Shown: in pieces, positions 1 to 64,000 of the stretch | How the letters are laid out: every line of letters starts with the position of its first letter | Position numbering within the stretch: position 1 is the first letter of the stretch | From: a virus | Strand: one strand, 5' to 3' | Virus record (IMG/VR): IMGVR_UViG_3300044695_006747 | Span: 32,001 to 96,000 of that record | DNA: 64,000 nt | Notes under the pieces: model-generated | Databases searched by the model: none | Seen by the model: the letters and a program-made list of their open reading frames with translations, nothing else | What the model was told of the DNA's origin: nothing | Translations under genes and position numbers: made by a program

Positions 1-4
1 TATT

Positions 5-250
5 ATGACAAGTAATCCAACTATTATTATTAGATCTACTCCTAGATATGTTTCTATAGTAGGAAATAATCCTAATATTTATCTGCCACCAGCTGCTGCT
101 CCAACAGCAGAAAATAGCATAGGAGCACCAGGAGAATTAAGATATGATACTCAAGCACTATATGTCTGTGTGTCTAATAACTTTTGGAAAAAAATAGATT
201 TGTTAAATTTTAGCGACCCTTTGGATACTATTGATGGCGGTGATATATGA
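5..250 (+). CDS. Small virion protein with fibre-tip-like motif
   Basis: 81-aa ORF with G..GELRYD..ALYVCVS.NFWKKI, a pattern common in short phage fibre/decoration domains; ATGA overlap with next gene. Confidence 0.5.
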   Translation: MTSNPTIIIRSTPRYVSIVGNNPNIYLPPAAAPTAENSIGAPGELRYDTQALYVCVSNNFWKKIDLLNFSDPLDTIDGGDI

Positions 251-768
251 CAGACTTTGCTTCTTTACTAGGACCATCTTTTAAAGGACTATTTAATAGT
301 GCTATAGACGGAATACTAGACTCAAATGCACTATCTGTTGAGTGTAAGCTATACTATGATACAACAGACGCTATTTATTGTAATAATTGTGTATTTGATC
401 CTATCCTAAATAAATCCTTTAATAAATATAATAGCACAGGACCACTTAATTTCCCAGAGGGCTCAATTTGTCCTGTTTGTGGAGGATACGGTAAAATATT
501 ACATGACACCACAGAAAATATCTATATGGCTATGATATTTGACAGTAAATATTGGATGAATTGGGGACCAAACTTTATTAATATTCCGAACCTCGCCGCT
601 CAAAGTTTATCTCCTATTAGTATGATGCCAAAAATTTTAAATTCTAGTAAATTAGTTATTGTTAATGTGGAACAGTATGATAATGGGTCGTACTCAAAGG
701 CTGGTCAGCCAACACCTATGGGACTAGGAAACCATAATTATATTCTAACTAATTGGACAAGACCATGA
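247..768 (+). CDS. Putative head-closure/neck protein with CxxC...CxxC insert
   Basis: 173-aa ORF upstream of the tail tube gene; CNNC and CPVC motifs. Function inferred from position only. Confidence 0.45.
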   Translation: MTDFASLLGPSFKGLFNSAIDGILDSNALSVECKLYYDTTDAIYCNNCVFDPILNKSFNKYNSTGPLNFPEGSICPVCGGYGKILHDTTENIYMAMIFDSKYWMNWGPNFINIPNLAAQSLSPISMMPKILNSSKLVIVNVEQYDNGSYSKAGQPTPMGLGNHNYILTNWTRP

Positions 769-1409
769 ATATAACTTTAAAAATATTAGAAAGCGATAAA
801 CAAATTAATCAATTAATATTAAATGAATTATCACAACAAATATCAAAAATTTTTTCAAAAAGCTCAAAAATTATTCTTAATAAAGTTAAAGAACTAATTA
901 GATCAGTTATAGTCTCGCAACCAGAATATTCTGCTCTTAAAAGTGGATCATTGAGACTAGAGTTGGGCATACCAGACACGACGGTTGTTGACAATATAGT
1001 TTCATCGCTATCAAACACAACAAATATTGAACTAAAACCAATAAAAATATCTGGAAATAAATTGTCTGGAGGATTTTTAATAACATTCTTAGACGATGCA
1101 CAATTACAAAGTATTATTGATAGTCCAGATGGTATGGTAAACGATGCTAAGGGTTATTCTTTGCCATGGTTAAAATGGCTCCTGTCAGAAGGGGTCAAAC
1201 CAATAGTAAAAGGCTACAGCGTTAGAATAGGTCCAAACAGAGCCTCAAGAACAGGTATGGCTATCATGGTGAATTCAGCATCTTCGTGGAGTGTTCCTGC
1301 TCAGTTTGCTGGTAACAAAACTAATAACTGGATTACCAGAGCAATAGGAGATATTGAGGATAATAGAATATCCTCTATAATACAAGAGGAGGTAACCAAA
1401 AATCTATGA
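765..1409 (+). CDS. Putative neck/tail-completion protein
   Basis: ORF 753..1409; ATG at 765 forms an ATGA overlap with the upstream stop; ends in NWITRAI, reminiscent of HK97 gp10-like proteins; synteny. Confidence 0.45.
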   Translation: MNITLKILESDKQINQLILNELSQQISKIFSKSSKIILNKVKELIRSVIVSQPEYSALKSGSLRLELGIPDTTVVDNIVSSLSNTTNIELKPIKISGNKLSGGFLITFLDDAQLQSIIDSPDGMVNDAKGYSLPWLKWLLSEGVKPIVKGYSVRIGPNRASRTGMAIMVNSASSWSVPAQFAGNKTNNWITRAIGDIEDNRISSIIQEEVTKNL

Positions 1410-2371
1410 GCTGCGATATACCGGCCACATTTCATAATGTGCAATCATTAAACGACACATTCTATATTTCATCTGTGGAAGAAAATCTAAAAAGTTTTCT
1501 TGATTTTGGTTTTTTAAATATTGGTGGTTTTATTAATGTAAATATTCCTACTAGTGGATTATATGGTAATAATTTTCATGTATTAAAAAATACTACTGAT
1601 CCAGGATATACAGGGAATAAAGTTTGGCAAACGCCCAAAAAAAATTGGGTATGGGAATCTGGAATATCTTATAATGGATCATCTCCTAAAAATATTAGTG
1701 GAGTTATTGTTAATGGAGTAGGATATCCAGCACCAACAGGAAGTGGATCCGTAACATATTCTTTAGATTATGAAAATGGAAGAGTAGTCTTTAACTCATC
1801 TTTGACTACAGCATCATCCGTACAAATGGCATATTCTTACAGGTGGTGCAATGTTTTAAAATCTAGCGATAATAATGGATGGCAATATTTACAACAATTG
1901 TCATATCAGCCCAGTAATAGCATGAATACTAATAATAAAGGAGACAATGCTATATTGGCCAATCATAGATTACAAATGCCAGCTATAGTCATAGAAACCA
2001 CAGCTAAAAATAATGATATTCCTTACGAGTTGGGATCATTAGTATCTTATAGGCAACAGGACATATTATTACATATTTATACTGAAAATATAAATGATCT
2101 TAATAATATTATGGACATAATTAGATATCAAAAAGAAAAAACCATACAACTATACGATATAAAGAAAGTTGTCAATTCTGGTGTTTATGGATTAAATGCT
2201 AATGGATCTAAAAATTCAAATGCTTTAAATTATAGTCAATTAATTAATAATACTACTTTTCATTGGAATAAAATGTATATCAAGGATATCAGCTTCTTGG
2301 ACATTCAAAAAAACAACACTTCGAATAATTTCTGGTGTATAATTAGGTTAACTTCCGAAATTATCTTATAA
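1406..2371 (+). CDS. Putative tail terminator-like structural protein
   Basis: 321-aa ORF directly before the tail tube gene; C-terminal MPAIVIE...QDILLHIYTEN...DII pattern fits a terminator fold. Confidence 0.45.
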   Translation: MSCDIPATFHNVQSLNDTFYISSVEENLKSFLDFGFLNIGGFINVNIPTSGLYGNNFHVLKNTTDPGYTGNKVWQTPKKNWVWESGISYNGSSPKNISGVIVNGVGYPAPTGSGSVTYSLDYENGRVVFNSSLTTASSVQMAYSYRWCNVLKSSDNNGWQYLQQLSYQPSNSMNTNNKGDNAILANHRLQMPAIVIETTAKNNDIPYELGSLVSYRQQDILLHIYTENINDLNNIMDIIRYQKEKTIQLYDIKKVVNSGVYGLNANGSKNSNALNYSQLINNTTFHWNKMYIKDISFLDIQKNNTSNNFWCIIRLTSEIIL

Positions 2372-2390
2372 CAGTTCAAGGGGTTATATT

Positions 2391-3449
2391 ATGGCAAATA
2401 ATCGTATCTACTACGCTATTCAAGCTGTCAAAATGAAGCCATGCCAAACAAACGATGGCGGCACATCATATACATATGCAAGTACTGAAAGAGTACTTAG
2501 AGGTATTCAAAGTATTGGTATTACAAGTAATTTTAATCTTGAACAGGTTTATCAGCTTGGACAAGTTGAACTATACGATCAAGTAGAAGAAGTACCAGAT
2601 ATCGAAGTAACATTAAGCAAGGTAATTGATGGTACTCGTTTAGTTTATAACACTGCTAATGATGGTAGTGCTTATGGTAGTAGTAATGGTAAAAATCTAG
2701 CCGAACTAACAAATCGTAGATGCGACGTGGCTCTTGGTATTTGGGATGATACACGTTTTATCACTAGCGGTAGCGCTGATTATTATGTTGTTTGCACAGG
2801 TATGTATGTATCAGCAGTAACATATAACTTTGTTACCGATGGTAATCTTTCAGAAGATGTTACTCTAGTTGGTAATCATAAAAAGTGGAGCTTAGCTACT
2901 GGCGGCGGTATTGCTAGTTTTAGCAGTGGTATCGGAACCACAGCAGAAACCAAACGAGTTGCTCGTAGATGGTCATTAAGTAGAGAAAATACTTTACTAC
3001 CAAGTGGTACTGGTGGTGGTATCAGAGGCACATGGGGTAGCGGACTACACGTTAATAGCATGACACTGAGCACAACTCTTGGTCGTGAAGCTATCAACGA
3101 ACTTGGTCGTAGAACACCATATTATCGCTACGTATCCTTCCCAGTTGAAGTTACAGCAGAATTTGAAGTAACAGCAACAGAAGGAGATAATGTTGATGCT
3201 GATGACTTTGAAACACAAACAGGTTGCGAAGCCGCAAAAGCAACCAATTTAAGAGATCATGCAATCAAGGTTGTTGTTTGTGATGCAAACGTAACACCAG
3301 CAGCAACAGGTTATGTAATCGATCTTGGTACTAAGAATAAGTTAACTAGTGTTAATTATACAGGTGGTGATACTGGAGGTGGTAATGCTACGATAACATA
3401 TAGTTATCAAACATTCAACTTCTTTACAGTTGCTAGTCCAGCAGTATAA
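2391..3449 (+). CDS. Major tail (tube) protein
   Basis: 352 aa, G/T/S/A-rich and beta-strand-like (GIQSIGITSNFNLEQVYQLGQ; EAINELGRRTPYYRYVSFPVEVTAEFEV); lies upstream of chaperone genes and TMP. Confidence 0.7.
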   Translation: MANNRIYYAIQAVKMKPCQTNDGGTSYTYASTERVLRGIQSIGITSNFNLEQVYQLGQVELYDQVEEVPDIEVTLSKVIDGTRLVYNTANDGSAYGSSNGKNLAELTNRRCDVALGIWDDTRFITSGSADYYVVCTGMYVSAVTYNFVTDGNLSEDVTLVGNHKKWSLATGGGIASFSSGIGTTAETKRVARRWSLSRENTLLPSGTGGGIRGTWGSGLHVNSMTLSTTLGREAINELGRRTPYYRYVSFPVEVTAEFEVTATEGDNVDADDFETQTGCEAAKATNLRDHAIKVVVCDANVTPAATGYVIDLGTKNKLTSVNYTGGDTGGGNATITYSYQTFNFFTVASPAV

Positions 3450-3493
3450 TAAGATATACATTAGTTAGCACAAGACAAAACAGGAGGACCAAA

Positions 3494-3643
3494 ATGGACA
3501 ACAATGAATATCTATTTACTATTATTGGTAAATTATATGCAGATATGCATAATGCTCAAAGGATTATAGAAGTTTTACAGACAAAAATTAAAGAAAAGGA
3601 TCAGGAAATTGTTGATCTTAAAAAGGATATAAAGAATTATTAA
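3494..3643 (+). CDS. Small coiled-coil hypothetical protein (49 aa), not in ORF track
   Basis: GGAGGA RBS, ATG at 3494, TAA at 3641-3643; MDNNEYLFTIIGKLYADMHNAQRIIEVLQTKIKEKDQEIVDLKKDIKNY. Confidence 0.7.
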   Translation: MDNNEYLFTIIGKLYADMHNAQRIIEVLQTKIKEKDQEIVDLKKDIKNY

Positions 3644-3649
3644 TGCACA

Positions 3650-4681
3650 ATGGATCATTCGTTAGTATCTTTATTGATACACAGAATCGGCTCAGGAAAA
3701 TTTTATTTTACTCACAAAGATTGTGAATATGTTTTTTTACAGCCATCTAGCGATATAAAATATAGAGCCGAGTTAATATATCAAAATTATATAGAAGAAA
3801 ATAAATATAACTATAACTGGTATAAAGAAAATATTACTAAATTATTAATATATTTATCTCTATGGAATGATAGTGATCAAAAATATTTAGATGAATTAGA
3901 AAAAAAAATAGAAAATATTAAATTAGATATGTATTTAAGTAAACTTAATAAAGATAAAATTAAAAAGTATAAATCGGAACTTAGCAAAACTAAAGAATCC
4001 ATTAATAAATTACTTAATACAAAACATTGCTTGGACTATCTAACAATAGAGGATGCTGCTAGTAATGCCAAAAATGAATTTACTATGATTAATAGTATAC
4101 ATTTTAATAATAACAATCTAGATCGTGTTTTTTCTAAAAATATAAGTGATATATCGTATTCTCATTTTAATGAAATAGCGCTACATGTTGGATCTAATCT
4201 AATTTCAATTGAAGATTACAAAAATGTTGCTCGTAGTGAACAGTGGAAAGCTATTTGGAATAGTAATAAAAATAATCTTTTTAATAAAAGCGCTTATGAT
4301 TTATCAGATGAACAAAAAACACTAATTAGTATATCAAATATGTATGATAGAATTTATGAACATCCAGAATGTCCAGGAGACGACGTAATTAATGATGACG
4401 ATATATTAGATGGATGGATGATATATCAAAGAAACAAAGCTGATAAGATTAAAAAACAAAATAGTGCTCAAGAACTAGCTAATAAACATAAAAATGCTAA
4501 AGAAATTTTTGTTGTTGCAGATAAGGAGGATGTTAATGATATATTAGATTTGAATTCTAGTGTATCTTCATCTATTATAAAACAAAGACGTGGACTAATT
4601 AGAAACTCAAAAGAAGGTGTGGACGAGGTAAATCTGCCGGATGTGCAGATGGAACTGTTGCAAAAAATTAATAAAAGGTAA
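3650..4681 (+). CDS. Tail assembly chaperone-like protein, long (GT-like) paralog
   Basis: N-terminal half aligns by eye with ORF 4999..5898 (LWNDSDQK/LWNDEKQAK; LDYLTIEDAASNAK/LDNHSAEGQADNAR); extra C-terminal YEHPECPGDDVINDDDILDGW segment. Confidence 0.55.
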   Translation: MDHSLVSLLIHRIGSGKFYFTHKDCEYVFLQPSSDIKYRAELIYQNYIEENKYNYNWYKENITKLLIYLSLWNDSDQKYLDELEKKIENIKLDMYLSKLNKDKIKKYKSELSKTKESINKLLNTKHCLDYLTIEDAASNAKNEFTMINSIHFNNNNLDRVFSKNISDISYSHFNEIALHVGSNLISIEDYKNVARSEQWKAIWNSNKNNLFNKSAYDLSDEQKTLISISNMYDRIYEHPECPGDDVINDDDILDGWMIYQRNKADKIKKQNSAQELANKHKNAKEIFVVADKEDVNDILDLNSSVSSSIIKQRRGLIRNSKEGVDEVNLPDVQMELLQKINKR

Positions 4682-4687
4682 TTTATA

Positions 4688-5002
4688 ATGAACAATGATA
4701 AAATAAATTATGCTATACAAATAGCAGCCAAAAGACTAGAGACTACTATGATAGGAGCTTTGGCACGATTTGAAACAAGTTTTGGACACCTATGGGGACA
4801 TCATAAGGATTTTGAAGAAAAGCTCACTGAAAAAGAAGAATATTTCGATAATGTTTGGCAAGATTTAAGAAATAATATTCTTAATCATGGCAATAATCAA
4901 ATCCGCGGACTTCACACAGATTTGCAAAAATGTTTAACTGATAAACCAATAACAAAATATGAATATAAATTTAATACGAAAATAAAGGAGGACGATCAAT
5001 GA
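4688..5002 (+). CDS. Hypothetical protein in tail operon
   Basis: 104-aa ORF with ATGA coupling to the next gene. Confidence 0.7.
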   Translation: MNNDKINYAIQIAAKRLETTMIGALARFETSFGHLWGHHKDFEEKLTEKEEYFDNVWQDLRNNILNHGNNQIRGLHTDLQKCLTDKPITKYEYKFNTKIKEDDQ

Positions 5003-5898
5003 ATTCTAAAAACTTTACAGCAACAGTTGATGGTAAGAATATTGAGCTTACAGTAAGAACACCATCGTTACAAGATCAACGAGAGGGTCAAAAAGTTTAT
5101 AATCAGGCTTTCACAGATGCTATTAAAAGCAAGAGCGTAGTACGAGCAAAACTGGACGATCTATTACAAGAACAGGGCTTGTGGAACGACGAGAAACAGG
5201 CTAAGTTCACATCTCTGCAAAAAGAACTCTTAGACGGAGAAAAAAGACTAGCTAAGGGTGGTTTCGGTATTAAAGAGGCTAAATCATTAGCTTTGAAGAT
5301 GAGAAATGTTAGAGATGAAATAAGAGATCTAATTAGTGTTAGAACTAGTTTAGATAATCATAGTGCGGAAGGACAAGCAGATAATGCTAGATTTAATTAT
5401 TTAGTATCAGTCTGTGTGGTGTATAAAGATACTAATGAACCATATTTCAAGAGTTTGGAAGAGTATCTAAATAGCGCTGATAATCCAGTTGCTATGTTAG
5501 GTGCCCAAACACTGGCCACTATGGTTTATGGATTGGATAACAATTTTGAGAAAACATTACCTGAAAATAAGTTTTTACAAAAATATAAGTTTGTTGACGA
5601 AAAACTTAGACTTATAGATAAGCAAGGCAGATTAACAGATGCAGAAGGTCGCTTAATTGATGAAAAAGGCAGATACATTGATGAGCAAGGTAATTATGTT
5701 GACAAGTTTGGCAACAAGGTTGATAAAGATGGCGAGTACCTTATCGACGCCGAGCCATTCTTGGATGAGGATGGAAAGCCAATTATTCTAGAAGAAAATA
5801 AAGCACAAGCTAAGGAAGAGGTAAAACAGAATGAAACGACTGTTACTAAATCAGTGTCAGACACATCTGTTACTTCTAGCACCACAGTTGATTCCTGA
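4999..5898 (+). CDS. Tail assembly chaperone-like protein (G-like)
   Basis: 299-aa helical ORF immediately upstream of the TMP; strong GGAGGA RBS. Confidence 0.6.
   Translation: MNSKNFTATVDGKNIELTVRTPSLQDQREGQKVYNQAFTDAIKSKSVVRAKLDDLLQEQGLWNDEKQAKFTSLQKELLDGEKRLAKGGFGIKEAKSLALKMRNVRDEIRDLISVRTSLDNHSAEGQADNARFNYLVSVCVVYKDTNEPYFKSLEEYLNSADNPVAMLGAQTLATMVYGLDNNFEKTLPENKFLQKYKFVDEKLRLIDKQGRLTDAEGRLIDEKGRYIDEQGNYVDKFGNKVDKDGEYLIDAEPFLDEDGKPIILEENKAQAKEEVKQNETTVTKSVSDTSVTSSTTVDS
5596..5742 (+). repeat. About 7 tandem 7-aa D-x-x-G-x-x-(I/V) repeats in the chaperone C-terminus
   Basis: DEKLRLI DKQGRLT DAEGRLI DEKGRYI DEQGNYV DKFGNKV DKDGEYL. Confidence 0.85.
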
Positions 5899-5923
5899 TA
5901 ATCTGATTATCAATTTTATATAC

Positions 5924-5961
5924 AATAGCACCATATTATCTAGCGATAGTATGGTGTTATT
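5924..5961 (+). terminator. Hairpin terminator/attenuator between chaperone and TMP genes
   Basis: AATAGCACCATATTATC-tagc-GATAGTATGGTGTTATT: 17-bp stem with two G-U pairs that form only on the + transcript; followed by a T-rich tract. Confidence 0.6.
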
Positions 5962-5981
5962 TATTTAGGATATAATTTATT

Positions 5982-8900
5982 ATGGCTAAAGGTTTTAATC
6001 TAACGGCAGAACTTAATATAAGAGGACCTAATAATCTTAGGACTGTTGTTTCTAATATTAAAAAACAGGTTGGAAGTATTACAGCTAATATTACTCCAAC
6101 TGTTAATAGAAGTAATATCAGAACCATAGCGACAGATATTAGATCTCAATTAGGTAATATCAATGTTGCTGTGGGTGTTACTGCTAATAGATCCTCAATA
6201 CAAAATTTATCTAGGGATATTAGAAATAGACTATCCGGTATAGATGTACCAGTTTCTGTTAGAATCAATAGAGCGTCTATAACAGCAGCTAGAAGAGATA
6301 TAACTAGACAGCTTGGAAGCATAAATGCAAATGTAAACATAGCAATCAGTGCCACAGCAACTAGAAATGCTGCTGGTTTAAATAGAACTTTAACCGGGCT
6401 AAATCAAACACTAAATCAAACAACAACATCTGCCACCAATGCCGCTGCGGCAATACAATCTTTTGCTGCTGCTATGAGAGGAGCTGCTAGTGTTAATATT
6501 CCAAGAAATATTAATATTGGTTTAAATACTGCAAATACAAATGCAACTAATGCCGCTGCTAGTGTGCAACAACTTGGTGGAGAAGTAGAAAATTTCGGTA
6601 GACAAGCTGGATTAGCTATTCGTAGATTCGCTGCATTCACCACTGTTACGTCAGTATTTTATGGGTTAGCTAGAGCAGTACAGTCTGGTATAACTTCTTT
6701 TATAGATTTTGATAGAGAATTAGTAAGAATATCTCAAGTTACTGGAGATAACATTAGAGATGTTAATAAACTAGCATCAACAGTAACACAATTAGCAACC
6801 ACATATGGTGTTTCTTCAAAAGAGCTTGCTGGAGTATCGTTAACATTAGCTCAGGCTGGTTTAACCGCTAAAGAAACCGATAGGGCTTTGAAAGCGTTAG
6901 CTCTTAGCGCATTAGCACCATCGTTCGATGATTTAAATAGTACAGTAGAAGGCTCTATTGCTCTTATGAGACAGTTTGGTATTAGTACAAATCAATTAGA
7001 GGGTGCATTAGGTAGTATCAATTCAGTTGCCGCCAAGTTCGCTGTCGAAGCAAGCGATATTATCGCTGCTATTCAGCGTACCGGTGGTGTGTTTGCTGCT
7101 GCTAGCAAGGGCGTTAGCGAAGGAACAGACGCCTTAAATGAATTCGTTGCAGTATTCACAAGTATCCGTGCTACAACTCGTGAAAGTGCTGAAACAATTG
7201 CTACTGGATTAAGAACAATTTTTACAAGAATTCAAAGAGGGCCAACTATTGAGGCTCTTAAACAATTTGGTGTTAATCTAACGGATGTTGAAGGTAAATT
7301 CGTTGGAGCATATAAAGCGGTTCAATTACTTAGTGAAGGATTAACAAGACTAGATCCTAGAGATTTACGATTTAGTCAAATTGTTGAAGAACTTGGCGGT
7401 TTCCGACAGATTGGCAAAGTTATTCCACTTATTCAAGAATTTGCCACAGCACAGGAAGCACTAAAAGTCGCGCAGACTGGTTCTGGTTCTTTGGCTGAAG
7501 ATGCAGCAAAAGGACAACTAGCGCTTGCTGTACAAATATCAAAAGTACGAGAAGAATTTGCTGCTTTAATTAGAAGTGTTGGAGATACATCATCTTTTAG
7601 AACATTAGTTAAATTAGGATTAGATTTGGCTAGTTCACTAATACAGGTAGCAGATGCGGCAAAAGAATTACTGCCATTAATAGGAATATTTACAGCGATC
7701 AGGGGTGCTCAAGCTCTTACCAGATTTGGAGCCGGATTCGCTCAAGGAGTTAGAGGCGCTCCAACAAGAGGTTTTGCTAGTGGTGGATATGTTCCCGGTG
7801 TTGGTAATAGTGATACCGTGCCCGCTATGCTTACACCAGGAGAATTTGTGATTCGTAAAAAAGCAGTACAAAAAATTGGTGTTGGCAATCTAGCAAAAAT
7901 TAATAGAAATAGTGGTGGATATATTCCGGAACAATATTTCAATGATGGTGGTCAAGTACAAAGATTCGGGATAGGAGGAGGAGCCAAGAAAAAAGGGGTA
8001 AATTGGAAAAGTCTTATTAAAGGTAGGGGTAAAAAGGGATCTCGCGGACCAAGAGGTAGATTTGATTTACCACAACCCGGAGATGCAGATTTTGCTAAAT
8101 GGCAACGCGAAATATATGCAGAATACGATGCAGATCCGTCTCTTACAAGAGTAAAAGTAAATGGTATACCAATGCCACCAGAAATTGCTTATGCTAATCA
8201 ACTTATAACTGAAGAAGTTTTTGGTGATAATGTTAGAAAAAAATCTGGAAAACTTAAAAAAACACCACTGGGTTTACTCATAAGTGCTGCGAAAATGCCA
8301 CGAGGGCCACGAGCACCAGCCGGTGAAATGGAAAAAATTATGGCTGGTTATCAGCAATCTCCTCAATTTCAAAAAGAAGCCGGAGGGGCAGGATCTTCTC
8401 TATTCGCAACATTAAAAGGACCATTAGCATCATTTAAAAAGGGTGGTACTTTTGGTGGAGTTATAACCCCAGGATCAGATAATGCTACACAAATAAAAGC
8501 AGCTTTGGGTAAATTACTAACTCAATCATCTGGTCAGGATGCTGTTAAAGCTAAAACAGCATTAGATAAATTCGATTCTTTCATTGCTGGTGGAACACCA
8601 GAAAAACCCGGACACGTTTCTCATTTTACCTGGGCAATGAATCAGATATTCAAAAAAGGAATAGCAACATTTGGTAGGGGAGGATCAGCATCCAGAAGAA
8701 TGGGCGTATTTGATTTTGATATGACAACAGGAATAACGAAACAAAAAGAAACGCCAAGCTTATCTGGTTTTAGAGATCCTAAATTAGCAGTACCAGATAT
8801 ACTTGGGGCTTCTCCTACGGGATTATTAGAATTAATGAAAAAATACGGAGCCTCTAAAGTATTAACTGCTAGAAGTGGTGGGCCAAGAGGAGAAATGAGA

Positions 8901-11900
8901 ACCGCTCTTGGAACATTCTTTAAAAGAAATGGAGTAATGCTACCGTCTTCAAGTATAATGACCCTGGGAGATCAGGTAGGAAATCTTGGCACAGCAGAGA
9001 AAAAGGCCAGAGCACTATATGATATGGTTAAAAAATATGGTAGTGTTGATTTCTTTGATGACGACGCTGCAAATATTGATGCTGCAAAAATGGTCCGAGG
9101 AGTAACCGCTAAAAAAGTTGCTTTAAAAAATAGTGGTGGATATATTCAAAGACTTATGGCTGGTTCATTTGCTGAAGAACCTAGTATATCTGAAATAGCA
9201 CAAATAGTTACACAGTACGCATATCGAGATCCGTCTATTAATTCTGACCCAGCATTACAACAAGCTGTTCTTGCCACAGTAGCCAAAAGAAATAGAACTT
9301 CTGCAAATTTAGCTACTGCTACCAAATTAGCTGGACTAATATCGACAGGCTCGTTAAATCCAAATTTAGCTAGACAAATTCTATCTTCTAGTAACACAAT
9401 TGTACCCAGTGGCCCTAGAGGCAAACCTACTGTACAAGCTCTTTCTTTGCAAGCACTAAAACCTGGAGAAGAAACTAAATTTACTAGAACCATAGACGGT
9501 GAAGAAATAGATATTGTTAGAGGATCTCCGTCAGCAGCTTTGTCAAAACGCATGACATCAGCAATAGACCGAGGTATTCAAGTAGCAATTAAGGGAACTA
9601 TAGAAGAAGCTTTAAGTGATGTTATTTCTAGAGATCCTAGTAAACGGCAACAATTAATTGATTTAGGAGTTAAGTTTAATAAAAGTGGTAAAGCAATAGC
9701 TCCAAAATCTATGATAGATATGGCTATGAAACATGGCCAAATAAATGAATTAAGAGGTAATATATTTGAAAGAACCTTGATGGGACTCGGAGCAACACCC
9801 GGACCAAAACTTCCTGGTAAAGCAGCTCCAGTTGATGCTTTGAGAATAGGAGATATTGTTGCAGACATCATGTCTCAGGGGCCGTCCAAAATATCTTCTG
9901 ATTTACCATCTGAAATCAAAGCCTCTGTACGCAAAACACGACCAAGTGAAGCAACTCCAGATATAAGTAAACGAGGACTAGTTAATCAGATACTCAGATT
10001 CAAGAGATTGCCTGGAGTACAATTTAAAGCAAAAGGAGGTGGTATTGATGGAATAAGATCAGAGCAAGCTAAATCTGCTATTTTAGGTAAACAACTAAGC
10101 GGCGCGGACATGATAAAAGCTGCTAGACGAGCTGGTTATAATATCGAAGAACTAGATAATGGTTTAGTTCAACTATCTCGTAATAATAAAATTATGCATA
10201 CTCTTAGTAGACCAGAAGCATCAAAACTATTAGGAAGTATATCTACAGGATATAATAAAGGAGGTCCAGCAGGATCAGATACAGTGCCAGCACTATTAAC
10301 TCCTGGCGAATTTGTAATCAATAAGAAAGCTGCTGCTAGACTAGGATCAAGCAGATTACATAGACTGAATAGAGCGGATAAAATTAGCGGTTTTAATACC
10401 GGAGGAGAAGTAGGACGCGTTCCAACATATTCGTCTGGTGGTGATGTGCAAAGATTTTTCTTTGGAGGAGGCGCACGAGCAAGACCAGGGATGCAAGCCA
10501 CAGCAGAGAATCTGATGGTTCCCGGAGGAACAATGAATCAATTAAGAGAAATTATAAATGCTCTTAATGAAATGGGACTTGCGTCGTCACGATCTGCAGA
10601 CCTGTTAAGAAGAAGTGGTAGAGTTAGCGTCCAAGCTGCCAATGATGCTTATGAGGCTGATATTCTAAGATTAAGAGTGGCTGGTGCCCCTATGGACACT
10701 ATATTACAAGCCGAAGCCAGACTTGCTAATATGAGACAACAGGGAGCTCAGCAAGTTAGAGCACAAAGACAATTATCGGGAGTAGGAGGAGCTCAATTAC
10801 AAGTAGTAGAAGACGTTGCTCAGCAAAATATTCAAAGAATGTTTGCAAGAGCTCAAGCTGCTGGTGTTGATCTTAATGAAACTCAAAGAGCGCGAATAGA
10901 AGACATGGGCTACAGAAGAGCTTCTCAGGCTGGTGGTCTTTCAACAGCGCAGACAGCGGGTCTTAGTGGTAATGATTTAAGACAATATATCAATGCTGCT
11001 ATGGGTGATCCTAGAACATTTGAACAAATGAATAGACAGTTTGAGGCTAGAAGACGAGCAGAGCTGAATAATCAATATATTGCCGAAAATAGATTTGGTG
11101 GTGATCGCAGAAGAATATTGCAACAAGCTAGTAGAGATGCTGCTGAAGAAGCTAGAATACGAAGACAAACACTAAATCAAACAAGAGGAGCGGCTGGCCC
11201 AGGAGCGAGCACCGGACAAAGGGTTCAGCAAGGAATGTTTGGTGCTAGTTTTGCTATTCCGATGTTAGCTCAAATGCTTGCGGGAGATCCATCGAGAGCA
11301 GCTACTGCTGGTGGAGCAGCTCAATCTGCTGCTATACAAGGAGCAGGAAATACTGTTGCTATGGGAACAATGATAGCTAGTATGTTTCCTCCTGGCCTTG
11401 GTCAAGGTCTAGCCCTAGCTGCTACAGCGGCAGCTTCTGTTGCTCAGGCATTTATCGATGCTAGAAATGCAACAATAGAATTTGAGAAAAATCTAGCAGC
11501 TAAAAAAGTAGAGATGGCGTTGGAAGATACCGGTAGATTATTTGAAAAATTAGCTAAAGATGTAAAAGATATAGATGTGCAAAATTCGATTGGACAAAAA
11601 CTAATAGAAGCAAGCTCAGCTTCGCAAAGAGCAATTGAGATACAGGCCACCACAGCGAAAGCATTTTGGGTCAATATGTTTGATGCATTTGGAGGGGGTG
11701 ATAGAACACAAAGAGCAGAATCTTCACAAAGAAGTCAAATATTAGATAGGTTTGGAACATCGGCATATTTGGAAACAACAACACTCGGACAGGGATTTCT
11801 AGGAGGACGAGGTACCGCTCAAAATAGAGCTAACGAAGCAAGACTGTCTTACACTTCACAAATGATCCCAGAACAATCTAGAGAAATATCTAAACAGTTT

Positions 11901-14900
11901 GCACCTATAGCAGACAATGCTATTAAACTAATAGAAGAAAAAGTTAGGGGTGGTCTTAAAATAGAAGACTATATTAATACAGATGAATTTAAAAAATTAG
12001 GTAATGCAATTGCTTTAGCTAATACAGCAGTTGCCGAGCAAGTATTGAGAATTAGAAATAGCACAATATTAACAGATAGTCAAAAGGCTGCTCAAGAAAA
12101 ATTAATTATTGCTACTTTTGCTGAAGAAGAAGCGCGAAAAAGAGCAAGTATAGCGGCCAGAGAGATACAGTTAAAAGAAGTTCAAAAGGTTACTACTCAG
12201 TTATCTCGTTCATTAGAAAGAATGTTCCAAAACATGGAACAATCGATAAATAAAACTAATTTTGGTCTAGAAAAAATGAGTAGAGAACTCGATCTTGTAT
12301 CAGCATCATTAACAGGACAAGCAAAAGCTGGAGAAGGAGCATTAAATGCTATAAATATTTTACAAAATCCAAGAGCATACGGCGAAGCAGACTTAACAGC
12401 TGCTCGTGGTCAAGCTGCTGGTTTTTTTGGTGGTAGTGGAGATATTATCAAAGGATTATTAACTCTTGGCGATGATATTGAAGCTACAATAATGGGAACT
12501 ATTAATAAGACTGTAAGAGAATCAGAAGGTGATTCTCCAGCTAAAATTGCTATAGCAATAGAAAAAAGTGTTAAAGATAAACTACAAACATTACAATTGC
12601 CATCTGATGTTTCAGAAAAATTAGCACGAGAAGTTAAAGTAGCATTGAATGAAATTCGTAAAGAGGGAGATGAAAAAGCAGATTTTACTCAAATAGAAGA
12701 AAAACTAAAAGATCTTGGACGCATACTAGAGAGCACAAGAAGAGCGCAAGAAGTTGCACTAAAAGCACTAGAAAACTGGCAAACATCTCTTAATAACTAT
12801 ACATCTTCTATTAATACTCTAGCAGATTTACAAATTGATTTTCAAGCCAGATTAAGAAAAAGTTCCGAATTAATTATTGATAGTCAGCTTAATTTGGCTA
12901 GAACTCTTGGTAAAGATATAAGTTTAGAAAATTTGATAGGAAATAGAAACGCTCTAACTAGACAACAAACTGGTGGATTAACATCACCTCAGGATATATT
13001 TAGAAATATCAACAGACTAGAAGCTCAGAGAAGACAACAGGAGGGAGCTGTTGACGTAGCCAGACAAAGAGGACCAACAGGACTCAAAGATTTCATGGCT
13101 ATGTCAAATAGCTTAAAATTAACAAATGTTGCTTTACGAGAAAATTATGATGCTTTAAGGAACCTGGCTGAAAATAGTGATATAGCAGCAGCTGCTTTGA
13201 ATAAAATTCAAGAAGCTCAACAAAGACAACAGGGTAAAGTAGGTTTTATAGAAAAATTAGTAACATCAACACCGGAAGAATTCGAATCTCTAAACAGAGC
13301 CTTCACCAGACTACAAAACAATGCTAACGGACAAGTTAATACTATAAATAATAGTATTGGAGCACAGAAAGCCTATATAGAAGCTATAAATGGTGGAGCA
13401 ACGGCTTTTGAAGCTATGAGAGCAGCACAAACTGCTTTTGCTAACGAAAGAAGAGACACTCTATCAGCACTAAATGATTTACTTCCATTTTTAGGTAGTG
13501 GTCAACAAGCAAATCAAATTAGAGCTAATACTTTGGAAAGTATGTTAATGGAATCTGGAGTTGGTGTTTCACCAATGTTTGCCGATGTTCTCAATGCTCT
13601 AAGAAATCCAGAAACAGATCCAGAAACTCAAAGAGCTATTGCATTATATCAAGAGGCTAATCAATTGCAGCTTGCTGCTAATGCTTTGTTAAATCAAATA
13701 AACCAGTCATTACAAGCTGAAACAGCAGAAAAATCTGCGAAAGCAATAGCAGACGCTTTGGCAAATACAGTTTTAACTTTTAAGAATGCTGAACAGGCAG
13801 ATCTAAATAGAGGTGTTATTCCACAAAATAGAGCAACAGGCGGAATTATTTATGCTTCTAACGGAGCTTTTGCTCCACGAGGAACAGACACGGTTCCAGC
13901 AATGCTAACGCCAGGAGAATTTGTGGTCAATAAAAGTGCTACTGCCAAAAATCTTCCATTATTAAAGAGTATCAATAGTCAAAAATACAGCAGTGGTGGT
14001 AAAGTTAGATATTATGCTGGCGGAGGATTGGTTAGTAGTTATTTAAATAGAAATTCATGGAATATAGACGGATTCCAAGAATCATCAGACAAATTTTTAG
14101 ATCCTTCAAATCCAGACGTATCTGCGTTGTTGGATTCTGGCAAAATGACTAAGAAATTACAGGTATTGCCAAATGTATGGTATAGAATGCCTTCTTCTAA
14201 TAATTTACAAACCCCAAGAAGTGGATCGGTACTAGATCCTAAGAAAAGAATTCCTACAGAACTAAATATTACTGATCTATATCCATCATCAGGAGATATA
14301 CTTCCTGGTATGGTTAGTCATAGTATTAGTATTTCTGATATTATAGAAGCCAATAGATTATCGGCGTCTCCTGGTAGATTAACTCTATCGACTACTCCTC
14401 CTGGTCTAGATAAAAATATAATATTTGGTATTGATGGGGACAAGTCTATAGATCTTATTACCAAAAATATCAAAAAGTCTGAATTTGAGCAATATAAAAA
14501 AGATATGAATAAAGTCAAAAATAATTTTGAGTCCATTAGCTGGATACAAGATGCCGCTAATCCATTATCTTTATTATTAATGTCAAATTTAGGAGATCAA
14601 GGGTATCCAACTACCATAACACCGCTTGCTAAAGATGCTCGTAATCTTAATCCTAATTCTAGAGAAAGAAATAGAGTTCTTTACTATGGTAATCAATTGG
14701 TTCCAGAAGACAAAGACTATGGTAAACTATGGGAATGGACATCAGGAAGCGTAAGAACTAACGCATTAACTATCGGAGATCCTCCTCATAAACCAAATTT
14801 TGATAATACAGCCGAAGATGCGATAAGACAAATAACAAAAATTAGCGCAATAAGCCCCAAAGGCATTAATAAAAGTAGTCCTGGTATAGTTAAACCAAAA

Positions 14901-17900
14901 GAAATAAAAGATATTGTTCAATATCATAAAAAACAATTTGATGTAATTAAAAAATCTGTTATATTAGCTGATAATAATTTTAAAGATATAAAATTTATTG
15001 ATACTCCAGAAGTTAGAAAATATCAAGAATTACAAACTCAATTTACCAATTTATATAATAATCTTTCTCCTTATGAAGTTTTCGAAGATCTTAGCTTATT
15101 CGATCATCCATTTTTAAAAAATGCTAAGAGTTTAATAGTAACTTCTAACGCAGCTCCCACAAGAGATGATATTAAAAAATATATTGAAAATAAACAGGCA
15201 AATCTTGAACCAGGAAGTACGCAGCCAAATAATAATGGAAATCCTATTTTAGTTGGATTATTGGATGCTTTAGATGGCAATTTAAATAATTTAACACAAG
15301 AGTGGGTTAAAAAAAGAGAGTTTGATATATTCCCTCAAGGCCCAGGAGGAGTTAAACAATTTCCATATTTAGTCAATGCAAACATTGGCGATCTAGGCAA
15401 AGGATTTACAGAAAGAGCCAAGCAAGCAGCCCTAGATCAACAGGATAGAATATCTCAAGAATTGGTATTTGATAATCGTAAGATGAGGTTAACTCTTGGG
15501 GCTGGTAAAAATATCGACCTACCATATTCTGCTACATATACAAAATATAGTGGTCCATTATGGGATAATACAACTAAATCATTTAGTGAAGATGCAAACA
15601 AACAATTAAAGGATCTTTATTTACCAGAAGATGCGAATATATTTAAGGGTCTCGATATTTCTAGTCAAAGATTATTTAGTAGCAAACAACCATTCGATTT
15701 AAACGCAGCAGGCTATTCGATTCCGGACAATTCTGCCAATAAGCTAATTGAACTTATTACCAATAATGGTGATCAAAATCAAATAGATCAAGCTAAAAAT
15801 GATATTATCAAAAATAGCACATTAACATTTCCTCATAAAGGACCAAATGCTTCGGGATCATTAGTTAAGTTACAAAATGCTGTTGGTCAACAAATTTTTA
15901 GTGCTTATTCTCAATTACCATCAACAACATTTAATTTTGGTGAATTTTTAGCTCAAGCTATAACAGATTATGCTGTTAATAATAAGAAAGAAGCTGGAAT
16001 TGCTGCTGGTAAAATTGCTGACCAAAAGATGGGCAAAGAAATAATTGGCGATGCTCCAATGGAAACTGTTAGGGTCTTGCAAACATTAACTCAAGGAGCT
16101 TTAAGTGTATTTGGTAGACGTCCAGTACCAGGATTACCAAGAGGTTGGCTATTTAATAATATTCGTTCATTAGGAGGCATTTTACCACGAGGAGGAAGAA
16201 CTTCTGTTGGTAAGTTAACTAATAATGAACAAGCAAAGTCTGCTGCCGGAATTATTCGTAATGTTATTAATAATGCTGGAGCATATGTTAGTAATCTATC
16301 CGGAAGAGTTAATAACCCTCAATTATATAATGGACTTAAAGATGTTTATGGATTAATGTGGGGAGCATACAAAGCTTTTGATTCCATCAATAAGTCTGAT
16401 ACTAGAAATTTAGCTCAATTACTTAAGATTGATCAAGTTAATGCTGGTAATGGAGGATCGGTAGTTGATATAGAGTCCATATTTAGAATGCTCGGAGGAT
16501 CAGCAGCATTTGAAAAAGCTGCCGCAGCACCGTTATCAGAAGACTACAAAACAATGCTTGGTAATCAACTAGTTGGATCAAAAATTACAACTGTTGATGC
16601 GGCTGGTAATATTAAATTGGTTAACCCCGTAGATGCTCCTCCTCCAAAGATTGATAATTATAGCGATTTAATGAATTTAGCATTAAATCCATATAATGAA
16701 TTCTCTTCCAGAACTGTGAGAAGTTCAATATTCGATAAATTAATAGGAGATATTAGTACTGCTGTTGATAATCGAGGAATGCCATACTTTGATCCTAATA
16801 CTTCTAATTTCTTAATAGGATCGTTAGATACGCTTAAAAAATGGTACGGCGGAGATGGTGCTTGGTTAGGACAAGACTATTTATTTGATAAGGCCGCAAA
16901 CGCTGACCCTGTGGCCAGAGGACAACAGTTCACAGCAAATCTGGATGCTGGACGAGGCTTATATGAAATGTCTAATATGGCGCATCAAAATCTTGGGGGC
17001 TCAGTTAAGTTTGGAGATTTACCAAATGATCTATGGTTCCAAAATAGAATAGCAGCAGGAAATTTTGCTACTGGTGGTTTAGTTTATGCTTCTAATGGTA
17101 CTTTGGTGAACTTCCAACCACGAGGCACAGACACCGTTCCCGCTATGTTAACTCCGGGAGAGTTTGTAGTTAATCGCGCTGCTACTCAGAAAAATTTACC
17201 ATTGTTAAAGAGTATTAATAGTAATACTTATATGGCCGACGGAGGATTATTAGAAACTCCAAAAACTGTTCAGGGTGTTACCATTCCAGGTAGAGATAAC
17301 CTGAGTCCACGCATTAATAGAATAGATAAGAATATAGCATATAACACAAGTGGTATTAGTACTATACAAAAAGATATATCAGTTATTAAAGATAGTATTG
17401 ATAAGTTATTGTCTGATCAAACGATGTTGTCTCAAAGTTTAGACACTGTGAATAAATTAAAAAACGATATTATGATGATAGCTGATATGGTTATGAAATC
17501 TCCGGCAGCTATTTATGATCAGATGCTAGTAGCATTACGACAATTATGGACAGAGGTAGGCAACGGACTAACGGCAACACTACAAGGACTTATGAATGCT
17601 CCATGGCCAGCAGTACCCTTTAATAGGGGTGGGCCAGTATATGCTAGTCAAGGAAAATTAATAGATTTTCAACCACGAGGCACAGATACTGTTCCCGCAA
17701 TGTTAACTCCTGGAGAATTCGTGGTTAACGCTAAAGCAACCAAGAATAATTTAGGATTATTACAAAGTATAAATCAGGGAGTTGGTGGATACAGTAGAGG
17801 TGGAGTTGTTTATTTAGAAGATGGTGGATTAACTCCCGGAGCAAAACAAACATTAACAGATTTACAAAATCAAGGATATAATTTACAAGATATTGTGTCT

Positions 17901-20900
17901 GGCAAAACAAGAGTTCCTGGCGTTGTAATAGAGGCATCAAAGATACCAGATGATCCTATGATGCCAACAAAACCAGCCCCAAACATAGAAACATATAGAG
18001 AAAATCCAAGACTATGGAATGGCTTCAAAGATGCTAGTGGTTTTTGGTGGAATAAAAGAGGAGAATCGGTTATAAGCGCATACGGAGCGCCTCCAGCGTT
18101 ACCTAATTTTCAAGAAAGAATGCAAGCATTTGAGTCTATTGTCAGCGCTTTTGCCGGTGCGGGCGGAGTAGGAGGAGGTCGTGGAAAACTAGCAGATGTT
18201 CGCGGTCTGCCTGCGGGAATGCCAATGCAGAGAAATGCTCCAGGTCCACTAGGAACTGGTGTGGCTATTCCGTATAGTATTGGTAGGCCAAATCCTAATA
18301 ATGTGCCAAAAGCGAACTCAGGTGGTCTCACATTAGATGCAATTAGAGATCCATTAACTGGTAACTACTATGTATCAGACACTCCTGCGAGAAATATTAT
18401 TCTTTCTGGACGTCAAGGATTACCAGCTCCAAAAAGTAGACAAAGAGCAAGGTCACCTCTAGATTTAGAAAATGGTAAAATACCAGATTCTATTACCAAT
18501 CCCAAAGCCAAAGAATTTATGCATCTTGCGATAAAAGAAATGATTGGATATACTGAATTCATGAATCTAGTTAAACTGAAAGTGCAAGGATCAGATAGGA
18601 CATATTCTAGTTTATTAAAATTTTTAGCCTTAGATGTATTTCCAAAAGGAAATGCTTACGGAGTTGATTCTCTAGACAAAGCTATTTCATTTTTTAATAC
18701 TCCAGAAGGTATAGAATTATACAATAAAAAAATATCTTCAAAAATAGGTGCGGTTCCAGAAATAGGTGGATATAATGCATCTATAATCAATCAAAATTCT
18801 AAAACCGGTGGTGGTGGTATTACAGAAAGACTATTAAAAGAATTATTTCAACAAAATATATTTCATATTAGTAAAAGATCAGCCAATGTTCCAAACGATC
18901 TTAATTCCAGAATGGTCTCACTGATCCCATCTACAACCGGATTACTATATGATGATAATATAGCAAAACTATTATCTTCTGCTGGCGTTACGCCAAGAGT
19001 CGATTCTAATAGGGTTAGTTATGTATTCGATGTAGACGAGGCAGGCAAGGATTGGGGGCTGCTCAATCCGGATCAAAGAACCTATCTGCAACAATTTGCT
19101 CCAAAAGCAACAGGCAGTGAATCATCCAATATGAAAAGAGGACAGCTAAGAACCTCTCCAAGAGAGAGATTATCTCAGTCGAATACTCCACCCAAGCTTT
19201 CTGATTTTGCTCCTAACGTCACACCCGTTTCGAAAAAAGCATTTCACGGATCAGGATCAGAAATTATGCAAATTGATCCTAATAAATTAGCACAGGGTAT
19301 GTTGGGAGAGGCATTCTATGTTGGCTTTAATCCGAATGAAGCTCCTATTACTTATTTGAAAATGCGACTAGATAGCTGGTTACTTGCGAATAATCTAAAA
19401 AGTGGCAATGTTACACCAGAACAGATAGCCGAGTTTAAAGGAGGAATATACCCTGTTGAAATTATGGGTGGAATAGATGACTTTTTAGCTGCTGATCAAG
19501 TACTAAAAGATAATCCAGCAGCATTATCTAAAATAGAAGCAATATATCGTGATCTTGAGTTAAGAAAAGTTAAACTAGGTCCAATACAATATACCAACGA
19601 TCCCACAACAGGAAAGCCCAAAGTATCAAGAACAGAAAGTCCTCTAGATCTAGCATCCTCAACAGTTATGGATGCATATGATAATATTCAAAATCAATTA
19701 GCAGCTAAATACGAAGCTGAATTTGCTGGTAAGTCTAATATTCCTGATGCAAGATTTGAAGCTCTTACAAGATCCGCCACAGATATGAGGAAAATGTTTG
19801 TGAAGTACGGTATACCAGGATTTACAGATCTAAATAATGCTAGAGGTCAAGGATCTATGGCAGGAATATTTGATATTGATAGAATATCTGTTGGAGATGT
19901 ATATATTCCAGACGAAGTCTTAAGAAAGGTCTTAGGCACAGACGATATTACAGAAGCTAAGCGACAAATAGAATTTATTAAAACCGGCAAATACCCCGAT
20001 CAAGACGCATTCAAAGGTCTTGAAGCAATGGGCGAGCTTCTATCAAAACAACAGCCAGCATATAAGAGCAGAGGTGGAGCAATATATGCTAGTAAAGGCC
20101 AACTAATTAACTTTGAGCCTCGTGGCACAGATACAGTTCCAGCAATGCTCACCCCCGGTGAATTTGTTATTAATCGACAAGCAACACAAAAACATCTTCC
20201 ATTATTACAAGCTATTAACAATGGAGCGCAAGGTTATTCTGATGGTGGTGTGGTTTATTTACAACCAGGTGGTCGTGTACCAGTAAATCCGGCCATGCCG
20301 AGAGGTCCACGAACCAAAGAAGAAAAAGAAGCTTATAAACGAGGAGGTCTAAGAGATAAATTACAAGCTCAATCAAAAAACAGATTTGATACTCAAGCAC
20401 TAGCAGCACAAAAAAATCAAAATGGTAGATTATGGATATTTACTCTTCCACGAGAAGATTTATTGAAAGATGGTGATGGTAATCCATTAAATAATGGTAT
20501 TCAATATTTGCTTAAAGATGCAAACGGAAAACCTTCTGATAATTTATCAACAGAATCTTTAGCTGCTATGGATATTAGTAAAATATTTTCATTAAGAAAT
20601 AATAATGCCAGAGATGCTAAAAAAGACTTGATCAACATGCAGCCCCTCAATATTTTTAAATTAGCAAAGGCAATACCACAAGATGCTGTTAGTGCAATAT
20701 CCAAAGCACGACAACAACAGGCTAGAAAAAGTTTTGATCAAAAAATACTAGATGAGTTATCATATCAGATTCAAACAAAACAAGATATGTTTAGTATTTT
20801 TAATCCCAACTTTTTTAATACCGATGGTGCTATTGTTGATAAATATAATCAAGAAATGTCCGAAATTATAGATCGTATGGATTTGAATAATCCAGCCTCT

Positions 20901-22151
20901 GTAATGGCTGGACTAGCCGCTCTTGGTCCCAAAGTTAAGAAAGTTAAAACTAGAAAAGATTATTTAGAAGAAATTATTAGAAATAATCAGCAGGCAATAG
21001 CAGTACTTAGAGCGGCAAATCTTGATTTTACTAAGTCTGAAAATATGAGAGAAAGCTTTAAAGGTAATCTCCCAACATTTATTCATCAAAAACAAATTGA
21101 TGATGGTACTATTGAGAGGAATAGTGCGGATAAAATTTTGCAAAACTTAATGAATAATCCAAAGATTCAGATGGCATTGCAGAACCCAATAGTAGCACGA
21201 TCCGTACAAGCGGCTTTGATGCAACAACAAGGATTCGGAGTACCAATATCAACATTCGAGGGTGGTCCCGGAGCTGTTAATATTCCTCAAAGATTAGCTC
21301 GTGGTGGAGTTGTTTATGCAAACGATGGAGCATTAGTGGGTTTTCAATCACGAGGAACCGACACAATTCCAGCGATGCTAACTCCTGGAGAGTTTGTGGT
21401 TAACAGAAGATCAGCTCAAAATAATTTACCATTGTTACAAGCTATAAATAGTGGCTTATATAATAAGGGTGGAAAAGTGTCGTATTTGGCTCGCGGCGGA
21501 GCTATTGCAGAAAGACAAGCAAATGCAACATTAAATTATGAAAAACAGATGCTTGAGAGAAGAAAAGCATACGAAGAAAATATGTTAAGAAAAAGACAAG
21601 CAGCAGAAAACGAGATGGAAAGAAGAAGAAATGCGTATGCTTCAGGAACTCCAATTCAGCAAATTACACAACAATTCAATCGGAATAGTGGCCAACCTAT
21701 TAGTTCCAATCAACTGGCTTTCTTGAGTGGAGGAACACCAGGAACAGAAGAACTTAGAAGAGCCTTATCCAATATTAATCAGGTTATGCTACAAGGATCT
21801 CAGTCTCTAAGCACAACACTCACCGCATTATCAAATACCATTAATAATTTTAATACAAATTTTGCTAATATAAATGAAATTAATAAACCGGCCTCAAATA
21901 GTGGTGTATCTAATACTAGTAATCCTGCGGCTACGTTGGATGCTCTTGGAAATAGGCTCAATCAATTTATTGAACAGCTACAAAACGCATTGCCACCAGT
22001 AATTAAAGTTGAAGGACAACACCAGGTTAATGTGGTCATTAATGGAGCTAGTATACTACAACAACTACTATCTGGTCCAATAGGAAATATAGTACAAAGT
22101 GCAATACAATCAGCATTTGACAAACAAAGCAGAAAGAGAGAGGGCTACTGA
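5982..22151 (+). CDS. Giant tape measure protein (5389 aa) with internal repeats and enzyme-like cargo domains
   Basis: Follows the tail chaperones. TP901/TIGR01760-like core at ~aa 205-590 (FIDFDRELVRISQV; ALALSALAPSFDDL; SINSVAAKFAV; ESAETIATGLRTIFTRI), long Ala/Gln-rich helical regions, and seven DTVPAMLTPGEFV modules. Confidence 0.92.
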   Translation: MAKGFNLTAELNIRGPNNLRTVVSNIKKQVGSITANITPTVNRSNIRTIATDIRSQLGNINVAVGVTANRSSIQNLSRDIRNRLSGIDVPVSVRINRASITAARRDITRQLGSINANVNIAISATATRNAAGLNRTLTGLNQTLNQTTTSATNAAAAIQSFAAAMRGAASVNIPRNINIGLNTANTNATNAAASVQQLGGEVENFGRQAGLAIRRFAAFTTVTSVFYGLARAVQSGITSFIDFDRELVRISQVTGDNIRDVNKLASTVTQLATTYGVSSKELAGVSLTLAQAGLTAKETDRALKALALSALAPSFDDLNSTVEGSIALMRQFGISTNQLEGALGSINSVAAKFAVEASDIIAAIQRTGGVFAAASKGVSEGTDALNEFVAVFTSIRATTRESAETIATGLRTIFTRIQRGPTIEALKQFGVNLTDVEGKFVGAYKAVQLLSEGLTRLDPRDLRFSQIVEELGGFRQIGKVIPLIQEFATAQEALKVAQTGSGSLAEDAAKGQLALAVQISKVREEFAALIRSVGDTSSFRTLVKLGLDLASSLIQVADAAKELLPLIGIFTAIRGAQALTRFGAGFAQGVRGAPTRGFASGGYVPGVGNSDTVPAMLTPGEFVIRKKAVQKIGVGNLAKINRNSGGYIPEQYFNDGGQVQRFGIGGGAKKKGVNWKSLIKGRGKKGSRGPRGRFDLPQPGDADFAKWQREIYAEYDADPSLTRVKVNGIPMPPEIAYANQLITEEVFGDNVRKKSGKLKKTPLGLLISAAKMPRGPRAPAGEMEKIMAGYQQSPQFQKEAGGAGSSLFATLKGPLASFKKGGTFGGVITPGSDNATQIKAALGKLLTQSSGQDAVKAKTALDKFDSFIAGGTPEKPGHVSHFTWAMNQIFKKGIATFGRGGSASRRMGVFDFDMTTGITKQKETPSLSGFRDPKLAVPDILGASPTGLLELMKKYGASKVLTARSGGPRGEMRTALGTFFKRNGVMLPSSSIMTLGDQVGNLGTAEKKARALYDMVKKYGSVDFFDDDAANIDAAKMVRGVTAKKVALKNSGGYIQRLMAGSFAEEPSISEIAQIVTQYAYRDPSINSDPALQQAVLATVAKRNRTSANLATATKLAGLISTGSLNPNLARQILSSSNTIVPSGPRGKPTVQALSLQALKPGEETKFTRTIDGEEIDIVRGSPSAALSKRMTSAIDRGIQVAIKGTIEEALSDVISRDPSKRQQLIDLGVKFNKSGKAIAPKSMIDMAMKHGQINELRGNIFERTLMGLGATPGPKLPGKAAPVDALRIGDIVADIMSQGPSKISSDLPSEIKASVRKTRPSEATPDISKRGLVNQILRFKRLPGVQFKAKGGGIDGIRSEQAKSAILGKQLSGADMIKAARRAGYNIEELDNGLVQLSRNNKIMHTLSRPEASKLLGSISTGYNKGGPAGSDTVPALLTPGEFVINKKAAARLGSSRLHRLNRADKISGFNTGGEVGRVPTYSSGGDVQRFFFGGGARARPGMQATAENLMVPGGTMNQLREIINALNEMGLASSRSADLLRRSGRVSVQAANDAYEADILRLRVAGAPMDTILQAEARLANMRQQGAQQVRAQRQLSGVGGAQLQVVEDVAQQNIQRMFARAQAAGVDLNETQRARIEDMGYRRASQAGGLSTAQTAGLSGNDLRQYINAAMGDPRTFEQMNRQFEARRRAELNNQYIAENRFGGDRRRILQQASRDAAEEARIRRQTLNQTRGAAGPGASTGQRVQQGMFGASFAIPMLAQMLAGDPSRAATAGGAAQSAAIQGAGNTVAMGTMIASMFPPGLGQGLALAATAAASVAQAFIDARNATIEFEKNLAAKKVEMALEDTGRLFEKLAKDVKDIDVQNSIGQKLIEASSASQRAIEIQATTAKAFWVNMFDAFGGGDRTQRAESSQRSQILDRFGTSAYLETTTLGQGFLGGRGTAQNRANEARLSYTSQMIPEQSREISKQFAPIADNAIKLIEEKVRGGLKIEDYINTDEFKKLGNAIALANTAVAEQVLRIRNSTILTDSQKAAQEKLIIATFAEEEARKRASIAAREIQLKEVQKVTTQLSRSLERMFQNMEQSINKTNFGLEKMSRELDLVSASLTGQAKAGEGALNAINILQNPRAYGEADLTAARGQAAGFFGGSGDIIKGLLTLGDDIEATIMGTINKTVRESEGDSPAKIAIAIEKSVKDKLQTLQLPSDVSEKLAREVKVALNEIRKEGDEKADFTQIEEKLKDLGRILESTRRAQEVALKALENWQTSLNNYTSSINTLADLQIDFQARLRKSSELIIDSQLNLARTLGKDISLENLIGNRNALTRQQTGGLTSPQDIFRNINRLEAQRRQQEGAVDVARQRGPTGLKDFMAMSNSLKLTNVALRENYDALRNLAENSDIAAAALNKIQEAQQRQQGKVGFIEKLVTSTPEEFESLNRAFTRLQNNANGQVNTINNSIGAQKAYIEAINGGATAFEAMRAAQTAFANERRDTLSALNDLLPFLGSGQQANQIRANTLESMLMESGVGVSPMFADVLNALRNPETDPETQRAIALYQEANQLQLAANALLNQINQSLQAETAEKSAKAIADALANTVLTFKNAEQADLNRGVIPQNRATGGIIYASNGAFAPRGTDTVPAMLTPGEFVVNKSATAKNLPLLKSINSQKYSSGGKVRYYAGGGLVSSYLNRNSWNIDGFQESSDKFLDPSNPDVSALLDSGKMTKKLQVLPNVWYRMPSSNNLQTPRSGSVLDPKKRIPTELNITDLYPSSGDILPGMVSHSISISDIIEANRLSASPGRLTLSTTPPGLDKNIIFGIDGDKSIDLITKNIKKSEFEQYKKDMNKVKNNFESISWIQDAANPLSLLLMSNLGDQGYPTTITPLAKDARNLNPNSRERNRVLYYGNQLVPEDKDYGKLWEWTSGSVRTNALTIGDPPHKPNFDNTAEDAIRQITKISAISPKGINKSSPGIVKPKEIKDIVQYHKKQFDVIKKSVILADNNFKDIKFIDTPEVRKYQELQTQFTNLYNNLSPYEVFEDLSLFDHPFLKNAKSLIVTSNAAPTRDDIKKYIENKQANLEPGSTQPNNNGNPILVGLLDALDGNLNNLTQEWVKKREFDIFPQGPGGVKQFPYLVNANIGDLGKGFTERAKQAALDQQDRISQELVFDNRKMRLTLGAGKNIDLPYSATYTKYSGPLWDNTTKSFSEDANKQLKDLYLPEDANIFKGLDISSQRLFSSKQPFDLNAAGYSIPDNSANKLIELITNNGDQNQIDQAKNDIIKNSTLTFPHKGPNASGSLVKLQNAVGQQIFSAYSQLPSTTFNFGEFLAQAITDYAVNNKKEAGIAAGKIADQKMGKEIIGDAPMETVRVLQTLTQGALSVFGRRPVPGLPRGWLFNNIRSLGGILPRGGRTSVGKLTNNEQAKSAAGIIRNVINNAGAYVSNLSGRVNNPQLYNGLKDVYGLMWGAYKAFDSINKSDTRNLAQLLKIDQVNAGNGGSVVDIESIFRMLGGSAAFEKAAAAPLSEDYKTMLGNQLVGSKITTVDAAGNIKLVNPVDAPPPKIDNYSDLMNLALNPYNEFSSRTVRSSIFDKLIGDISTAVDNRGMPYFDPNTSNFLIGSLDTLKKWYGGDGAWLGQDYLFDKAANADPVARGQQFTANLDAGRGLYEMSNMAHQNLGGSVKFGDLPNDLWFQNRIAAGNFATGGLVYASNGTLVNFQPRGTDTVPAMLTPGEFVVNRAATQKNLPLLKSINSNTYMADGGLLETPKTVQGVTIPGRDNLSPRINRIDKNIAYNTSGISTIQKDISVIKDSIDKLLSDQTMLSQSLDTVNKLKNDIMMIADMVMKSPAAIYDQMLVALRQLWTEVGNGLTATLQGLMNAPWPAVPFNRGGPVYASQGKLIDFQPRGTDTVPAMLTPGEFVVNAKATKNNLGLLQSINQGVGGYSRGGVVYLEDGGLTPGAKQTLTDLQNQGYNLQDIVSGKTRVPGVVIEASKIPDDPMMPTKPAPNIETYRENPRLWNGFKDASGFWWNKRGESVISAYGAPPALPNFQERMQAFESIVSAFAGAGGVGGGRGKLADVRGLPAGMPMQRNAPGPLGTGVAIPYSIGRPNPNNVPKANSGGLTLDAIRDPLTGNYYVSDTPARNIILSGRQGLPAPKSRQRARSPLDLENGKIPDSITNPKAKEFMHLAIKEMIGYTEFMNLVKLKVQGSDRTYSSLLKFLALDVFPKGNAYGVDSLDKAISFFNTPEGIELYNKKISSKIGAVPEIGGYNASIINQNSKTGGGGITERLLKELFQQNIFHISKRSANVPNDLNSRMVSLIPSTTGLLYDDNIAKLLSSAGVTPRVDSNRVSYVFDVDEAGKDWGLLNPDQRTYLQQFAPKATGSESSNMKRGQLRTSPRERLSQSNTPPKLSDFAPNVTPVSKKAFHGSGSEIMQIDPNKLAQGMLGEAFYVGFNPNEAPITYLKMRLDSWLLANNLKSGNVTPEQIAEFKGGIYPVEIMGGIDDFLAADQVLKDNPAALSKIEAIYRDLELRKVKLGPIQYTNDPTTGKPKVSRTESPLDLASSTVMDAYDNIQNQLAAKYEAEFAGKSNIPDARFEALTRSATDMRKMFVKYGIPGFTDLNNARGQGSMAGIFDIDRISVGDVYIPDEVLRKVLGTDDITEAKRQIEFIKTGKYPDQDAFKGLEAMGELLSKQQPAYKSRGGAIYASKGQLINFEPRGTDTVPAMLTPGEFVINRQATQKHLPLLQAINNGAQGYSDGGVVYLQPGGRVPVNPAMPRGPRTKEEKEAYKRGGLRDKLQAQSKNRFDTQALAAQKNQNGRLWIFTLPREDLLKDGDGNPLNNGIQYLLKDANGKPSDNLSTESLAAMDISKIFSLRNNNARDAKKDLINMQPLNIFKLAKAIPQDAVSAISKARQQQARKSFDQKILDELSYQIQTKQDMFSIFNPNFFNTDGAIVDKYNQEMSEIIDRMDLNNPASVMAGLAALGPKVKKVKTRKDYLEEIIRNNQQAIAVLRAANLDFTKSENMRESFKGNLPTFIHQKQIDDGTIERNSADKILQNLMNNPKIQMALQNPIVARSVQAALMQQQGFGVPISTFEGGPGAVNIPQRLARGGVVYANDGALVGFQSRGTDTIPAMLTPGEFVVNRRSAQNNLPLLQAINSGLYNKGGKVSYLARGGAIAERQANATLNYEKQMLERRKAYEENMLRKRQAAENEMERRRNAYASGTPIQQITQQFNRNSGQPISSNQLAFLSGGTPGTEELRRALSNINQVMLQGSQSLSTTLTALSNTINNFNTNFANINEINKPASNSGVSNTSNPAATLDALGNRLNQFIEQLQNALPPVIKVEGQHQVNVVINGASILQQLLSGPIGNIVQSAIQSAFDKQSRKREGY
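6030..6355 (+). repeat. About 4 imperfect ~27-aa repeats at the TMP N-terminus
   Basis: Recurring NR(S/A)(N/S)I....DI...L(G/S).I...V pattern (NRSNIRTIATDIRSQLGNINV / NRSSIQNLSRDIRNRLSGIDV / NRASITAARRDITRQLGSINA). Confidence 0.7.
7812..7850 (+). repeat. TMP module copy 1 (DTVPAMLTPGEFV)
   Basis: Begins at aa 611; preceded by FASGG. Confidence 0.95.
8700..9120 (+). other. HAD-superfamily phosphatase-like domain inside TMP
   Basis: Motif I VFDFDMT, motif II LTARS, motif III Lys (EKKA), motif IV FFDDDAAN, in canonical order and spacing. Confidence 0.75.
9740..10030 (+). other. PD-(D/E)XK (REase-fold) nuclease-like domain inside TMP
   Basis: GNIFE helix, then PVD, then EIK, in the expected order. 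Confidence 0.5.
10278..10316 (+). repeat. TMP module copy 2 (DTVPALLTPGEFV)
   Basis: Begins at aa 1433; preceded by YNKGG. Confidence 0.95.
13887..13925 (+). repeat. TMP module copy 3 (DTVPAMLTPGEFV)
   Basis: Begins at aa 2636; context ATGGIIYASNG..PRGT...NLPLLKSINS. Confidence 0.95.
17130..17168 (+). repeat. TMP module copy 4 (DTVPAMLTPGEFV)
   Basis: Begins at aa 3717; context ATGGLVYASNG..QPRGT...NLPLLKSINS. Confidence 0.95.
17685..17723 (+). repeat. TMP module copy 5 (DTVPAMLTPGEFV)
   Basis: Begins at aa 3902; context NRGGPVYASQG..QPRGT...NLGLLQSINQ. Confidence 0.95.
19233..19890 (+). other. ADP-ribosyltransferase-fold (ART-PolyVal-like) domain inside TMP
   Basis: AFHGS...GMLGEAFYV...GGIYPVEI...YGIPGF...AGIFD matches the H-G-(S/T), G-x-G-x-x-F-Y, G-Y-D-G-I, V-V-F-D pattern; terminal catalytic Glu not evident. 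Confidence 0.6.
20130..20168 (+). repeat. TMP module copy 6 (DTVPAMLTPGEFV)
   Basis: Begins at aa 4717; context SRGGAIYASKG..EPRGT...HLPLLQAINN. Confidence 0.95.
21360..21398 (+). repeat. TMP module copy 7 (DTIPAMLTPGEFV)
   Basis: Begins at aa 5127; context ARGGVVYANDG..QSRGT...NLPLLQAINS. Confidence 0.95.
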
Positions 22152-24988
22152 TGACTAGTATTTATTACAACAGTCCACTAGGAAGTACGTCGGCTAGTAC
22201 TGGTACGAGCGATTTTCTATTAGTTAGCACTCTATCTTATCACAACTCATTAGCAGCATACAAAGATAAATATATTCCCTATTATATAGAACACACAACA
22301 TTAGAAGAATGGGAATATGGATTAGGCATAGTAATAGATAATGGTGGCGGACAGGATGTATTAGTTAGACAAGGAAATGCATTATATCCATTAGCCACAG
22401 TATATTCATCTTCCAATAGTAATAATAAAGTAACTTTTAGTGCAGGAACTAAGAATGTTACAACAGTTATTAGTCCCGAAAGAATAAATCACGGCGGTAA
22501 TAATTACAGTTATCAAGCTAATAATTTCACAGCAGATACTGTTCAAACAACTTATGGTGTTTTGGCTAGCGGGTCAGGAGTGTCTGTTGGATTACCATTA
22601 GCTAGTGGTAATAAAAATTTAGTATTAAGTTTTAAACTATTACCAAATAGTGACAATAATTTAACTATTAGTCCATCCGGATCAGATAAGATAGATGGAT
22701 TATCATCAACAACACTAACTGTTGCAGAACAATATACATCATTAATTTCTGATGGTAGCGGATGGTACGAATTAGTACCTTTGATAGATGTAACCGGAGT
22801 AGGATTACCAGTCGGATCTGTTGGTGCTATACAGTTTAAAAATTCTTCTACATTATTTGATGGTAGCGATCAATTATTCTGGGAATCCACAAGCGGTACT
22901 TTATTGATAGGAGATAGTAACGCTTCGTCAGCAAGTATAATTCTACCATCGTCTGGTCAAAACATAATATTTAATAATCAACAGTATAATAGCGATTTCG
23001 TTGTTAAGGGCACAGGTACTAATCAATTATTTTTTGACGCTTCTACTGGACGATTAGGAATTAATACAGGTTCCCCATCCACAATACTACACGTAGTTGG
23101 AAGATGCGCTAACGATACATTGAAGGTAGAAAGTTCCACAGAATGTCCAACAGGTGTTGCGCTAACACTGTACCATAGTCCAAATACTGGATCACAAACG
23201 GGAGACTATCCTGCGACTATTAATCTTGCTGGTAGAAACGCTAGTGCTCAACAAATCAACTATGCTCAAATACGATCCAGAATTTTAGGCACAGCACTAG
23301 GGGCAACAAGCGGAGAACTATTATTTAACGTTGATCATTCTGGAGTGTCAAAAAATATAGCATCTTTCAATGTTGGATCTATCAATCTAGGATTAAATGC
23401 TCAAAGTATTCAAAGCTCTAATAATATAGTCATTGGACAATTAGCTAAAGATAGCGGCAATAATAACATTTTGTTAGGACACTATGCTGCAATTTCCGGA
23501 GCATTATCTAGCCAAAATATAGTATTAGGTAATAGCACATCAACAAGAGGATCTAATAATATAGTTGTGGGTCATAATACTAATATATCTGGCATATACG
23601 TATATAATATTGGAGATTCAGCAACAGTTAACTCAAACTATACATTTAATCTTGGACAAAATAATACCATCGATGGAACATCTAATTTTATTATTGGTTC
23701 TGGTAATACGGTAAATTCCACCGATTCTTATGTGTTAGGAAACAGCAATGATACAAATGATACCAAAACATTTATTATTGGTGAAAATTTAATATCACAT
23801 AATACAAGTGGATATATTGTTGGATTTGATAATAATATTAGCGGGTTGTTAAATACTATTAATGGTAATAGTATATATGTCACAGGAAATAGTAATACTG
23901 TACTGGGCCAAAGCAATACCATTATAGGATCAAACAATGATATTCTAGGAGATATCAATTCTATAACTGGATCCGGTAATACTGTGTTTGGAGAAAACAT
24001 ATCAGTAAATGGATCTGGATGCGTAATTTTTGGTAAAGATCTTAGCGTTAGTAATAATAATAGCATTATTATAGGCAATGGAAGCAATGACCTAGCAATA
24101 TCGTCGGGATCTCTAGTATACAATTCTGGTACAAATAATGCCTCATTTATTGTTTATGGTTCAGCTGCTAACACAGGATTGTTCTATCAAAATAATTTAC
24201 TCGGTATAGATAAAATTCCAAGCGGTTATCTTCTTGATATAAATGGATACTTAAGATCCACAGGAATATACACAGATAACCTTAGATACGGATCATCGGC
24301 CACTAGTGGATCTATTATGGTTTCGGATAGTAGTGGAAATGCTAGTTGGCAAAATATATCAACTGTACAACAGTATTTAGTCAATGATTTAGTAGATACA
24401 GCATTAATAAATAAGCAATCGAATTCATTTGGTAGCACTAGTGGACTATATTGGAGCGCGAGTAGTGGACTATATCTATCGATAGGAGGCATTTCTTCAT
24501 CGTTCATTGTTGCATCAACTGGTAATGGTCCACTGATAGTGAATAATAATAATTTAGCTAGAACTAATGTTTTTAATATCAAAGATTCTGATAATGAAAA
24601 CTTATTATTAGCTAATTCTACAAATAAAAGAGTTGGTATTAATATTACTCCATCTTATAATTTTCATGTATCTGGTGTTACTAGAATACAAAATAGTTCA
24701 TTAGATTATATTGATAAATCAGCTAATGTATTTAAAATCTCATACGATGAAAGTGTTAGTGTTCTTAAAAATTGGCAGATAACGTCGTCAGGATTATTAA
24801 TTAAACAAACAAATGAAGGATCTTTAATTCCGATTCAATCATTCTCTAGCTCAACACCAACAGATGTTACAAATGTTCATATGCTAGTATTAGAATATAA
24901 TCCAGCACTATCAACGTACCAAGTAAAATTTACTAGTGGTGTATATGGTGGCTTTTCTGTCTTTACTGGTTCTATTGATGATCAATAA
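22151..24988 (+). CDS. Tail fibre protein with YadA-head-like beta-roll repeats
   Basis: N-terminal EWEYGLG...SSNSNNKVTFSAGTKNV anchor motif common in phage fibres; many ~14-aa N/S/I/G repeats (GNSNTVLGQSNTIIGSNNDILG) at ~23410-24100. Confidence 0.75.
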   Translation: MTSIYYNSPLGSTSASTGTSDFLLVSTLSYHNSLAAYKDKYIPYYIEHTTLEEWEYGLGIVIDNGGGQDVLVRQGNALYPLATVYSSSNSNNKVTFSAGTKNVTTVISPERINHGGNNYSYQANNFTADTVQTTYGVLASGSGVSVGLPLASGNKNLVLSFKLLPNSDNNLTISPSGSDKIDGLSSTTLTVAEQYTSLISDGSGWYELVPLIDVTGVGLPVGSVGAIQFKNSSTLFDGSDQLFWESTSGTLLIGDSNASSASIILPSSGQNIIFNNQQYNSDFVVKGTGTNQLFFDASTGRLGINTGSPSTILHVVGRCANDTLKVESSTECPTGVALTLYHSPNTGSQTGDYPATINLAGRNASAQQINYAQIRSRILGTALGATSGELLFNVDHSGVSKNIASFNVGSINLGLNAQSIQSSNNIVIGQLAKDSGNNNILLGHYAAISGALSSQNIVLGNSTSTRGSNNIVVGHNTNISGIYVYNIGDSATVNSNYTFNLGQNNTIDGTSNFIIGSGNTVNSTDSYVLGNSNDTNDTKTFIIGENLISHNTSGYIVGFDNNISGLLNTINGNSIYVTGNSNTVLGQSNTIIGSNNDILGDINSITGSGNTVFGENISVNGSGCVIFGKDLSVSNNNSIIIGNGSNDLAISSGSLVYNSGTNNASFIVYGSAANTGLFYQNNLLGIDKIPSGYLLDINGYLRSTGIYTDNLRYGSSATSGSIMVSDSSGNASWQNISTVQQYLVNDLVDTALINKQSNSFGSTSGLYWSASSGLYLSIGGISSSFIVASTGNGPLIVNNNNLARTNVFNIKDSDNENLLLANSTNKRVGINITPSYNFHVSGVTRIQNSSLDYIDKSANVFKISYDESVSVLKNWQITSSGLLIKQTNEGSLIPIQSFSSSTPTDVTNVHMLVLEYNPALSTYQVKFTSGVYGGFSVFTGSIDDQ

Positions 24989-25001
24989 AAGGAATAAATA
25001 A

Positions 25002-26453
25002 ATGACACAATTTATACATAAAACTAATAGATTAAGTCCCAAACCTCCAGATCCTACAGAGATACAGCAAGGAGAAATATGCTTAAATACATACAATTTG
25101 GGTAGTCATTCTAATGGAATTAATAATGGTAGACTTTATATTAAAACAGATAGTGGGGAGGTTAGAAGATTTATTAGTTTGGGACTACACGGAAGTAATG
25201 ATCCATCACTGAAAGTTAAATATGGAGGCAGTAATAATTCATTCAATGGAGTTTCGGACAATACAGACACTGCTTATGATTCATTAATGGTTTTTCAATA
25301 TAGTTCAGCTGGTAATCATGTTATCAATAAAACAGCCACCAACAAGTTGACATGGAGTAGCGGAGACAACAGACTAAATATCAATAGATCACTAGCTGCT
25401 CAGTCAACACTTCATGTTGGCGGAAATGTATCTATAGATACCATGAGCACATGGTCAACAACTTTTACTTCTAATTTTCAAATTATCGGTAGAGATATCG
25501 GAGATAATAATACTCTCAAACAAATTTCTTCGATAGACTTATTTTCTTTACTTCCATCAAATACTATCAATGTGTCATTATTGTCTGGTGTGATACCACT
25601 AGCGAACGGAGGCACAGGAGCCAATTTATCTAGCAATATAGGAAGCGATAACGGAAGCATAGTATATTTTAGCGGCACAACACTAACATATAATTCAAAC
25701 TTCAAATGGGACAACCCAAATAGCACATTTGTACTAAACGGGGCTTTTGAGTTTGATGCGCCAGATGATACATTAGATAATGCTGTGCCACTTGGTGTTA
25801 ATAGTGCTAATAAAATAGTACGTATGGATTATACATTTAATCAGGATTTGAATGATAATGATGATGTAATATTTAATACATTAACATTAGATAATAATAG
25901 TTTTGATGCTGGTGTTTTAACTGTTAATAATATGCAAACAGACAGCTCTCCTTACAATGCGGTTCCTGTTGGTATCGATGCTTCAGATCGCATTGTTAAA
26001 ATGTATTATACATATAATCAAAATCTTAATACAACAGATAATGTTAATTTTGAAAAAATTACTTTAAATGGTAATACTGGTGCCGGAGATACCCTTGTTC
26101 TGACTAATCTACAAAGTAGTACTGGTGGCACGGCGTTAGAGATTGATGCTGGCGGTAATGTTTATAAATCTAGTTCTACTCGTAAATTAAAAGAAAATAT
26201 AGTAGACTATGATAAGGGTTTAGAAGAAGTACTACTAATGAATCCTAAATATTTTAATATGATTAATGATACTAATAAAACATTAAGAGCTGGCCTTATA
26301 GCAGAAGATTTAGCTGATATTGGTTTGGATGAATTTGTAGTAAAAGATTCTGATGACAATCCGTCAGCAATTAATTATGATAAAATAGTTGTAGTACTAA
26401 TTAATGCTATCAAAGAACTAAAAAATAAGTTAGATAATATATCATCTAATTAA
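25002..26453 (+). CDS. Tail fibre/spike with C-terminal intramolecular chaperone (Peptidase S74-like)
   Basis: C-terminal SSTRKLKENI...GLIAEDL...INYDKIVVVLINAIKEL signature; N-terminal QQGEICLNT..GRLYIK motif; internal duplicated YTFNQDLN/YTYNQNLN repeat. Confidence 0.85.
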   Translation: MTQFIHKTNRLSPKPPDPTEIQQGEICLNTYNLGSHSNGINNGRLYIKTDSGEVRRFISLGLHGSNDPSLKVKYGGSNNSFNGVSDNTDTAYDSLMVFQYSSAGNHVINKTATNKLTWSSGDNRLNINRSLAAQSTLHVGGNVSIDTMSTWSTTFTSNFQIIGRDIGDNNTLKQISSIDLFSLLPSNTINVSLLSGVIPLANGGTGANLSSNIGSDNGSIVYFSGTTLTYNSNFKWDNPNSTFVLNGAFEFDAPDDTLDNAVPLGVNSANKIVRMDYTFNQDLNDNDDVIFNTLTLDNNSFDAGVLTVNNMQTDSSPYNAVPVGIDASDRIVKMYYTYNQNLNTTDNVNFEKITLNGNTGAGDTLVLTNLQSSTGGTALEIDAGGNVYKSSSTRKLKENIVDYDKGLEEVLLMNPKYFNMINDTNKTLRAGLIAEDLADIGLDEFVVKDSDDNPSAINYDKIVVVLINAIKELKNKLDNISSN

Positions 26454-26482
26454 TTTAGGATAATTATACAGGATATGTTTTT

Positions 26483-28579
26483 ATGAGCACCACTGGGCAG
26501 AATGCCGTACAAATTCGATATAATGGAACTGTTTTTGCAACGGAAGTTAAAACAGATCAACTAACAGCACGAACTCCGTGTCCACTAGTCAGTATAAGCA
26601 CAGAATCTAATAAGGATATTGATAATAATATTCTATATGATAGAAGTACAATAACCTTAGAGGGAATTATTCTTAGTAGTGGAAAAACAGACTTTCTAAC
26701 AACCGCATATACTGGAGTTGTTGGTTTCTTTAGTAAACCAGATAGACAAAATGGTCTTTTTGAAATAGTTTGCGGAACATTAAATAATGGAGCCTTCACT
26801 CCAGCAACAAATGGATTTATAAAATTTAGTGGTACTAGTTTTGTTTCCGCTAATGCTGATAAAAGCAATGATAATTGGTATTTAACTATACCATATACTG
26901 TTGTTATGGAAAGTGTTAGTAAACAAAATTCTAATATAATCATAGAATCATATGAGGATAGCTGGACAATAGAGCCACTAGAAGATATTTCATACTATGA
27001 CATATATGCCAATAATATCAATACATATGATATAAATAATAGTATATCCTATCTTACTCCTGGAACTAATACAAGCGCAGGAGGTCAGCTCAGACACAAC
27101 ACTCCCCCTAGTGCTCAATTGGTTGCTCCGTCACAAAATCCGTCTCAAGGAGGTATACAAGGACATTTACAATACAGAATAACACACAGGGTTAGTGCTG
27201 TTGGTAGACCAACAAAAATTGTCGATACAAATAACCCGAATCCCGGCGGACCAGCTAATACTACTAATAATAATGTAACAGCATATGAAAATGCTGCTCT
27301 GTGGGTGAATGAAAGAATAAACAATGCTGTTAGAATGATCTCTAATAATAGCGAAATGACCGCCTATTCCAGTACCAGTATTGAACCAACAGGCATTCTT
27401 CTAGGAGCAAAAAAAAATCCACCAGCACAAGGATTAAATTTGAGAGCTACTGGACCAAATACAATGGGACTATTTTTATATAATCATATTCGTTCAATAG
27501 AATCTTCTCCATCAGCAGGTTCTTACGGAGTAACAGACACTTGGCTTGCTCTGGGAACAGGAGTAAGATACACAGAAGAGTTTACATGGGAAATTAGTGT
27601 CGATGATAAATGGATTCATACAGTTAGTATGAATGGCACAATCAAAGGATTAGAAACAGTTGCTCAAAGCAGTAATACTTCCAGCGATCCTTCTGTTCGA
27701 TCAGATCAAGGTTATACGATTATGCCATCTAATAAAGCTAATATGTCAAATTATCCATCATTAACAGGAGTGGTTGTTGGAAACGAAGGATCATCTGTTT
27801 CTGTTGGCTCAGTATTAATTAGTAATAAATTCAGTAATCAGAATCGTGGTTCGTCAAAATATGAAGGTGCCTTACAGGCATATATCAGTGGCATTAAGCC
27901 ATACCTCTATATCAGAGCTAGTCATGCTCTAACAAACGCCAATGTTCAACCGACAACAAATCCGGTAGATAATAATAATATCAGTATAAATAATTTCTAC
28001 AGTAATAATAATAGATCATGGTTTGGTCCAGCAATTAGACCACTAAATATAGTACCAGTAACAGTGAACGAAACTTTTAATCCGGCAGCCGGAACTATTA
28101 CATATTCGATTTCGTATGATAATAGACCAGCCTGCTTATTAAGTGGAGCATTAAATGCTAGTGTTTCTGTTACTGATACTAATAGCGCAGATTTAGTTGC
28201 AGAAGCTTTTATACTAGGACGACCACTAGGTCCTGTGATAGAGAAGGTTGGAACCACAAAAAGTGAAAGACAATTAACAATAGAGGCTGTATACCCTCAA
28301 CCAACTGGTTTTCAAAGTTTACATCCACAATCTCCTCAGTGTGTTATTTATCATACAAAAAGTGATTCTAGTGTAGAATACAAAGCGATAAAAAATTTAG
28401 TGGATGCTTTTAAGCCAGTTGGAGCCAAAGCTTTTGGTACTTTCGGCAGTGCTGCGCCGTACTCATTATCTCCTGATGGACAAGTATTCAAAACAGCAGA
28501 TAGCGAAACATGGAGTCCTTTTGAGGGAAGATATACTAGAAATATAACATGGATTTATAATACAGGAACTTGTACTTAA
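26483..28579 (+). CDS. Putative distal tail/baseplate protein
   Basis: 698 aa, T/S/N-rich and beta-rich, located in the tail-tip region. Confidence 0.5.
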   Translation: MSTTGQNAVQIRYNGTVFATEVKTDQLTARTPCPLVSISTESNKDIDNNILYDRSTITLEGIILSSGKTDFLTTAYTGVVGFFSKPDRQNGLFEIVCGTLNNGAFTPATNGFIKFSGTSFVSANADKSNDNWYLTIPYTVVMESVSKQNSNIIIESYEDSWTIEPLEDISYYDIYANNINTYDINNSISYLTPGTNTSAGGQLRHNTPPSAQLVAPSQNPSQGGIQGHLQYRITHRVSAVGRPTKIVDTNNPNPGGPANTTNNNVTAYENAALWVNERINNAVRMISNNSEMTAYSSTSIEPTGILLGAKKNPPAQGLNLRATGPNTMGLFLYNHIRSIESSPSAGSYGVTDTWLALGTGVRYTEEFTWEISVDDKWIHTVSMNGTIKGLETVAQSSNTSSDPSVRSDQGYTIMPSNKANMSNYPSLTGVVVGNEGSSVSVGSVLISNKFSNQNRGSSKYEGALQAYISGIKPYLYIRASHALTNANVQPTTNPVDNNNISINNFYSNNNRSWFGPAIRPLNIVPVTVNETFNPAAGTITYSISYDNRPACLLSGALNASVSVTDTNSADLVAEAFILGRPLGPVIEKVGTTKSERQLTIEAVYPQPTGFQSLHPQSPQCVIYHTKSDSSVEYKAIKNLVDAFKPVGAKAFGTFGSAAPYSLSPDGQVFKTADSETWSPFEGRYTRNITWIYNTGTCT

Positions 28580-28594
28580 TAGGATAAAAGACAA

Positions 28595-31500
28595 ATGGTT
28601 AATCAAGCTTGTTTCAATAGTATCACAGAAAACGGGGTTAATGGCGGCGAACCTGTCAGCTACAGAATTTGTTGTAGTAAAGCATACTCTCAAACATTAT
28701 TTTTAGGCTGTAGTATACAGTCTTTTACTGTTGGCTTAGGTTGGGGAGGAGAAGGAAGCAGATTAACAGTGGAGCTTGTTAGAGATACTTGCAAATATCC
28801 TCATTTAATTAACAATCAGGGTCAAACCATTTCTAGAAATAATAGTCCAAACGATTATACTAATCGTAGAAAAAATAGCTCATTTGAATTTGACGAGAAT
28901 GGTATAGATCTAATTCCTGGTAAAGTATACTACGAAGCACGAGGAAACGAGCTAGTTTCTTTATATCATTTCGATGAAGATCCCGGTTTTTATGGAGATT
29001 TACCACCGTTACCAAGACAATCTGTTAATCCTCAAACTTTAGATTTGATAGGAACTCCTGTATATTTTAAATATGACGATTTTGAATTCAATGGAATCGT
29101 CAAATCTTGGGAAAAAGGAGCAGATCAAAGCACAGTTAATGAATCATATACAGTTACAATAGAATCTCCTTCTTTTTTGTTGCAACAAACCTATATGATA
29201 TTATCTAGTTATGTTGGCAGTATATTTACCAAAAAAAGTGGATTTACGAAAGGTTTTCCAGATTACGAATATGGAACATATGGTGGTAAAATATTAGAAC
29301 AAAATATACCCAATGTTATTAATATATATGGCTATCTAGAAGACAATACCAATATAACATCAAATCAGCCACTACTCCCAGAATCTAATGTTCCAGATTA
29401 TATTTATGGTAAATCTGGTTGGAATGAGCAGGGTATGCCAGCACCGAACATTTTCGTGGGCATTAACGATTTATTAAACTACCAGCCAATAGCGACAGCT
29501 TTGACTCAACAAAAAATATTACGATATTCACCATATGGTAGAATAATAGGAAGAGGAGTAAAATATAAAATAGACGGAACCAATGTTATTGCATCGGAAG
29601 CTAGAAGCAGAAAACATCACATTGGCATTGTTTGGCCACTTATATATAGTGGAACATATGGTCCAGAACATAGAATGCCATACGAGATAGATATTAGCTC
29701 ATTAAATGATGGATCAATTCCATCGTTCTATAGAATTAGCGATGAGACTATGACCATATTGGATTTCGTACAAAAAATAGCTGGAGAAACTGGTAAAGAA
29801 ATTTTTATATCTTTAAATCTCAGAATAGATGGAGGAGTTATCTATCCAGTTATTAAACTAAATACAATATCCACGCTAGAATACGGTAGAATTGGAGCTG
29901 TAGAATCTTTTATCAAATATTTAAAAGATAATGGTAAAACATTACAATCTTATAATACAGGTTTAGAATTTAATTCATCAGACCCTGTAAGATCGATGTA
30001 CATCGGAGGCAAACAACAAAGACTGTATCAGGTTAGAAATAAAAAATATGCTTCAAAACAAAGTTCTCTAAGATACAACTCATTTTTGGATAAATTTATT
30101 AATGTACAGCAACAACATACAGAATTAAATGCGCAAGAAATCAGAGCCGCCAATCCGGTATCAACCAGAAATCCTGTTTTAAAATATAATAAAACTACAG
30201 ATGCTGGTAGTAGATCCGGGAGAGTAAGGATTCCATTAATAGACGATTTTAATACTGCAGAAACTTTTGGTAAAACTATACAAAAAGGAAATTATTTTAC
30301 TAAAAAAAGCTTAAATCCTATTGGAATAATACCAATGTTAAGTGATTTGGGTATGAGTCCACAAAGCAATTGGTTTGAAGTATCGTCTGGAGACACAATA
30401 TGTCCATATTTTGGTAATAATTTAATTACTAATCTTGTTAGAAAAGTATATTATCATCAAACTGGTTTTATAGTAGAATTTAGCACACAAGAAATAGGAT
30501 TAGCTATCGGACAAAATTTTGCTACGAATGATATTATTGGAGTTTCGGAAACAGAAATACGTGCTGCTATGTCTGGTTTTGATAGTTATTATGGTTTTAT
30601 TTTCGGTGTTATGAGTGATGCTAAAACTATTGGTAAAAACAGAGGAGATCGCGGTAATAGCGCTCTACAAATTTATTCCAAAGTTATTATGCCTCTATTC
30701 AATATTCCTGCCGCTCATGATATTAACACATATTTTGGATCTCTTAATCGAGGAGTTGCCGAAACCAATAATAAGATTAATAATTCTTTATCTGGATCTC
30801 AAGCGGTGCCAATAGCTCCAGGCTCATCGTTTGCTTCGGATAAAACAGCTTATGATATTCTTAGTAAATTACATAAATTTTTTCAAGATATTGGAAACAC
30901 ATATTATGGTAAACAATTTATGGTCAGTATTAATACTATGCAATATTTTAAAGATACCAATACTTTTATGTTTGATCCGACTGTTGGTATAAATTGCGAC
31001 AATAGTATTGTAATAGGTTTTACAGATAATAATAATCCTATATATTTATCTGATGGAACTAGTAAGATATATTATGAATTTGAGCCAGCAGATTTTGCGT
31101 GGGAAGAATATTTTAATTTTGTGGACGATATGTTAGTTGTTGGCAGTCCAGATATGGATAATTTAACAGCAGACAATGGCACAATATATCCAATATTAGG
31201 TTATTCTGCACATAAACAATATAATTATATTAAAGAATTTGATAAAAGGGTATGGGATCAAACGAGGAATTTTTCTGGTAATGCTAGTCAATTTTTTCAT
31301 TTTTGGAAATTTGATGCTTATAGAAATGCTGGTGCTAAGTTTTTAGATCCGTCTAATAATTTTTGGGAACCTTCTATATCTTTGCAGGATGATTCTGCGG
31401 TGACATTAGAGTATAACAAAAATATATATCAAAATCCAACATCACCACAAGGTCTATGCTCACCTGTTCGCACAACCAGAGTCAGCTCAGATACAGATGC

Positions 31501-34108
31501 TTTTGATACTATAATACCAGAAACCGAAAAATTTAAAACATATGTTAAAGCTGAGATAGACAAAGAAATTCAATCTTACTTTGCTTCTGCTCTTATAGGT
31601 GGTGGTAGAATTATTCCTAAATTAATTATTAAACATAATACTGGAGCATTTATTAATCCGTTGCACCCAGGGGCCTTGAGCGTAACATCTGCTGTTGTAG
31701 AATTTTTAGGAAATAATTATGGAGGATTGAATGCTGTGATAGGAAGAAAAATATTATCTGGTTCTTCTTTTTATAGTGTTCCTTTTCAGACAGCAGGATT
31801 TAATGCCGATAGTGCTAATAGTCAAAACAGAGACAATAACCAATATAATAATATGTCCATAAATCCAAAGGCTGCTATACCTATTTTTGCTGGCGTTCCG
31901 ATGATAATAAATAATGCTGTATATGGTCCTTGGGTTAGTGCTCCTGATGTTATTAAAAATGATATATTTGGAACACCATATACCGATCCAGCCACCGGAC
32001 AAACAGTTTATAATCCTAATGTTGATGTTAGATTAGAAAATCTAGTTGGAGGAACCAAAGTACAAGTTGATGGAGATCTAGTACCGTGGAACTATGGTGG
32101 TATGCGATTACTAGATGAGGCTGCTCTTATACAAGTGTCGCAAGATAATAATTATCAGCTTCAGTCAGAAACGGGACAGATTACGGTCTATGGAACTCCA
32201 GAAGTAAGTATAGGAGATGAATTGAAAGCTACATCATATGCATTTAGAGGACCAACTGTGACCAACGTTCAGGTACAGGTAGGAGAAAATGGTGGAGTAA
32301 CAACATATACTTTTAGAACATTTACTCGTAAATTTACTCTTTTTAATAAAGAAAGCGCAGATAGATTAAGAACAATAGGACAAAATGCTATAAAATCCCA
32401 AAAAGAATTTAGACAACAATTTAGAAAAATTAACGAAATGTTGATGACGGCCGCCGGAAGCTCATCTTCTGCTACTAATCCCTACGATTTGAGTGGCTCA
32501 AAATTAGGTCAATATAGTCCTATGACGGTTTTGGTAGGATATTCTCATCCATACACCAGTCCATTACGGGCCGGAAATATAGGATTCTACCCAAGACCAG
32601 GATCTCCTGCTCAATACTCTAAAGACTCTGTTAGACAACTAACAACAGTATCATTACAAGACGTAAGAGAATTACCACAAGAATTTGATCATCTATATAG
32701 TACCAAAGCTTTTATGAGTTTGGAAGGATTATTATCTCCAGTATCTTTTTATCCAACATTTAATAATTCCACTAATGCATATAAACCATATTTTACAGAT
32801 AATTGTCCAATATGTAATGGTACTAGACAATATAGTTTTGGAAATAAAACTTTATTTTGTATATTTTGTAATGATAAGGTTGCGGGACAAGATCCTGGGT
32901 TACCAGAAACAAATATTCAGATACCGCCATATATTCTATCTAGTGAATTAACAGATAGTGTTATAGATAATCCTAATGCTGTTGCGGAATTACTATGGAG
33001 ATCCGTTGGTAAAACTATCAATTATATTAATCTAAATCCTATTATTATGCCCGTAGGAGAGTTAAGAAATAGATATGCTCAAAGCACAGATTTCACCGCT
33101 CATCATATAGATATCGTAGGAAGAAGTTTGGTGCCAATGGCAGGATCATTGTCTATAACAGATAATACTTGTATAGATCAAGATCAAATTTTTGGTAATT
33201 TAAATCTTGCAGATCAAAATGGTAGTATTCAAAATGGAATTCCTCCATCAGATTTGGACTGGAATTCGTATGCTTTCGATTTGAATTCTGGCACACAATC
33301 TAATAGATTTTATCTAATGAATCAAAGATTTTTAGCTTTGAGAGGACCCCTAGTTTTATCTGGATGGGGTTTCGATACAGAGGGATATCCTGTACCAAAC
33401 TCTTCTGGAGAACCCCAACAGTTAGATGATGAAGGATTTCCGAAAAGAATACAAAATCCACAAGATCAAAACGGAGGATTTCAAAATTATGAAGGAACAA
33501 TCTTAGGGAAAAATCAAATATGGGATGAAGAAAAGCAAAGATGGAGTGATCCGTATAGAGAAGATACTTTTTATAAAGGGTGGGGACTCAGACCAGACAC
33601 ATGGCCAGTCGGTCCTGTTGATTTGAGGTGGGATCATAGAAGAAAAGTTTGGACAGCAGCTCCGGAAGTTATGTTTGCAGAAGTTCAGTTAGAGGATGAT
33701 TTATCTCCTCCAACCATAGCTAGGGGATTTCTAAATTATGCAGACGAGCAGGCTCCTCTTCCCAATAATCTCAAAAGAATGGTATTAGTTAAAGATTTTT
33801 CGGAAACTTTTGGCGCCCCTAGAGGAGCTAAATTATATTGTAAGTATGATAGTGTAACAGGATTTTATACTCCTGTTACTAGGCAAAATATTATAACATC
33901 AGGCTTGATCACCAGTCCTAATACTGCGATCATATATAATGGTTATGCTCAGGGCTATGGAGAGAACAATGTGCCACACCCACCACAAAAAATTCCCGTA
34001 CAATATTTAAACTTTTTAAATTTACCAATTAATAATTTCCCAAATCAAGCTGGATTATTTATTTATATAACTAATCAATGGATTTTAATGTCAACAAATT
34101 GTGATTAA
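28595..34108 (+). CDS. Putative baseplate hub/tail-tip protein
   Basis: 1837 aa; N-terminal FLGCSIQSF.VGLGW...LTVELV and FNGIVKSW motifs typical of hub proteins; CPIC...CIFC zinc-ribbon-like insert. Confidence 0.55.
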   Translation: MVNQACFNSITENGVNGGEPVSYRICCSKAYSQTLFLGCSIQSFTVGLGWGGEGSRLTVELVRDTCKYPHLINNQGQTISRNNSPNDYTNRRKNSSFEFDENGIDLIPGKVYYEARGNELVSLYHFDEDPGFYGDLPPLPRQSVNPQTLDLIGTPVYFKYDDFEFNGIVKSWEKGADQSTVNESYTVTIESPSFLLQQTYMILSSYVGSIFTKKSGFTKGFPDYEYGTYGGKILEQNIPNVINIYGYLEDNTNITSNQPLLPESNVPDYIYGKSGWNEQGMPAPNIFVGINDLLNYQPIATALTQQKILRYSPYGRIIGRGVKYKIDGTNVIASEARSRKHHIGIVWPLIYSGTYGPEHRMPYEIDISSLNDGSIPSFYRISDETMTILDFVQKIAGETGKEIFISLNLRIDGGVIYPVIKLNTISTLEYGRIGAVESFIKYLKDNGKTLQSYNTGLEFNSSDPVRSMYIGGKQQRLYQVRNKKYASKQSSLRYNSFLDKFINVQQQHTELNAQEIRAANPVSTRNPVLKYNKTTDAGSRSGRVRIPLIDDFNTAETFGKTIQKGNYFTKKSLNPIGIIPMLSDLGMSPQSNWFEVSSGDTICPYFGNNLITNLVRKVYYHQTGFIVEFSTQEIGLAIGQNFATNDIIGVSETEIRAAMSGFDSYYGFIFGVMSDAKTIGKNRGDRGNSALQIYSKVIMPLFNIPAAHDINTYFGSLNRGVAETNNKINNSLSGSQAVPIAPGSSFASDKTAYDILSKLHKFFQDIGNTYYGKQFMVSINTMQYFKDTNTFMFDPTVGINCDNSIVIGFTDNNNPIYLSDGTSKIYYEFEPADFAWEEYFNFVDDMLVVGSPDMDNLTADNGTIYPILGYSAHKQYNYIKEFDKRVWDQTRNFSGNASQFFHFWKFDAYRNAGAKFLDPSNNFWEPSISLQDDSAVTLEYNKNIYQNPTSPQGLCSPVRTTRVSSDTDAFDTIIPETEKFKTYVKAEIDKEIQSYFASALIGGGRIIPKLIIKHNTGAFINPLHPGALSVTSAVVEFLGNNYGGLNAVIGRKILSGSSFYSVPFQTAGFNADSANSQNRDNNQYNNMSINPKAAIPIFAGVPMIINNAVYGPWVSAPDVIKNDIFGTPYTDPATGQTVYNPNVDVRLENLVGGTKVQVDGDLVPWNYGGMRLLDEAALIQVSQDNNYQLQSETGQITVYGTPEVSIGDELKATSYAFRGPTVTNVQVQVGENGGVTTYTFRTFTRKFTLFNKESADRLRTIGQNAIKSQKEFRQQFRKINEMLMTAAGSSSSATNPYDLSGSKLGQYSPMTVLVGYSHPYTSPLRAGNIGFYPRPGSPAQYSKDSVRQLTTVSLQDVRELPQEFDHLYSTKAFMSLEGLLSPVSFYPTFNNSTNAYKPYFTDNCPICNGTRQYSFGNKTLFCIFCNDKVAGQDPGLPETNIQIPPYILSSELTDSVIDNPNAVAELLWRSVGKTINYINLNPIIMPVGELRNRYAQSTDFTAHHIDIVGRSLVPMAGSLSITDNTCIDQDQIFGNLNLADQNGSIQNGIPPSDLDWNSYAFDLNSGTQSNRFYLMNQRFLALRGPLVLSGWGFDTEGYPVPNSSGEPQQLDDEGFPKRIQNPQDQNGGFQNYEGTILGKNQIWDEEKQRWSDPYREDTFYKGWGLRPDTWPVGPVDLRWDHRRKVWTAAPEVMFAEVQLEDDLSPPTIARGFLNYADEQAPLPNNLKRMVLVKDFSETFGAPRGAKLYCKYDSVTGFYTPVTRQNIITSGLITSPNTAIIYNGYAQGYGENNVPHPPQKIPVQYLNFLNLPINNFPNQAGLFIYITNQWILMSTNCD

Positions 34109-34110
34109 TT

Positions 34111-37100
34111 ATGTCTTGCAATAGCTGTAAATTAAAAAATACACACTGGTTAAACGATCTGATACCACCATCAGGTGATCAGATATCATTTGATCCAGAT
34201 TTATCATCTTTGATAGAGCCATTTGATGCACAATTTAGTGGTATTTGGAGACCATTAATAATAAATCAGAAAAGATTCGAGGAAAAACTATGGATACCTT
34301 TCTATTTGCCAGCAACTGGTTTGTTTGTGGACCGACACAAAGATTATGTTGGCTATGACAAATTTGTAAAAATTGAAAATCCAGAGTTTAAAAATTGGAA
34401 TATTGAAGGAAAATTAGATGTTTGTGTTGATGTTGGTCTATCTCATTTTAAAGCATTTCCTACGACAGGTGCTAATTCAATAAATTATAATGTACAGCAA
34501 ATTTCTAACGAAAAAACAAATAATTTTTCTATTCAAACTAATAATGTTATCAAAAATAAATTAAATGATGAAAAAGATAATACAGAAACTGGATCTGTTA
34601 ATGGAGTTATTCCTAGAATAGATCCTGAAAGCAATATAGTAACAATAGAAGTTATAGACAGAGGAAAAAATTTCGGTCTAAAGGCAACTAATGATGAATT
34701 ATTAAATTTATTTTCAGCTTCTATAGGACAAAATGGTTTAACTTGGCAATTTTCTCCTAATCAAGAATTTTTTAAATATTTATCAACTAATGAATATCTA
34801 TCGCTAGATTACACTGTCTTTACACAAAAAATGTTCCCAGGAGAAACAGTTCCACGAACAGGACAATACAGTATTAGAATTTCATTATTTGGCAGGAATG
34901 ATCTCGCTGAACCAAGAATTATTGCTGATACCGGATCATCAACCATAAATTTAATAGAAAAACCAGATCTTTACACAACAGGATATATCACGGTTAAAGA
35001 CGAAGATATGTCTCAAGAAATTTATGCTTTAGTCGATGATGTTTTTATTAGTGGTCAAACACAAGAATTACGATCTTCAAGGGACGATATAAAAAGAATG
35101 CTTAGTTTTGGTAGGGGTGTTTTGAGAGACACAACAACCAGAGAGTCAACCATAGAATGGTCTTTTTATAGTGGATCAGAAGACTTTCAATATTTAAAAC
35201 ACGGAGAATCACTAACTCTACAATATAATATTTATATATATGATAATCTTGGAAAATATAGTATATATAATAAAACTATAACTATAATTGGTAAAAATGA
35301 ATCTCCTGGCATTGGTTTGTATGATATATTAGACACGAATGGTGGAATATATGATCTAAATAATCCTAATAGTCTTCAAGGAACATTAAGTTATAGTGAT
35401 GTTGATTTTGGAGATAGTGTAACACCACAGGTGCTTTCTGTGAATGTTAACTATTCAAAATCAGGATTGGTTTCTTTTCATGAGTCTTTTAAAAATATGC
35501 TATCTGTTAGCGGAGGAGGAGGTAGAACAGGTAAAATAAATTGGGTTTTTCAACCAGATACTGAATTTTTACAGTATTTAGGTGTCGGTCAAATTGTAGA
35601 ACTAAATTATGTAATAGAAATTACAGACACAAATGGAGCTAAAGGATATGGCCTAGTTACAATTATTGTTATAGGTAAAAATGAGGATATCGAAACAGAT
35701 CAAACTACAATAAGTAAAACTTACACGCTTGAGCCACCACCACAAACCAAAGCTATAGTTGATAGCGAAACTATAACTGTTTCTGATAATAACAATAATG
35801 ATCTATGCAATATTATTATTAGTAATTATAAATATGAGTTTGAAAATTTTAATTATTCTAGTTTACTATCTTTATCTGATGATAGTCAGCTAAATATGGA
35901 GTTACTGGGTGAAAGTATGCGACATATGTTATACTTTGTTCCAGATTACGAGAGTGGTGGCGGTAAAACATATTATAATAAGATAGGCAAATATAAATGG
36001 ATTTTCAATTCTTTTCCTCATCATTTTAGATATCTAGTTAATGGAGAAGAAATATCTAGCTTAAAATTAACATATGAAGTTTTATTAGTAGATACGTATG
36101 GCTCTTATAAAAAAATAAAATTTATATTTACTATTAATGGCTATGAAGCACCAGAGACAGAAAGCACAAGTCCTCTGATAACAGATAATAAATATTATGA
36201 TTATATATTTGGATGGTATAGATATTATGATATCGAAAAATTAAATGATGATAGATATATACCAGGAGTTGATTTTTATTTTGGATCATTGGACACTTAT
36301 GTATACGGTGTTGATGGAATCAGTAGATTAGTCGTACCAGAATATAAAAAATTTGGTATTTATCCCAGACCCGAAATGCCTAGAGACTCTCTGCCAGTAG
36401 ATAATGTATTATTCGAAGATGGATATCTATACGACTATTCTGCTGAAATAGGTCTTATGCATTTAGGTCCAACTGGTTCATTATTGAGTCCAAGTGGCAC
36501 TCTCTATCAGTATATAACAAACCCTTATGAAAGACAAAAAGCTTTACATATTATAAATACCAGTCCTTATATTGATCAAATTACACATACTCTTACAGAT
36601 ATAGATGCTGTTGATTATACACGAGATTCTTATGGCAGAATTTTACCACTATTGAGCGGCATGTCTGCCAAATCTTTTAAGGATCTTTCTTTGAATAGGT
36701 TTGTTTCAAGAAAACAAGAAATATTTTATAGACTAGCACAAAAATATGGACTATCACTAATATTAGAAGAATCAGAAAAATTAAAATTAAAATCAAAATT
36801 TGTTTCAGATATTGGGGCAAATGTTAAAATTAATCAAAAAATGTTCATGGAACAAGATCCTGAGCAAACAGATAAATTATGTTTTATTGATACTACAATA
36901 AATATTGGTGATATAAAATATCATCGAGGATTATGTAAAAAAGATGAAACAGATATGCCTATAGTTTTGGATGTTAATAAAATGATTAATTCTCCAATAG
37001 TTATAGGCCCACCCCCACCGCATCTTTTGGCAAACTATATAGACACAATAGATGATTATTTTTTTCATATAATAGATTATAGACTTAATGAAAAATTAGT

Positions 37101-40100
37101 TAATCAACAATATGTATTTAATCTTAAAGATAAGGATTATTACTATAACGAATACAACACCCCTTTTATTCCACCATACTTTCCTAGTTACCCATATAGA
37201 GTTCCGAAGGGTATAGATGATCTAAATTTAATATTTCATGGTCATGGTGGAATTCAAGATTTATCTATAGTAATAGCAGAAGAGAGTCCACTAAGAGATA
37301 TAGAACATTTTGATTTAACTTACAAAGAATACGACCTTGAATCGATAGAGGGACCTCCTTCGCCTATTGAAATATCGTATTATAGTAATCATGGTTCTCG
37401 TGTCTATTTGGGAGATATAGAAATAGACTATTTACGTACTCCTTCAAGACCTAAATGCGAACCATTTATTTCTTATCGTAGTTACGGTCCACGTCCACGA
37501 CCACAAGCAATTGGGTATATTAGCGAGACATTCTATGATTTTATAGATGAAGATATAAAATTATTTTCATATCTACCTGCAATAACGTCATACTATTTAC
37601 CTTCTGGTAATTATTATGCTTCTTTAACAGAGGACCAAAGAAAATTATTCAATATAGATTTATATAATCATCCCAGTGGATCAACCCCTCTGCTAAAAAC
37701 TCATAATGTGCAAGAGCTAGATCCAGAGTATAGTTCCTTTAACTCTACTTCAATAGATACAGGAGCTGAAATACTCTTACTAAACGTAACACATAATGGC
37801 AATATATCATTTGATTATCCGGTTTCTGGGTTAAAATCTGGTTATTTTTGTTTAGAGGCAGTATCATCTAGCGGTATCTTTGATTTACAACTACTTCCCG
37901 ATGAAAATACAATATCATCTGCGGATAGTTTGGCTCATGGTTCTTATGCTTTATGTTTAGAAAATATAGCCAATCACCATACTCTAGCAAAAATCACAGT
38001 GTCTGTTTCTGATCCTTGTGATTATTGGGAATTAAAACTATCTCATTTACCTTTTGATACTATTAATCGTCCATTGATATCTAAAATAGATGTGAGTGGC
38101 ACTATAGGATTTTTTCATCCAAATTCTGGATGGATAAATGATAGTCAATATTATTTTAAGACACCAATGGCTCCGTATGTTCCTTTACCTTTAGATTCAA
38201 AAGGAGATTCAGAGGAAACATCCAAACAGCCAATAATTAAACATCATCACTATTTTTGGTATGATAATGAAAAAATGTATAATTCTGAATATTTGAGTGG
38301 ATTTAATTATATGGTAAATTTATCTGGATTAGATTCAAATATACAAAAACATATTCAAAATTCAAGATTTATAGGTGTTGATAAAGAAGACTATTACTTG
38401 ATGACTTCTGATTTTTATAAATTCTCATATAATGCAGAACAATCTCCTATTAAAAAATCTATTCGTATGTCTTATATTGATATGGATTATTCTTACGGAT
38501 ATCCTTTTAATAATTTTAGCTTTAAACCTGTTGATAATAATAAAATTATAGTATCCAGTAATTTTGGTAAAAAAAGACCATTAGCATATTTTGATGATCC
38601 AAGATTACGTCAAGAATATGTAGAGCTTACAAATTATGAAACTATTAATATTGATAGTAAACTACAAAATATTCTTTTAGTTATCAGCAATATAACAACT
38701 CTCTTAAATTCTATTAATAATCAAATACGATATTGGCAGCAGCAACTAATTTTAGTAGATATAAGAAATATTGATGAAAGAAATAGATTAAATAATATTA
38801 TTAATAATTTATTTACTTTAATATCTAATATAGAAGAAAATATACAAATATTAAGACAAAAATATAGTGAGCTATCTGATAAAAAAGATAATTTTTTTAC
38901 AGCTCAAGTAGTGTCGGCAAGCGGAAACAGTGACTATCTATTACTCGAACTAGATAGACCATTGATTGATGAGTTTTTATCTGGAGGATACATCAGAAAA
39001 GCTAAAAACGATGAAAATAAATCTCAATCCATATTATTATATAGATCTAATGTGAGTCGTAATGATTTTGATTTAAAGATAAATAAATGGGGCAATCTTT
39101 TTGTTGTAGACACAGATTTTGTTGGTTCTTTAATTGACAATTCAAAACTACGAGCAGTAGCGGCATGGAGGCAGCCATCTTTGTTTCTCAATCAAAACAA
39201 TAATGGCTCGATAGAAACCTCTGGATATTATGTGCCGTATAGTTTTAAAAATTTACAGACCAGTGACGATGGTAATCCATCTTATTTTCCGACACAAATT
39301 TCTGTGTCGGATTCTGGTCCTTTGAAAATATCATCAGTTAACACCAAAGCACCTTCTAGTATATATGTTGGTCCATACACAGGACAGGTTCATATAACAA
39401 CAGCCTCTAAAGTAATTCAAGGATCTTTTATAAAAGTTGCTGATGATAATAGAGTTTTTTTTAGTTTCGTAGATAATGATATTGGAGAAGATACTCATAA
39501 TAGATATATCCATAATTATAATAAAAACTATATGAATCTTAAATCTGGTGATGCTATTAAATTTATCATAGATAATGAAGACCATCCTGCTCTTAATTTT
39601 ATTGATCCAGAAAATGAATATTATATTATATATTACAATGAAGGTAGGTTTATAGTAGGAGAATCTACCGAACAGCCTTTGGTATACGACGAAAATATAG
39701 ATTCATCAATAGCTGATTATGGATGTTTTGCTATAATAGAAGACCCAAAATTTAATCATGATTCTCCTTGTATTGGGAATCTTCGTGTAAAGTATAATAA
39801 TGAGACAGTTGATAATAAGTTCTCTAAACCGGCATTACCAATTTTTGCTGATATAGAATATGAGCCGATTGATGAAAATGATTTTTCTAAATATATTGCA
39901 CATATTCTTTATAGGTATTATGATCCACCTTTCTCATCAAACAGCAGACCCAGTGGATTATTTCCTGATTATATTGCTATATATGATAAATATATGGGAA
40001 ATATTCATGGAGTATTTTATTCTTATATAGAAGATCCTTCAATTAGAGAACCAAGCGGAATATTGAGAGTTAATAGAAATAGTTTTTATGATCATAATGA

Positions 40101-43100
40101 AGATTTAAAAAATAATTATTACACTTATGCATATGGAACAAATGTTTCTCGTAATAATATTTATTACCAAAATAATAATACTAACGAAGAAATACCACTA
40201 GATAGCGGAAGTATACAGGCTCTATATAATGTAGCTCCACAAACAAATAATATTGTTATAGATAGTGTTATTAATAGTTTAAATCTACAAATAGAAACAT
40301 TACAGGAAGATATTGTCGTATTATCTAGCTTTTTGACAGATACAAGCAGATCTAACGATGAAAAAAATTCTTATAGAAATAATATTACAAATATTAATCA
40401 ACAAATAAATAATATAATTAATACAATTAATCAATTAGATACTTCTCGCGACTCTTTTGGTTTAACTATAGATGATTTTAACTATAAAAAAATACCATTA
40501 ACATATAATCTAAATATTCCTGAATATCTCAGTGGTTATGACACGCATAATCCTTTTTTGGATATGAATATTTTTTCTGAAGACTATAGATTCAAACCGA
40601 CATTATTAACCAATGATCAGCCCGCACAATCTGGTTATGTATATTTTGAAGGATTAGTCGAAAATGTACATAGTAGTTTTTATGATAAAATGCAAACACC
40701 ATACGATCCACATAAAATGTGGATAGATATACCAGACAATGCGGATATTTCTCTTATGACTAAATTTGGTAAAATTTTTTCCTCTAAAGTGGTATACAGC
40801 ATATTGCAAAAAGTAGATGTAGAATGCGATAGTGCTGTTTCTACCTGTGCGGAAATGGCGTCTAAATCATATTGTGATAATCCTGATCTTTTAGAAGGGG
40901 CCGCTGATCTTTTTGGTATTCTAAAATTACCTATGGAATTATTTAATTTTGAAGAAATAACACTGCCTATAGATTGTGATAAAATTAATTTATGTTGTTT
41001 AACTTTGGATAGTAGGGATGGTAGTGCTAGCATCGAAAATTATTATAGAAATTTTAATTTTTATCCCAACATAGGACCACAAGACTCATGGATCTATACC
41101 ACCTCAAACTATGATTATGCTCCATTATTGGTATCATCAGAAGCATTTAATAAAAAATCTTGCCAAACTTTAGAAAAAGATATAAAAGAAATATGTTCAA
41201 AAATCTTTCAAAACTCAGAGAGGGATGTTGGATGTATAGGTTATAGAAACAACTACGCTACGCCATATGCTTATGTTCCAGGAGCAATAGATAATTATAA
41301 TTTAAATTGTAATAATTATTTTACTAATTTGTCTCTTCAACCACCATATAAAATCAATAGTGACTATATTATAGATAATAGGTATTGCCAGAATGGACCA
41401 CCTACTGCTGGCAAACTAAGTATAAAATCTCAAAAAATGTTATTATTTAAACTGAAAAAAATTAAACTAAAAGACCATATACAAATACCATTAGAAAAAT
41501 TAACTTTTATATCGTTGGATGAAGAACGTAATATGGCTATGTATAGCTATACAGATGGCTATCCATCTCAGAGATACACAATATTTCCAGGATATAGATA
41601 TAATAGCCAATTAAATGGCTTTGGCGGATCAAAATTGACCTATTTGCCAACAATAGATACTTCATTAGCTGTAAGATATATATTTGATAGTAATCTTCAA
41701 ATGAATTATCCAACATATGATGTTGGTATAATTACGGTAGCTGAAGGTATTGCAAATGCTGATTATTTGAGTAACAACTTTTATGAATACCCTACCATAA
41801 AAGGAGTTGAAACAGATTATTTTAAACAGGCCAATCAAAACAATGGAGCAAAAATAGCATTAAAAGCTAATCATAATAATATGATATGGCGTAATGAAAT
41901 TATGTATAGATCATTTATTCCTCACAATAATAAAATTCATCCACCATTAAGTGAATATGATATAAATTCTTATGGAAATAATAATCGTAATGTAATAGAG
42001 CGTGTTACTATTGATTGCTTACATAATACTCCAATCTCATCTTTGCCCGGAGAAGAATCGACGATTAGTGAAGAAATAAGATCAACAATTAATAATGAAA
42101 AAAAGAAGTTTATATCGCTAGGACCCATGTATAAACTTACTATTACAGATAATGATATCGATTATACTATAACTGTTTCTTTGGTCTCTTGCGAGGGAAG
42201 TCTTTGTTACGAATATGATATGGATTTGGGCGATTATAAAACCAAAGCATTAATAGATGTTAGCGCTAACGAGTTCGATTATGATAACTACTATTCTGAT
42301 CAGGGGTGTTCAATATCAGAATTAGAACCAAATGAACCAGATCCTCCTTCTCCAGACACAAATTTTAATATACAGCAAATTTATTCTATCAATCCAATTA
42401 AAATTGGTATTTTTTGTAATGATCCGTGTCCAGAAAATTGGTTTTATTGCGAGGATGATTTTGTGGTGTATACAGAAAAACAGGGCGAAATAGAGATTTT
42501 TGGTAATGAGAGTCCTTTTCCTGTAACGATTACAAAGGTTACCAATAGAATGGTTACTATAGGCAGAAGCAGAGAATCTTGTTGCGAATGGAACGAAATT
42601 GCTGATTGTGCTCCTCCAGACCCATCGTCTGGATATAATGAAATTATAGGTTTTAGACATTCACCACATCCGGATAATTATCATACATCATCTTTGACAC
42701 ACAATGCTTATATGTATTATCCTTTTCGTTCTAAGCTAGCATTTCCTAACCAGCCTAAACAATCTAATCGTGCTAGTTTTGTTTCTTCTAGCGAAAAATT
42801 TCGTTTAGGTAGCAGTAGTGAAATAATATCTCCAGGAGGAACTAGAATAGATAATAATTTACAAGAAATAGATTGGTCAGATACAACAGATAGTGCCGTA
42901 AGAATAATGCGCCCATATCTAAATATAGAGATTTTTTCTAATTGTATGAATATAATGATACCAGCCTCAATCATAAGAGGATTCTCACAAAATATATTGG
43001 GTGTAATAGAGTCGTTTTTTTCTTCAGAAGAATTTGCAAATAATATTTTTACAATTGATAGAAATAATAATATTAATAGAATTTTACCATCTATGAAAAT

Positions 43101-43206
43101 AGAATCTTTGAATAAAGATTTATCTGTAAGTTGTTTTTTGGCTGGCGGCGGATTCATAGGAGATACTGTGTACGATCAATACGGAATACAAACTTATGGT
43201 GAATAA
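34111..43206 (+). CDS. Giant virion/adhesin-like protein (3031 aa) with VCBS-like Ig repeats and Cys-rich C-terminus
   Basis: Four repeats of W.F......F.YL..GE...L.Y.......G......I.I.G.N; two coiled-coil segments; Cys-rich last third. Confidence 0.6.
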   Translation: MSCNSCKLKNTHWLNDLIPPSGDQISFDPDLSSLIEPFDAQFSGIWRPLIINQKRFEEKLWIPFYLPATGLFVDRHKDYVGYDKFVKIENPEFKNWNIEGKLDVCVDVGLSHFKAFPTTGANSINYNVQQISNEKTNNFSIQTNNVIKNKLNDEKDNTETGSVNGVIPRIDPESNIVTIEVIDRGKNFGLKATNDELLNLFSASIGQNGLTWQFSPNQEFFKYLSTNEYLSLDYTVFTQKMFPGETVPRTGQYSIRISLFGRNDLAEPRIIADTGSSTINLIEKPDLYTTGYITVKDEDMSQEIYALVDDVFISGQTQELRSSRDDIKRMLSFGRGVLRDTTTRESTIEWSFYSGSEDFQYLKHGESLTLQYNIYIYDNLGKYSIYNKTITIIGKNESPGIGLYDILDTNGGIYDLNNPNSLQGTLSYSDVDFGDSVTPQVLSVNVNYSKSGLVSFHESFKNMLSVSGGGGRTGKINWVFQPDTEFLQYLGVGQIVELNYVIEITDTNGAKGYGLVTIIVIGKNEDIETDQTTISKTYTLEPPPQTKAIVDSETITVSDNNNNDLCNIIISNYKYEFENFNYSSLLSLSDDSQLNMELLGESMRHMLYFVPDYESGGGKTYYNKIGKYKWIFNSFPHHFRYLVNGEEISSLKLTYEVLLVDTYGSYKKIKFIFTINGYEAPETESTSPLITDNKYYDYIFGWYRYYDIEKLNDDRYIPGVDFYFGSLDTYVYGVDGISRLVVPEYKKFGIYPRPEMPRDSLPVDNVLFEDGYLYDYSAEIGLMHLGPTGSLLSPSGTLYQYITNPYERQKALHIINTSPYIDQITHTLTDIDAVDYTRDSYGRILPLLSGMSAKSFKDLSLNRFVSRKQEIFYRLAQKYGLSLILEESEKLKLKSKFVSDIGANVKINQKMFMEQDPEQTDKLCFIDTTINIGDIKYHRGLCKKDETDMPIVLDVNKMINSPIVIGPPPPHLLANYIDTIDDYFFHIIDYRLNEKLVNQQYVFNLKDKDYYYNEYNTPFIPPYFPSYPYRVPKGIDDLNLIFHGHGGIQDLSIVIAEESPLRDIEHFDLTYKEYDLESIEGPPSPIEISYYSNHGSRVYLGDIEIDYLRTPSRPKCEPFISYRSYGPRPRPQAIGYISETFYDFIDEDIKLFSYLPAITSYYLPSGNYYASLTEDQRKLFNIDLYNHPSGSTPLLKTHNVQELDPEYSSFNSTSIDTGAEILLLNVTHNGNISFDYPVSGLKSGYFCLEAVSSSGIFDLQLLPDENTISSADSLAHGSYALCLENIANHHTLAKITVSVSDPCDYWELKLSHLPFDTINRPLISKIDVSGTIGFFHPNSGWINDSQYYFKTPMAPYVPLPLDSKGDSEETSKQPIIKHHHYFWYDNEKMYNSEYLSGFNYMVNLSGLDSNIQKHIQNSRFIGVDKEDYYLMTSDFYKFSYNAEQSPIKKSIRMSYIDMDYSYGYPFNNFSFKPVDNNKIIVSSNFGKKRPLAYFDDPRLRQEYVELTNYETINIDSKLQNILLVISNITTLLNSINNQIRYWQQQLILVDIRNIDERNRLNNIINNLFTLISNIEENIQILRQKYSELSDKKDNFFTAQVVSASGNSDYLLLELDRPLIDEFLSGGYIRKAKNDENKSQSILLYRSNVSRNDFDLKINKWGNLFVVDTDFVGSLIDNSKLRAVAAWRQPSLFLNQNNNGSIETSGYYVPYSFKNLQTSDDGNPSYFPTQISVSDSGPLKISSVNTKAPSSIYVGPYTGQVHITTASKVIQGSFIKVADDNRVFFSFVDNDIGEDTHNRYIHNYNKNYMNLKSGDAIKFIIDNEDHPALNFIDPENEYYIIYYNEGRFIVGESTEQPLVYDENIDSSIADYGCFAIIEDPKFNHDSPCIGNLRVKYNNETVDNKFSKPALPIFADIEYEPIDENDFSKYIAHILYRYYDPPFSSNSRPSGLFPDYIAIYDKYMGNIHGVFYSYIEDPSIREPSGILRVNRNSFYDHNEDLKNNYYTYAYGTNVSRNNIYYQNNNTNEEIPLDSGSIQALYNVAPQTNNIVIDSVINSLNLQIETLQEDIVVLSSFLTDTSRSNDEKNSYRNNITNINQQINNIINTINQLDTSRDSFGLTIDDFNYKKIPLTYNLNIPEYLSGYDTHNPFLDMNIFSEDYRFKPTLLTNDQPAQSGYVYFEGLVENVHSSFYDKMQTPYDPHKMWIDIPDNADISLMTKFGKIFSSKVVYSILQKVDVECDSAVSTCAEMASKSYCDNPDLLEGAADLFGILKLPMELFNFEEITLPIDCDKINLCCLTLDSRDGSASIENYYRNFNFYPNIGPQDSWIYTTSNYDYAPLLVSSEAFNKKSCQTLEKDIKEICSKIFQNSERDVGCIGYRNNYATPYAYVPGAIDNYNLNCNNYFTNLSLQPPYKINSDYIIDNRYCQNGPPTAGKLSIKSQKMLLFKLKKIKLKDHIQIPLEKLTFISLDEERNMAMYSYTDGYPSQRYTIFPGYRYNSQLNGFGGSKLTYLPTIDTSLAVRYIFDSNLQMNYPTYDVGIITVAEGIANADYLSNNFYEYPTIKGVETDYFKQANQNNGAKIALKANHNNMIWRNEIMYRSFIPHNNKIHPPLSEYDINSYGNNNRNVIERVTIDCLHNTPISSLPGEESTISEEIRSTINNEKKKFISLGPMYKLTITDNDIDYTITVSLVSCEGSLCYEYDMDLGDYKTKALIDVSANEFDYDNYYSDQGCSISELEPNEPDPPSPDTNFNIQQIYSINPIKIGIFCNDPCPENWFYCEDDFVVYTEKQGEIEIFGNESPFPVTITKVTNRMVTIGRSRESCCEWNEIADCAPPDPSSGYNEIIGFRHSPHPDNYHTSSLTHNAYMYYPFRSKLAFPNQPKQSNRASFVSSSEKFRLGSSSEIISPGGTRIDNNLQEIDWSDTTDSAVRIMRPYLNIEIFSNCMNIMIPASIIRGFSQNILGVIESFFSSEEFANNIFTIDRNNNINRILPSMKIESLNKDLSVSCFLAGGGFIGDTVYDQYGIQTYGE
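34570..36150 (+). repeat. Four VCBS/cadherin-like repeats
   Basis: FKYLSTNEYLSLDYTV..FGRND; FQYLKHGESLTLQYNI..IIGKNE; LQYLGVGQIVELNYVI..IIGKNE-like VIGKNE; FRYLVNGE..LTYEV..INGYE. Confidence 0.7.
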
Positions 43207-44638
43207 ATTTTCAATTATTAACAGAATACCAACTCTTGCTTCTCATCATACGCTTCAATTTCAAAAATTGGACTATCGAAGCTGCACCGATATGTGTGAT
43301 GAAAAAACATATATAGGTTATGTTATAAAAGGGAATGATGATTTAGCATATTGTACATATGATGGGTATCCTGGACTCAACAACGCCCCCGTCTTCTTTC
43401 TTCATGAAAAATATCCCATACATCCAAGTAGAAGCTCTTGGACAAACTGTGATATACAAGGATGGTATTTTTTTGGGATTTTTGGATACAAATATCCATC
43501 AAGCGCTTCAAATGCTTATTATTTTGACTCTACCACTAGAGATAGTATTTGTCTTTCTAATTTTGGTTTTACTCCAACATATACTATAGATAACATAGAA
43601 TTATTAGGCAATTATGTATGTAAGAAACCAGACAATTTTGATTGTAAACCAACAACAATACGACGATCAGAAATTATACAAGACTATATTATAAGATTTC
43701 CTTTTGTTGAGGGCACCACAACAGGCACATATGTAGATGTCTCAACTACCGATGAAGTATACGATTTTGAGGGAATGCCAATTGGTATAGGAGATATATA
43801 TACTAGAAACTTATATCCATATAACTATAAATTATCATGTAACTATACAATCAGTTTAGAAAAAGATATTTATGAGGTAGATATAAATTTGATATCCGCA
43901 GCATATTTTACCTATGAAGATAATATACCTGGTACAGTCCCAAATGGTAGAATAGCCATTCAGTCGGATATGTCTTTTAGTGCTTTATCTCATTGTGAAG
44001 CTTTGCCATCATGCAGAGAAGCGAATGCCTATAAAAAAGCTATGACAGGATTCAGAACCGCGAGTATGTGTAGATCAATACCAAATCCAGGATCGGTATG
44101 CTTCGATGCCACAAAAACTATTGAACAAAATGAAGAATGCGAAATCGTTGATTTTGCTGGAGGACCATCGAGAAATTGGCTAGAATCACAGAATTGTTGT
44201 GTTCATAAATATAACAATAGTCCTATAATGGATAATTTTGAAAATTATTGTAATAATAAAAATTATAGTAAGATTACATCACAACTTTCATGTTCTGAAA
44301 TTAATGAAGAACAAAGATCTTTAAAAATAGTACGCGAGGGTAGAGTTATAAGTTCTGTTTCTCCTTTTGTGGGATTGGCGGACAGTGCTGATAATCATCC
44401 ATTTATTATAACATCTTTTATATTCGAATTTCCTGCAAGCATTTGTGTAGCAAAACATAAAACAAATAATATAGATGTTTCTGTTGGATCGGCTGGTGTC
44501 CAGTGTGGTTGCAACTACTTATATCCTGAAGAAGAGAGTATAATTATTAGTCCAACACTTGTAAAAAGATCAATAAAAGTTCCTAAAATTATTACTATAG
44601 AAGTATATTATTGTAAAAAAACATACTCGGAGTGTTAA
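43196..44638 (+). CDS. Cys-rich hypothetical protein
   Basis: 480-aa ORF overlapping the end of the giant gene; roughly 20 cysteines. Confidence 0.7.
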   Translation: MVNKFSIINRIPTLASHHTLQFQKLDYRSCTDMCDEKTYIGYVIKGNDDLAYCTYDGYPGLNNAPVFFLHEKYPIHPSRSSWTNCDIQGWYFFGIFGYKYPSSASNAYYFDSTTRDSICLSNFGFTPTYTIDNIELLGNYVCKKPDNFDCKPTTIRRSEIIQDYIIRFPFVEGTTTGTYVDVSTTDEVYDFEGMPIGIGDIYTRNLYPYNYKLSCNYTISLEKDIYEVDINLISAAYFTYEDNIPGTVPNGRIAIQSDMSFSALSHCEALPSCREANAYKKAMTGFRTASMCRSIPNPGSVCFDATKTIEQNEECEIVDFAGGPSRNWLESQNCCVHKYNNSPIMDNFENYCNNKNYSKITSQLSCSEINEEQRSLKIVREGRVISSVSPFVGLADSADNHPFIITSFIFEFPASICVAKHKTNNIDVSVGSAGVQCGCNYLYPEEESIIISPTLVKRSIKVPKIITIEVYYCKKTYSEC

Positions 44639-44639
44639 T

Positions 44640-45062
44640 ATGAATAATCTGTATTGTAATTTTGAATTAATGAAAAATAAAAAATTATTACAATGTACTA
44701 ATTGTGGATATGTTATACAATTAAAAGATAAGAATAAACAATACATATGTCATCGTAAGTTAATTAGCGCTTCAATAAATCAAAAAGACGGAGTCAAATT
44801 TATTAAAACAGAGACAGTTGATCTGAATTTGCAATCGAATAAAAAAGAAAACCAAGAAAATATTTCTGGAAATAAATGTTCTCAGTACCAAATAGACTCT
44901 AGATTAGAAATATGTAATGGATGCGAATTTTATCAAAATAATACCTGTTTAAAGTGCGGATGTTCACTATCTAGAGACAAGACTTTTATGAATAAACTTT
45001 ATTGGACAGACCAAAGCTGTCCTATTGGTAAATGGGGTCCGGTTCCGCCGGAAGAATCATAA
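44640..45062 (+). CDS. Zn-binding protein, DUF6171-like C-terminal domain
   Basis: RLEICNGCEFYQNNTCLKCGC......KLYW..QSCPIGKW; also an N-terminal CTNC. Confidence 0.65.
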   Translation: MNNLYCNFELMKNKKLLQCTNCGYVIQLKDKNKQYICHRKLISASINQKDGVKFIKTETVDLNLQSNKKENQENISGNKCSQYQIDSRLEICNGCEFYQNNTCLKCGCSLSRDKTFMNKLYWTDQSCPIGKWGPVPPEES

Positions 45063-46075
45063 CTTTTTAATTTGGTATTATCGTTCTTTTTATAAAAAGA
45101 GAATACTTTTTTGGTGCCTTCGTTACGAGATACTGTTATCATTTTTTCAGTGATCTTGTCTCCATGCTTAACCCTTAAAAAGACTGGCGTGGTGTCTGGC
45201 TTGTCCCATTGCCAATAATGTTGAACATAAACAGTGTATTTCCCTTCTGGAGCAAACCCAAACGGCCAAAAGATATTTTCAACAGCCCTATTAGTTGTGG
45301 GCTGAACATTACGATCAACATCTAGTGTTCCATTATTAGGACCTATTCTGTTCATCCAATTAATTACAAATCGCCCAGAAGGATTTTCTATAACAACCCA
45401 CAAATCTATATCATTATAATTATCCCAAGCTATTGATACTTGTATTTCTCCGGTTTGCGCTCCTGCTTCGGTTAGTCTTCTTACTGTTTCTTTTCCTCTG
45501 CCAGACGATTGTGAATCCGGGCCAGCAGATACAGAATTACTGTTACTTTTTGATACGGACTCAGATTTTATAGAGAATTCTTCCATAACATTTTGTTCCG
45601 TAACAACTATATCATCTCTAACTTGATCTGAAAATATTTCTGGAGTAGGAACCTCTATATTGTCTTCGGTATTGTAATTAGGCACAGCAACCATAATTTC
45701 CGTATCTTGTTCCGTTTCTCCAGATTCTGGCAAAACAGAATCCATCTCTAGAAAAACCTTGTCGTCATCTACCGGTTCTGGCTCGTGGTTAGCTATAGAT
45801 GCTGATATAATGATTGGTTTGTTTAGCTTTATAGTATGTCCGGCTATTAGCGCCAGAAACAACATTATAGTTGTGTTAACAATAAGGCTATGCAAAATAC
45901 CATTATTGTATAGATATTGTAGATATTCGTCAACAATGTTTATTGCTGATTTTCTGCGTTCTTTTGCCACTTGTGCCAACCTTTGTTTGGTAACCAATTG
46001 TTTTGATCGTCTTTGCGTTTTGGAAATAGTGTGCCACCTTTTTTGTGCTGTCCGAAAGCTAGTATTGCTCCACAA
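44999..46075 (-). CDS. Membrane-anchored protein with YfaP/DUF2135-like domain (start uncertain)
   Basis: Hydrophobic ILHSLIVNTTIMLFLALIA segment, acidic linker, then GEIQVSIAWDNYNDIDLWV...GTLDVDRN...VENIFWP..APEGKYTVYVQHY. Confidence 0.7.
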   Translation of the reverse strand: MWSNTSFRTAQKRWHTISKTQRRSKQLVTKQRLAQVAKERRKSAINIVDEYLQYLYNNGILHSLIVNTTIMLFLALIAGHTIKLNKPIIISASIANHEPEPVDDDKVFLEMDSVLPESGETEQDTEIMVAVPNYNTEDNIEVPTPEIFSDQVRDDIVVTEQNVMEEFSIKSESVSKSNSNSVSAGPDSQSSGRGKETVRRLTEAGAQTGEIQVSIAWDNYNDIDLWVVIENPSGRFVINWMNRIGPNNGTLDVDRNVQPTTNRAVENIFWPFGFAPEGKYTVYVQHYWQWDKPDTTPVFLRVKHGDKITEKMITVSRNEGTKKVFSFYKKNDNTKLKSYDSSGGTGPHLPIGQLWSVQ

Positions 46076-46272
46076 TCAACACATCGTAGTTCAAAGAAAT
46101 CATTACCGTCCACATTTCTAACCACAAACTTTATATTAGTGCTTCCGCATATTCCGCACTTTTCTTCTCCAAAAATTTCTTGAATAGATGCTAGTTCCTT
46201 AAAAATCTCTTTTTGTCCTTCGCCTTCTAATTCAAATTCTAGTTTAGAGTTTACTTTGTATCTTAGCTTCAT
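45940..46272 (-). CDS. Conserved phage Zn-ribbon protein
   Basis: CGIC...CVDC; GGAGG RBS favours ATG at 46272 (MKLRY), forming an ATGA overlap. Confidence 0.7.
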   Translation of the reverse strand: MKLRYKVNSKLEFELEGEGQKEIFKELASIQEIFGEEKCGICGSTNIKFVVRNVDGNDFFELRCVDCGAILAFGQHKKGGTLFPKRKDDQNNWLPNKGWHKWQKNAENQQ

Positions 46273-46991
46273 GGCGACCTCCATCCGGCATCATATCCTT
46301 TTGTGGACTCCGGAATATTATCTAAATTTTGTTGGTATTTTGACAATTCTCTTATGATCAACACAGCGTTGTCATGAGACACGTTATTTATAATAGTTGG
46401 AAAATTCAATTCAGCAAGCAATTTTTCAACATTAATATCTAGTCTTCGAGCCATCTGATCCACAAAACTAATCTGATTATTACTTATTTTACCAATACTA
46501 TCACCGTCAACATTGTCTTCTATATTTGAGGCCAATTCTTCAGCGGCCACAACTTTTCGTAACTTTAATCCTCGACGCAAGGCTCGTCCCTCTGCTCGTG
46601 TTTCTGCCACGGCCACAGGATGGTTTCTATAAATCTTGTCACAGTTGCCCCAGTAAACGTCTGCTGCGCCGCTGACGGTCTTATGTTTAAAAGGTGATGA
46701 GTCATCTACCCCATTTAAAACATAGGTCAATGTGTGTACTGCTGTGGCTCTTTTTTCATTATTTATGTCCGGAGTTTGAACCACTTCCGTCTCTGCTGAA
46801 ATAACCACACAATCAAGAGCTATTTCAAATATACGCCTTAGTCCATCTGTTGTGGGATTGCCCTCTATTTTTTCATCGTCGGACAACAATCCTAGAACAT
46901 AGTCATTCCATCCTAAATCATTAGGTGTAACAGCTTCTTTTGTCTCAATAGTCTCTGTTTCGGTCGTGGTTTCTTTTTTGGGTCTAGCCAT
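46269..46991 (-). CDS. Putative ssDNA-annealing protein (Rad52/Sak-like)
   Basis: DGLRRIFE...SGAAD...AVAETRAEGRALRRGL motif plus short C-terminal helical domain (ISNNQISFV); probable start MARPKK at 46991. Confidence 0.5.
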   Translation of the reverse strand: MARPKKETTTETETIETKEAVTPNDLGWNDYVLGLLSDDEKIEGNPTTDGLRRIFEIALDCVVISAETEVVQTPDINNEKRATAVHTLTYVLNGVDDSSPFKHKTVSGAADVYWGNCDKIYRNHPVAVAETRAEGRALRRGLKLRKVVAAEELASNIEDNVDGDSIGKISNNQISFVDQMARRLDINVEKLLAELNFPTIINNVSHDNAVLIIRELSKYQQNLDNIPESTKGYDAGWRSP

Positions 46992-46992
46992 T

Positions 46993-47775
46993 TTATTCTC
47001 CAATCTCAATGTATTTTGATGTTGTGTTGTTTTGATTATTTAATAGTTCTTTAAGTTGATTATATACAATTGATGCTCTGCTTTTTGAAAAGTCTTTTGT
47101 TTGTTTTATCCTAATCAAAGTTAAACCCTTACCAAGTATTATTCCGTTTTTCTTAGTATCGTATTTTTTATTTTTTTGCAAAGCATCGTCTCCCCACACT
47201 GGCTCAAAGTGAGATGGTCCGTCAATTTCTATAGCCACACCCATTGTAGGTAGAAAGAGGTCAATTTGCAACTTTGTATTTACTAGCATTTGTTCTTTAT
47301 GAAAATCTACTTTGTATCCGTCGGCTAATAGTTTTTCTAAGATATACAGTTCCATTTTTGATCCTAAACTACTAGATTGTCTAACAGCAGAGTTTGCCTT
47401 TTTAAGTATTTGCTGCTGTTCATCTGGACTTAATTTTTCCCAATTGTCTCTTGCTATTTTTTTTCTTCTTTCAAGTTCTTTATCGGATAGTTTGTCCCAT
47501 GATTCCATCACACCAAGACCAATCTTTTGTTTTTCTTCTTCTGATCTTTTTTTCCCCATGGTTGGGTGAGAATGTCTTCCTTCTTTTAAAGCCACCTTTT
47601 GAGCTTCACTTTTATTTCTTATTGGTATATTAAACTTCAACGCATCTCTTCTCAACTTATTAGCATATGTATCATAAGAAGAAGCTATTTCTGCAAAACT
47701 ATACAAATTATTTACATACTCTTTTTCTAATATAGTCTTTTTTTGTTGATCAGACATTTTATTATATTGTTTCAT
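46993..47775 (-). mobile_element. Free-standing homing endonuclease (NUMOD3 + DUF559/Vsr-like EDxHD)
   Basis: HPTMGKKRSEEEKQKI (NUMOD3-like); SKMELYI...IDLFLP...AIEIDGPSHF nuclease motif. Confidence 0.7.
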
Positions 47776-48220
47776 AAATAACCTTGGTGTTTATGGATTC
47801 TATAAAATTTCCAGTATTCCATGTTAATTTAAAAATATCATAAATATTTTTTTCTGATATTAAGATTTTTAATTTAGGATTTGTAAATAATTTTTCCCAT
47901 GTTTTATAACTTATATTGGTATTATCTCTCCAGGGAATAGTATTATTATGAATACAAATTACTTCAGATAAATTGGGAAATCCTAGCGCTAAATCTAGTG
48001 TGATCAAATCCCAAACAATTGCTTTACCATAAAAATATTTTGCTTCGTAGATTGGTAATATGCCGAATTTTTTATCCGGAACCAAAATGTTCATCGATGT
48101 GGTATAAATGTTACCATTTACATCTTTATAGGTTTGTAAAAGATCATTTAATAGCATGATGATTTTTTGATCATAACTATTTCCAATAAACGTATTTATA
48201 ATAGCTATATTTTTATTCAT
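47762..48220 (-). CDS. Hypothetical protein of the glycosylation cluster
   Basis: 152 aa, Rossmann-like alternation, coupled to its neighbours. Confidence 0.55.
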   Translation of the reverse strand: MNKNIAIINTFIGNSYDQKIIMLLNDLLQTYKDVNGNIYTTSMNILVPDKKFGILPIYEAKYFYGKAIVWDLITLDLALGFPNLSEVICIHNNTIPWRDNTNISYKTWEKLFTNPKLKILISEKNIYDIFKLTWNTGNFIESINTKVIYETI

Positions 48221-48954
48221 TTTAATTTATACTTAATAATGTTGGATATTTTATATTGTTGTAATTCAGTTGTGTGTGTTTCATCAAATGTAAGATTAGC
48301 AATATCAGACATATTTAATGATTTAGATACTGGTAAAATTTTATTATTCACAGTTGTAAGAGCTGGTTTTTTCATATTAATAGCATCGTATATATAATTA
48401 TCAGTTAGACCTATATATGCTGAGCATTTGGATATTAATCTAAGCATATCATAATCATTAACAACACCAAGATTTTGAGGATGGTCAAATCTAGGACAAT
48501 TAACTAATTTTACTGGGATTTGTGTGTTTTCAGGATAAATTATATTATCTAGTATAGAATTTTTTTTCTGACTAATACAATTTAATTCACACAGTATATA
48601 TCCATCGTTTTGGACATCAAACTTAGTATATTCATTATAATGATAGAATGTATCATATGGTATCGATATTATATCTTTATGCTTGATGACCAAGTCATTG
48701 TTTTTGAATAAAAAAATAATCTTATTTTTCTTTGTAGATAAACTATTTTTTGTTAAATCTTGTACAAATTTTGATATAAATAAATCATTAGAGTCATCTT
48801 CTGATAATACAATATAATCATTATTACTAGAAAGATAGATATCATATATATTTATTGGATCAAATATTTCTATGCTTCCGTATAATTCATTTGCTATTGA
48901 ATTAGCTACAAGCATTTCTTTTCTAGAATGTAAATTGGTTAAAAAAATTTTCAT
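48217..48954 (-). CDS. Degenerate GT-B-like protein
   Basis: C-terminal LRLISKCSAYIGLTDNYIYDAINMKKPAL resembles the GT-B donor-binding segment. Confidence 0.4.
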   Translation of the reverse strand: MKIFLTNLHSRKEMLVANSIANELYGSIEIFDPINIYDIYLSSNNDYIVLSEDDSNDLFISKFVQDLTKNSLSTKKNKIIFLFKNNDLVIKHKDIISIPYDTFYHYNEYTKFDVQNDGYILCELNCISQKKNSILDNIIYPENTQIPVKLVNCPRFDHPQNLGVVNDYDMLRLISKCSAYIGLTDNYIYDAINMKKPALTTVNNKILPVSKSLNMSDIANLTFDETHTTELQQYKISNIIKYKLK

Positions 48955-49634
48955 ATTTTAGTTTTGTGGTTTGTAACCTTTGATATATTTTTGGAAGATA
49001 TTAGTTCTGTTTCAAAAACTATATTATTGTCTATTAAAATATTGATAAATTCAAATAAAAATTTTTGTTTTATATTTTGTTCCATTAGTACGGTTTTTAT
49101 TTTTTGTATATCTGAGTGATTTATATATAATATTTCTGACCAAGTGTTTGGCAAATCATAGAATACATACTCTACTTTTTTATTAGTTATAGTTAACCCT
49201 ATAGTGAACGATTCGTCTTTTTTTTTATCTTTAAGGATCGGCAATATCGACTTGTTTAAAGTTTTTGGATAATAATCTGTTAAAATACCATTTTGTATAA
49301 TTAGAGTGTTTCCAGATTCTATCGAATTTAGAGCTAGTGAAACACCGTAGGCACTGTTTGAAAGTTCATAATTTTTATTGTATATTTTTATAATGTTAGG
49401 ATATTGATCGTTTGGATAAAATTGATCTAGGATTTTTAAAAATTTATCATGCTCAAATCCTATTACTATATATATGTCTGTATTTTTAGTATATCTTTGT
49501 ATGATATTATCTATCTGTTTTATTACAAGTGGTTTTTGTTTATGTTTATTTCCAACAGGAACAAAAGCTTTAGGTCCATATGATTTCATCCCTTTTGTTA
49601 TTTCTGAGCACAACAAGATAACATTATTAATCAT
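48951..49634 (-). CDS. Sugar/phosphocholine nucleotidyltransferase (LicC/NTP-transferase-like)
   Basis: VILL....KGMKSYGPKAFV...PLV..QI...IYIVIGFE....YNKNYELSNSAYGV.LAL. Confidence 0.7.
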   Translation of the reverse strand: MINNVILLCSEITKGMKSYGPKAFVPVGNKHKQKPLVIKQIDNIIQRYTKNTDIYIVIGFEHDKFLKILDQFYPNDQYPNIIKIYNKNYELSNSAYGVSLALNSIESGNTLIIQNGILTDYYPKTLNKSILPILKDKKKDESFTIGLTITNKKVEYVFYDLPNTWSEILYINHSDIQKIKTVLMEQNIKQKFLFEFINILIDNNIVFETELISSKNISKVTNHKTKI

Positions 49635-49636
49635 TT

Positions 49637-50398
49637 TTATAGTATTTTTATTTTATGTGTTTCTTCGTCATTTATAACATAATCGTATACTAAACCTATT
49701 TGTTTATTCATATTTATATACAAAGATTTATCAACAACAAAACCATCTAAAAAATTATCTGTAAACAAAATAACTTTTTTTCCGATGCAGTGATTTATAA
49801 TTTCGTTCGTTCTTTTCATTGTATCTTTTTTGTATACAGTATCGGCATACTTTATAAATATAAAACTAGACTGCGTATTAGATAAGTTTGTATCAAGACA
49901 CATATCAATCATTTCACTTATAGTAAATTCGTTATCGGTTATATAATGAACTTTCCATTTTGGTAAATTATATTGCTCTAAAAGTTTTATACATTCTTTT
50001 GGTTTATACGAGGATTTGTCTGTTAAAATAAACGATATAAATGTTGGCCAATAATTTTGATTATTTGATAAATCTTCTAATATATCATCAAGATCGTCCG
50101 AATTATTATTTAATATAATCACTACATAGTAGGGGATCACACTATCTGTAATAACTTTATTCAACGGATCTTCATTTGTTAAATTTTTTAGTGTTTCAAG
50201 CCACTGATGTGTTCTAGCATATGTGCATTTGAAATTTTTTAATATCCATGAATCTTGTGATTTATCTATATTATTAGAATCGTATAGGCCAGGATAATTT
50301 TGACTTATTATTTTATCTATTTCGAGTTTGCATCCTGTTTGCTTAGAATTTTCAGAAATTTTAAAAATACATTTATCGCACTTTGTATTTGTTATCAT
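49637..50398 (-). CDS. Hypothetical, possible degenerate GT-A fold with N-terminal Cys motif
   Basis: CDKC..GC...C..AR motif, then YYVVIIL....DDLDDILEDL Rossmann-like start. Confidence 0.4.
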   Translation of the reverse strand: MITNTKCDKCIFKISENSKQTGCKLEIDKIISQNYPGLYDSNNIDKSQDSWILKNFKCTYARTHQWLETLKNLTNEDPLNKVITDSVIPYYVVIILNNNSDDLDDILEDLSNNQNYWPTFISFILTDKSSYKPKECIKLLEQYNLPKWKVHYITDNEFTISEMIDMCLDTNLSNTQSSFIFIKYADTVYKKDTMKRTNEIINHCIGKKVILFTDNFLDGFVVDKSLYINMNKQIGLVYDYVINDEETHKIKIL

Positions 50399-50403
50399 AT
50401 TGA

Positions 50404-50823
50404 TTACCGTATTCTTTTGATTACCACAGTAGTATGAAGAACGCTGATATCTATTTTTTCCACAATGTAATTAGAATTTTGAAAAATCCATTCGTCTAAA
50501 TATTTCTGATCTATCACAGATAAAGTACTTTGTAATATACTATTAAGATCGTCCAAAGCCATATCTCCTTTAATAATAGCTTTTGATAGTAATAATACAT
50601 TGAGCATTTTTATATGTATGGATCCTCCTATCATAATTTTTTTGAGTATATCATTTTGAATTAATATTCTTTTTGATATTTCTAGTGTGTCTAAAATATC
50701 GCAATATATATTTTCTAATGAACCATTTGGAACAGTATTTAATTCATTGACACTAATCTTAGAATTAAATTCTACATTTGTAGTTTTATAACTAGGATTA
50801 TATATCTGTGTCATATTCATCAT
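50404..50823 (-). CDS. Hypothetical, possible degenerate SAM-methyltransferase-like protein
   Basis: VPNGSLENIYCDILD...ILKKIMIGGSIHI resembles the C-terminal part of a class I MTase; no glycine-rich SAM loop. Confidence 0.35.
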   Translation of the reverse strand: MMNMTQIYNPSYKTTNVEFNSKISVNELNTVPNGSLENIYCDILDTLEISKRILIQNDILKKIMIGGSIHIKMLNVLLLSKAIIKGDMALDDLNSILQSTLSVIDQKYLDEWIFQNSNYIVEKIDISVLHTTVVIKRIR

Positions 50824-51665
50824 AATATCATTCCTTTTCTTTTTATTTTTTGTATAAATGGTAGTAGTTGATCTTTAAAAATATTTTGCTTTGATAGATT
50901 ATTTTTATACGAAACATTACTCGCTAGTAATCTATTAAAAAGATCCAATAGTCCATCAAGATTTTGTTCCATAAAAAATACTCCATCATAAATTTTTGTA
51001 TATTTATTTGTCATTTCATTTGATATTGTTATATACGGTAAATTATTTGTAGCGCAAAATAACATTTTATAAATGCTTTGTGGATATAGATCTATACAAA
51101 TTTTATGTTTATTTAAAATCTCTAACATAGCATTTTGATTAATCTTTTGTTCATCAATAATAGATAAATTTTTTATTTTTGAACTTAAAACTTGTATTAA
51201 GTTTCCATAGTCATTATTATTATTTATAAATAAACATATATTGTTATCTTTATTTATAACGTTTTTATTGATTGTTGGAGTTATGGCTAACAACTTTTCC
51301 TGTTCTGATTGACCATGATGTTCAACTATATAGTAAATATTTTTTTGGTCTGGTATTTTTGAATCGTCGTATGATCCGTATCTAAGATATGTTATTATTG
51401 GAATATGAAGTTTATTAGAAATATCCAAAATGGCACTAGTTATATTGTAGCATATGATAAAATCATACTCAAATAGAGACGCATCATTTATATAGGCTAC
51501 ATTATTTTTATTAATTTTATTATTCATCAAATCTATATAGATAAAAAAATTAGCATCCCAGTCTGTTATAATATCATCTATAAGATCGTTAGCAGGGTAG
51601 TATAATACATTGATATTGTCAACAGCATGTTTGTGAACAATATTCCTTATGCCGTAGGTAAACAT
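50820..51665 (-). CDS. Degenerate GT-B-like protein
   Basis: EILNKHKICIDLYPQSIYKMLFCATNNLPYI resembles the GT-B C-terminal domain. Confidence 0.45.
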   Translation of the reverse strand: MFTYGIRNIVHKHAVDNINVLYYPANDLIDDIITDWDANFFIYIDLMNNKINKNNVAYINDASLFEYDFIICYNITSAILDISNKLHIPIITYLRYGSYDDSKIPDQKNIYYIVEHHGQSEQEKLLAITPTINKNVINKDNNICLFINNNNDYGNLIQVLSSKIKNLSIIDEQKINQNAMLEILNKHKICIDLYPQSIYKMLFCATNNLPYITISNEMTNKYTKIYDGVFFMEQNLDGLLDLFNRLLASNVSYKNNLSKQNIFKDQLLPFIQKIKRKGMIL

Positions 51666-52738
51666 ATTTTTTGTCCTATATTTTTGTATGAAAACTCTTT
51701 GGTATAAAAATCGCTATTTTTATTTTTCTTTCTGTTTTCAAATGCCGATCTCATTTTTTTTCTTAAATCAAGAATATTAGGCATATACCAAATTTCGTTA
51801 CCGTTATAAATATCTAGGTGCGCCATAGTCTCCGGATTATCTAAAATTACTGGACTAGGATAACAGTCTACTACATTCATATCTTCTTCTTTAACATAAT
51901 CTAGTATGCCGATATTAGATGATGATATTAAATAATTCCCATGACATAAAGCCTCGGCTGCTGGTCTGCAAAAAGCTTCACCATATGATGTGATCACAAA
52001 ACAATCGCAACTGTTATGTAAACTGCTCATTTGATCTTCTGCAAGCCTATTAGTGATTAATATCTCATTATGAAAATATTTTTTGGTTCTTAATCTAAAT
52101 TTTATATTTTGAAGATTTTTTTGCACTGTTTCATGGAAATTATCTCCAGATCCAGACAGTTTAAGAACAAGACTAACTGGTTCTGTGATATCAAACTCTA
52201 AATGAAATGCTATAACAAGATCTTTTATGTTTTTTCTTTGTATATATTCACCAATAAAATAAAATTTATAATAATCATCAATAGCATCTGAAAAAATAGT
52301 TTTCTTATTTTTTTGTATTTCTAAAGCATGACCAATAATTTTTATTGGAACATTTACTCCACCATCTACTAAACTTTGTTTTTCTATACTAGAACTTACC
52401 CAGATTTCATCCATCAGGTTTAGATTATGTATAGATGTTGATGAGAAGTTTTGATTTTCAACAAATAGTAATCCTATATTATATAAATGAGTTTTGGTCA
52501 TCATCATTGGTAAAACATTTTGTATAACAATATCATATTGTGATAATTGATTATTTTCTAGATGTTTTATTTTTGTGTCTATATCAGTATCAATACTATT
52601 AGACATATATATTGGTTGACAATGAATATTATTCTTTGTTTCATTAATAGATAATATATAGTCTTTAGCTGCTTGTCCCCAACCATCATTTTGTCTGTAT
52701 GGACCTATGTAAAGTATATTTTTATTTTCTATTAGCAT
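51647..52738 (-). CDS. Glycosyltransferase family 4 (GT-B)
   Basis: GWGQAA; RKNIKDLVIAF; CDCFVITSYGEAFCRPAAEAL. Confidence 0.9.
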   Translation of the reverse strand: MLIENKNILYIGPYRQNDGWGQAAKDYILSINETKNNIHCQPIYMSNSIDTDIDTKIKHLENNQLSQYDIVIQNVLPMMMTKTHLYNIGLLFVENQNFSSTSIHNLNLMDEIWVSSSIEKQSLVDGGVNVPIKIIGHALEIQKNKKTIFSDAIDDYYKFYFIGEYIQRKNIKDLVIAFHLEFDITEPVSLVLKLSGSGDNFHETVQKNLQNIKFRLRTKKYFHNEILITNRLAEDQMSSLHNSCDCFVITSYGEAFCRPAAEALCHGNYLISSSNIGILDYVKEEDMNVVDCYPSPVILDNPETMAHLDIYNGNEIWYMPNILDLRKKMRSAFENRKKNKNSDFYTKEFSYKNIGQKICLPTA

Positions 52739-54383
52739 AATCTATGTAATCTTCTGATTTTAAAATATTAGGATTTGTTCTGGCTGTTTCAGCATTATTA
52801 TGATTATTAATCATAGTATTAAGATTTTGGATTAAATCGTTAAGACTGTATGGTTTTATTTCTGGACCAGCCGTAAAATGACCGTCCTGCGCCATTTGTA
52901 TTTGTCTTAAAAGCCAATAGTCATTCATTGAAAGTCCAAGTTTACTTAGATACTGTTCTTGAAGCATGTATATTGTAGCATAAACATTATTGGTTGCTGG
53001 TAATGAATTTATATCTAGTAATGGAATAATTTCGGCTTTTGATTCCCATTTTTTTTGATATTTTTTGTAATCTATGCTATCTATATATTTGATCCATTTT
53101 TCTACAGTATGTTGCCAACTATATTTTTGTTTAACTATTTCACTACTATAAAAACCTTTTCTTTGTCTCAGTTGATTCGGCATATTCAGTAAAGAGATAA
53201 CCTTAGCAGCAGTATCTTTGTGGTCTGGATATGTTCTTATTGCTGAGGTTTCTAATTCTTTAAAATAAGTTCCTATATTAATAGGCTCGGCATTTATATT
53301 ATTAATTATGTCTGTCATGGCGCTATAGTTCATGGTTAAAATAGGAACACCACAAGCAGCAGCTTCAATTTGAGGCATACCGAATCCTTCGCAGATAGAG
53401 TATTGAATGTATAAATCAAAAATATTCATTATTTTTGATAATACACTAGTATTAATACCGTTGCTTACATTAGGAATTGTAGCAGATTTTGTTCCACAAG
53501 AACTACATTGCTGAACCACTCCGCTAAAATTTGAAGCAAATACTTTACCACATTTTTTGCAATTATATGTAAAGAATATTCTATTGCTAACTTTAGAATT
53601 TTTGATCAGATTAGGGATGTCCCATCCAGCATCCGGATAGCTCGTATGTAAATATAATATTAGATTATCTTTGAAAACATAATTATTTTTTATAGATTCT
53701 TCTACTATATTTTCAAATGTTTGTATGAGTTCTGGAAATAATTTTCTTTTTTGATTTCTCATCACCGTTCCCAAAACTACAGCGTTGACATCTAGACCAA
53801 GCGCTTGTTTAATAGAATCTTTATTAGGATCATATTTAAACATAGATAGATCAGCACATGGAGAGGCAACATCAATGAAATTAATATTTTTAGATGTCTG
53901 ATCTAATAAAACATCTCTACCCCAATCAGAATATGTGAAAATAGCGTCCGCATTAATGTATGTGTCAAGCCATTCGTCTTGTTGAGGAGAAGAGTCTATT
54001 GTTGGCATCAGTATCCAGTGAAAATATTTTCTTAATGGAGACTTTTGTTGATAAGCACTCATCCAATAGTCTCTGACATCTATTACTATATCAGGCTGAA
54101 AGTCTAATACTACTCTATCAAATCTCCATTTACCAAAATGATTTTCTTGGCTTTGTGCAAATTGGTTTTGTCTAGGATCTCCATTCTGTATACCGTTAGG
54201 ATAATATTTCCAAGGAATATTAAATCTTTCTTTGTCTCCTATTAGTCCATATGAAGCAAATTCTGCTACTTCGTAGTTTCCAGTATTATATAGGCCCTCT
54301 AAAAGATATTTATTATATACTCCGAAACCGGAGGATACTTTGGAAGATTCAGAACAAACTAGTATTTTAGGTTTTTGATGCAT
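52722..54383 (-). CDS. Glycosyltransferase family 4 (GT-B) with Zn-ribbon insert
   Basis: SGFGVY; RNQKRKLFP; LYIQYSICEGFGMPQIEAAACGVP; insert CKKC...CSSC. ORF track start is 54404, but ATG 54383 lies clear of the terminator. Confidence 0.9.
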   Translation of the reverse strand: MHQKPKILVCSESSKVSSGFGVYNKYLLEGLYNTGNYEVAEFASYGLIGDKERFNIPWKYYPNGIQNGDPRQNQFAQSQENHFGKWRFDRVVLDFQPDIVIDVRDYWMSAYQQKSPLRKYFHWILMPTIDSSPQQDEWLDTYINADAIFTYSDWGRDVLLDQTSKNINFIDVASPCADLSMFKYDPNKDSIKQALGLDVNAVVLGTVMRNQKRKLFPELIQTFENIVEESIKNNYVFKDNLILYLHTSYPDAGWDIPNLIKNSKVSNRIFFTYNCKKCGKVFASNFSGVVQQCSSCGTKSATIPNVSNGINTSVLSKIMNIFDLYIQYSICEGFGMPQIEAAACGVPILTMNYSAMTDIINNINAEPINIGTYFKELETSAIRTYPDHKDTAAKVISLLNMPNQLRQRKGFYSSEIVKQKYSWQHTVEKWIKYIDSIDYKKYQKKWESKAEIIPLLDINSLPATNNVYATIYMLQEQYLSKLGLSMNDYWLLRQIQMAQDGHFTAGPEIKPYSLNDLIQNLNTMINNHNNAETARTNPNILKSEDYIDYANRK

Positions 54384-54403
54384 ATTGTGTGATTGGTGTG
54401 ACA

Positions 54404-54437
54404 AAAGAATCAGGGGACCTTAGATCCCCTGTTCTTT
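54404..54437 (-). terminator. Rho-independent terminator downstream of ssb
   Basis: Minus strand AAAGAACAGGGGA-tctaagg-TCCCCTGATTCTTTT: GC-rich stem followed by a U tract. Confidence 0.75.
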
Positions 54438-54456
54438 CGCCTTTAACGTTATGTTA

Positions 54457-54822
54457 TCAGAATGCCACGGGTTCCTTTTCCGAAGACTTCTTTGATAACT
54501 TTGTAATCTTGGAGAAATTATTAACTCGCACACGAAGAGTGCTGTGTTTAACTCCATCTTTTTCCCAGCTATCATTTCTTAATGATCCCTCGACCATGAC
54601 TAAATCACCCTTCTTAAATGATTCGGCTATAATCTCAGCACCAGAATCCCATGCTTCACAATTGATAAATGTTGTTACCTTGTCCTTTTCGCCAGAAGCT
54701 TTGGTATACTCTCTAGAAACAGCAACTGTAAAATTAACAACAGAAACTTTTTTGTCTCCATTCTCTAACTTCCTTAGCTCTGGATCCCTAGTTAAATTAC
54801 CACGCAATAACGTAATATTCAT
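54457..54822 (-). CDS. ssb: Single-stranded DNA-binding protein
   Basis: MNITLLRGNLTRDPELR...FTVAV...TFINCEAW...GDLVMVEGSLRNDSWEKDG; AAGGAGA RBS. Confidence 0.95.
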   Translation of the reverse strand: MNITLLRGNLTRDPELRKLENGDKKVSVVNFTVAVSREYTKASGEKDKVTTFINCEAWDSGAEIIAESFKKGDLVMVEGSLRNDSWEKDGVKHSTLRVRVNNFSKITKLSKKSSEKEPVAF

Positions 54823-54866
54823 ATCATCTCCTTTAAATAAAAGTAAATAACCAAACTCAACACACT

Positions 54867-54894
54867 ATTATAAGATTTGTTTCCACACGGTCAA
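54867..54894 (-). promoter_or_regulatory. Sigma70-like promoter upstream of ssb
   Basis: Minus strand TTGACC-N16-TATAAT; the -35 box overlaps the dnaE-C stop codon. Confidence 0.7.
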
Positions 54895-56435
54895 GGTTTT
54901 GGAATATAAGTCTTTTCAGCAACCAAACCATCTTTGTTTTTTGACTTTGATCCTTTTATAATCAAAATATTACCAACGAATAATTGATTTCTATATTGTT
55001 TATATGTTTCTGGAAAGTAAACAATCGAATCAACTACTGCCGTACCATCGTTAACAGAAACAAACGCCATTTCTGCTCCAACATCTTTTCCTTTTTTAGT
55101 TTTTACTACCCTGATATTTTCTACTTCTCCAGCAAGCATAATATTATTAGCTGAATAGCCATTTTTAAAATCTTTGCAAGAACACGTAACCATACTAATA
55201 TCATACATATCAATTTTAGAACAGCTAATAGAATAACCCAAAAGCATATTTTCTGTATCTGCTATCCATTCTATAGAATCATCTAATGAGTATGGTGGAT
55301 GTAGTAAACTATAAGACAACTGTTCTACGACACTTTTGCGTTTCGCTGTAATCTTACCCACTAGTACAACTGCTAAATTTTTAATTAATGGAGATTTAGT
55401 ATTATAAGATTTTTGTAATGTTTCGCACTCTTTATTAGTCAATTGTGTTAATATGTTATATTCAAATAACATCTGATTTCTTGTTAAGCCAAGATGATCT
55501 AGTGAGCCTGATTGTATAAGTGCTTTGCTCGCTGTAGAATTTATCTTATTCAAAACAAATAATAAATCCATCCATGAATAATCTTTTATATTTAGAGAAC
55601 TATTTTTTAGTATAGATATTAGTTTTTCGTATGCAGATTTCCCAAAACCCTTAACATCAGTTAGACCAAAAAATATCTTATTATTTTTTAATTCTACATA
55701 TTCATTCAATAGTCTTATGTCTGGTTTGCATACTTCAATATTCATTTCTATAGCATTTTGTACAAGTTCTTTTATTTCCGCTTGTGGATCTACTTTATCT
55801 TTTGCAAATCTTAAATATGAAGCAAAAAATACTCTTGGAAAATGTGCTTTTGCATATGCAGATAAATAACAATTCATAGCGTAGCTTACAGCATGGCTTT
55901 TATTAAAAGAATATCTTTGACTTTTTTCTATCCAATTAAATATTTCTTCTGCTTCTTTAGATTTTAAAATAGCCATTTTTTCACATCCGTTAACAAATGT
56001 CTTTTTGAGTTTGGCCATTTCTTCTGGTTTTTTCTTACCAATAGCCTTTCTTAACATGTCTGCTTCTTGAAGATTAAATCCAGCAACAACTCTGGCTATT
56101 TCCATAGCTTGTTCTTGATATACCATTTCCCCATAAGTTGTTTTTAAGATTGGCTCTAAACTTTCATGAAAATAATCTACAGCTTCTTCGCCATTCTTTT
56201 TGTCTATATAATGGTTACTAACACTTTTACCATCTCTAATAGCCTCCAAACATCCTGGCCTCATAATACTGATTAATGCGGCTAATTCCTCTATATTCGA
56301 TGGCTTAAGTTTTTTTGCCATCGATCTGCCTAGTCTAGATTCTAGCTGAAAGCACCCCTTAGTATTACCGCTAGAGATTAATGCCCAGGTTTTTGGACAA
56401 TCAAGATCCATTGAGGCTATGTTAGCATCAAACAT
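54891..56435 (-). CDS. dnaE: DNA polymerase III alpha, C-terminal part (fingers, HhH, OB)
   Basis: GCFQLES; SIMRPG; GEMVYQEQAM; LRKAIGKK; YSFNKSHAVSYA; FGLTDVKGFG; C-terminal OB fold. Confidence 0.93.
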   Translation of the reverse strand: MFDANIASMDLDCPKTWALISSGNTKGCFQLESRLGRSMAKKLKPSNIEELAALISIMRPGCLEAIRDGKSVSNHYIDKKNGEEAVDYFHESLEPILKTTYGEMVYQEQAMEIARVVAGFNLQEADMLRKAIGKKKPEEMAKLKKTFVNGCEKMAILKSKEAEEIFNWIEKSQRYSFNKSHAVSYAMNCYLSAYAKAHFPRVFFASYLRFAKDKVDPQAEIKELVQNAIEMNIEVCKPDIRLLNEYVELKNNKIFFGLTDVKGFGKSAYEKLISILKNSSLNIKDYSWMDLLFVLNKINSTASKALIQSGSLDHLGLTRNQMLFEYNILTQLTNKECETLQKSYNTKSPLIKNLAVVLVGKITAKRKSVVEQLSYSLLHPPYSLDDSIEWIADTENMLLGYSISCSKIDMYDISMVTCSCKDFKNGYSANNIMLAGEVENIRVVKTKKGKDVGAEMAFVSVNDGTAVVDSIVYFPETYKQYRNQLFVGNILIIKGSKSKNKDGLVAEKTYIPKP

Positions 56436-57120
56436 TCAAAAAAGCATCCTTGAATTTTATTTTATTGCACAAATTTTTATGTAGTTTAAGAAATCTTAAT
56501 AAGATAGAAGCACAATCTTTAACATCTTTTAAAGCGTCATGAGCATTATCTTTTGATATTCCAAGATAATCTCTAACATTGTCTAGAGATAAACTTTTAA
56601 TATCCTCTAAATCAAAAAACCAATAGTACACAAGATTCATTATATCTAATACATCTCTTGGAAAGAATACATTTGATTCACTCTCTTTATTAACATTACC
56701 ATACTTATTGCTAAGTCTGTTGATAATTTTAAGATCAAATCTATATATATTATATCCAGCTGCTATTGGTGCGGAAAATTGTGATTTTTTTGTTGTTCTA
56801 CAATGATATTTATCCAGGTACTCATTAAACATAGTCCAAGCCTGTTTTTGTGGCATTGATTTATGCCAAGAATCCAAAATATCTTCTTGAGAACATCCAC
56901 GAACTTTGGAATGAAATCCAAGAATATCGCTATCATACTTGAAGTCTGGGTCGTTGTCAAGTTTATCTGGCTTGACCATAATATTAAATTCTGAATTAGG
57001 AACAATATCCATTTTTGACGGATCTATCATAATAGCAGCTATTTGAACCGGACTACATATCGACGGATCCGCACCGTCTGTTTCAAAATCAAAAACGCAA
57101 ATTTTATTATATTGTTTCAT
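56428..57120 (-). CDS. DEDDh 3'-5' exonuclease (DnaQ/epsilon-like)
   Basis: VFDFETDG; AGYNIYRFD; AHDALKD. Confidence 0.9.
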   Translation of the reverse strand: MKQYNKICVFDFETDGADPSICSPVQIAAIMIDPSKMDIVPNSEFNIMVKPDKLDNDPDFKYDSDILGFHSKVRGCSQEDILDSWHKSMPQKQAWTMFNEYLDKYHCRTTKKSQFSAPIAAGYNIYRFDLKIINRLSNKYGNVNKESESNVFFPRDVLDIMNLVYYWFFDLEDIKSLSLDNVRDYLGISKDNAHDALKDVKDCASILLRFLKLHKNLCNKIKFKDAFLNV

Positions 57121-57122
57121 TA

Positions 57123-57296
57123 TCAGTTAACTTGAACCTCTTGAAGTGGTGTTATCATAACTTTTTCATTATTGCTTTCTTTTAAAGCATTTAATACTTT
57201 GCAACAACTAACGCGCTCATCTTCTGCTTTAATATAAGTTTCATTATTATAAACAAATTTTTCTCCAACATTTAAATCTTTAAATAATTTATTCAT
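57123..57296 (-). CDS. Small hypothetical protein (57 aa), not in ORF track
   Basis: ATGA overlap with the dnaE-N stop; MNKLFKDLNVGEKFVYNNETYIKAEDERVSCCKVLNALKESNNEKVMITPLQEVQVN. Confidence 0.7.
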   Translation of the reverse strand: MNKLFKDLNVGEKFVYNNETYIKAEDERVSCCKVLNALKESNNEKVMITPLQEVQVN

Positions 57297-59179
57297 ATTT
57301 TATTCTCCTTTAATAAATCTTGAATTGTCATAATTTTATCTAACATAGCAATACCAAGAATATCGAATTTAATAATACCTAAACTTTCCAAATCTTGCAT
57401 TTCCATACCGGCTATGGTCTGGTCATTCTTACTATCATAAACCATGGGACACACTTCTCCAAGAGGAGTAGGACTTATAGCAATACCAGCGGCGTGTTTA
57501 GATTGATTAGTTTTTGTTCCCTCAAGTCTTATTGCTTGTTCAAATCTTTTGGCCAATGGACCGGCTAAATTATCGTTATCATCAATATAGCACCATTCTG
57601 ATAGTTCTTTTGATTTATTTTCTAATGCCCATCTAATTATAGAAGATTCTCCATATTCTTCTTTCATATCTTGTAATTCATCTGCTATCTTGGCTTCGTC
57701 TGGTATATGCTTTGTAATATTGTTCATTTCTTCAAATGTAATATTACCATAAGCCCTAAGAACATCTTTTAATGCTCCTCGTCCTTTCATGGTATTAAAT
57801 GTTATCATCTGAGAAACCTTATCGTGTCCATAATTTTCTTTGATATAGTTAATAACATCTTCTCGTTTGTTAATTGGTACGTCTACGTCTATATCTGGCA
57901 TTGATATATGATCAGCAGTATTTCTACCAGAATTATAAAATCTATCAAAAATTAGCCCGTATTTTATGGGATCTATCGCTGTTATGCCAACCAAATACGA
58001 AACCATACAACCAGCAGCAGAACCTCGACCTGGGCCGGGTAACCACCCATTAGATCGAACATATTGAAGTATATCTTGAATTATTAAAAAGTAGCTGGAT
58101 AGTCCAGCGGTTTGTAAAACAGAGAGTTCGTACTTTATACGATCAACATATTCTGTAGTCATTTCTGTATTATTACTAACTTTATTAGCTATTTTATCTC
58201 TCCAGCCGTCTCTACATAGTTGTCTTAGATATTCTGCTTCTGATAGACCGTCTGGACATTTAAAACTAGGAAGTGTTGGTTTTGATGTTATATCATAGTT
58301 TTCACACAAAGAATTCACATAATTTGTGTTTTCGATTTCTTCTTCTGTGTGCAGAGCATTTATTTCTTCATGATCCAAAATATGATAGTTATCAGATATA
58401 AAGAATGTCTCCATACCAACTTCTTCGTTATTTAATATCTTGTTTGTAACATCAGTAAGCGTTGTTTTTAAATTATTACATAATAGTATTCTTTGATCAA
58501 CAGCATCTTCCTTTTCTGCATAATGAGCATCTGGAGTACATATTACTTTTAAACCAGTATCTCGTGCTATATCTCTTATGCATTCAGTAACTTTAGATTG
58601 CATAGGATTATTAATCTGATCCATCAATTGAGCTTCTAGAAAAAAATTATCAGATCCACCAAAAATATCTTTAAGATACGAAGCTTTTTCTATGAGAATA
58701 TTTTTCCAGTCAGGATCAATGCTCTTATAGTCTGTTATACTGTTTGCTAATACTGACCCTAAGTGACCAGCAAACCCTATAATATTTCCATCTAGCATTT
58801 CGCCAAGTCTTTTAAGATCTATTCTAGGTTTATAGTAATAAAATTCTGGCTTATTAGTTTCTGATATGATTTTAATTAAAGTTTTCCATCCAGAATAATT
58901 TTTAGCCAATATTACTAAATGACTAAGTTTTTTATTATCATTATTTTTAATTGTCGCATCATCACTGGAAATATATAATTCACAACCTAGAATTGGTTTA
59001 ATACCATTCTTTTTCATGCAAGAATGGAACTTTACCGAACCAGCTATATTACCGTGATCTGTTAATGCACACGCACCAATATTTGTATTAATACATCTTT
59101 TAGCTATCTGTTCTGGTTTTGATAATCCGTCTAAAATAGAAAAATGGCTGTGAACATGCAAAGGAGTATACAATTTCAT
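57293..59179 (-). CDS. dnaE: DNA polymerase III alpha, N-terminal part (PHP + palm/thumb)
   Basis: PLHVHSHFSILDG; ALTDHG; GPGRGSAAG; SMPDIDVD; HAAG; KFDILG. Confidence 0.95.
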   Translation of the reverse strand: MKLYTPLHVHSHFSILDGLSKPEQIAKRCINTNIGACALTDHGNIAGSVKFHSCMKKNGIKPILGCELYISSDDATIKNNDNKKLSHLVILAKNYSGWKTLIKIISETNKPEFYYYKPRIDLKRLGEMLDGNIIGFAGHLGSVLANSITDYKSIDPDWKNILIEKASYLKDIFGGSDNFFLEAQLMDQINNPMQSKVTECIRDIARDTGLKVICTPDAHYAEKEDAVDQRILLCNNLKTTLTDVTNKILNNEEVGMETFFISDNYHILDHEEINALHTEEEIENTNYVNSLCENYDITSKPTLPSFKCPDGLSEAEYLRQLCRDGWRDKIANKVSNNTEMTTEYVDRIKYELSVLQTAGLSSYFLIIQDILQYVRSNGWLPGPGRGSAAGCMVSYLVGITAIDPIKYGLIFDRFYNSGRNTADHISMPDIDVDVPINKREDVINYIKENYGHDKVSQMITFNTMKGRGALKDVLRAYGNITFEEMNNITKHIPDEAKIADELQDMKEEYGESSIIRWALENKSKELSEWCYIDDNDNLAGPLAKRFEQAIRLEGTKTNQSKHAAGIAISPTPLGEVCPMVYDSKNDQTIAGMEMQDLESLGIIKFDILGIAMLDKIMTIQDLLKENKI

Positions 59180-60222
59180 TGTTTAATTTCGCCAGGGGCT
59201 TGGTAATGTCCAAATGAGTGATTGTTTTGTTTGTACAGACTTGTAACGTTGTCTATACCCAATATGTCTATGTCGTGTTTTACTTGTTCACATTTTGTCA
59301 TAAAAGAATCTTTTTTACACACTTGATTATCTCTATATTCAACATGAGGAACAACATGAGAATCTTCAAAAGTAGTTTTGCCGAAGTGACATAGTTTACT
59401 ACACATCCAGGTTTTTCGCAAGTTGGGTCTTCTGCTTTTTTTTATAATTTCAAACTTATCTTTAAGCATTAATTCTGTTGTGATCAGATCTTTTTTACCG
59501 AAACATATAGAAAAAGGCCCACCATCGTTTATAAAATTAATAGATACCATTATATTTTCTACATCTGGATATAGATGGCTTACAGCATAGTGATATATTC
59601 TTAATTGAGGATCATTTTCTAAACACTCTTGTGTTTTTTCTTTGCCTGTCGCCCAATTTAATCTTTTACCTGTTTTCCAATCTATAATTTCATAGAAGCT
59701 ATCATCCACTTTTGTTATAAGATCTATTGTGCCTTTTATAGCTAGGTATCCTTCCAAAATGCCTTCATCTGTTTGATATTTGTACTTTGCCCAAGGTTTT
59801 TTGATCGTGATATCAAAGTGTTGTTCTGGACAAACAATATTTCTATTTCTAGGATCAAACATTCCATTATTATGTGTTATTGTTTTTATTACCCAATCAT
59901 AACAGTCTTTCTTGTCTTTGGCTAACCATTCGTGATGAGCATTGTTGGTGGTATAATATTCATATACTTTATCAAATAATTTATCGATAGCATAATTTTT
60001 AATTTTTATTTGACCAACAATATCATCGGATATCGATTCTATTTTATCTTGTTCGGCTTTTTTTATCATGGCCAATAGTTCTAAAACTTTATGTACTATT
60101 GTGCCTTTGTCTGCCTTTTTATTAGAAGGTCCTCTCCATCCCAGCACATACTCTAAATAGTATTGTTGTTCGCACATAGAGTGTGCGTTATATGAAGAGC
60201 TTCTAAAATATGTAATTATAAT
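59176..60222 (-). CDS. Cas4/AddB-like PD-(D/E)XK exonuclease, probably starting at a non-AUG codon
   Basis: GTIVHKVLE; KGTIDLI; IIDWKTG; QLRIY; one N-terminal Cys plus a C-terminal Cys cluster. ORF track start is 60177, but the frame extends upstream through FRSSSYNAHSMC to ATT at 60222. Confidence 0.8.
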   Translation of the reverse strand: MIITYFRSSSYNAHSMCEQQYYLEYVLGWRGPSNKKADKGTIVHKVLELLAMIKKAEQDKIESISDDIVGQIKIKNYAIDKLFDKVYEYYTTNNAHHEWLAKDKKDCYDWVIKTITHNNGMFDPRNRNIVCPEQHFDITIKKPWAKYKYQTDEGILEGYLAIKGTIDLITKVDDSFYEIIDWKTGKRLNWATGKEKTQECLENDPQLRIYHYAVSHLYPDVENIMVSINFINDGGPFSICFGKKDLITTELMLKDKFEIIKKSRRPNLRKTWMCSKLCHFGKTTFEDSHVVPHVEYRDNQVCKKDSFMTKCEQVKHDIDILGIDNVTSLYKQNNHSFGHYQAPGEIKQ

Positions 60223-60794
60223 GGTAGTATTCCTTTATTTTTAAGAAATTGATCTAGTATTAGATTTTGTTCTTGTATTGTCAAGTTTTTGTTATCTAGT
60301 AGTAAATCAAAGTTCGATTGATCATATCTGTTAATATCTAATGCTGTTTCGCTGTCGTGCTGAGAATCAAAAGGATTTCTGGTTAATTTGATGACAGTTC
60401 CACCAACATTTTTGATGACCCTAACTTCATTGGGAAATCTGCAATCAGCCACAATTGCTAAATCAGGTTTTTCTTTTATAATCTTAGTAATAGTAGCATC
60501 AGCCCATACATTTTGTTGCATGGTTCTAAATATGTCTGTTCCAACGAATTGCATAACCTCTCTTGCTGTTAATCGTTTATTTTGCCATACGCAATTGACC
60601 AATTCATTTTTTTGGTCATCTGTGCCGTAGCATTGTTCATAAGTTAATCCTAATATATTCATACAAATATCCTTTTTAAGAGGATCAGCAAAATTATATA
60701 CTTTAACATTACCAATAAATTTATTGGCTATAAATTCTGAGCAAGTAGTTTTTCCTGATTGTTTTCGTCCAGCAAACGCTATTATTTTTGTCAT
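60216..60794 (-). CDS. Deoxynucleoside monophosphate kinase (T4 gp1-like)
   Basis: IIAFAGRKQSGKTT; FADPLK; REVMQFVGTD; VADCRFPNE. Confidence 0.85.
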   Translation of the reverse strand: MTKIIAFAGRKQSGKTTCSEFIANKFIGNVKVYNFADPLKKDICMNILGLTYEQCYGTDDQKNELVNCVWQNKRLTAREVMQFVGTDIFRTMQQNVWADATITKIIKEKPDLAIVADCRFPNEVRVIKNVGGTVIKLTRNPFDSQHDSETALDINRYDQSNFDLLLDNKNLTIQEQNLILDQFLKNKGILPL

Positions 60795-61903
60795 AAGGTT
60801 ATCTTTGATGTTATTTGTTCTTTAATCTCTGCGTCAGATAATTCTGCTATATCATTTTTAGATATATATATGTGTTGTATATTATATATCTTTTTACATT
60901 TATTTTCTATTTGTGTTCTAGCCTTTATGCCAGCATCGTCAGAATCTGTAATAATCACTAATGTCATAGCGCCACTAGTATCCAATAACATTTTCTGCTT
61001 ATCATTTAAATTGGACCCAAAGATAGCTACAGCATTATGAATACCATTGCTCTCCAACTTCCAAACATTACCAGGACTCTCTACAATTATAGCTGTTCTA
61101 GTTTCTTTGATGTATTTTTTGGCAAACCAAAAATTATACAAACAATTTTCTGCTGAGAAACCCTTGTTATGTTTCCATTTTGGTTTTAGGTTGTCATTAG
61201 TAGAGCGACCGCTACATCCTATCATGTAGTTATACTCTGAATCATAAATAGGAACTACGGCTCTGTCAGACATTTCTTTATTCGGTGTTTCACAATCACC
61301 AACATCATATTTGTCTAATATTTTAGGATCAAAACCCCTGGATATAAAATAAGGACTAGGAATTTTTAATAATTTTCTAACCTGATTTCTATTAGGATAA
61401 TTTGTGCCAGTTACCTGTTTCGTATTTAGTATTGTCAAGCTATTGACAAAATTATTTTTTTCTTTTTCTTTATTTGATACTTTGAGATCTTTGAGATTAA
61501 TCTTTCCAAAATCTGTCAAAAACTTCAGAGTTTCAGAAAAGCTAACAGTATCGTCTCCATCACAAGACCAGTTATGTTTTTTATGAGAAAGTATGCCTCT
61601 CACAAAACCTATAATGGATCCTTTAAAATGTTTTTCACATTGATGAGTTCTGCATTTCCAGTTACCTCTATATGACTCTCCAACATAATATAAATTTATA
61701 GCGGATTCGTTGTCTCCTCCGTGTATTGGACAAGACATACTAATAAACTTACTATTCTGTTTGTACTCTAAATTAAAGTACTCTAACAGATCAGTTATAT
61801 TATCGCATAAATGATCACACAAAATTTTGAGTTTTTGCTGATCAATCGAATGGAATGTTTTCTTCATCTTTGACTTCAAACCCGTCGTCATCGTCCTTTC
61901 CAT
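60791..61903 (-). CDS. dnaG: DNA primase (Zn finger + TOPRIM); start may be 61891 or 61867
   Basis: CPIHGGDN...CRTHQC; IIVESPGNVW; AVAIFGS; TDSDDAG. Confidence 0.85.
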   Translation of the reverse strand: MERTMTTGLKSKMKKTFHSIDQQKLKILCDHLCDNITDLLEYFNLEYKQNSKFISMSCPIHGGDNESAINLYYVGESYRGNWKCRTHQCEKHFKGSIIGFVRGILSHKKHNWSCDGDDTVSFSETLKFLTDFGKINLKDLKVSNKEKEKNNFVNSLTILNTKQVTGTNYPNRNQVRKLLKIPSPYFISRGFDPKILDKYDVGDCETPNKEMSDRAVVPIYDSEYNYMIGCSGRSTNDNLKPKWKHNKGFSAENCLYNFWFAKKYIKETRTAIIVESPGNVWKLESNGIHNAVAIFGSNLNDKQKMLLDTSGAMTLVIITDSDDAGIKARTQIENKCKKIYNIQHIYISKNDIAELSDAEIKEQITSKITL

Positions 61904-63293
61904 TTACAATCTCCAATCTAGTGTTTCCTTCTGTAATTTTAGCACACCAACCCTTCATATGACAATTAATATAATCGTTATCATCTAGGCCAGCGCCGTG
62001 TCTACTGATTAATGGGATTAATTTTCTATTACCGTTTGTTGGCCCGTCTTCTGCTATTTCTTCGTCGCTTTTTCTTTTGAAAATAGAGAAATTACTACAC
62101 AACCATATGATTCTATCAGATCCGCTAGCGGTATCGGTACTTTCTTTTGTAATACCATCTCTATTTAATTGCACAAAGGCTACTATTGGAAGCTGATATT
62201 TACACGCAAAATTATGAAGTGTTGTCATCATAAAACCAAGAACTTGATATTCTTTCATATCTTGACTAATACCGGCGCTATCCATAAGCTTAAGATAGTC
62301 ATAAAAAATAACACACGGTTTTGCTGTGCCGTCTGAGTTCAGTCCTACTTCTTTTATAATCCATCTTCTCATTATAGATAATTGTTCATCAAAAGATTTA
62401 CCGGCAATAGATTTATGAAATAGTGGAGTTTCTTTTAGATCATTAACAGCGTCCTCTATTTTTTTCTTTAGTGATGGTGTTTGTGCGAATTTTCCACTCT
62501 CAATTTTATTTATTTCTATTTCTGTCATCATAGCCAGTATACGATGAATATGATCATCTTTGGTCATTTCAGTATCCATATTTAATACTGGTATTTTTAA
62601 TTTATTTGCTATATAAAAGCCCATATTGTCCGATAATAGTGTTTTACCAGTTTTTGGTCTTGCTGCTATAACATTTATCGTACTTTTTCTTAGTCCTCCG
62701 CCTATAGCAAAATCATAAGCAGGAAATCCTGTTGATATACCAACCTGATCTATTGGATTGGCAATAAGATCCTCGATATACTCCTCTAGATTCTGACTAA
62801 TCTGTACAGGACTACTATCTTGATCTTCCATAGATGTGCTAAAATTTAGTATTGGCTCCTCGACCAAACTCATTATATGAGATATTGGTTCCGAACCAGT
62901 TATATTGAGCACATTATTTTTGATATCGTCTAATTTTTTATGTAATTTTCTTGCTATTTCTAGTTTTTTGATTTTTGCCGCAAACTGTAAAAGATTATCA
63001 AAGTTAGCTGGAAACTCTAAAATTGCTTTTAGGTGCTGAGTTTCTTCTTTTTTCTGTAAAACATAATCAAGATCAAGCTCTTTTGCAGCGGAGAAGATTG
63101 ATGCTATATCTATTGATTGACAATTATGATCTACAAATATTTTCTTCAAACATTTGTATATTATAATATTGCTATCTATGGTAAAACTATTTTCATTTAT
63201 TATGTCTGCAACTTCAAGGTATGCTTTTTCACCATATTGGCATAATATAGATAGTACTGCTCTTTCAGCAGACGGATCAAATAAAATATTCAT
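61842..63293 (-). CDS. dnaB: Replicative helicase
   Basis: AERAVLS; STGFPAYD; AARPKTGKT; IFYDYLKLM; VQLNR. Confidence 0.93.
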   Translation of the reverse strand: MNILFDPSAERAVLSILCQYGEKAYLEVADIINENSFTIDSNIIIYKCLKKIFVDHNCQSIDIASIFSAAKELDLDYVLQKKEETQHLKAILEFPANFDNLLQFAAKIKKLEIARKLHKKLDDIKNNVLNITGSEPISHIMSLVEEPILNFSTSMEDQDSSPVQISQNLEEYIEDLIANPIDQVGISTGFPAYDFAIGGGLRKSTINVIAARPKTGKTLLSDNMGFYIANKLKIPVLNMDTEMTKDDHIHRILAMMTEIEINKIESGKFAQTPSLKKKIEDAVNDLKETPLFHKSIAGKSFDEQLSIMRRWIIKEVGLNSDGTAKPCVIFYDYLKLMDSAGISQDMKEYQVLGFMMTTLHNFACKYQLPIVAFVQLNRDGITKESTDTASGSDRIIWLCSNFSIFKRKSDEEIAEDGPTNGNRKLIPLISRHGAGLDDNDYINCHMKGWCAKITEGNTRLEIVNGKDDDDGFEVKDEENIPFD

Positions 63294-63297
63294 TGTT

Positions 63298-63675
63298 TCA
63301 TCCAGCAGTCGTTGAACACTTATTGCACTTGTATCTATTTTTATCTAGCACTAGTGCTGGATTACATTTCTCTTTTCTGCCACAGCATCTGCATACCAAT
63401 TCTATGTAAGAAAACTCTCTATTTCTTTCAGTTGGTGGTGTTTTAGATAATTTTTGATCTATTGCAACATCATCTTTATGAAGATTTTTTTCTGACATTT
63501 TATCAAAAAGATTTATATTACTACCTCTTGCTTTTGATTTATTAGTTTTGATATTACTATTTAATTTAGGACTATCACTTACTTCATCATTTTTACTTTC
63601 TGGTAATAATGAAGACAATAATTCTATTAATCCTTTTATTTGTTCTGGATTATTTTTTAAATTTTCAAGATCCAT
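63298..63675 (-). CDS. Hypothetical protein with C-terminal Zn ribbon
   Basis: CRCC...CNKC. Confidence 0.7.
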   Translation of the reverse strand: MDLENLKNNPEQIKGLIELLSSLLPESKNDEVSDSPKLNSNIKTNKSKARGSNINLFDKMSEKNLHKDDVAIDQKLSKTPPTERNREFSYIELVCRCCGRKEKCNPALVLDKNRYKCNKCSTTAG

Positions 63676-64000
63676 TCTTCACCTTATTTCTTTGAATAGA
63701 TAATATAATATCCGATAAATTTTTAATGCTATTTGCCAAATATGAGAGTCTGTCACTACGCTGTTTTGCATACTTTTTGATATTGTTTAATGAAGTGGCC
63801 TTGTCGTTGTGTTTTATTGCCTGACCAGCCTTTTCTGCATATCCATAGCCTTTATAGTTATTTATTTCATCGGCTATAGTCTCCTTTATTGTTTCATCTG
63901 ACCAATTATACCGAGCTATCTCCCTGTTGATTGTTCTCTGAATAAAGAAAGCATACTGTCCTAATCTATATGCTATGTTCCCACAATCTTCTGGAGAAAG
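63665..64000 (-). CDS. Partial helical protein truncated by the window edge (possibly UvsY-like)
   Basis: Open frame LSPEDCGNIAYRLGQYAFFIQRTINREIARYNW...LSYLANSIKNLSDIILSIQRNKVKNGS*; UvsY likeness is a guess from size, helicity and context. Confidence 0.55.
   Translation of the reverse strand, partial: LSPEDCGNIAYRLGQYAFFIQRTINREIARYNWSDETIKETIADEINNYKGYGYAEKAGQAIKHNDKATSLNNIKKYAKQRSDRLSYLANSIKNLSDIILSIQRNKVKNGS

Follow-up and report, generated by a model that had tools for sequence, protein, structure and literature searches.

Introduction

Tape measure proteins (TMPs) are usually viewed as helical rulers that also aid the passage of DNA across the envelope, and they are ejected into the host before the DNA. 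Several described systems bear on the one we report here: the TMP of phage lambda, gpH, from which a ~14-kDa C-terminal piece is removed in a Gly-rich region (PMC12617516), whose residues ~690-817 are structurally unresolved and whose C-terminal tail (818-849) plugs into the tip together with gpI (PMC12617516; PMC10721106); gp16 of the cultured, structurally studied mycobacteriophage Douge (1,699 aa, PDB 8ZDO), of which only residues 1658-1699 are resolved; gp17 of phage TM4, whose mt3 segment is a 114-aa enzyme motif within the TMP, the deletion of which shortens the tail by ~20 nm (Piuri and Hatfull 2006, PMC1796659); gp95 of the Thermus phage P74-26, a TMP of 5,006 aa in a phage with a tail of nearly 1 µm; and the TMP of the Nodularia phage vB_NpeS-2AV2, with 3,404 aa and a tail of 795 nm, the last two being cultured siphophages. 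Two further systems are comparable: the polyvalent proteins, long polypeptides with several exchangeable domains that enter the target cell with or before the DNA (Iyer et al. 2017, PMC5512222), and the Sle1-type CIS effectors, in which a TMP-related platform carries swappable functional domains (PMC13277306).

The protein described below has 5,389 aa and is encoded in a window (the whole stretch of DNA that was analysed, 64,000 nucleotides) of the genome of an uncultured siphophage of 186,823 bp (~187 kb). It resembles lambda gpH in having a short C-terminal tail behind its last module, which in both lies ~100-200 aa from the C-terminal end. However, gpH has one module in 853 aa and the present protein seven in 5,389 aa; gpH is without an embedded enzyme domain (PMC12617516), whereas this TMP has a HAD-type insert; and proteolytic cleavage beside the module is demonstrated for lambda gpH only. 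Douge gp16 has two modules (959-1036 and 1409-1465), and cassette exchange has not been described for it. The 2AV2 TMP contains an identical core in two strong, adjacent modules, as against a seven-fold array with variable blocks. TM4 gp17 shares with our protein an enzyme-type segment within the TMP, one that adds to tail length and acts at infection; the mycobacteriophage TMP inserts are, however, peptidoglycan hydrolases, one per TMP, while here there are many inserts, fenced by modules and including a HAD domain. In the P74-26 TMP of 5,006 aa we looked for the module and did not find it; since that phage nevertheless makes a ~1-µm tail, long rulers can do without modules, and the notion that long TMPs as such need them was rejected. 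The likeness to polyvalent proteins and Sle1 lies in the exchangeable functional domains on one long chain, but none of the defining domains of the polyvalent proteins was detected in this protein, which instead has a genuine TMP domain and lies in what is probably a tail gene block.

A single reading frame encoding a TP901-family protein

The gene (5982..22151, on the + strand, as are all features given below) is a single ATG-to-stop open reading frame of 5,389 codons plus the stop, and its translation is free of internal stops. The protein matches PF10145 (PhageMin_Tail; aa 268-468, E 1.2e-22, 81.2 bits against a cut-off of 33.2) and TIGR01760 (tape_meas_TP901; aa 227-572, E 3.7e-22, 78.8 bits against a cut-off of 28.8), and a PHROG search likewise returned TMP families. 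These results bear out an earlier reading of the window, made from its sequence only, which had called this frame a TMP; judged by its family matches, the 5,389-aa protein is a genuine tail TMP of the TP901 family.

The open reading frames downstream of the gene are large (945, 483, 698, 1,837 and 3,031 aa), and one of them combines a Peptidase_S74 fibre-chaperone domain with a match to a tail-fibre PHROG. Family searches with the frames upstream gave no match; among these frames are a candidate tube protein (3650-4681) and two small ones (4688-5002 and 4999-5898). A near-identity DNA search with the TMP gene found no match in the phage collection, nor did a first scan of genome contigs with the TMP domain as query. 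A strongly hydrophobic transmembrane segment was ruled out, as no 19-aa window of the TMP reaches a Kyte-Doolittle mean of 1.4.

A glycine-rich module repeated seven times

The module is a Gly-rich segment of 70-110 aa with the core DTVPAMLTPGEFV, present in exactly seven copies. The core, D-T-(V/I)-P-A-(M/L)-L-T-P-G-E-F-V, starts at aa 611, 1433, 2636, 3717, 3902, 4717 and 5127, precisely the positions that the sequence-only reading had listed. Fragment-wise self-BLAST delimits the modules approximately to aa 597-684 (module 1, 7770..8033), 1418-1501 (module 2, 10233..10484), 2613-2692 (module 3, 13818..14057), 3694-3767 (module 4, 17061..17282), 3870-3977 (module 5, 17589..17912), 4686-4799 (module 6, 20037..20378) and 5101-5211 (module 7, 21282..21614), with modules 2, 3, 4, 6 and 7 each mapped by core, self-BLAST and profile. 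A profile of the module recovers the seven copies at i-E 1e-21 to 1e-39, and across all six translated frames of the 186,823-bp genome it finds no eighth copy with E <0.4. As the seven copies alone are matched genome-wide, the array is not a product of chance. The possibility that the module serves as a tag on other virion proteins was rejected, there being no copy outside the TMP in the genome.

The modules are almost the sole internal repeat of the protein: the only other self-match pairs aa 532-684 with 3805-3977 (31% over 182 aa), that is, the end of the TMP domain with block D, whose later part (from ~aa 3805) weakly resembles it. No match between any other pair of blocks was seen at E<=1e-3, in agreement with the earlier view that the non-module intervals are unrelated to each other. 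The copies had also been described as near-identical proteins; this holds for a core of ~20 aa, but over 58 aligned residues they are 24-67% identical. Where amino acids in the copies are identical, the same codon is used in only 31-58% of the cases, as expected from the earlier claim of synonymous divergence with selection on the peptide. Given this low codon identity at conserved residues, the copies are old and have been maintained by peptide selection, and a recent origin of the modules by duplication, or their homogenization by gene conversion, was rejected because synonymous sites are saturated. Of about 560 copies in the giant-TMP family, 424 have the exact 13-aa core.

The module lacks a model in Pfam and NCBIfam, and a curated family was not found in these collections; it maps onto the C-terminal portions of phrog_25241, 17300, 35723 and 13338. 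PDB sequence searches with both halves of the TMP found relatives for the modules only. Module 1, which belongs to a ‘first’ subtype and is the most lambda-like of the seven, matches lambda gpH 732-784 (E 3.4e-4), Douge gp16 963-1036 and 1408-1457, and 8rk3_A 1017-1066; module 3 belongs to a ‘later’ subtype, with GG-x-x-Y-A-x-x-G preceding the core. The profile finds gpH 728-794 (E 1.7e-3) and two copies in Douge gp16 (E 1.9e-14). On these sequence matches the module is homologous to gpH 728-794 and to the repeat region of Douge gp16. The module in gpH adjoins the gpH to gpH* cleavage region, at the start of the C-terminal fragment gpHC, the site itself being roughly mapped.

Backbone and variable blocks in a family of giant TMPs

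Modules were counted in homologous TMPs, as the sequence-only reading had proposed: 120 relatives of 2,979-7,872 aa every one have 3-10 of them. Among these relatives the module count correlates with TMP length (Spearman 0.60), the first module lies at a median of aa 516 and the last at a median of 136 aa from the C-terminal end. Overall, module counts run from one, in TMPs of 430-1,700 aa, to ten, in a TMP of 7,794 aa, and in IMG/VR and bacterial genomes the numbers form a continuum between short TMPs with a single module and TMPs of 3,000-4,700 aa with 4-6. The module is single in 69 of the 77 TMP frames from bacterial genomes. Two earlier statements thereby gain support: that such a motif usually occurs once, near the C-terminus of a TMP, as it also does in lambda gpH, and that the array is expandable.

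The N-terminal region (aa 1-205, 5982..6596) has ~30-aa Asn/Ile/Arg-rich repeats, as read from the translation, and is matched at >30% coverage in 80 of the 120 relatives. It is followed by the TP901-type TMP domain, a backbone element defined by PF10145 and TIGR01760 (aa 206-596, 6597..7769), which is present in 120/120 relatives at 65-98% identity. Block B (aa 1502-2612, 10485..13817) is Pro-poor and, by its composition (54% helix-forming residues, 1.9% Pro), probably a helical part of the backbone and the main ruler segment; in blocks C, E1 and A1 Pro amounts to 5.7-8% and aromatics to ~8%, so that composition agrees with the split into helical and non-helical parts drawn earlier. Block C (aa 2693-3693, 14058..17060) is semi-conserved, with a predicted α/β N-terminal and a helical C-terminal part. 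The C-terminal tail G (aa 5212-5389, 21615..22148), found in 93/121 relatives, always lies behind the last module and corresponds in position to the C-terminal segments with which lambda gpH (818-849) and Douge gp16 (1658-1699) plug the tip, a role that it may share. Block B is found in 120/120 and block C in 76/121 relatives, so both are conserved backbone, and not cargo as had been supposed. In many relatives a backbone spacing of ~1,000-1,250 aa between modules recurs.

Blocks A, D, E and F are each found in only 4-5 relatives. Block A, between modules 1 and 2, comprises a variable sub-cassette, A1 (aa 685-900, 8034..8681), that differs among relatives, being deleted in the relative P0003 and replaced by unrelated sequence in P0005 and P0006; a HAD-like domain, A2 (aa 901-1050, 8682..9131); and a variable part, A3 (aa 1051-1417, 9132..10232), with 28-76% identity to the closest relatives as against 84-100% in its flanks, and without a match in family and PDB sequence searches. 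Block D (aa 3768-3869, 17283..17588) is a short variable linker seen in only five relatives. Between modules 5 and 6 lie the variable blocks E1 (aa 3978-4400, 17913..19181) and E2 (aa 4401-4685, 19182..20036), the latter distinguished by identity and dN/dS comparison. Block F (aa 4800-5100, 20379..21281), likewise variable, is found in five relatives, and module 6 plus block F are orthologous to the seventh module of P0005 and the block that follows it. In the family as a whole the inter-module segments fall into 162 clusters, of which 106 are singletons. The exchangeable blocks are interleaved with the backbone, and one copy of the module stands at every junction. Comparison of the sequences shows that the members share a plan of N-terminal repeats and TMP domain, a block B of ~1,100 aa, often a block C, and a C-terminal tail.

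A HAD phosphatase-like insert

The structure-atlas neighbours of aa 901-1050 all belong to the HAD clan (score 0.82-0.84). An exhaustive HMMER search with this segment retrieved stand-alone relatives of 180-500 aa, some of which score above the Pfam thresholds for DUF2608 or PF00702; a direct Pfam match of the segment itself is absent at E<=0.1, and the link to HAD is thus transitive, by way of the stand-alone homologues. The HAD motifs I (DxDxT), II (S/T), III (K) and IV (DD) are all present and in order. In the alignment with the stand-alone relatives D25, T76, K122, D140 and D141 are invariant, and D27 is kept in at least 90%. From these motifs and neighbours aa 901-1050 are identified as a cap-less HAD-superfamily phosphatase-like domain with an intact motif set. 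Block A1 recurs without the HAD domain in other TMPs. A search for stand-alone versions of block A found one sequence of 870 aa that matches 25% of the block with full identity and is probably a fragment of the same TMP.

The sequence-only reading had envisaged the delivery of several enzymes. At least one enzyme-type domain, the HAD phosphatase, is indeed recognizable from sequence comparisons, but it is the only one that can be assigned, as blocks C, E and F gave no assignable function. Peptidoglycan-hydrolase inserts like those of TM4, SPbeta YomI and T5 pb2 (lysozyme, transglycosylase, M23 or Rpf-type) were not found in this protein by Pfam, NCBIfam, PHROGs and PDB sequence searches, and Pfam at E<=0.1 found none of the polyvalent-protein domains (ART-PolyVal, DarB-type helicase/methylase, Zn-peptidases and others); a weak atlas neighbour cluster, 12% of whose members have ART-PolyVal, was seen at a score of 0.81. 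A word search for a stand-alone homologue of E1 of 232-741 aa found none.

The AlphaFold2 model of block C (mean pLDDT 75.6, pTM 0.45) is mixed α/β and multi-domain. Foldseek found nothing similar to it in PDB or BFVD at E<=1e-3, and VIA-align against PDB representatives found nothing specific; its residues 664-799 give generic helical-bundle matches only (Z<=8.8). A monomer model of block E, module 6 and block F, built from an 11-row alignment, has a mean pLDDT of 41.8, too low for folds to be read, with module 6 at 36-48. The lumen of the tail tube is ~4 nm wide, and three or six folded copies would be hard to fit in it. As block C is predicted to be globular, its stored state must then differ from the model, or its relation to the ruler is non-standard.

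Exchange of blocks and selection on them

Alignment of the relatives shows mosaic identity of the kind expected from block swapping. The clearest case is E1, which is 90-96% identical to P0004, a distant relative with which it was recently exchanged, but 18-36% identical to the otherwise closest P0002, a protein about 98% identical to ours outside E1. The E1 tract has a dS of 0.50 as against 1.0-2.6 in the other parts except A1 (0.81). Its left edge lies in module 5: nucleotide identity to the gene L002 climbs from 57-67% to 84-94% at ~aa 3900. The earlier proposal that swaps occur at module boundaries holds in part, for transitions in identity coincide with the end of module 1, the start of module 2, the end of module 3 and the inside of module 5, but further breaks lie inside blocks, at ~aa 900, 1050 and 4390. 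Among relatives, whole block-plus-module units are gained or lost. These alignments show that the blocks are exchanged between relatives, often with one edge in a module and others within blocks.

Measured against L002, dN/dS is 0.07 in the TMP domain, 0.08 in A1 and 0.084 in the HAD block A2; the inserts A1, HAD, E1 and E2 together span 0.08-0.10, similar to the TMP domain. By this measure the inserted blocks are under purifying selection.

Functional considerations

We consider it about an even bet (probability roughly 0.5) that the backbone and exchangeable blocks form a full-chain ruler that also delivers proteins, with the module as a recognition joint. Under this proposal the whole 5,389-aa chain would act as a ruler for a tail of ~0.8-1.2 µm; the TMP would be expelled into the host before the DNA, carrying with it the inserted blocks, including the HAD-type phosphatase domain; and the module would be read by one conserved partner in tail assembly or maturation, the chain being held there and, by analogy with lambda, probably cut there. 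The tail length, host delivery, conserved partner and cleavage are what we infer from the comparisons above; the perfect retention of the core in several hundred copies speaks for a specific partner. The sequence-only reading had held that much of the chain is probably not measuring tape, a view that conflicts with 2AV2 (3,404 aa, 795 nm) and P74-26 (5,006 aa, ~1 µm) and also with TM4, where deletion of 114 aa costs ~20 nm of tail.

In the giant-TMP family the ruler extends to 3,000-7,900 residues by additions of a block plus a module; the blocks gained in this way are exchangeable and under constraint, and at least some of them resemble enzymes. Should delivery or cutting of the chain take place as suggested here, the lumen of the tail would be a second protein-carrying compartment besides the head, the contents of which could re-assort between phages. 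The repeated module also offers a handle on the cleavage of the lambda TMP near this motif, which has never been structurally resolved, and the family predicts tails of at least 1 µm in uncultured aquatic phages.

The foremost alternative, which we regard as possible but doubtful, is that the protein does no more than fix the length of a very long tail, with neither cleavage nor action in the host. The modules would then be structural staples, needed at intervals by a very long TMP to hold the oligomer in register or to touch the tube wall or an assembly chaperone, and the variable blocks would be length spacers that drift and recombine. Such a ruler would sit well with the rise of module number with TMP length across hundreds of TMPs, the recurrent ~1,000-1,250-aa module spacing of the backbone, the 0.8-1 µm tails of cultured phages with giant TMPs, the contribution of the TM4 inserts to tail length and the lack of a recognizable enzyme family in most blocks. 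It fits poorly with purifying selection on the variable blocks that matches that on the TMP domain (dN/dS 0.08-0.10), with the retention of all catalytic motifs in both embedded and stand-alone copies of the HAD domain, with the prediction of block C as folded and not as a coiled coil, and with the ~1-µm tail that P74-26 makes with a module-free TMP of 5,006 aa.

Rather improbable is a second reading, in which the module is a processing element: at tail maturation the TMP would be cut at or beside each module, by a tail protease or by the module itself, and the lumen would store seven or eight proteins that enter the host in fixed order before the DNA. The pieces would be a ruler or channel piece, the phosphatase and several folded proteins. 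If true, this would amount to a tail-borne delivery of effectors exchangeable as cassettes, and it would explain the cleavage of lambda gpH to gpH*.

We consider it quite improbable that the modules are recombination anchors only, i.e. that a conserved border sequence lets co-infecting relatives swap cassettes by homologous recombination while the peptide has no role. The patchwork of identity, which changes at several module edges (the end of module 1, the start of module 2, the end of module 3, the inside of module 5), and the differences among relatives by whole block-plus-module units speak for such anchors. However, selection is on the peptide and not on the DNA, the core having stayed exact in those 424 copies although synonymous changes have reached saturation (codon identity 0.31-0.58 in our gene, dS of orthologous modules 1.0-2.6); many exchange edges lie away from modules; and the motif is kept just once in lambda and in many short TMPs, and is conserved in Douge as well, all of these being TMPs that have no cassettes.

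Finally, that the giant frame arose by misassembly or joins several genes as a chimera can be dismissed, for only its unusual length and uneven G+C (0.32-0.41 along the gene) point that way, whereas internal stops are absent, purifying selection extends along the entire gene, and independent ENA, Logan and JGI assemblies encode collinear proteins of 5,336, 5,166 and 5,179 aa, all of which have seven modules in corresponding places.

A giant tape measure protein with seven copies of a glycine-rich module

The genome is one contig of 186,823 bp, of which the window covers bases 32001-96000. At window positions 5982-22151 (+ strand) lies a single, uninterrupted ORF of 5,389 codons. We identify its product from sequence as a tape measure protein (TMP): it matches PF10145 at aa 268-468 (81 bits against a cut-off of 33) and TIGR01760 at aa 227-572 (79 bits against 29), and several PHROG TMP families match its first 600 residues. 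Collinear relatives occur in independent assemblies, which rules out an assembly artefact. Fragment-wise self-BLAST reveals as nearly the sole internal repeat a module of ~70-110 aa, present at aa ~597-684 (M1), 1418-1501 (M2), 2613-2692 (M3), 3694-3767 (M4), 3870-3977 (M5), 4686-4799 (M6) and 5101-5211 (M7). Its core, D-T-(V/I)-P-A-(M/L)-L-T-P-G-E-F-V, begins where the sequence-only reading had placed it: at aa 611, 1433, 2636, 3717, 3902, 4717 and 5127. The single other internal match pairs aa 532 onward, at the end of the TMP domain, with aa 3805 onward in block D, and no further pair of blocks is alike at E<=1e-3. A seven-copy profile run against the six-frame translation of the whole genome recovers exactly these seven modules, with no further match at E <0.4; neither Pfam nor NCBIfam has a model for the module.

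The copies had been described as near-identical in protein and synonymously diverged in DNA. Near-identity holds for the core but not over 58 aligned residues, where the copies are 24-67% identical; the synonymous divergence is confirmed, with codons agreeing at only 31-58% of identical residues. The copies are therefore old and maintained by selection on the peptide. There are three subtypes: a 'first' module after the TMP domain, a second before block B, and a 'later' form with a GG-x-x-Y-A-x-x-G lead-in, the multiplied one (387 of 550 family copies).

A family of giant TMPs

A length-matched search returned 188 relatives, and the best 120 of these were analysed: they span 2,979-7,872 aa, lie on contigs of up to 235 kb and without exception (120/120) carry 3-10 modules, with TMP length correlating with module number (Spearman 0.60). 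Across these 120 the median position of the first module is aa 516, and the median distance from the end of the last module to the C-terminus is 136 aa. Of about 560 family copies, 424 have an exact 13-aa core. At least 595 IMG/VR stretches contain the pattern, and at 80 IMG/VR loci TMP ORFs of 430-4,700 aa hold one (27 ORFs), two (23), three (16), four (11) or five to six (3) modules. The earlier statement that such a motif usually occurs once near the C-terminus is borne out by bacteria, chiefly Nostocales and Planctomycetota, in whose genomes 69 of 77 TMP ORFs have a single module, 100-300 aa from the C-end. On these IMG/VR and bacterial counts, the seven-module array lies at the long extreme of a continuum. 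Literature searches yielded no description of the giant-TMP family or of the repeated module.

The bacterial TMP-like ORFs (loci L085-L163) carry P-A-(M/L)-L-(T/S)-P-G-E-F, mostly in single copy, and come from many Nostocales (Nostoc, Scytonema, Calothrix), from Planctomycetota (Pirellulales, Gemmata, Thermoguttaceae) and from Verrucomicrobiales, SAR202 and Bacteroidia; these occurrences hint at the host range of module-bearing phages. EF-hand families (PF13405, PF13202, PF00036) are among the precomputed Pfam matches of the closest relative, P0002 (90% identity), and of a few other giant TMPs; a Pfam search found none in the window's TMP.

A conserved backbone and exchangeable blocks

Cutting 121 proteins (the window's TMP and the 120 relatives) at their modules gave 790 segments, which fall into 162 clusters, 106 of them singletons. 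The N-terminal segment, comprising the N-terminal repeats and the TMP domain, is present in 120 of the 121, the window's TMP included; the TMP domain itself is matched in 120/120 relatives, as is block B (aa 1502-2612). Block C (aa 2693-3693) recurs in 76/121 proteins and the C-terminal tail G (aa 5212-5389) in 93/121, always last. Each of the window TMP's blocks A (aa 685-1417), D (3768-3869), E (3978-4685) and F (4800-5100) occurs in only 4-5 proteins. The clustering resolves a shared backbone alongside highly diverse other segments. Blocks B and C are common across the family and are therefore conserved parts, not cargo.

Along most of the chain P0002 is 92-100% identical to the window's TMP, but two stretches fall well below this: aa 1051-1350 (28-62%) and aa 3951-4400 (18-36%). 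P0004, a more distant relative, has 90-96% identity over aa 3901-4400; in this tract its gene (locus L002) shows 84-94% nucleotide identity and, in a codon-level comparison, a dS of 0.50, against 1.0-2.6 elsewhere in the gene except sub-block A1 (aa 685-900; 0.81). The tract begins inside module 5 and ends at about aa 4390, within block E. Further identity transitions coincide with the ends of M1 and M3 or fall just ahead of M2; others, away from module borders, occur at about aa 900 and 1050. P0005 has an additional block-plus-module unit upstream of its M6-orthologous module. Sub-blocks also recombine: P0123 and P0124 have the HAD segment (aa 901-1050) but lack A1, and six other TMPs have A1 but no HAD. 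Of the proposed swapping at module boundaries, it stands that blocks move and that modules are frequent borders; that they are the exclusive borders does not.

The inserted blocks

Against L002, dN/dS is 0.08-0.10 in A1, HAD, E1 (aa 3978-4400) and E2 (4401-4685), level with the TMP domain (0.07) and the modules (0.06-0.10); these values are rough because dS is saturated in most blocks. The sole insert with an assigned function, aa 901-1050 of block A, is a HAD-type domain as judged from its sequence. A language-model atlas places block A near small viral HAD, DUF2608 and acid-phosphatase clusters (score 0.82-0.84), which serves as a lead only. An exhaustive HMMER search found stand-alone relatives of 140-540 aa, of which three of ten scanned pass a Pfam cut-off (DUF2608 twice, PF00702 once). 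In the alignment motifs I-IV are kept, with D25, T76, K122, D140 and D141 invariant and D27 in at least 90% of sequences; the TMP-embedded copies lack a cap insert of ~45 aa. Block C is predicted (mean pLDDT 75.6) to form beta-rich domains at its residues 1-630 and a helical part at 630-1001, and the model has no specific structural match in the PDB or BFVD. The model of E, module 6 and F (pLDDT 41.8) has no usable fold.

Proposed roles: ruler, joint and cargo

Solved-structure sequences were searched with module 1 by itself and with an 85-module profile. These queries match the TMP gp16 of mycobacteriophage Douge twice (959-1036 and 1409-1465, E 1.9e-14), lambda gpH at 728-794 (E 1.7e-3) and, in the module 1 search only, a TMP-like chain of 8RK3 at 1017-1066. 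The matching regions are unresolved in all three structures; what is modelled is limited to residues 818-849 in lambda and 1658-1699 in Douge. Once the lambda tail is assembled, gpH loses a C-terminal piece of ~14 kDa, gpHC, cleaved 'from the glycine-rich region'; the cut site is only roughly placed, gpH* comprising about residues 1-710, and no protease has been assigned to the cut (PMC12617516). The module match at 728-794 therefore lies at the start of gpHC, adjoining the cut.

The ~800-nm tail implied by the full chain, earlier thought implausible, has precedents: P74-26, with a TMP of 5,006 aa, has a tail nearly 1 um long, and Nodularia phage vB_NpeS-2AV2, whose 3,404-aa TMP has two modules with the same core as here, has a tail of 795 nm (0.23 nm per TMP residue). 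By analogy, a tail of roughly 0.8-1.2 um would be expected here. In phage TM4, the tail becomes ~20 nm shorter when its TMP loses an enzyme motif of 114 aa (PMC1796659); with the long-tailed precedents, this means that inserts can serve both functions, ruler and cargo.

We favor, at a probability of about one half, a reading in which the full chain would set the tail measure and then be expelled ahead of the DNA, taking the inserted blocks along. The module would be a joint that one conserved partner reads as the tail is assembled or matures; if lambda is a guide, it is probably also where the chain is cut. The chief alternative, a pure ruler in which the modules are structural staples, is less likely: the inserts are constrained, the HAD motifs are intact, and the TMP of P74-26 has no module. 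A role as nothing more than a recombination anchor is unlikely, given that selection falls on the peptide and the motif is retained in single-copy TMPs.

The tail region

The tail module is very divergent, large and of siphophage type. None of the seven ORFs upstream of the TMP gene (247-5898, +) has a PHROG match, and none of the five run against Pfam exceeds the curated cut-off; by position, the tube protein and tail chaperones should be among them. Two of them, at 4688-5002 and at 4999-5898, share 4 nt. The large downstream ORFs have 945, 483, 698, 1,837 and 3,031 aa. The 483-aa ORF (25002-26453, +) ends in a Peptidase_S74 intramolecular chaperone domain (E 1e-6), matches tail-fibre PHROGs and probably encodes a self-cleaving fibre or spike protein. 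A Pfam search of the giant 1,837-aa tail-region ORF (28595-34108, +) gave no match; together with the TMP gene and the giant 3,031-aa ORF (34111-43206, +) it occupies ~31 kb of the tail module.

At the TMP N-terminus, positions 6070-6400 (aa ~30-140) encode about four Asn/Ile/Arg-rich repeats of ~30 aa, of the type 'N-R-S-x-I-x-x-I-x-x-D-I-R-x-x-L-G-x-I-N', a region found at >30% coverage in 80 of the 120 relatives. The G+C content of the TMP gene is mostly 0.36-0.41, versus 0.28-0.34 across the remaining window, and falls to 0.32 at 14001-16000, where the N-part of block C is encoded; this unevenness is probably a matter of protein composition, Ala/Gly-rich as against Asn/Asp-rich.
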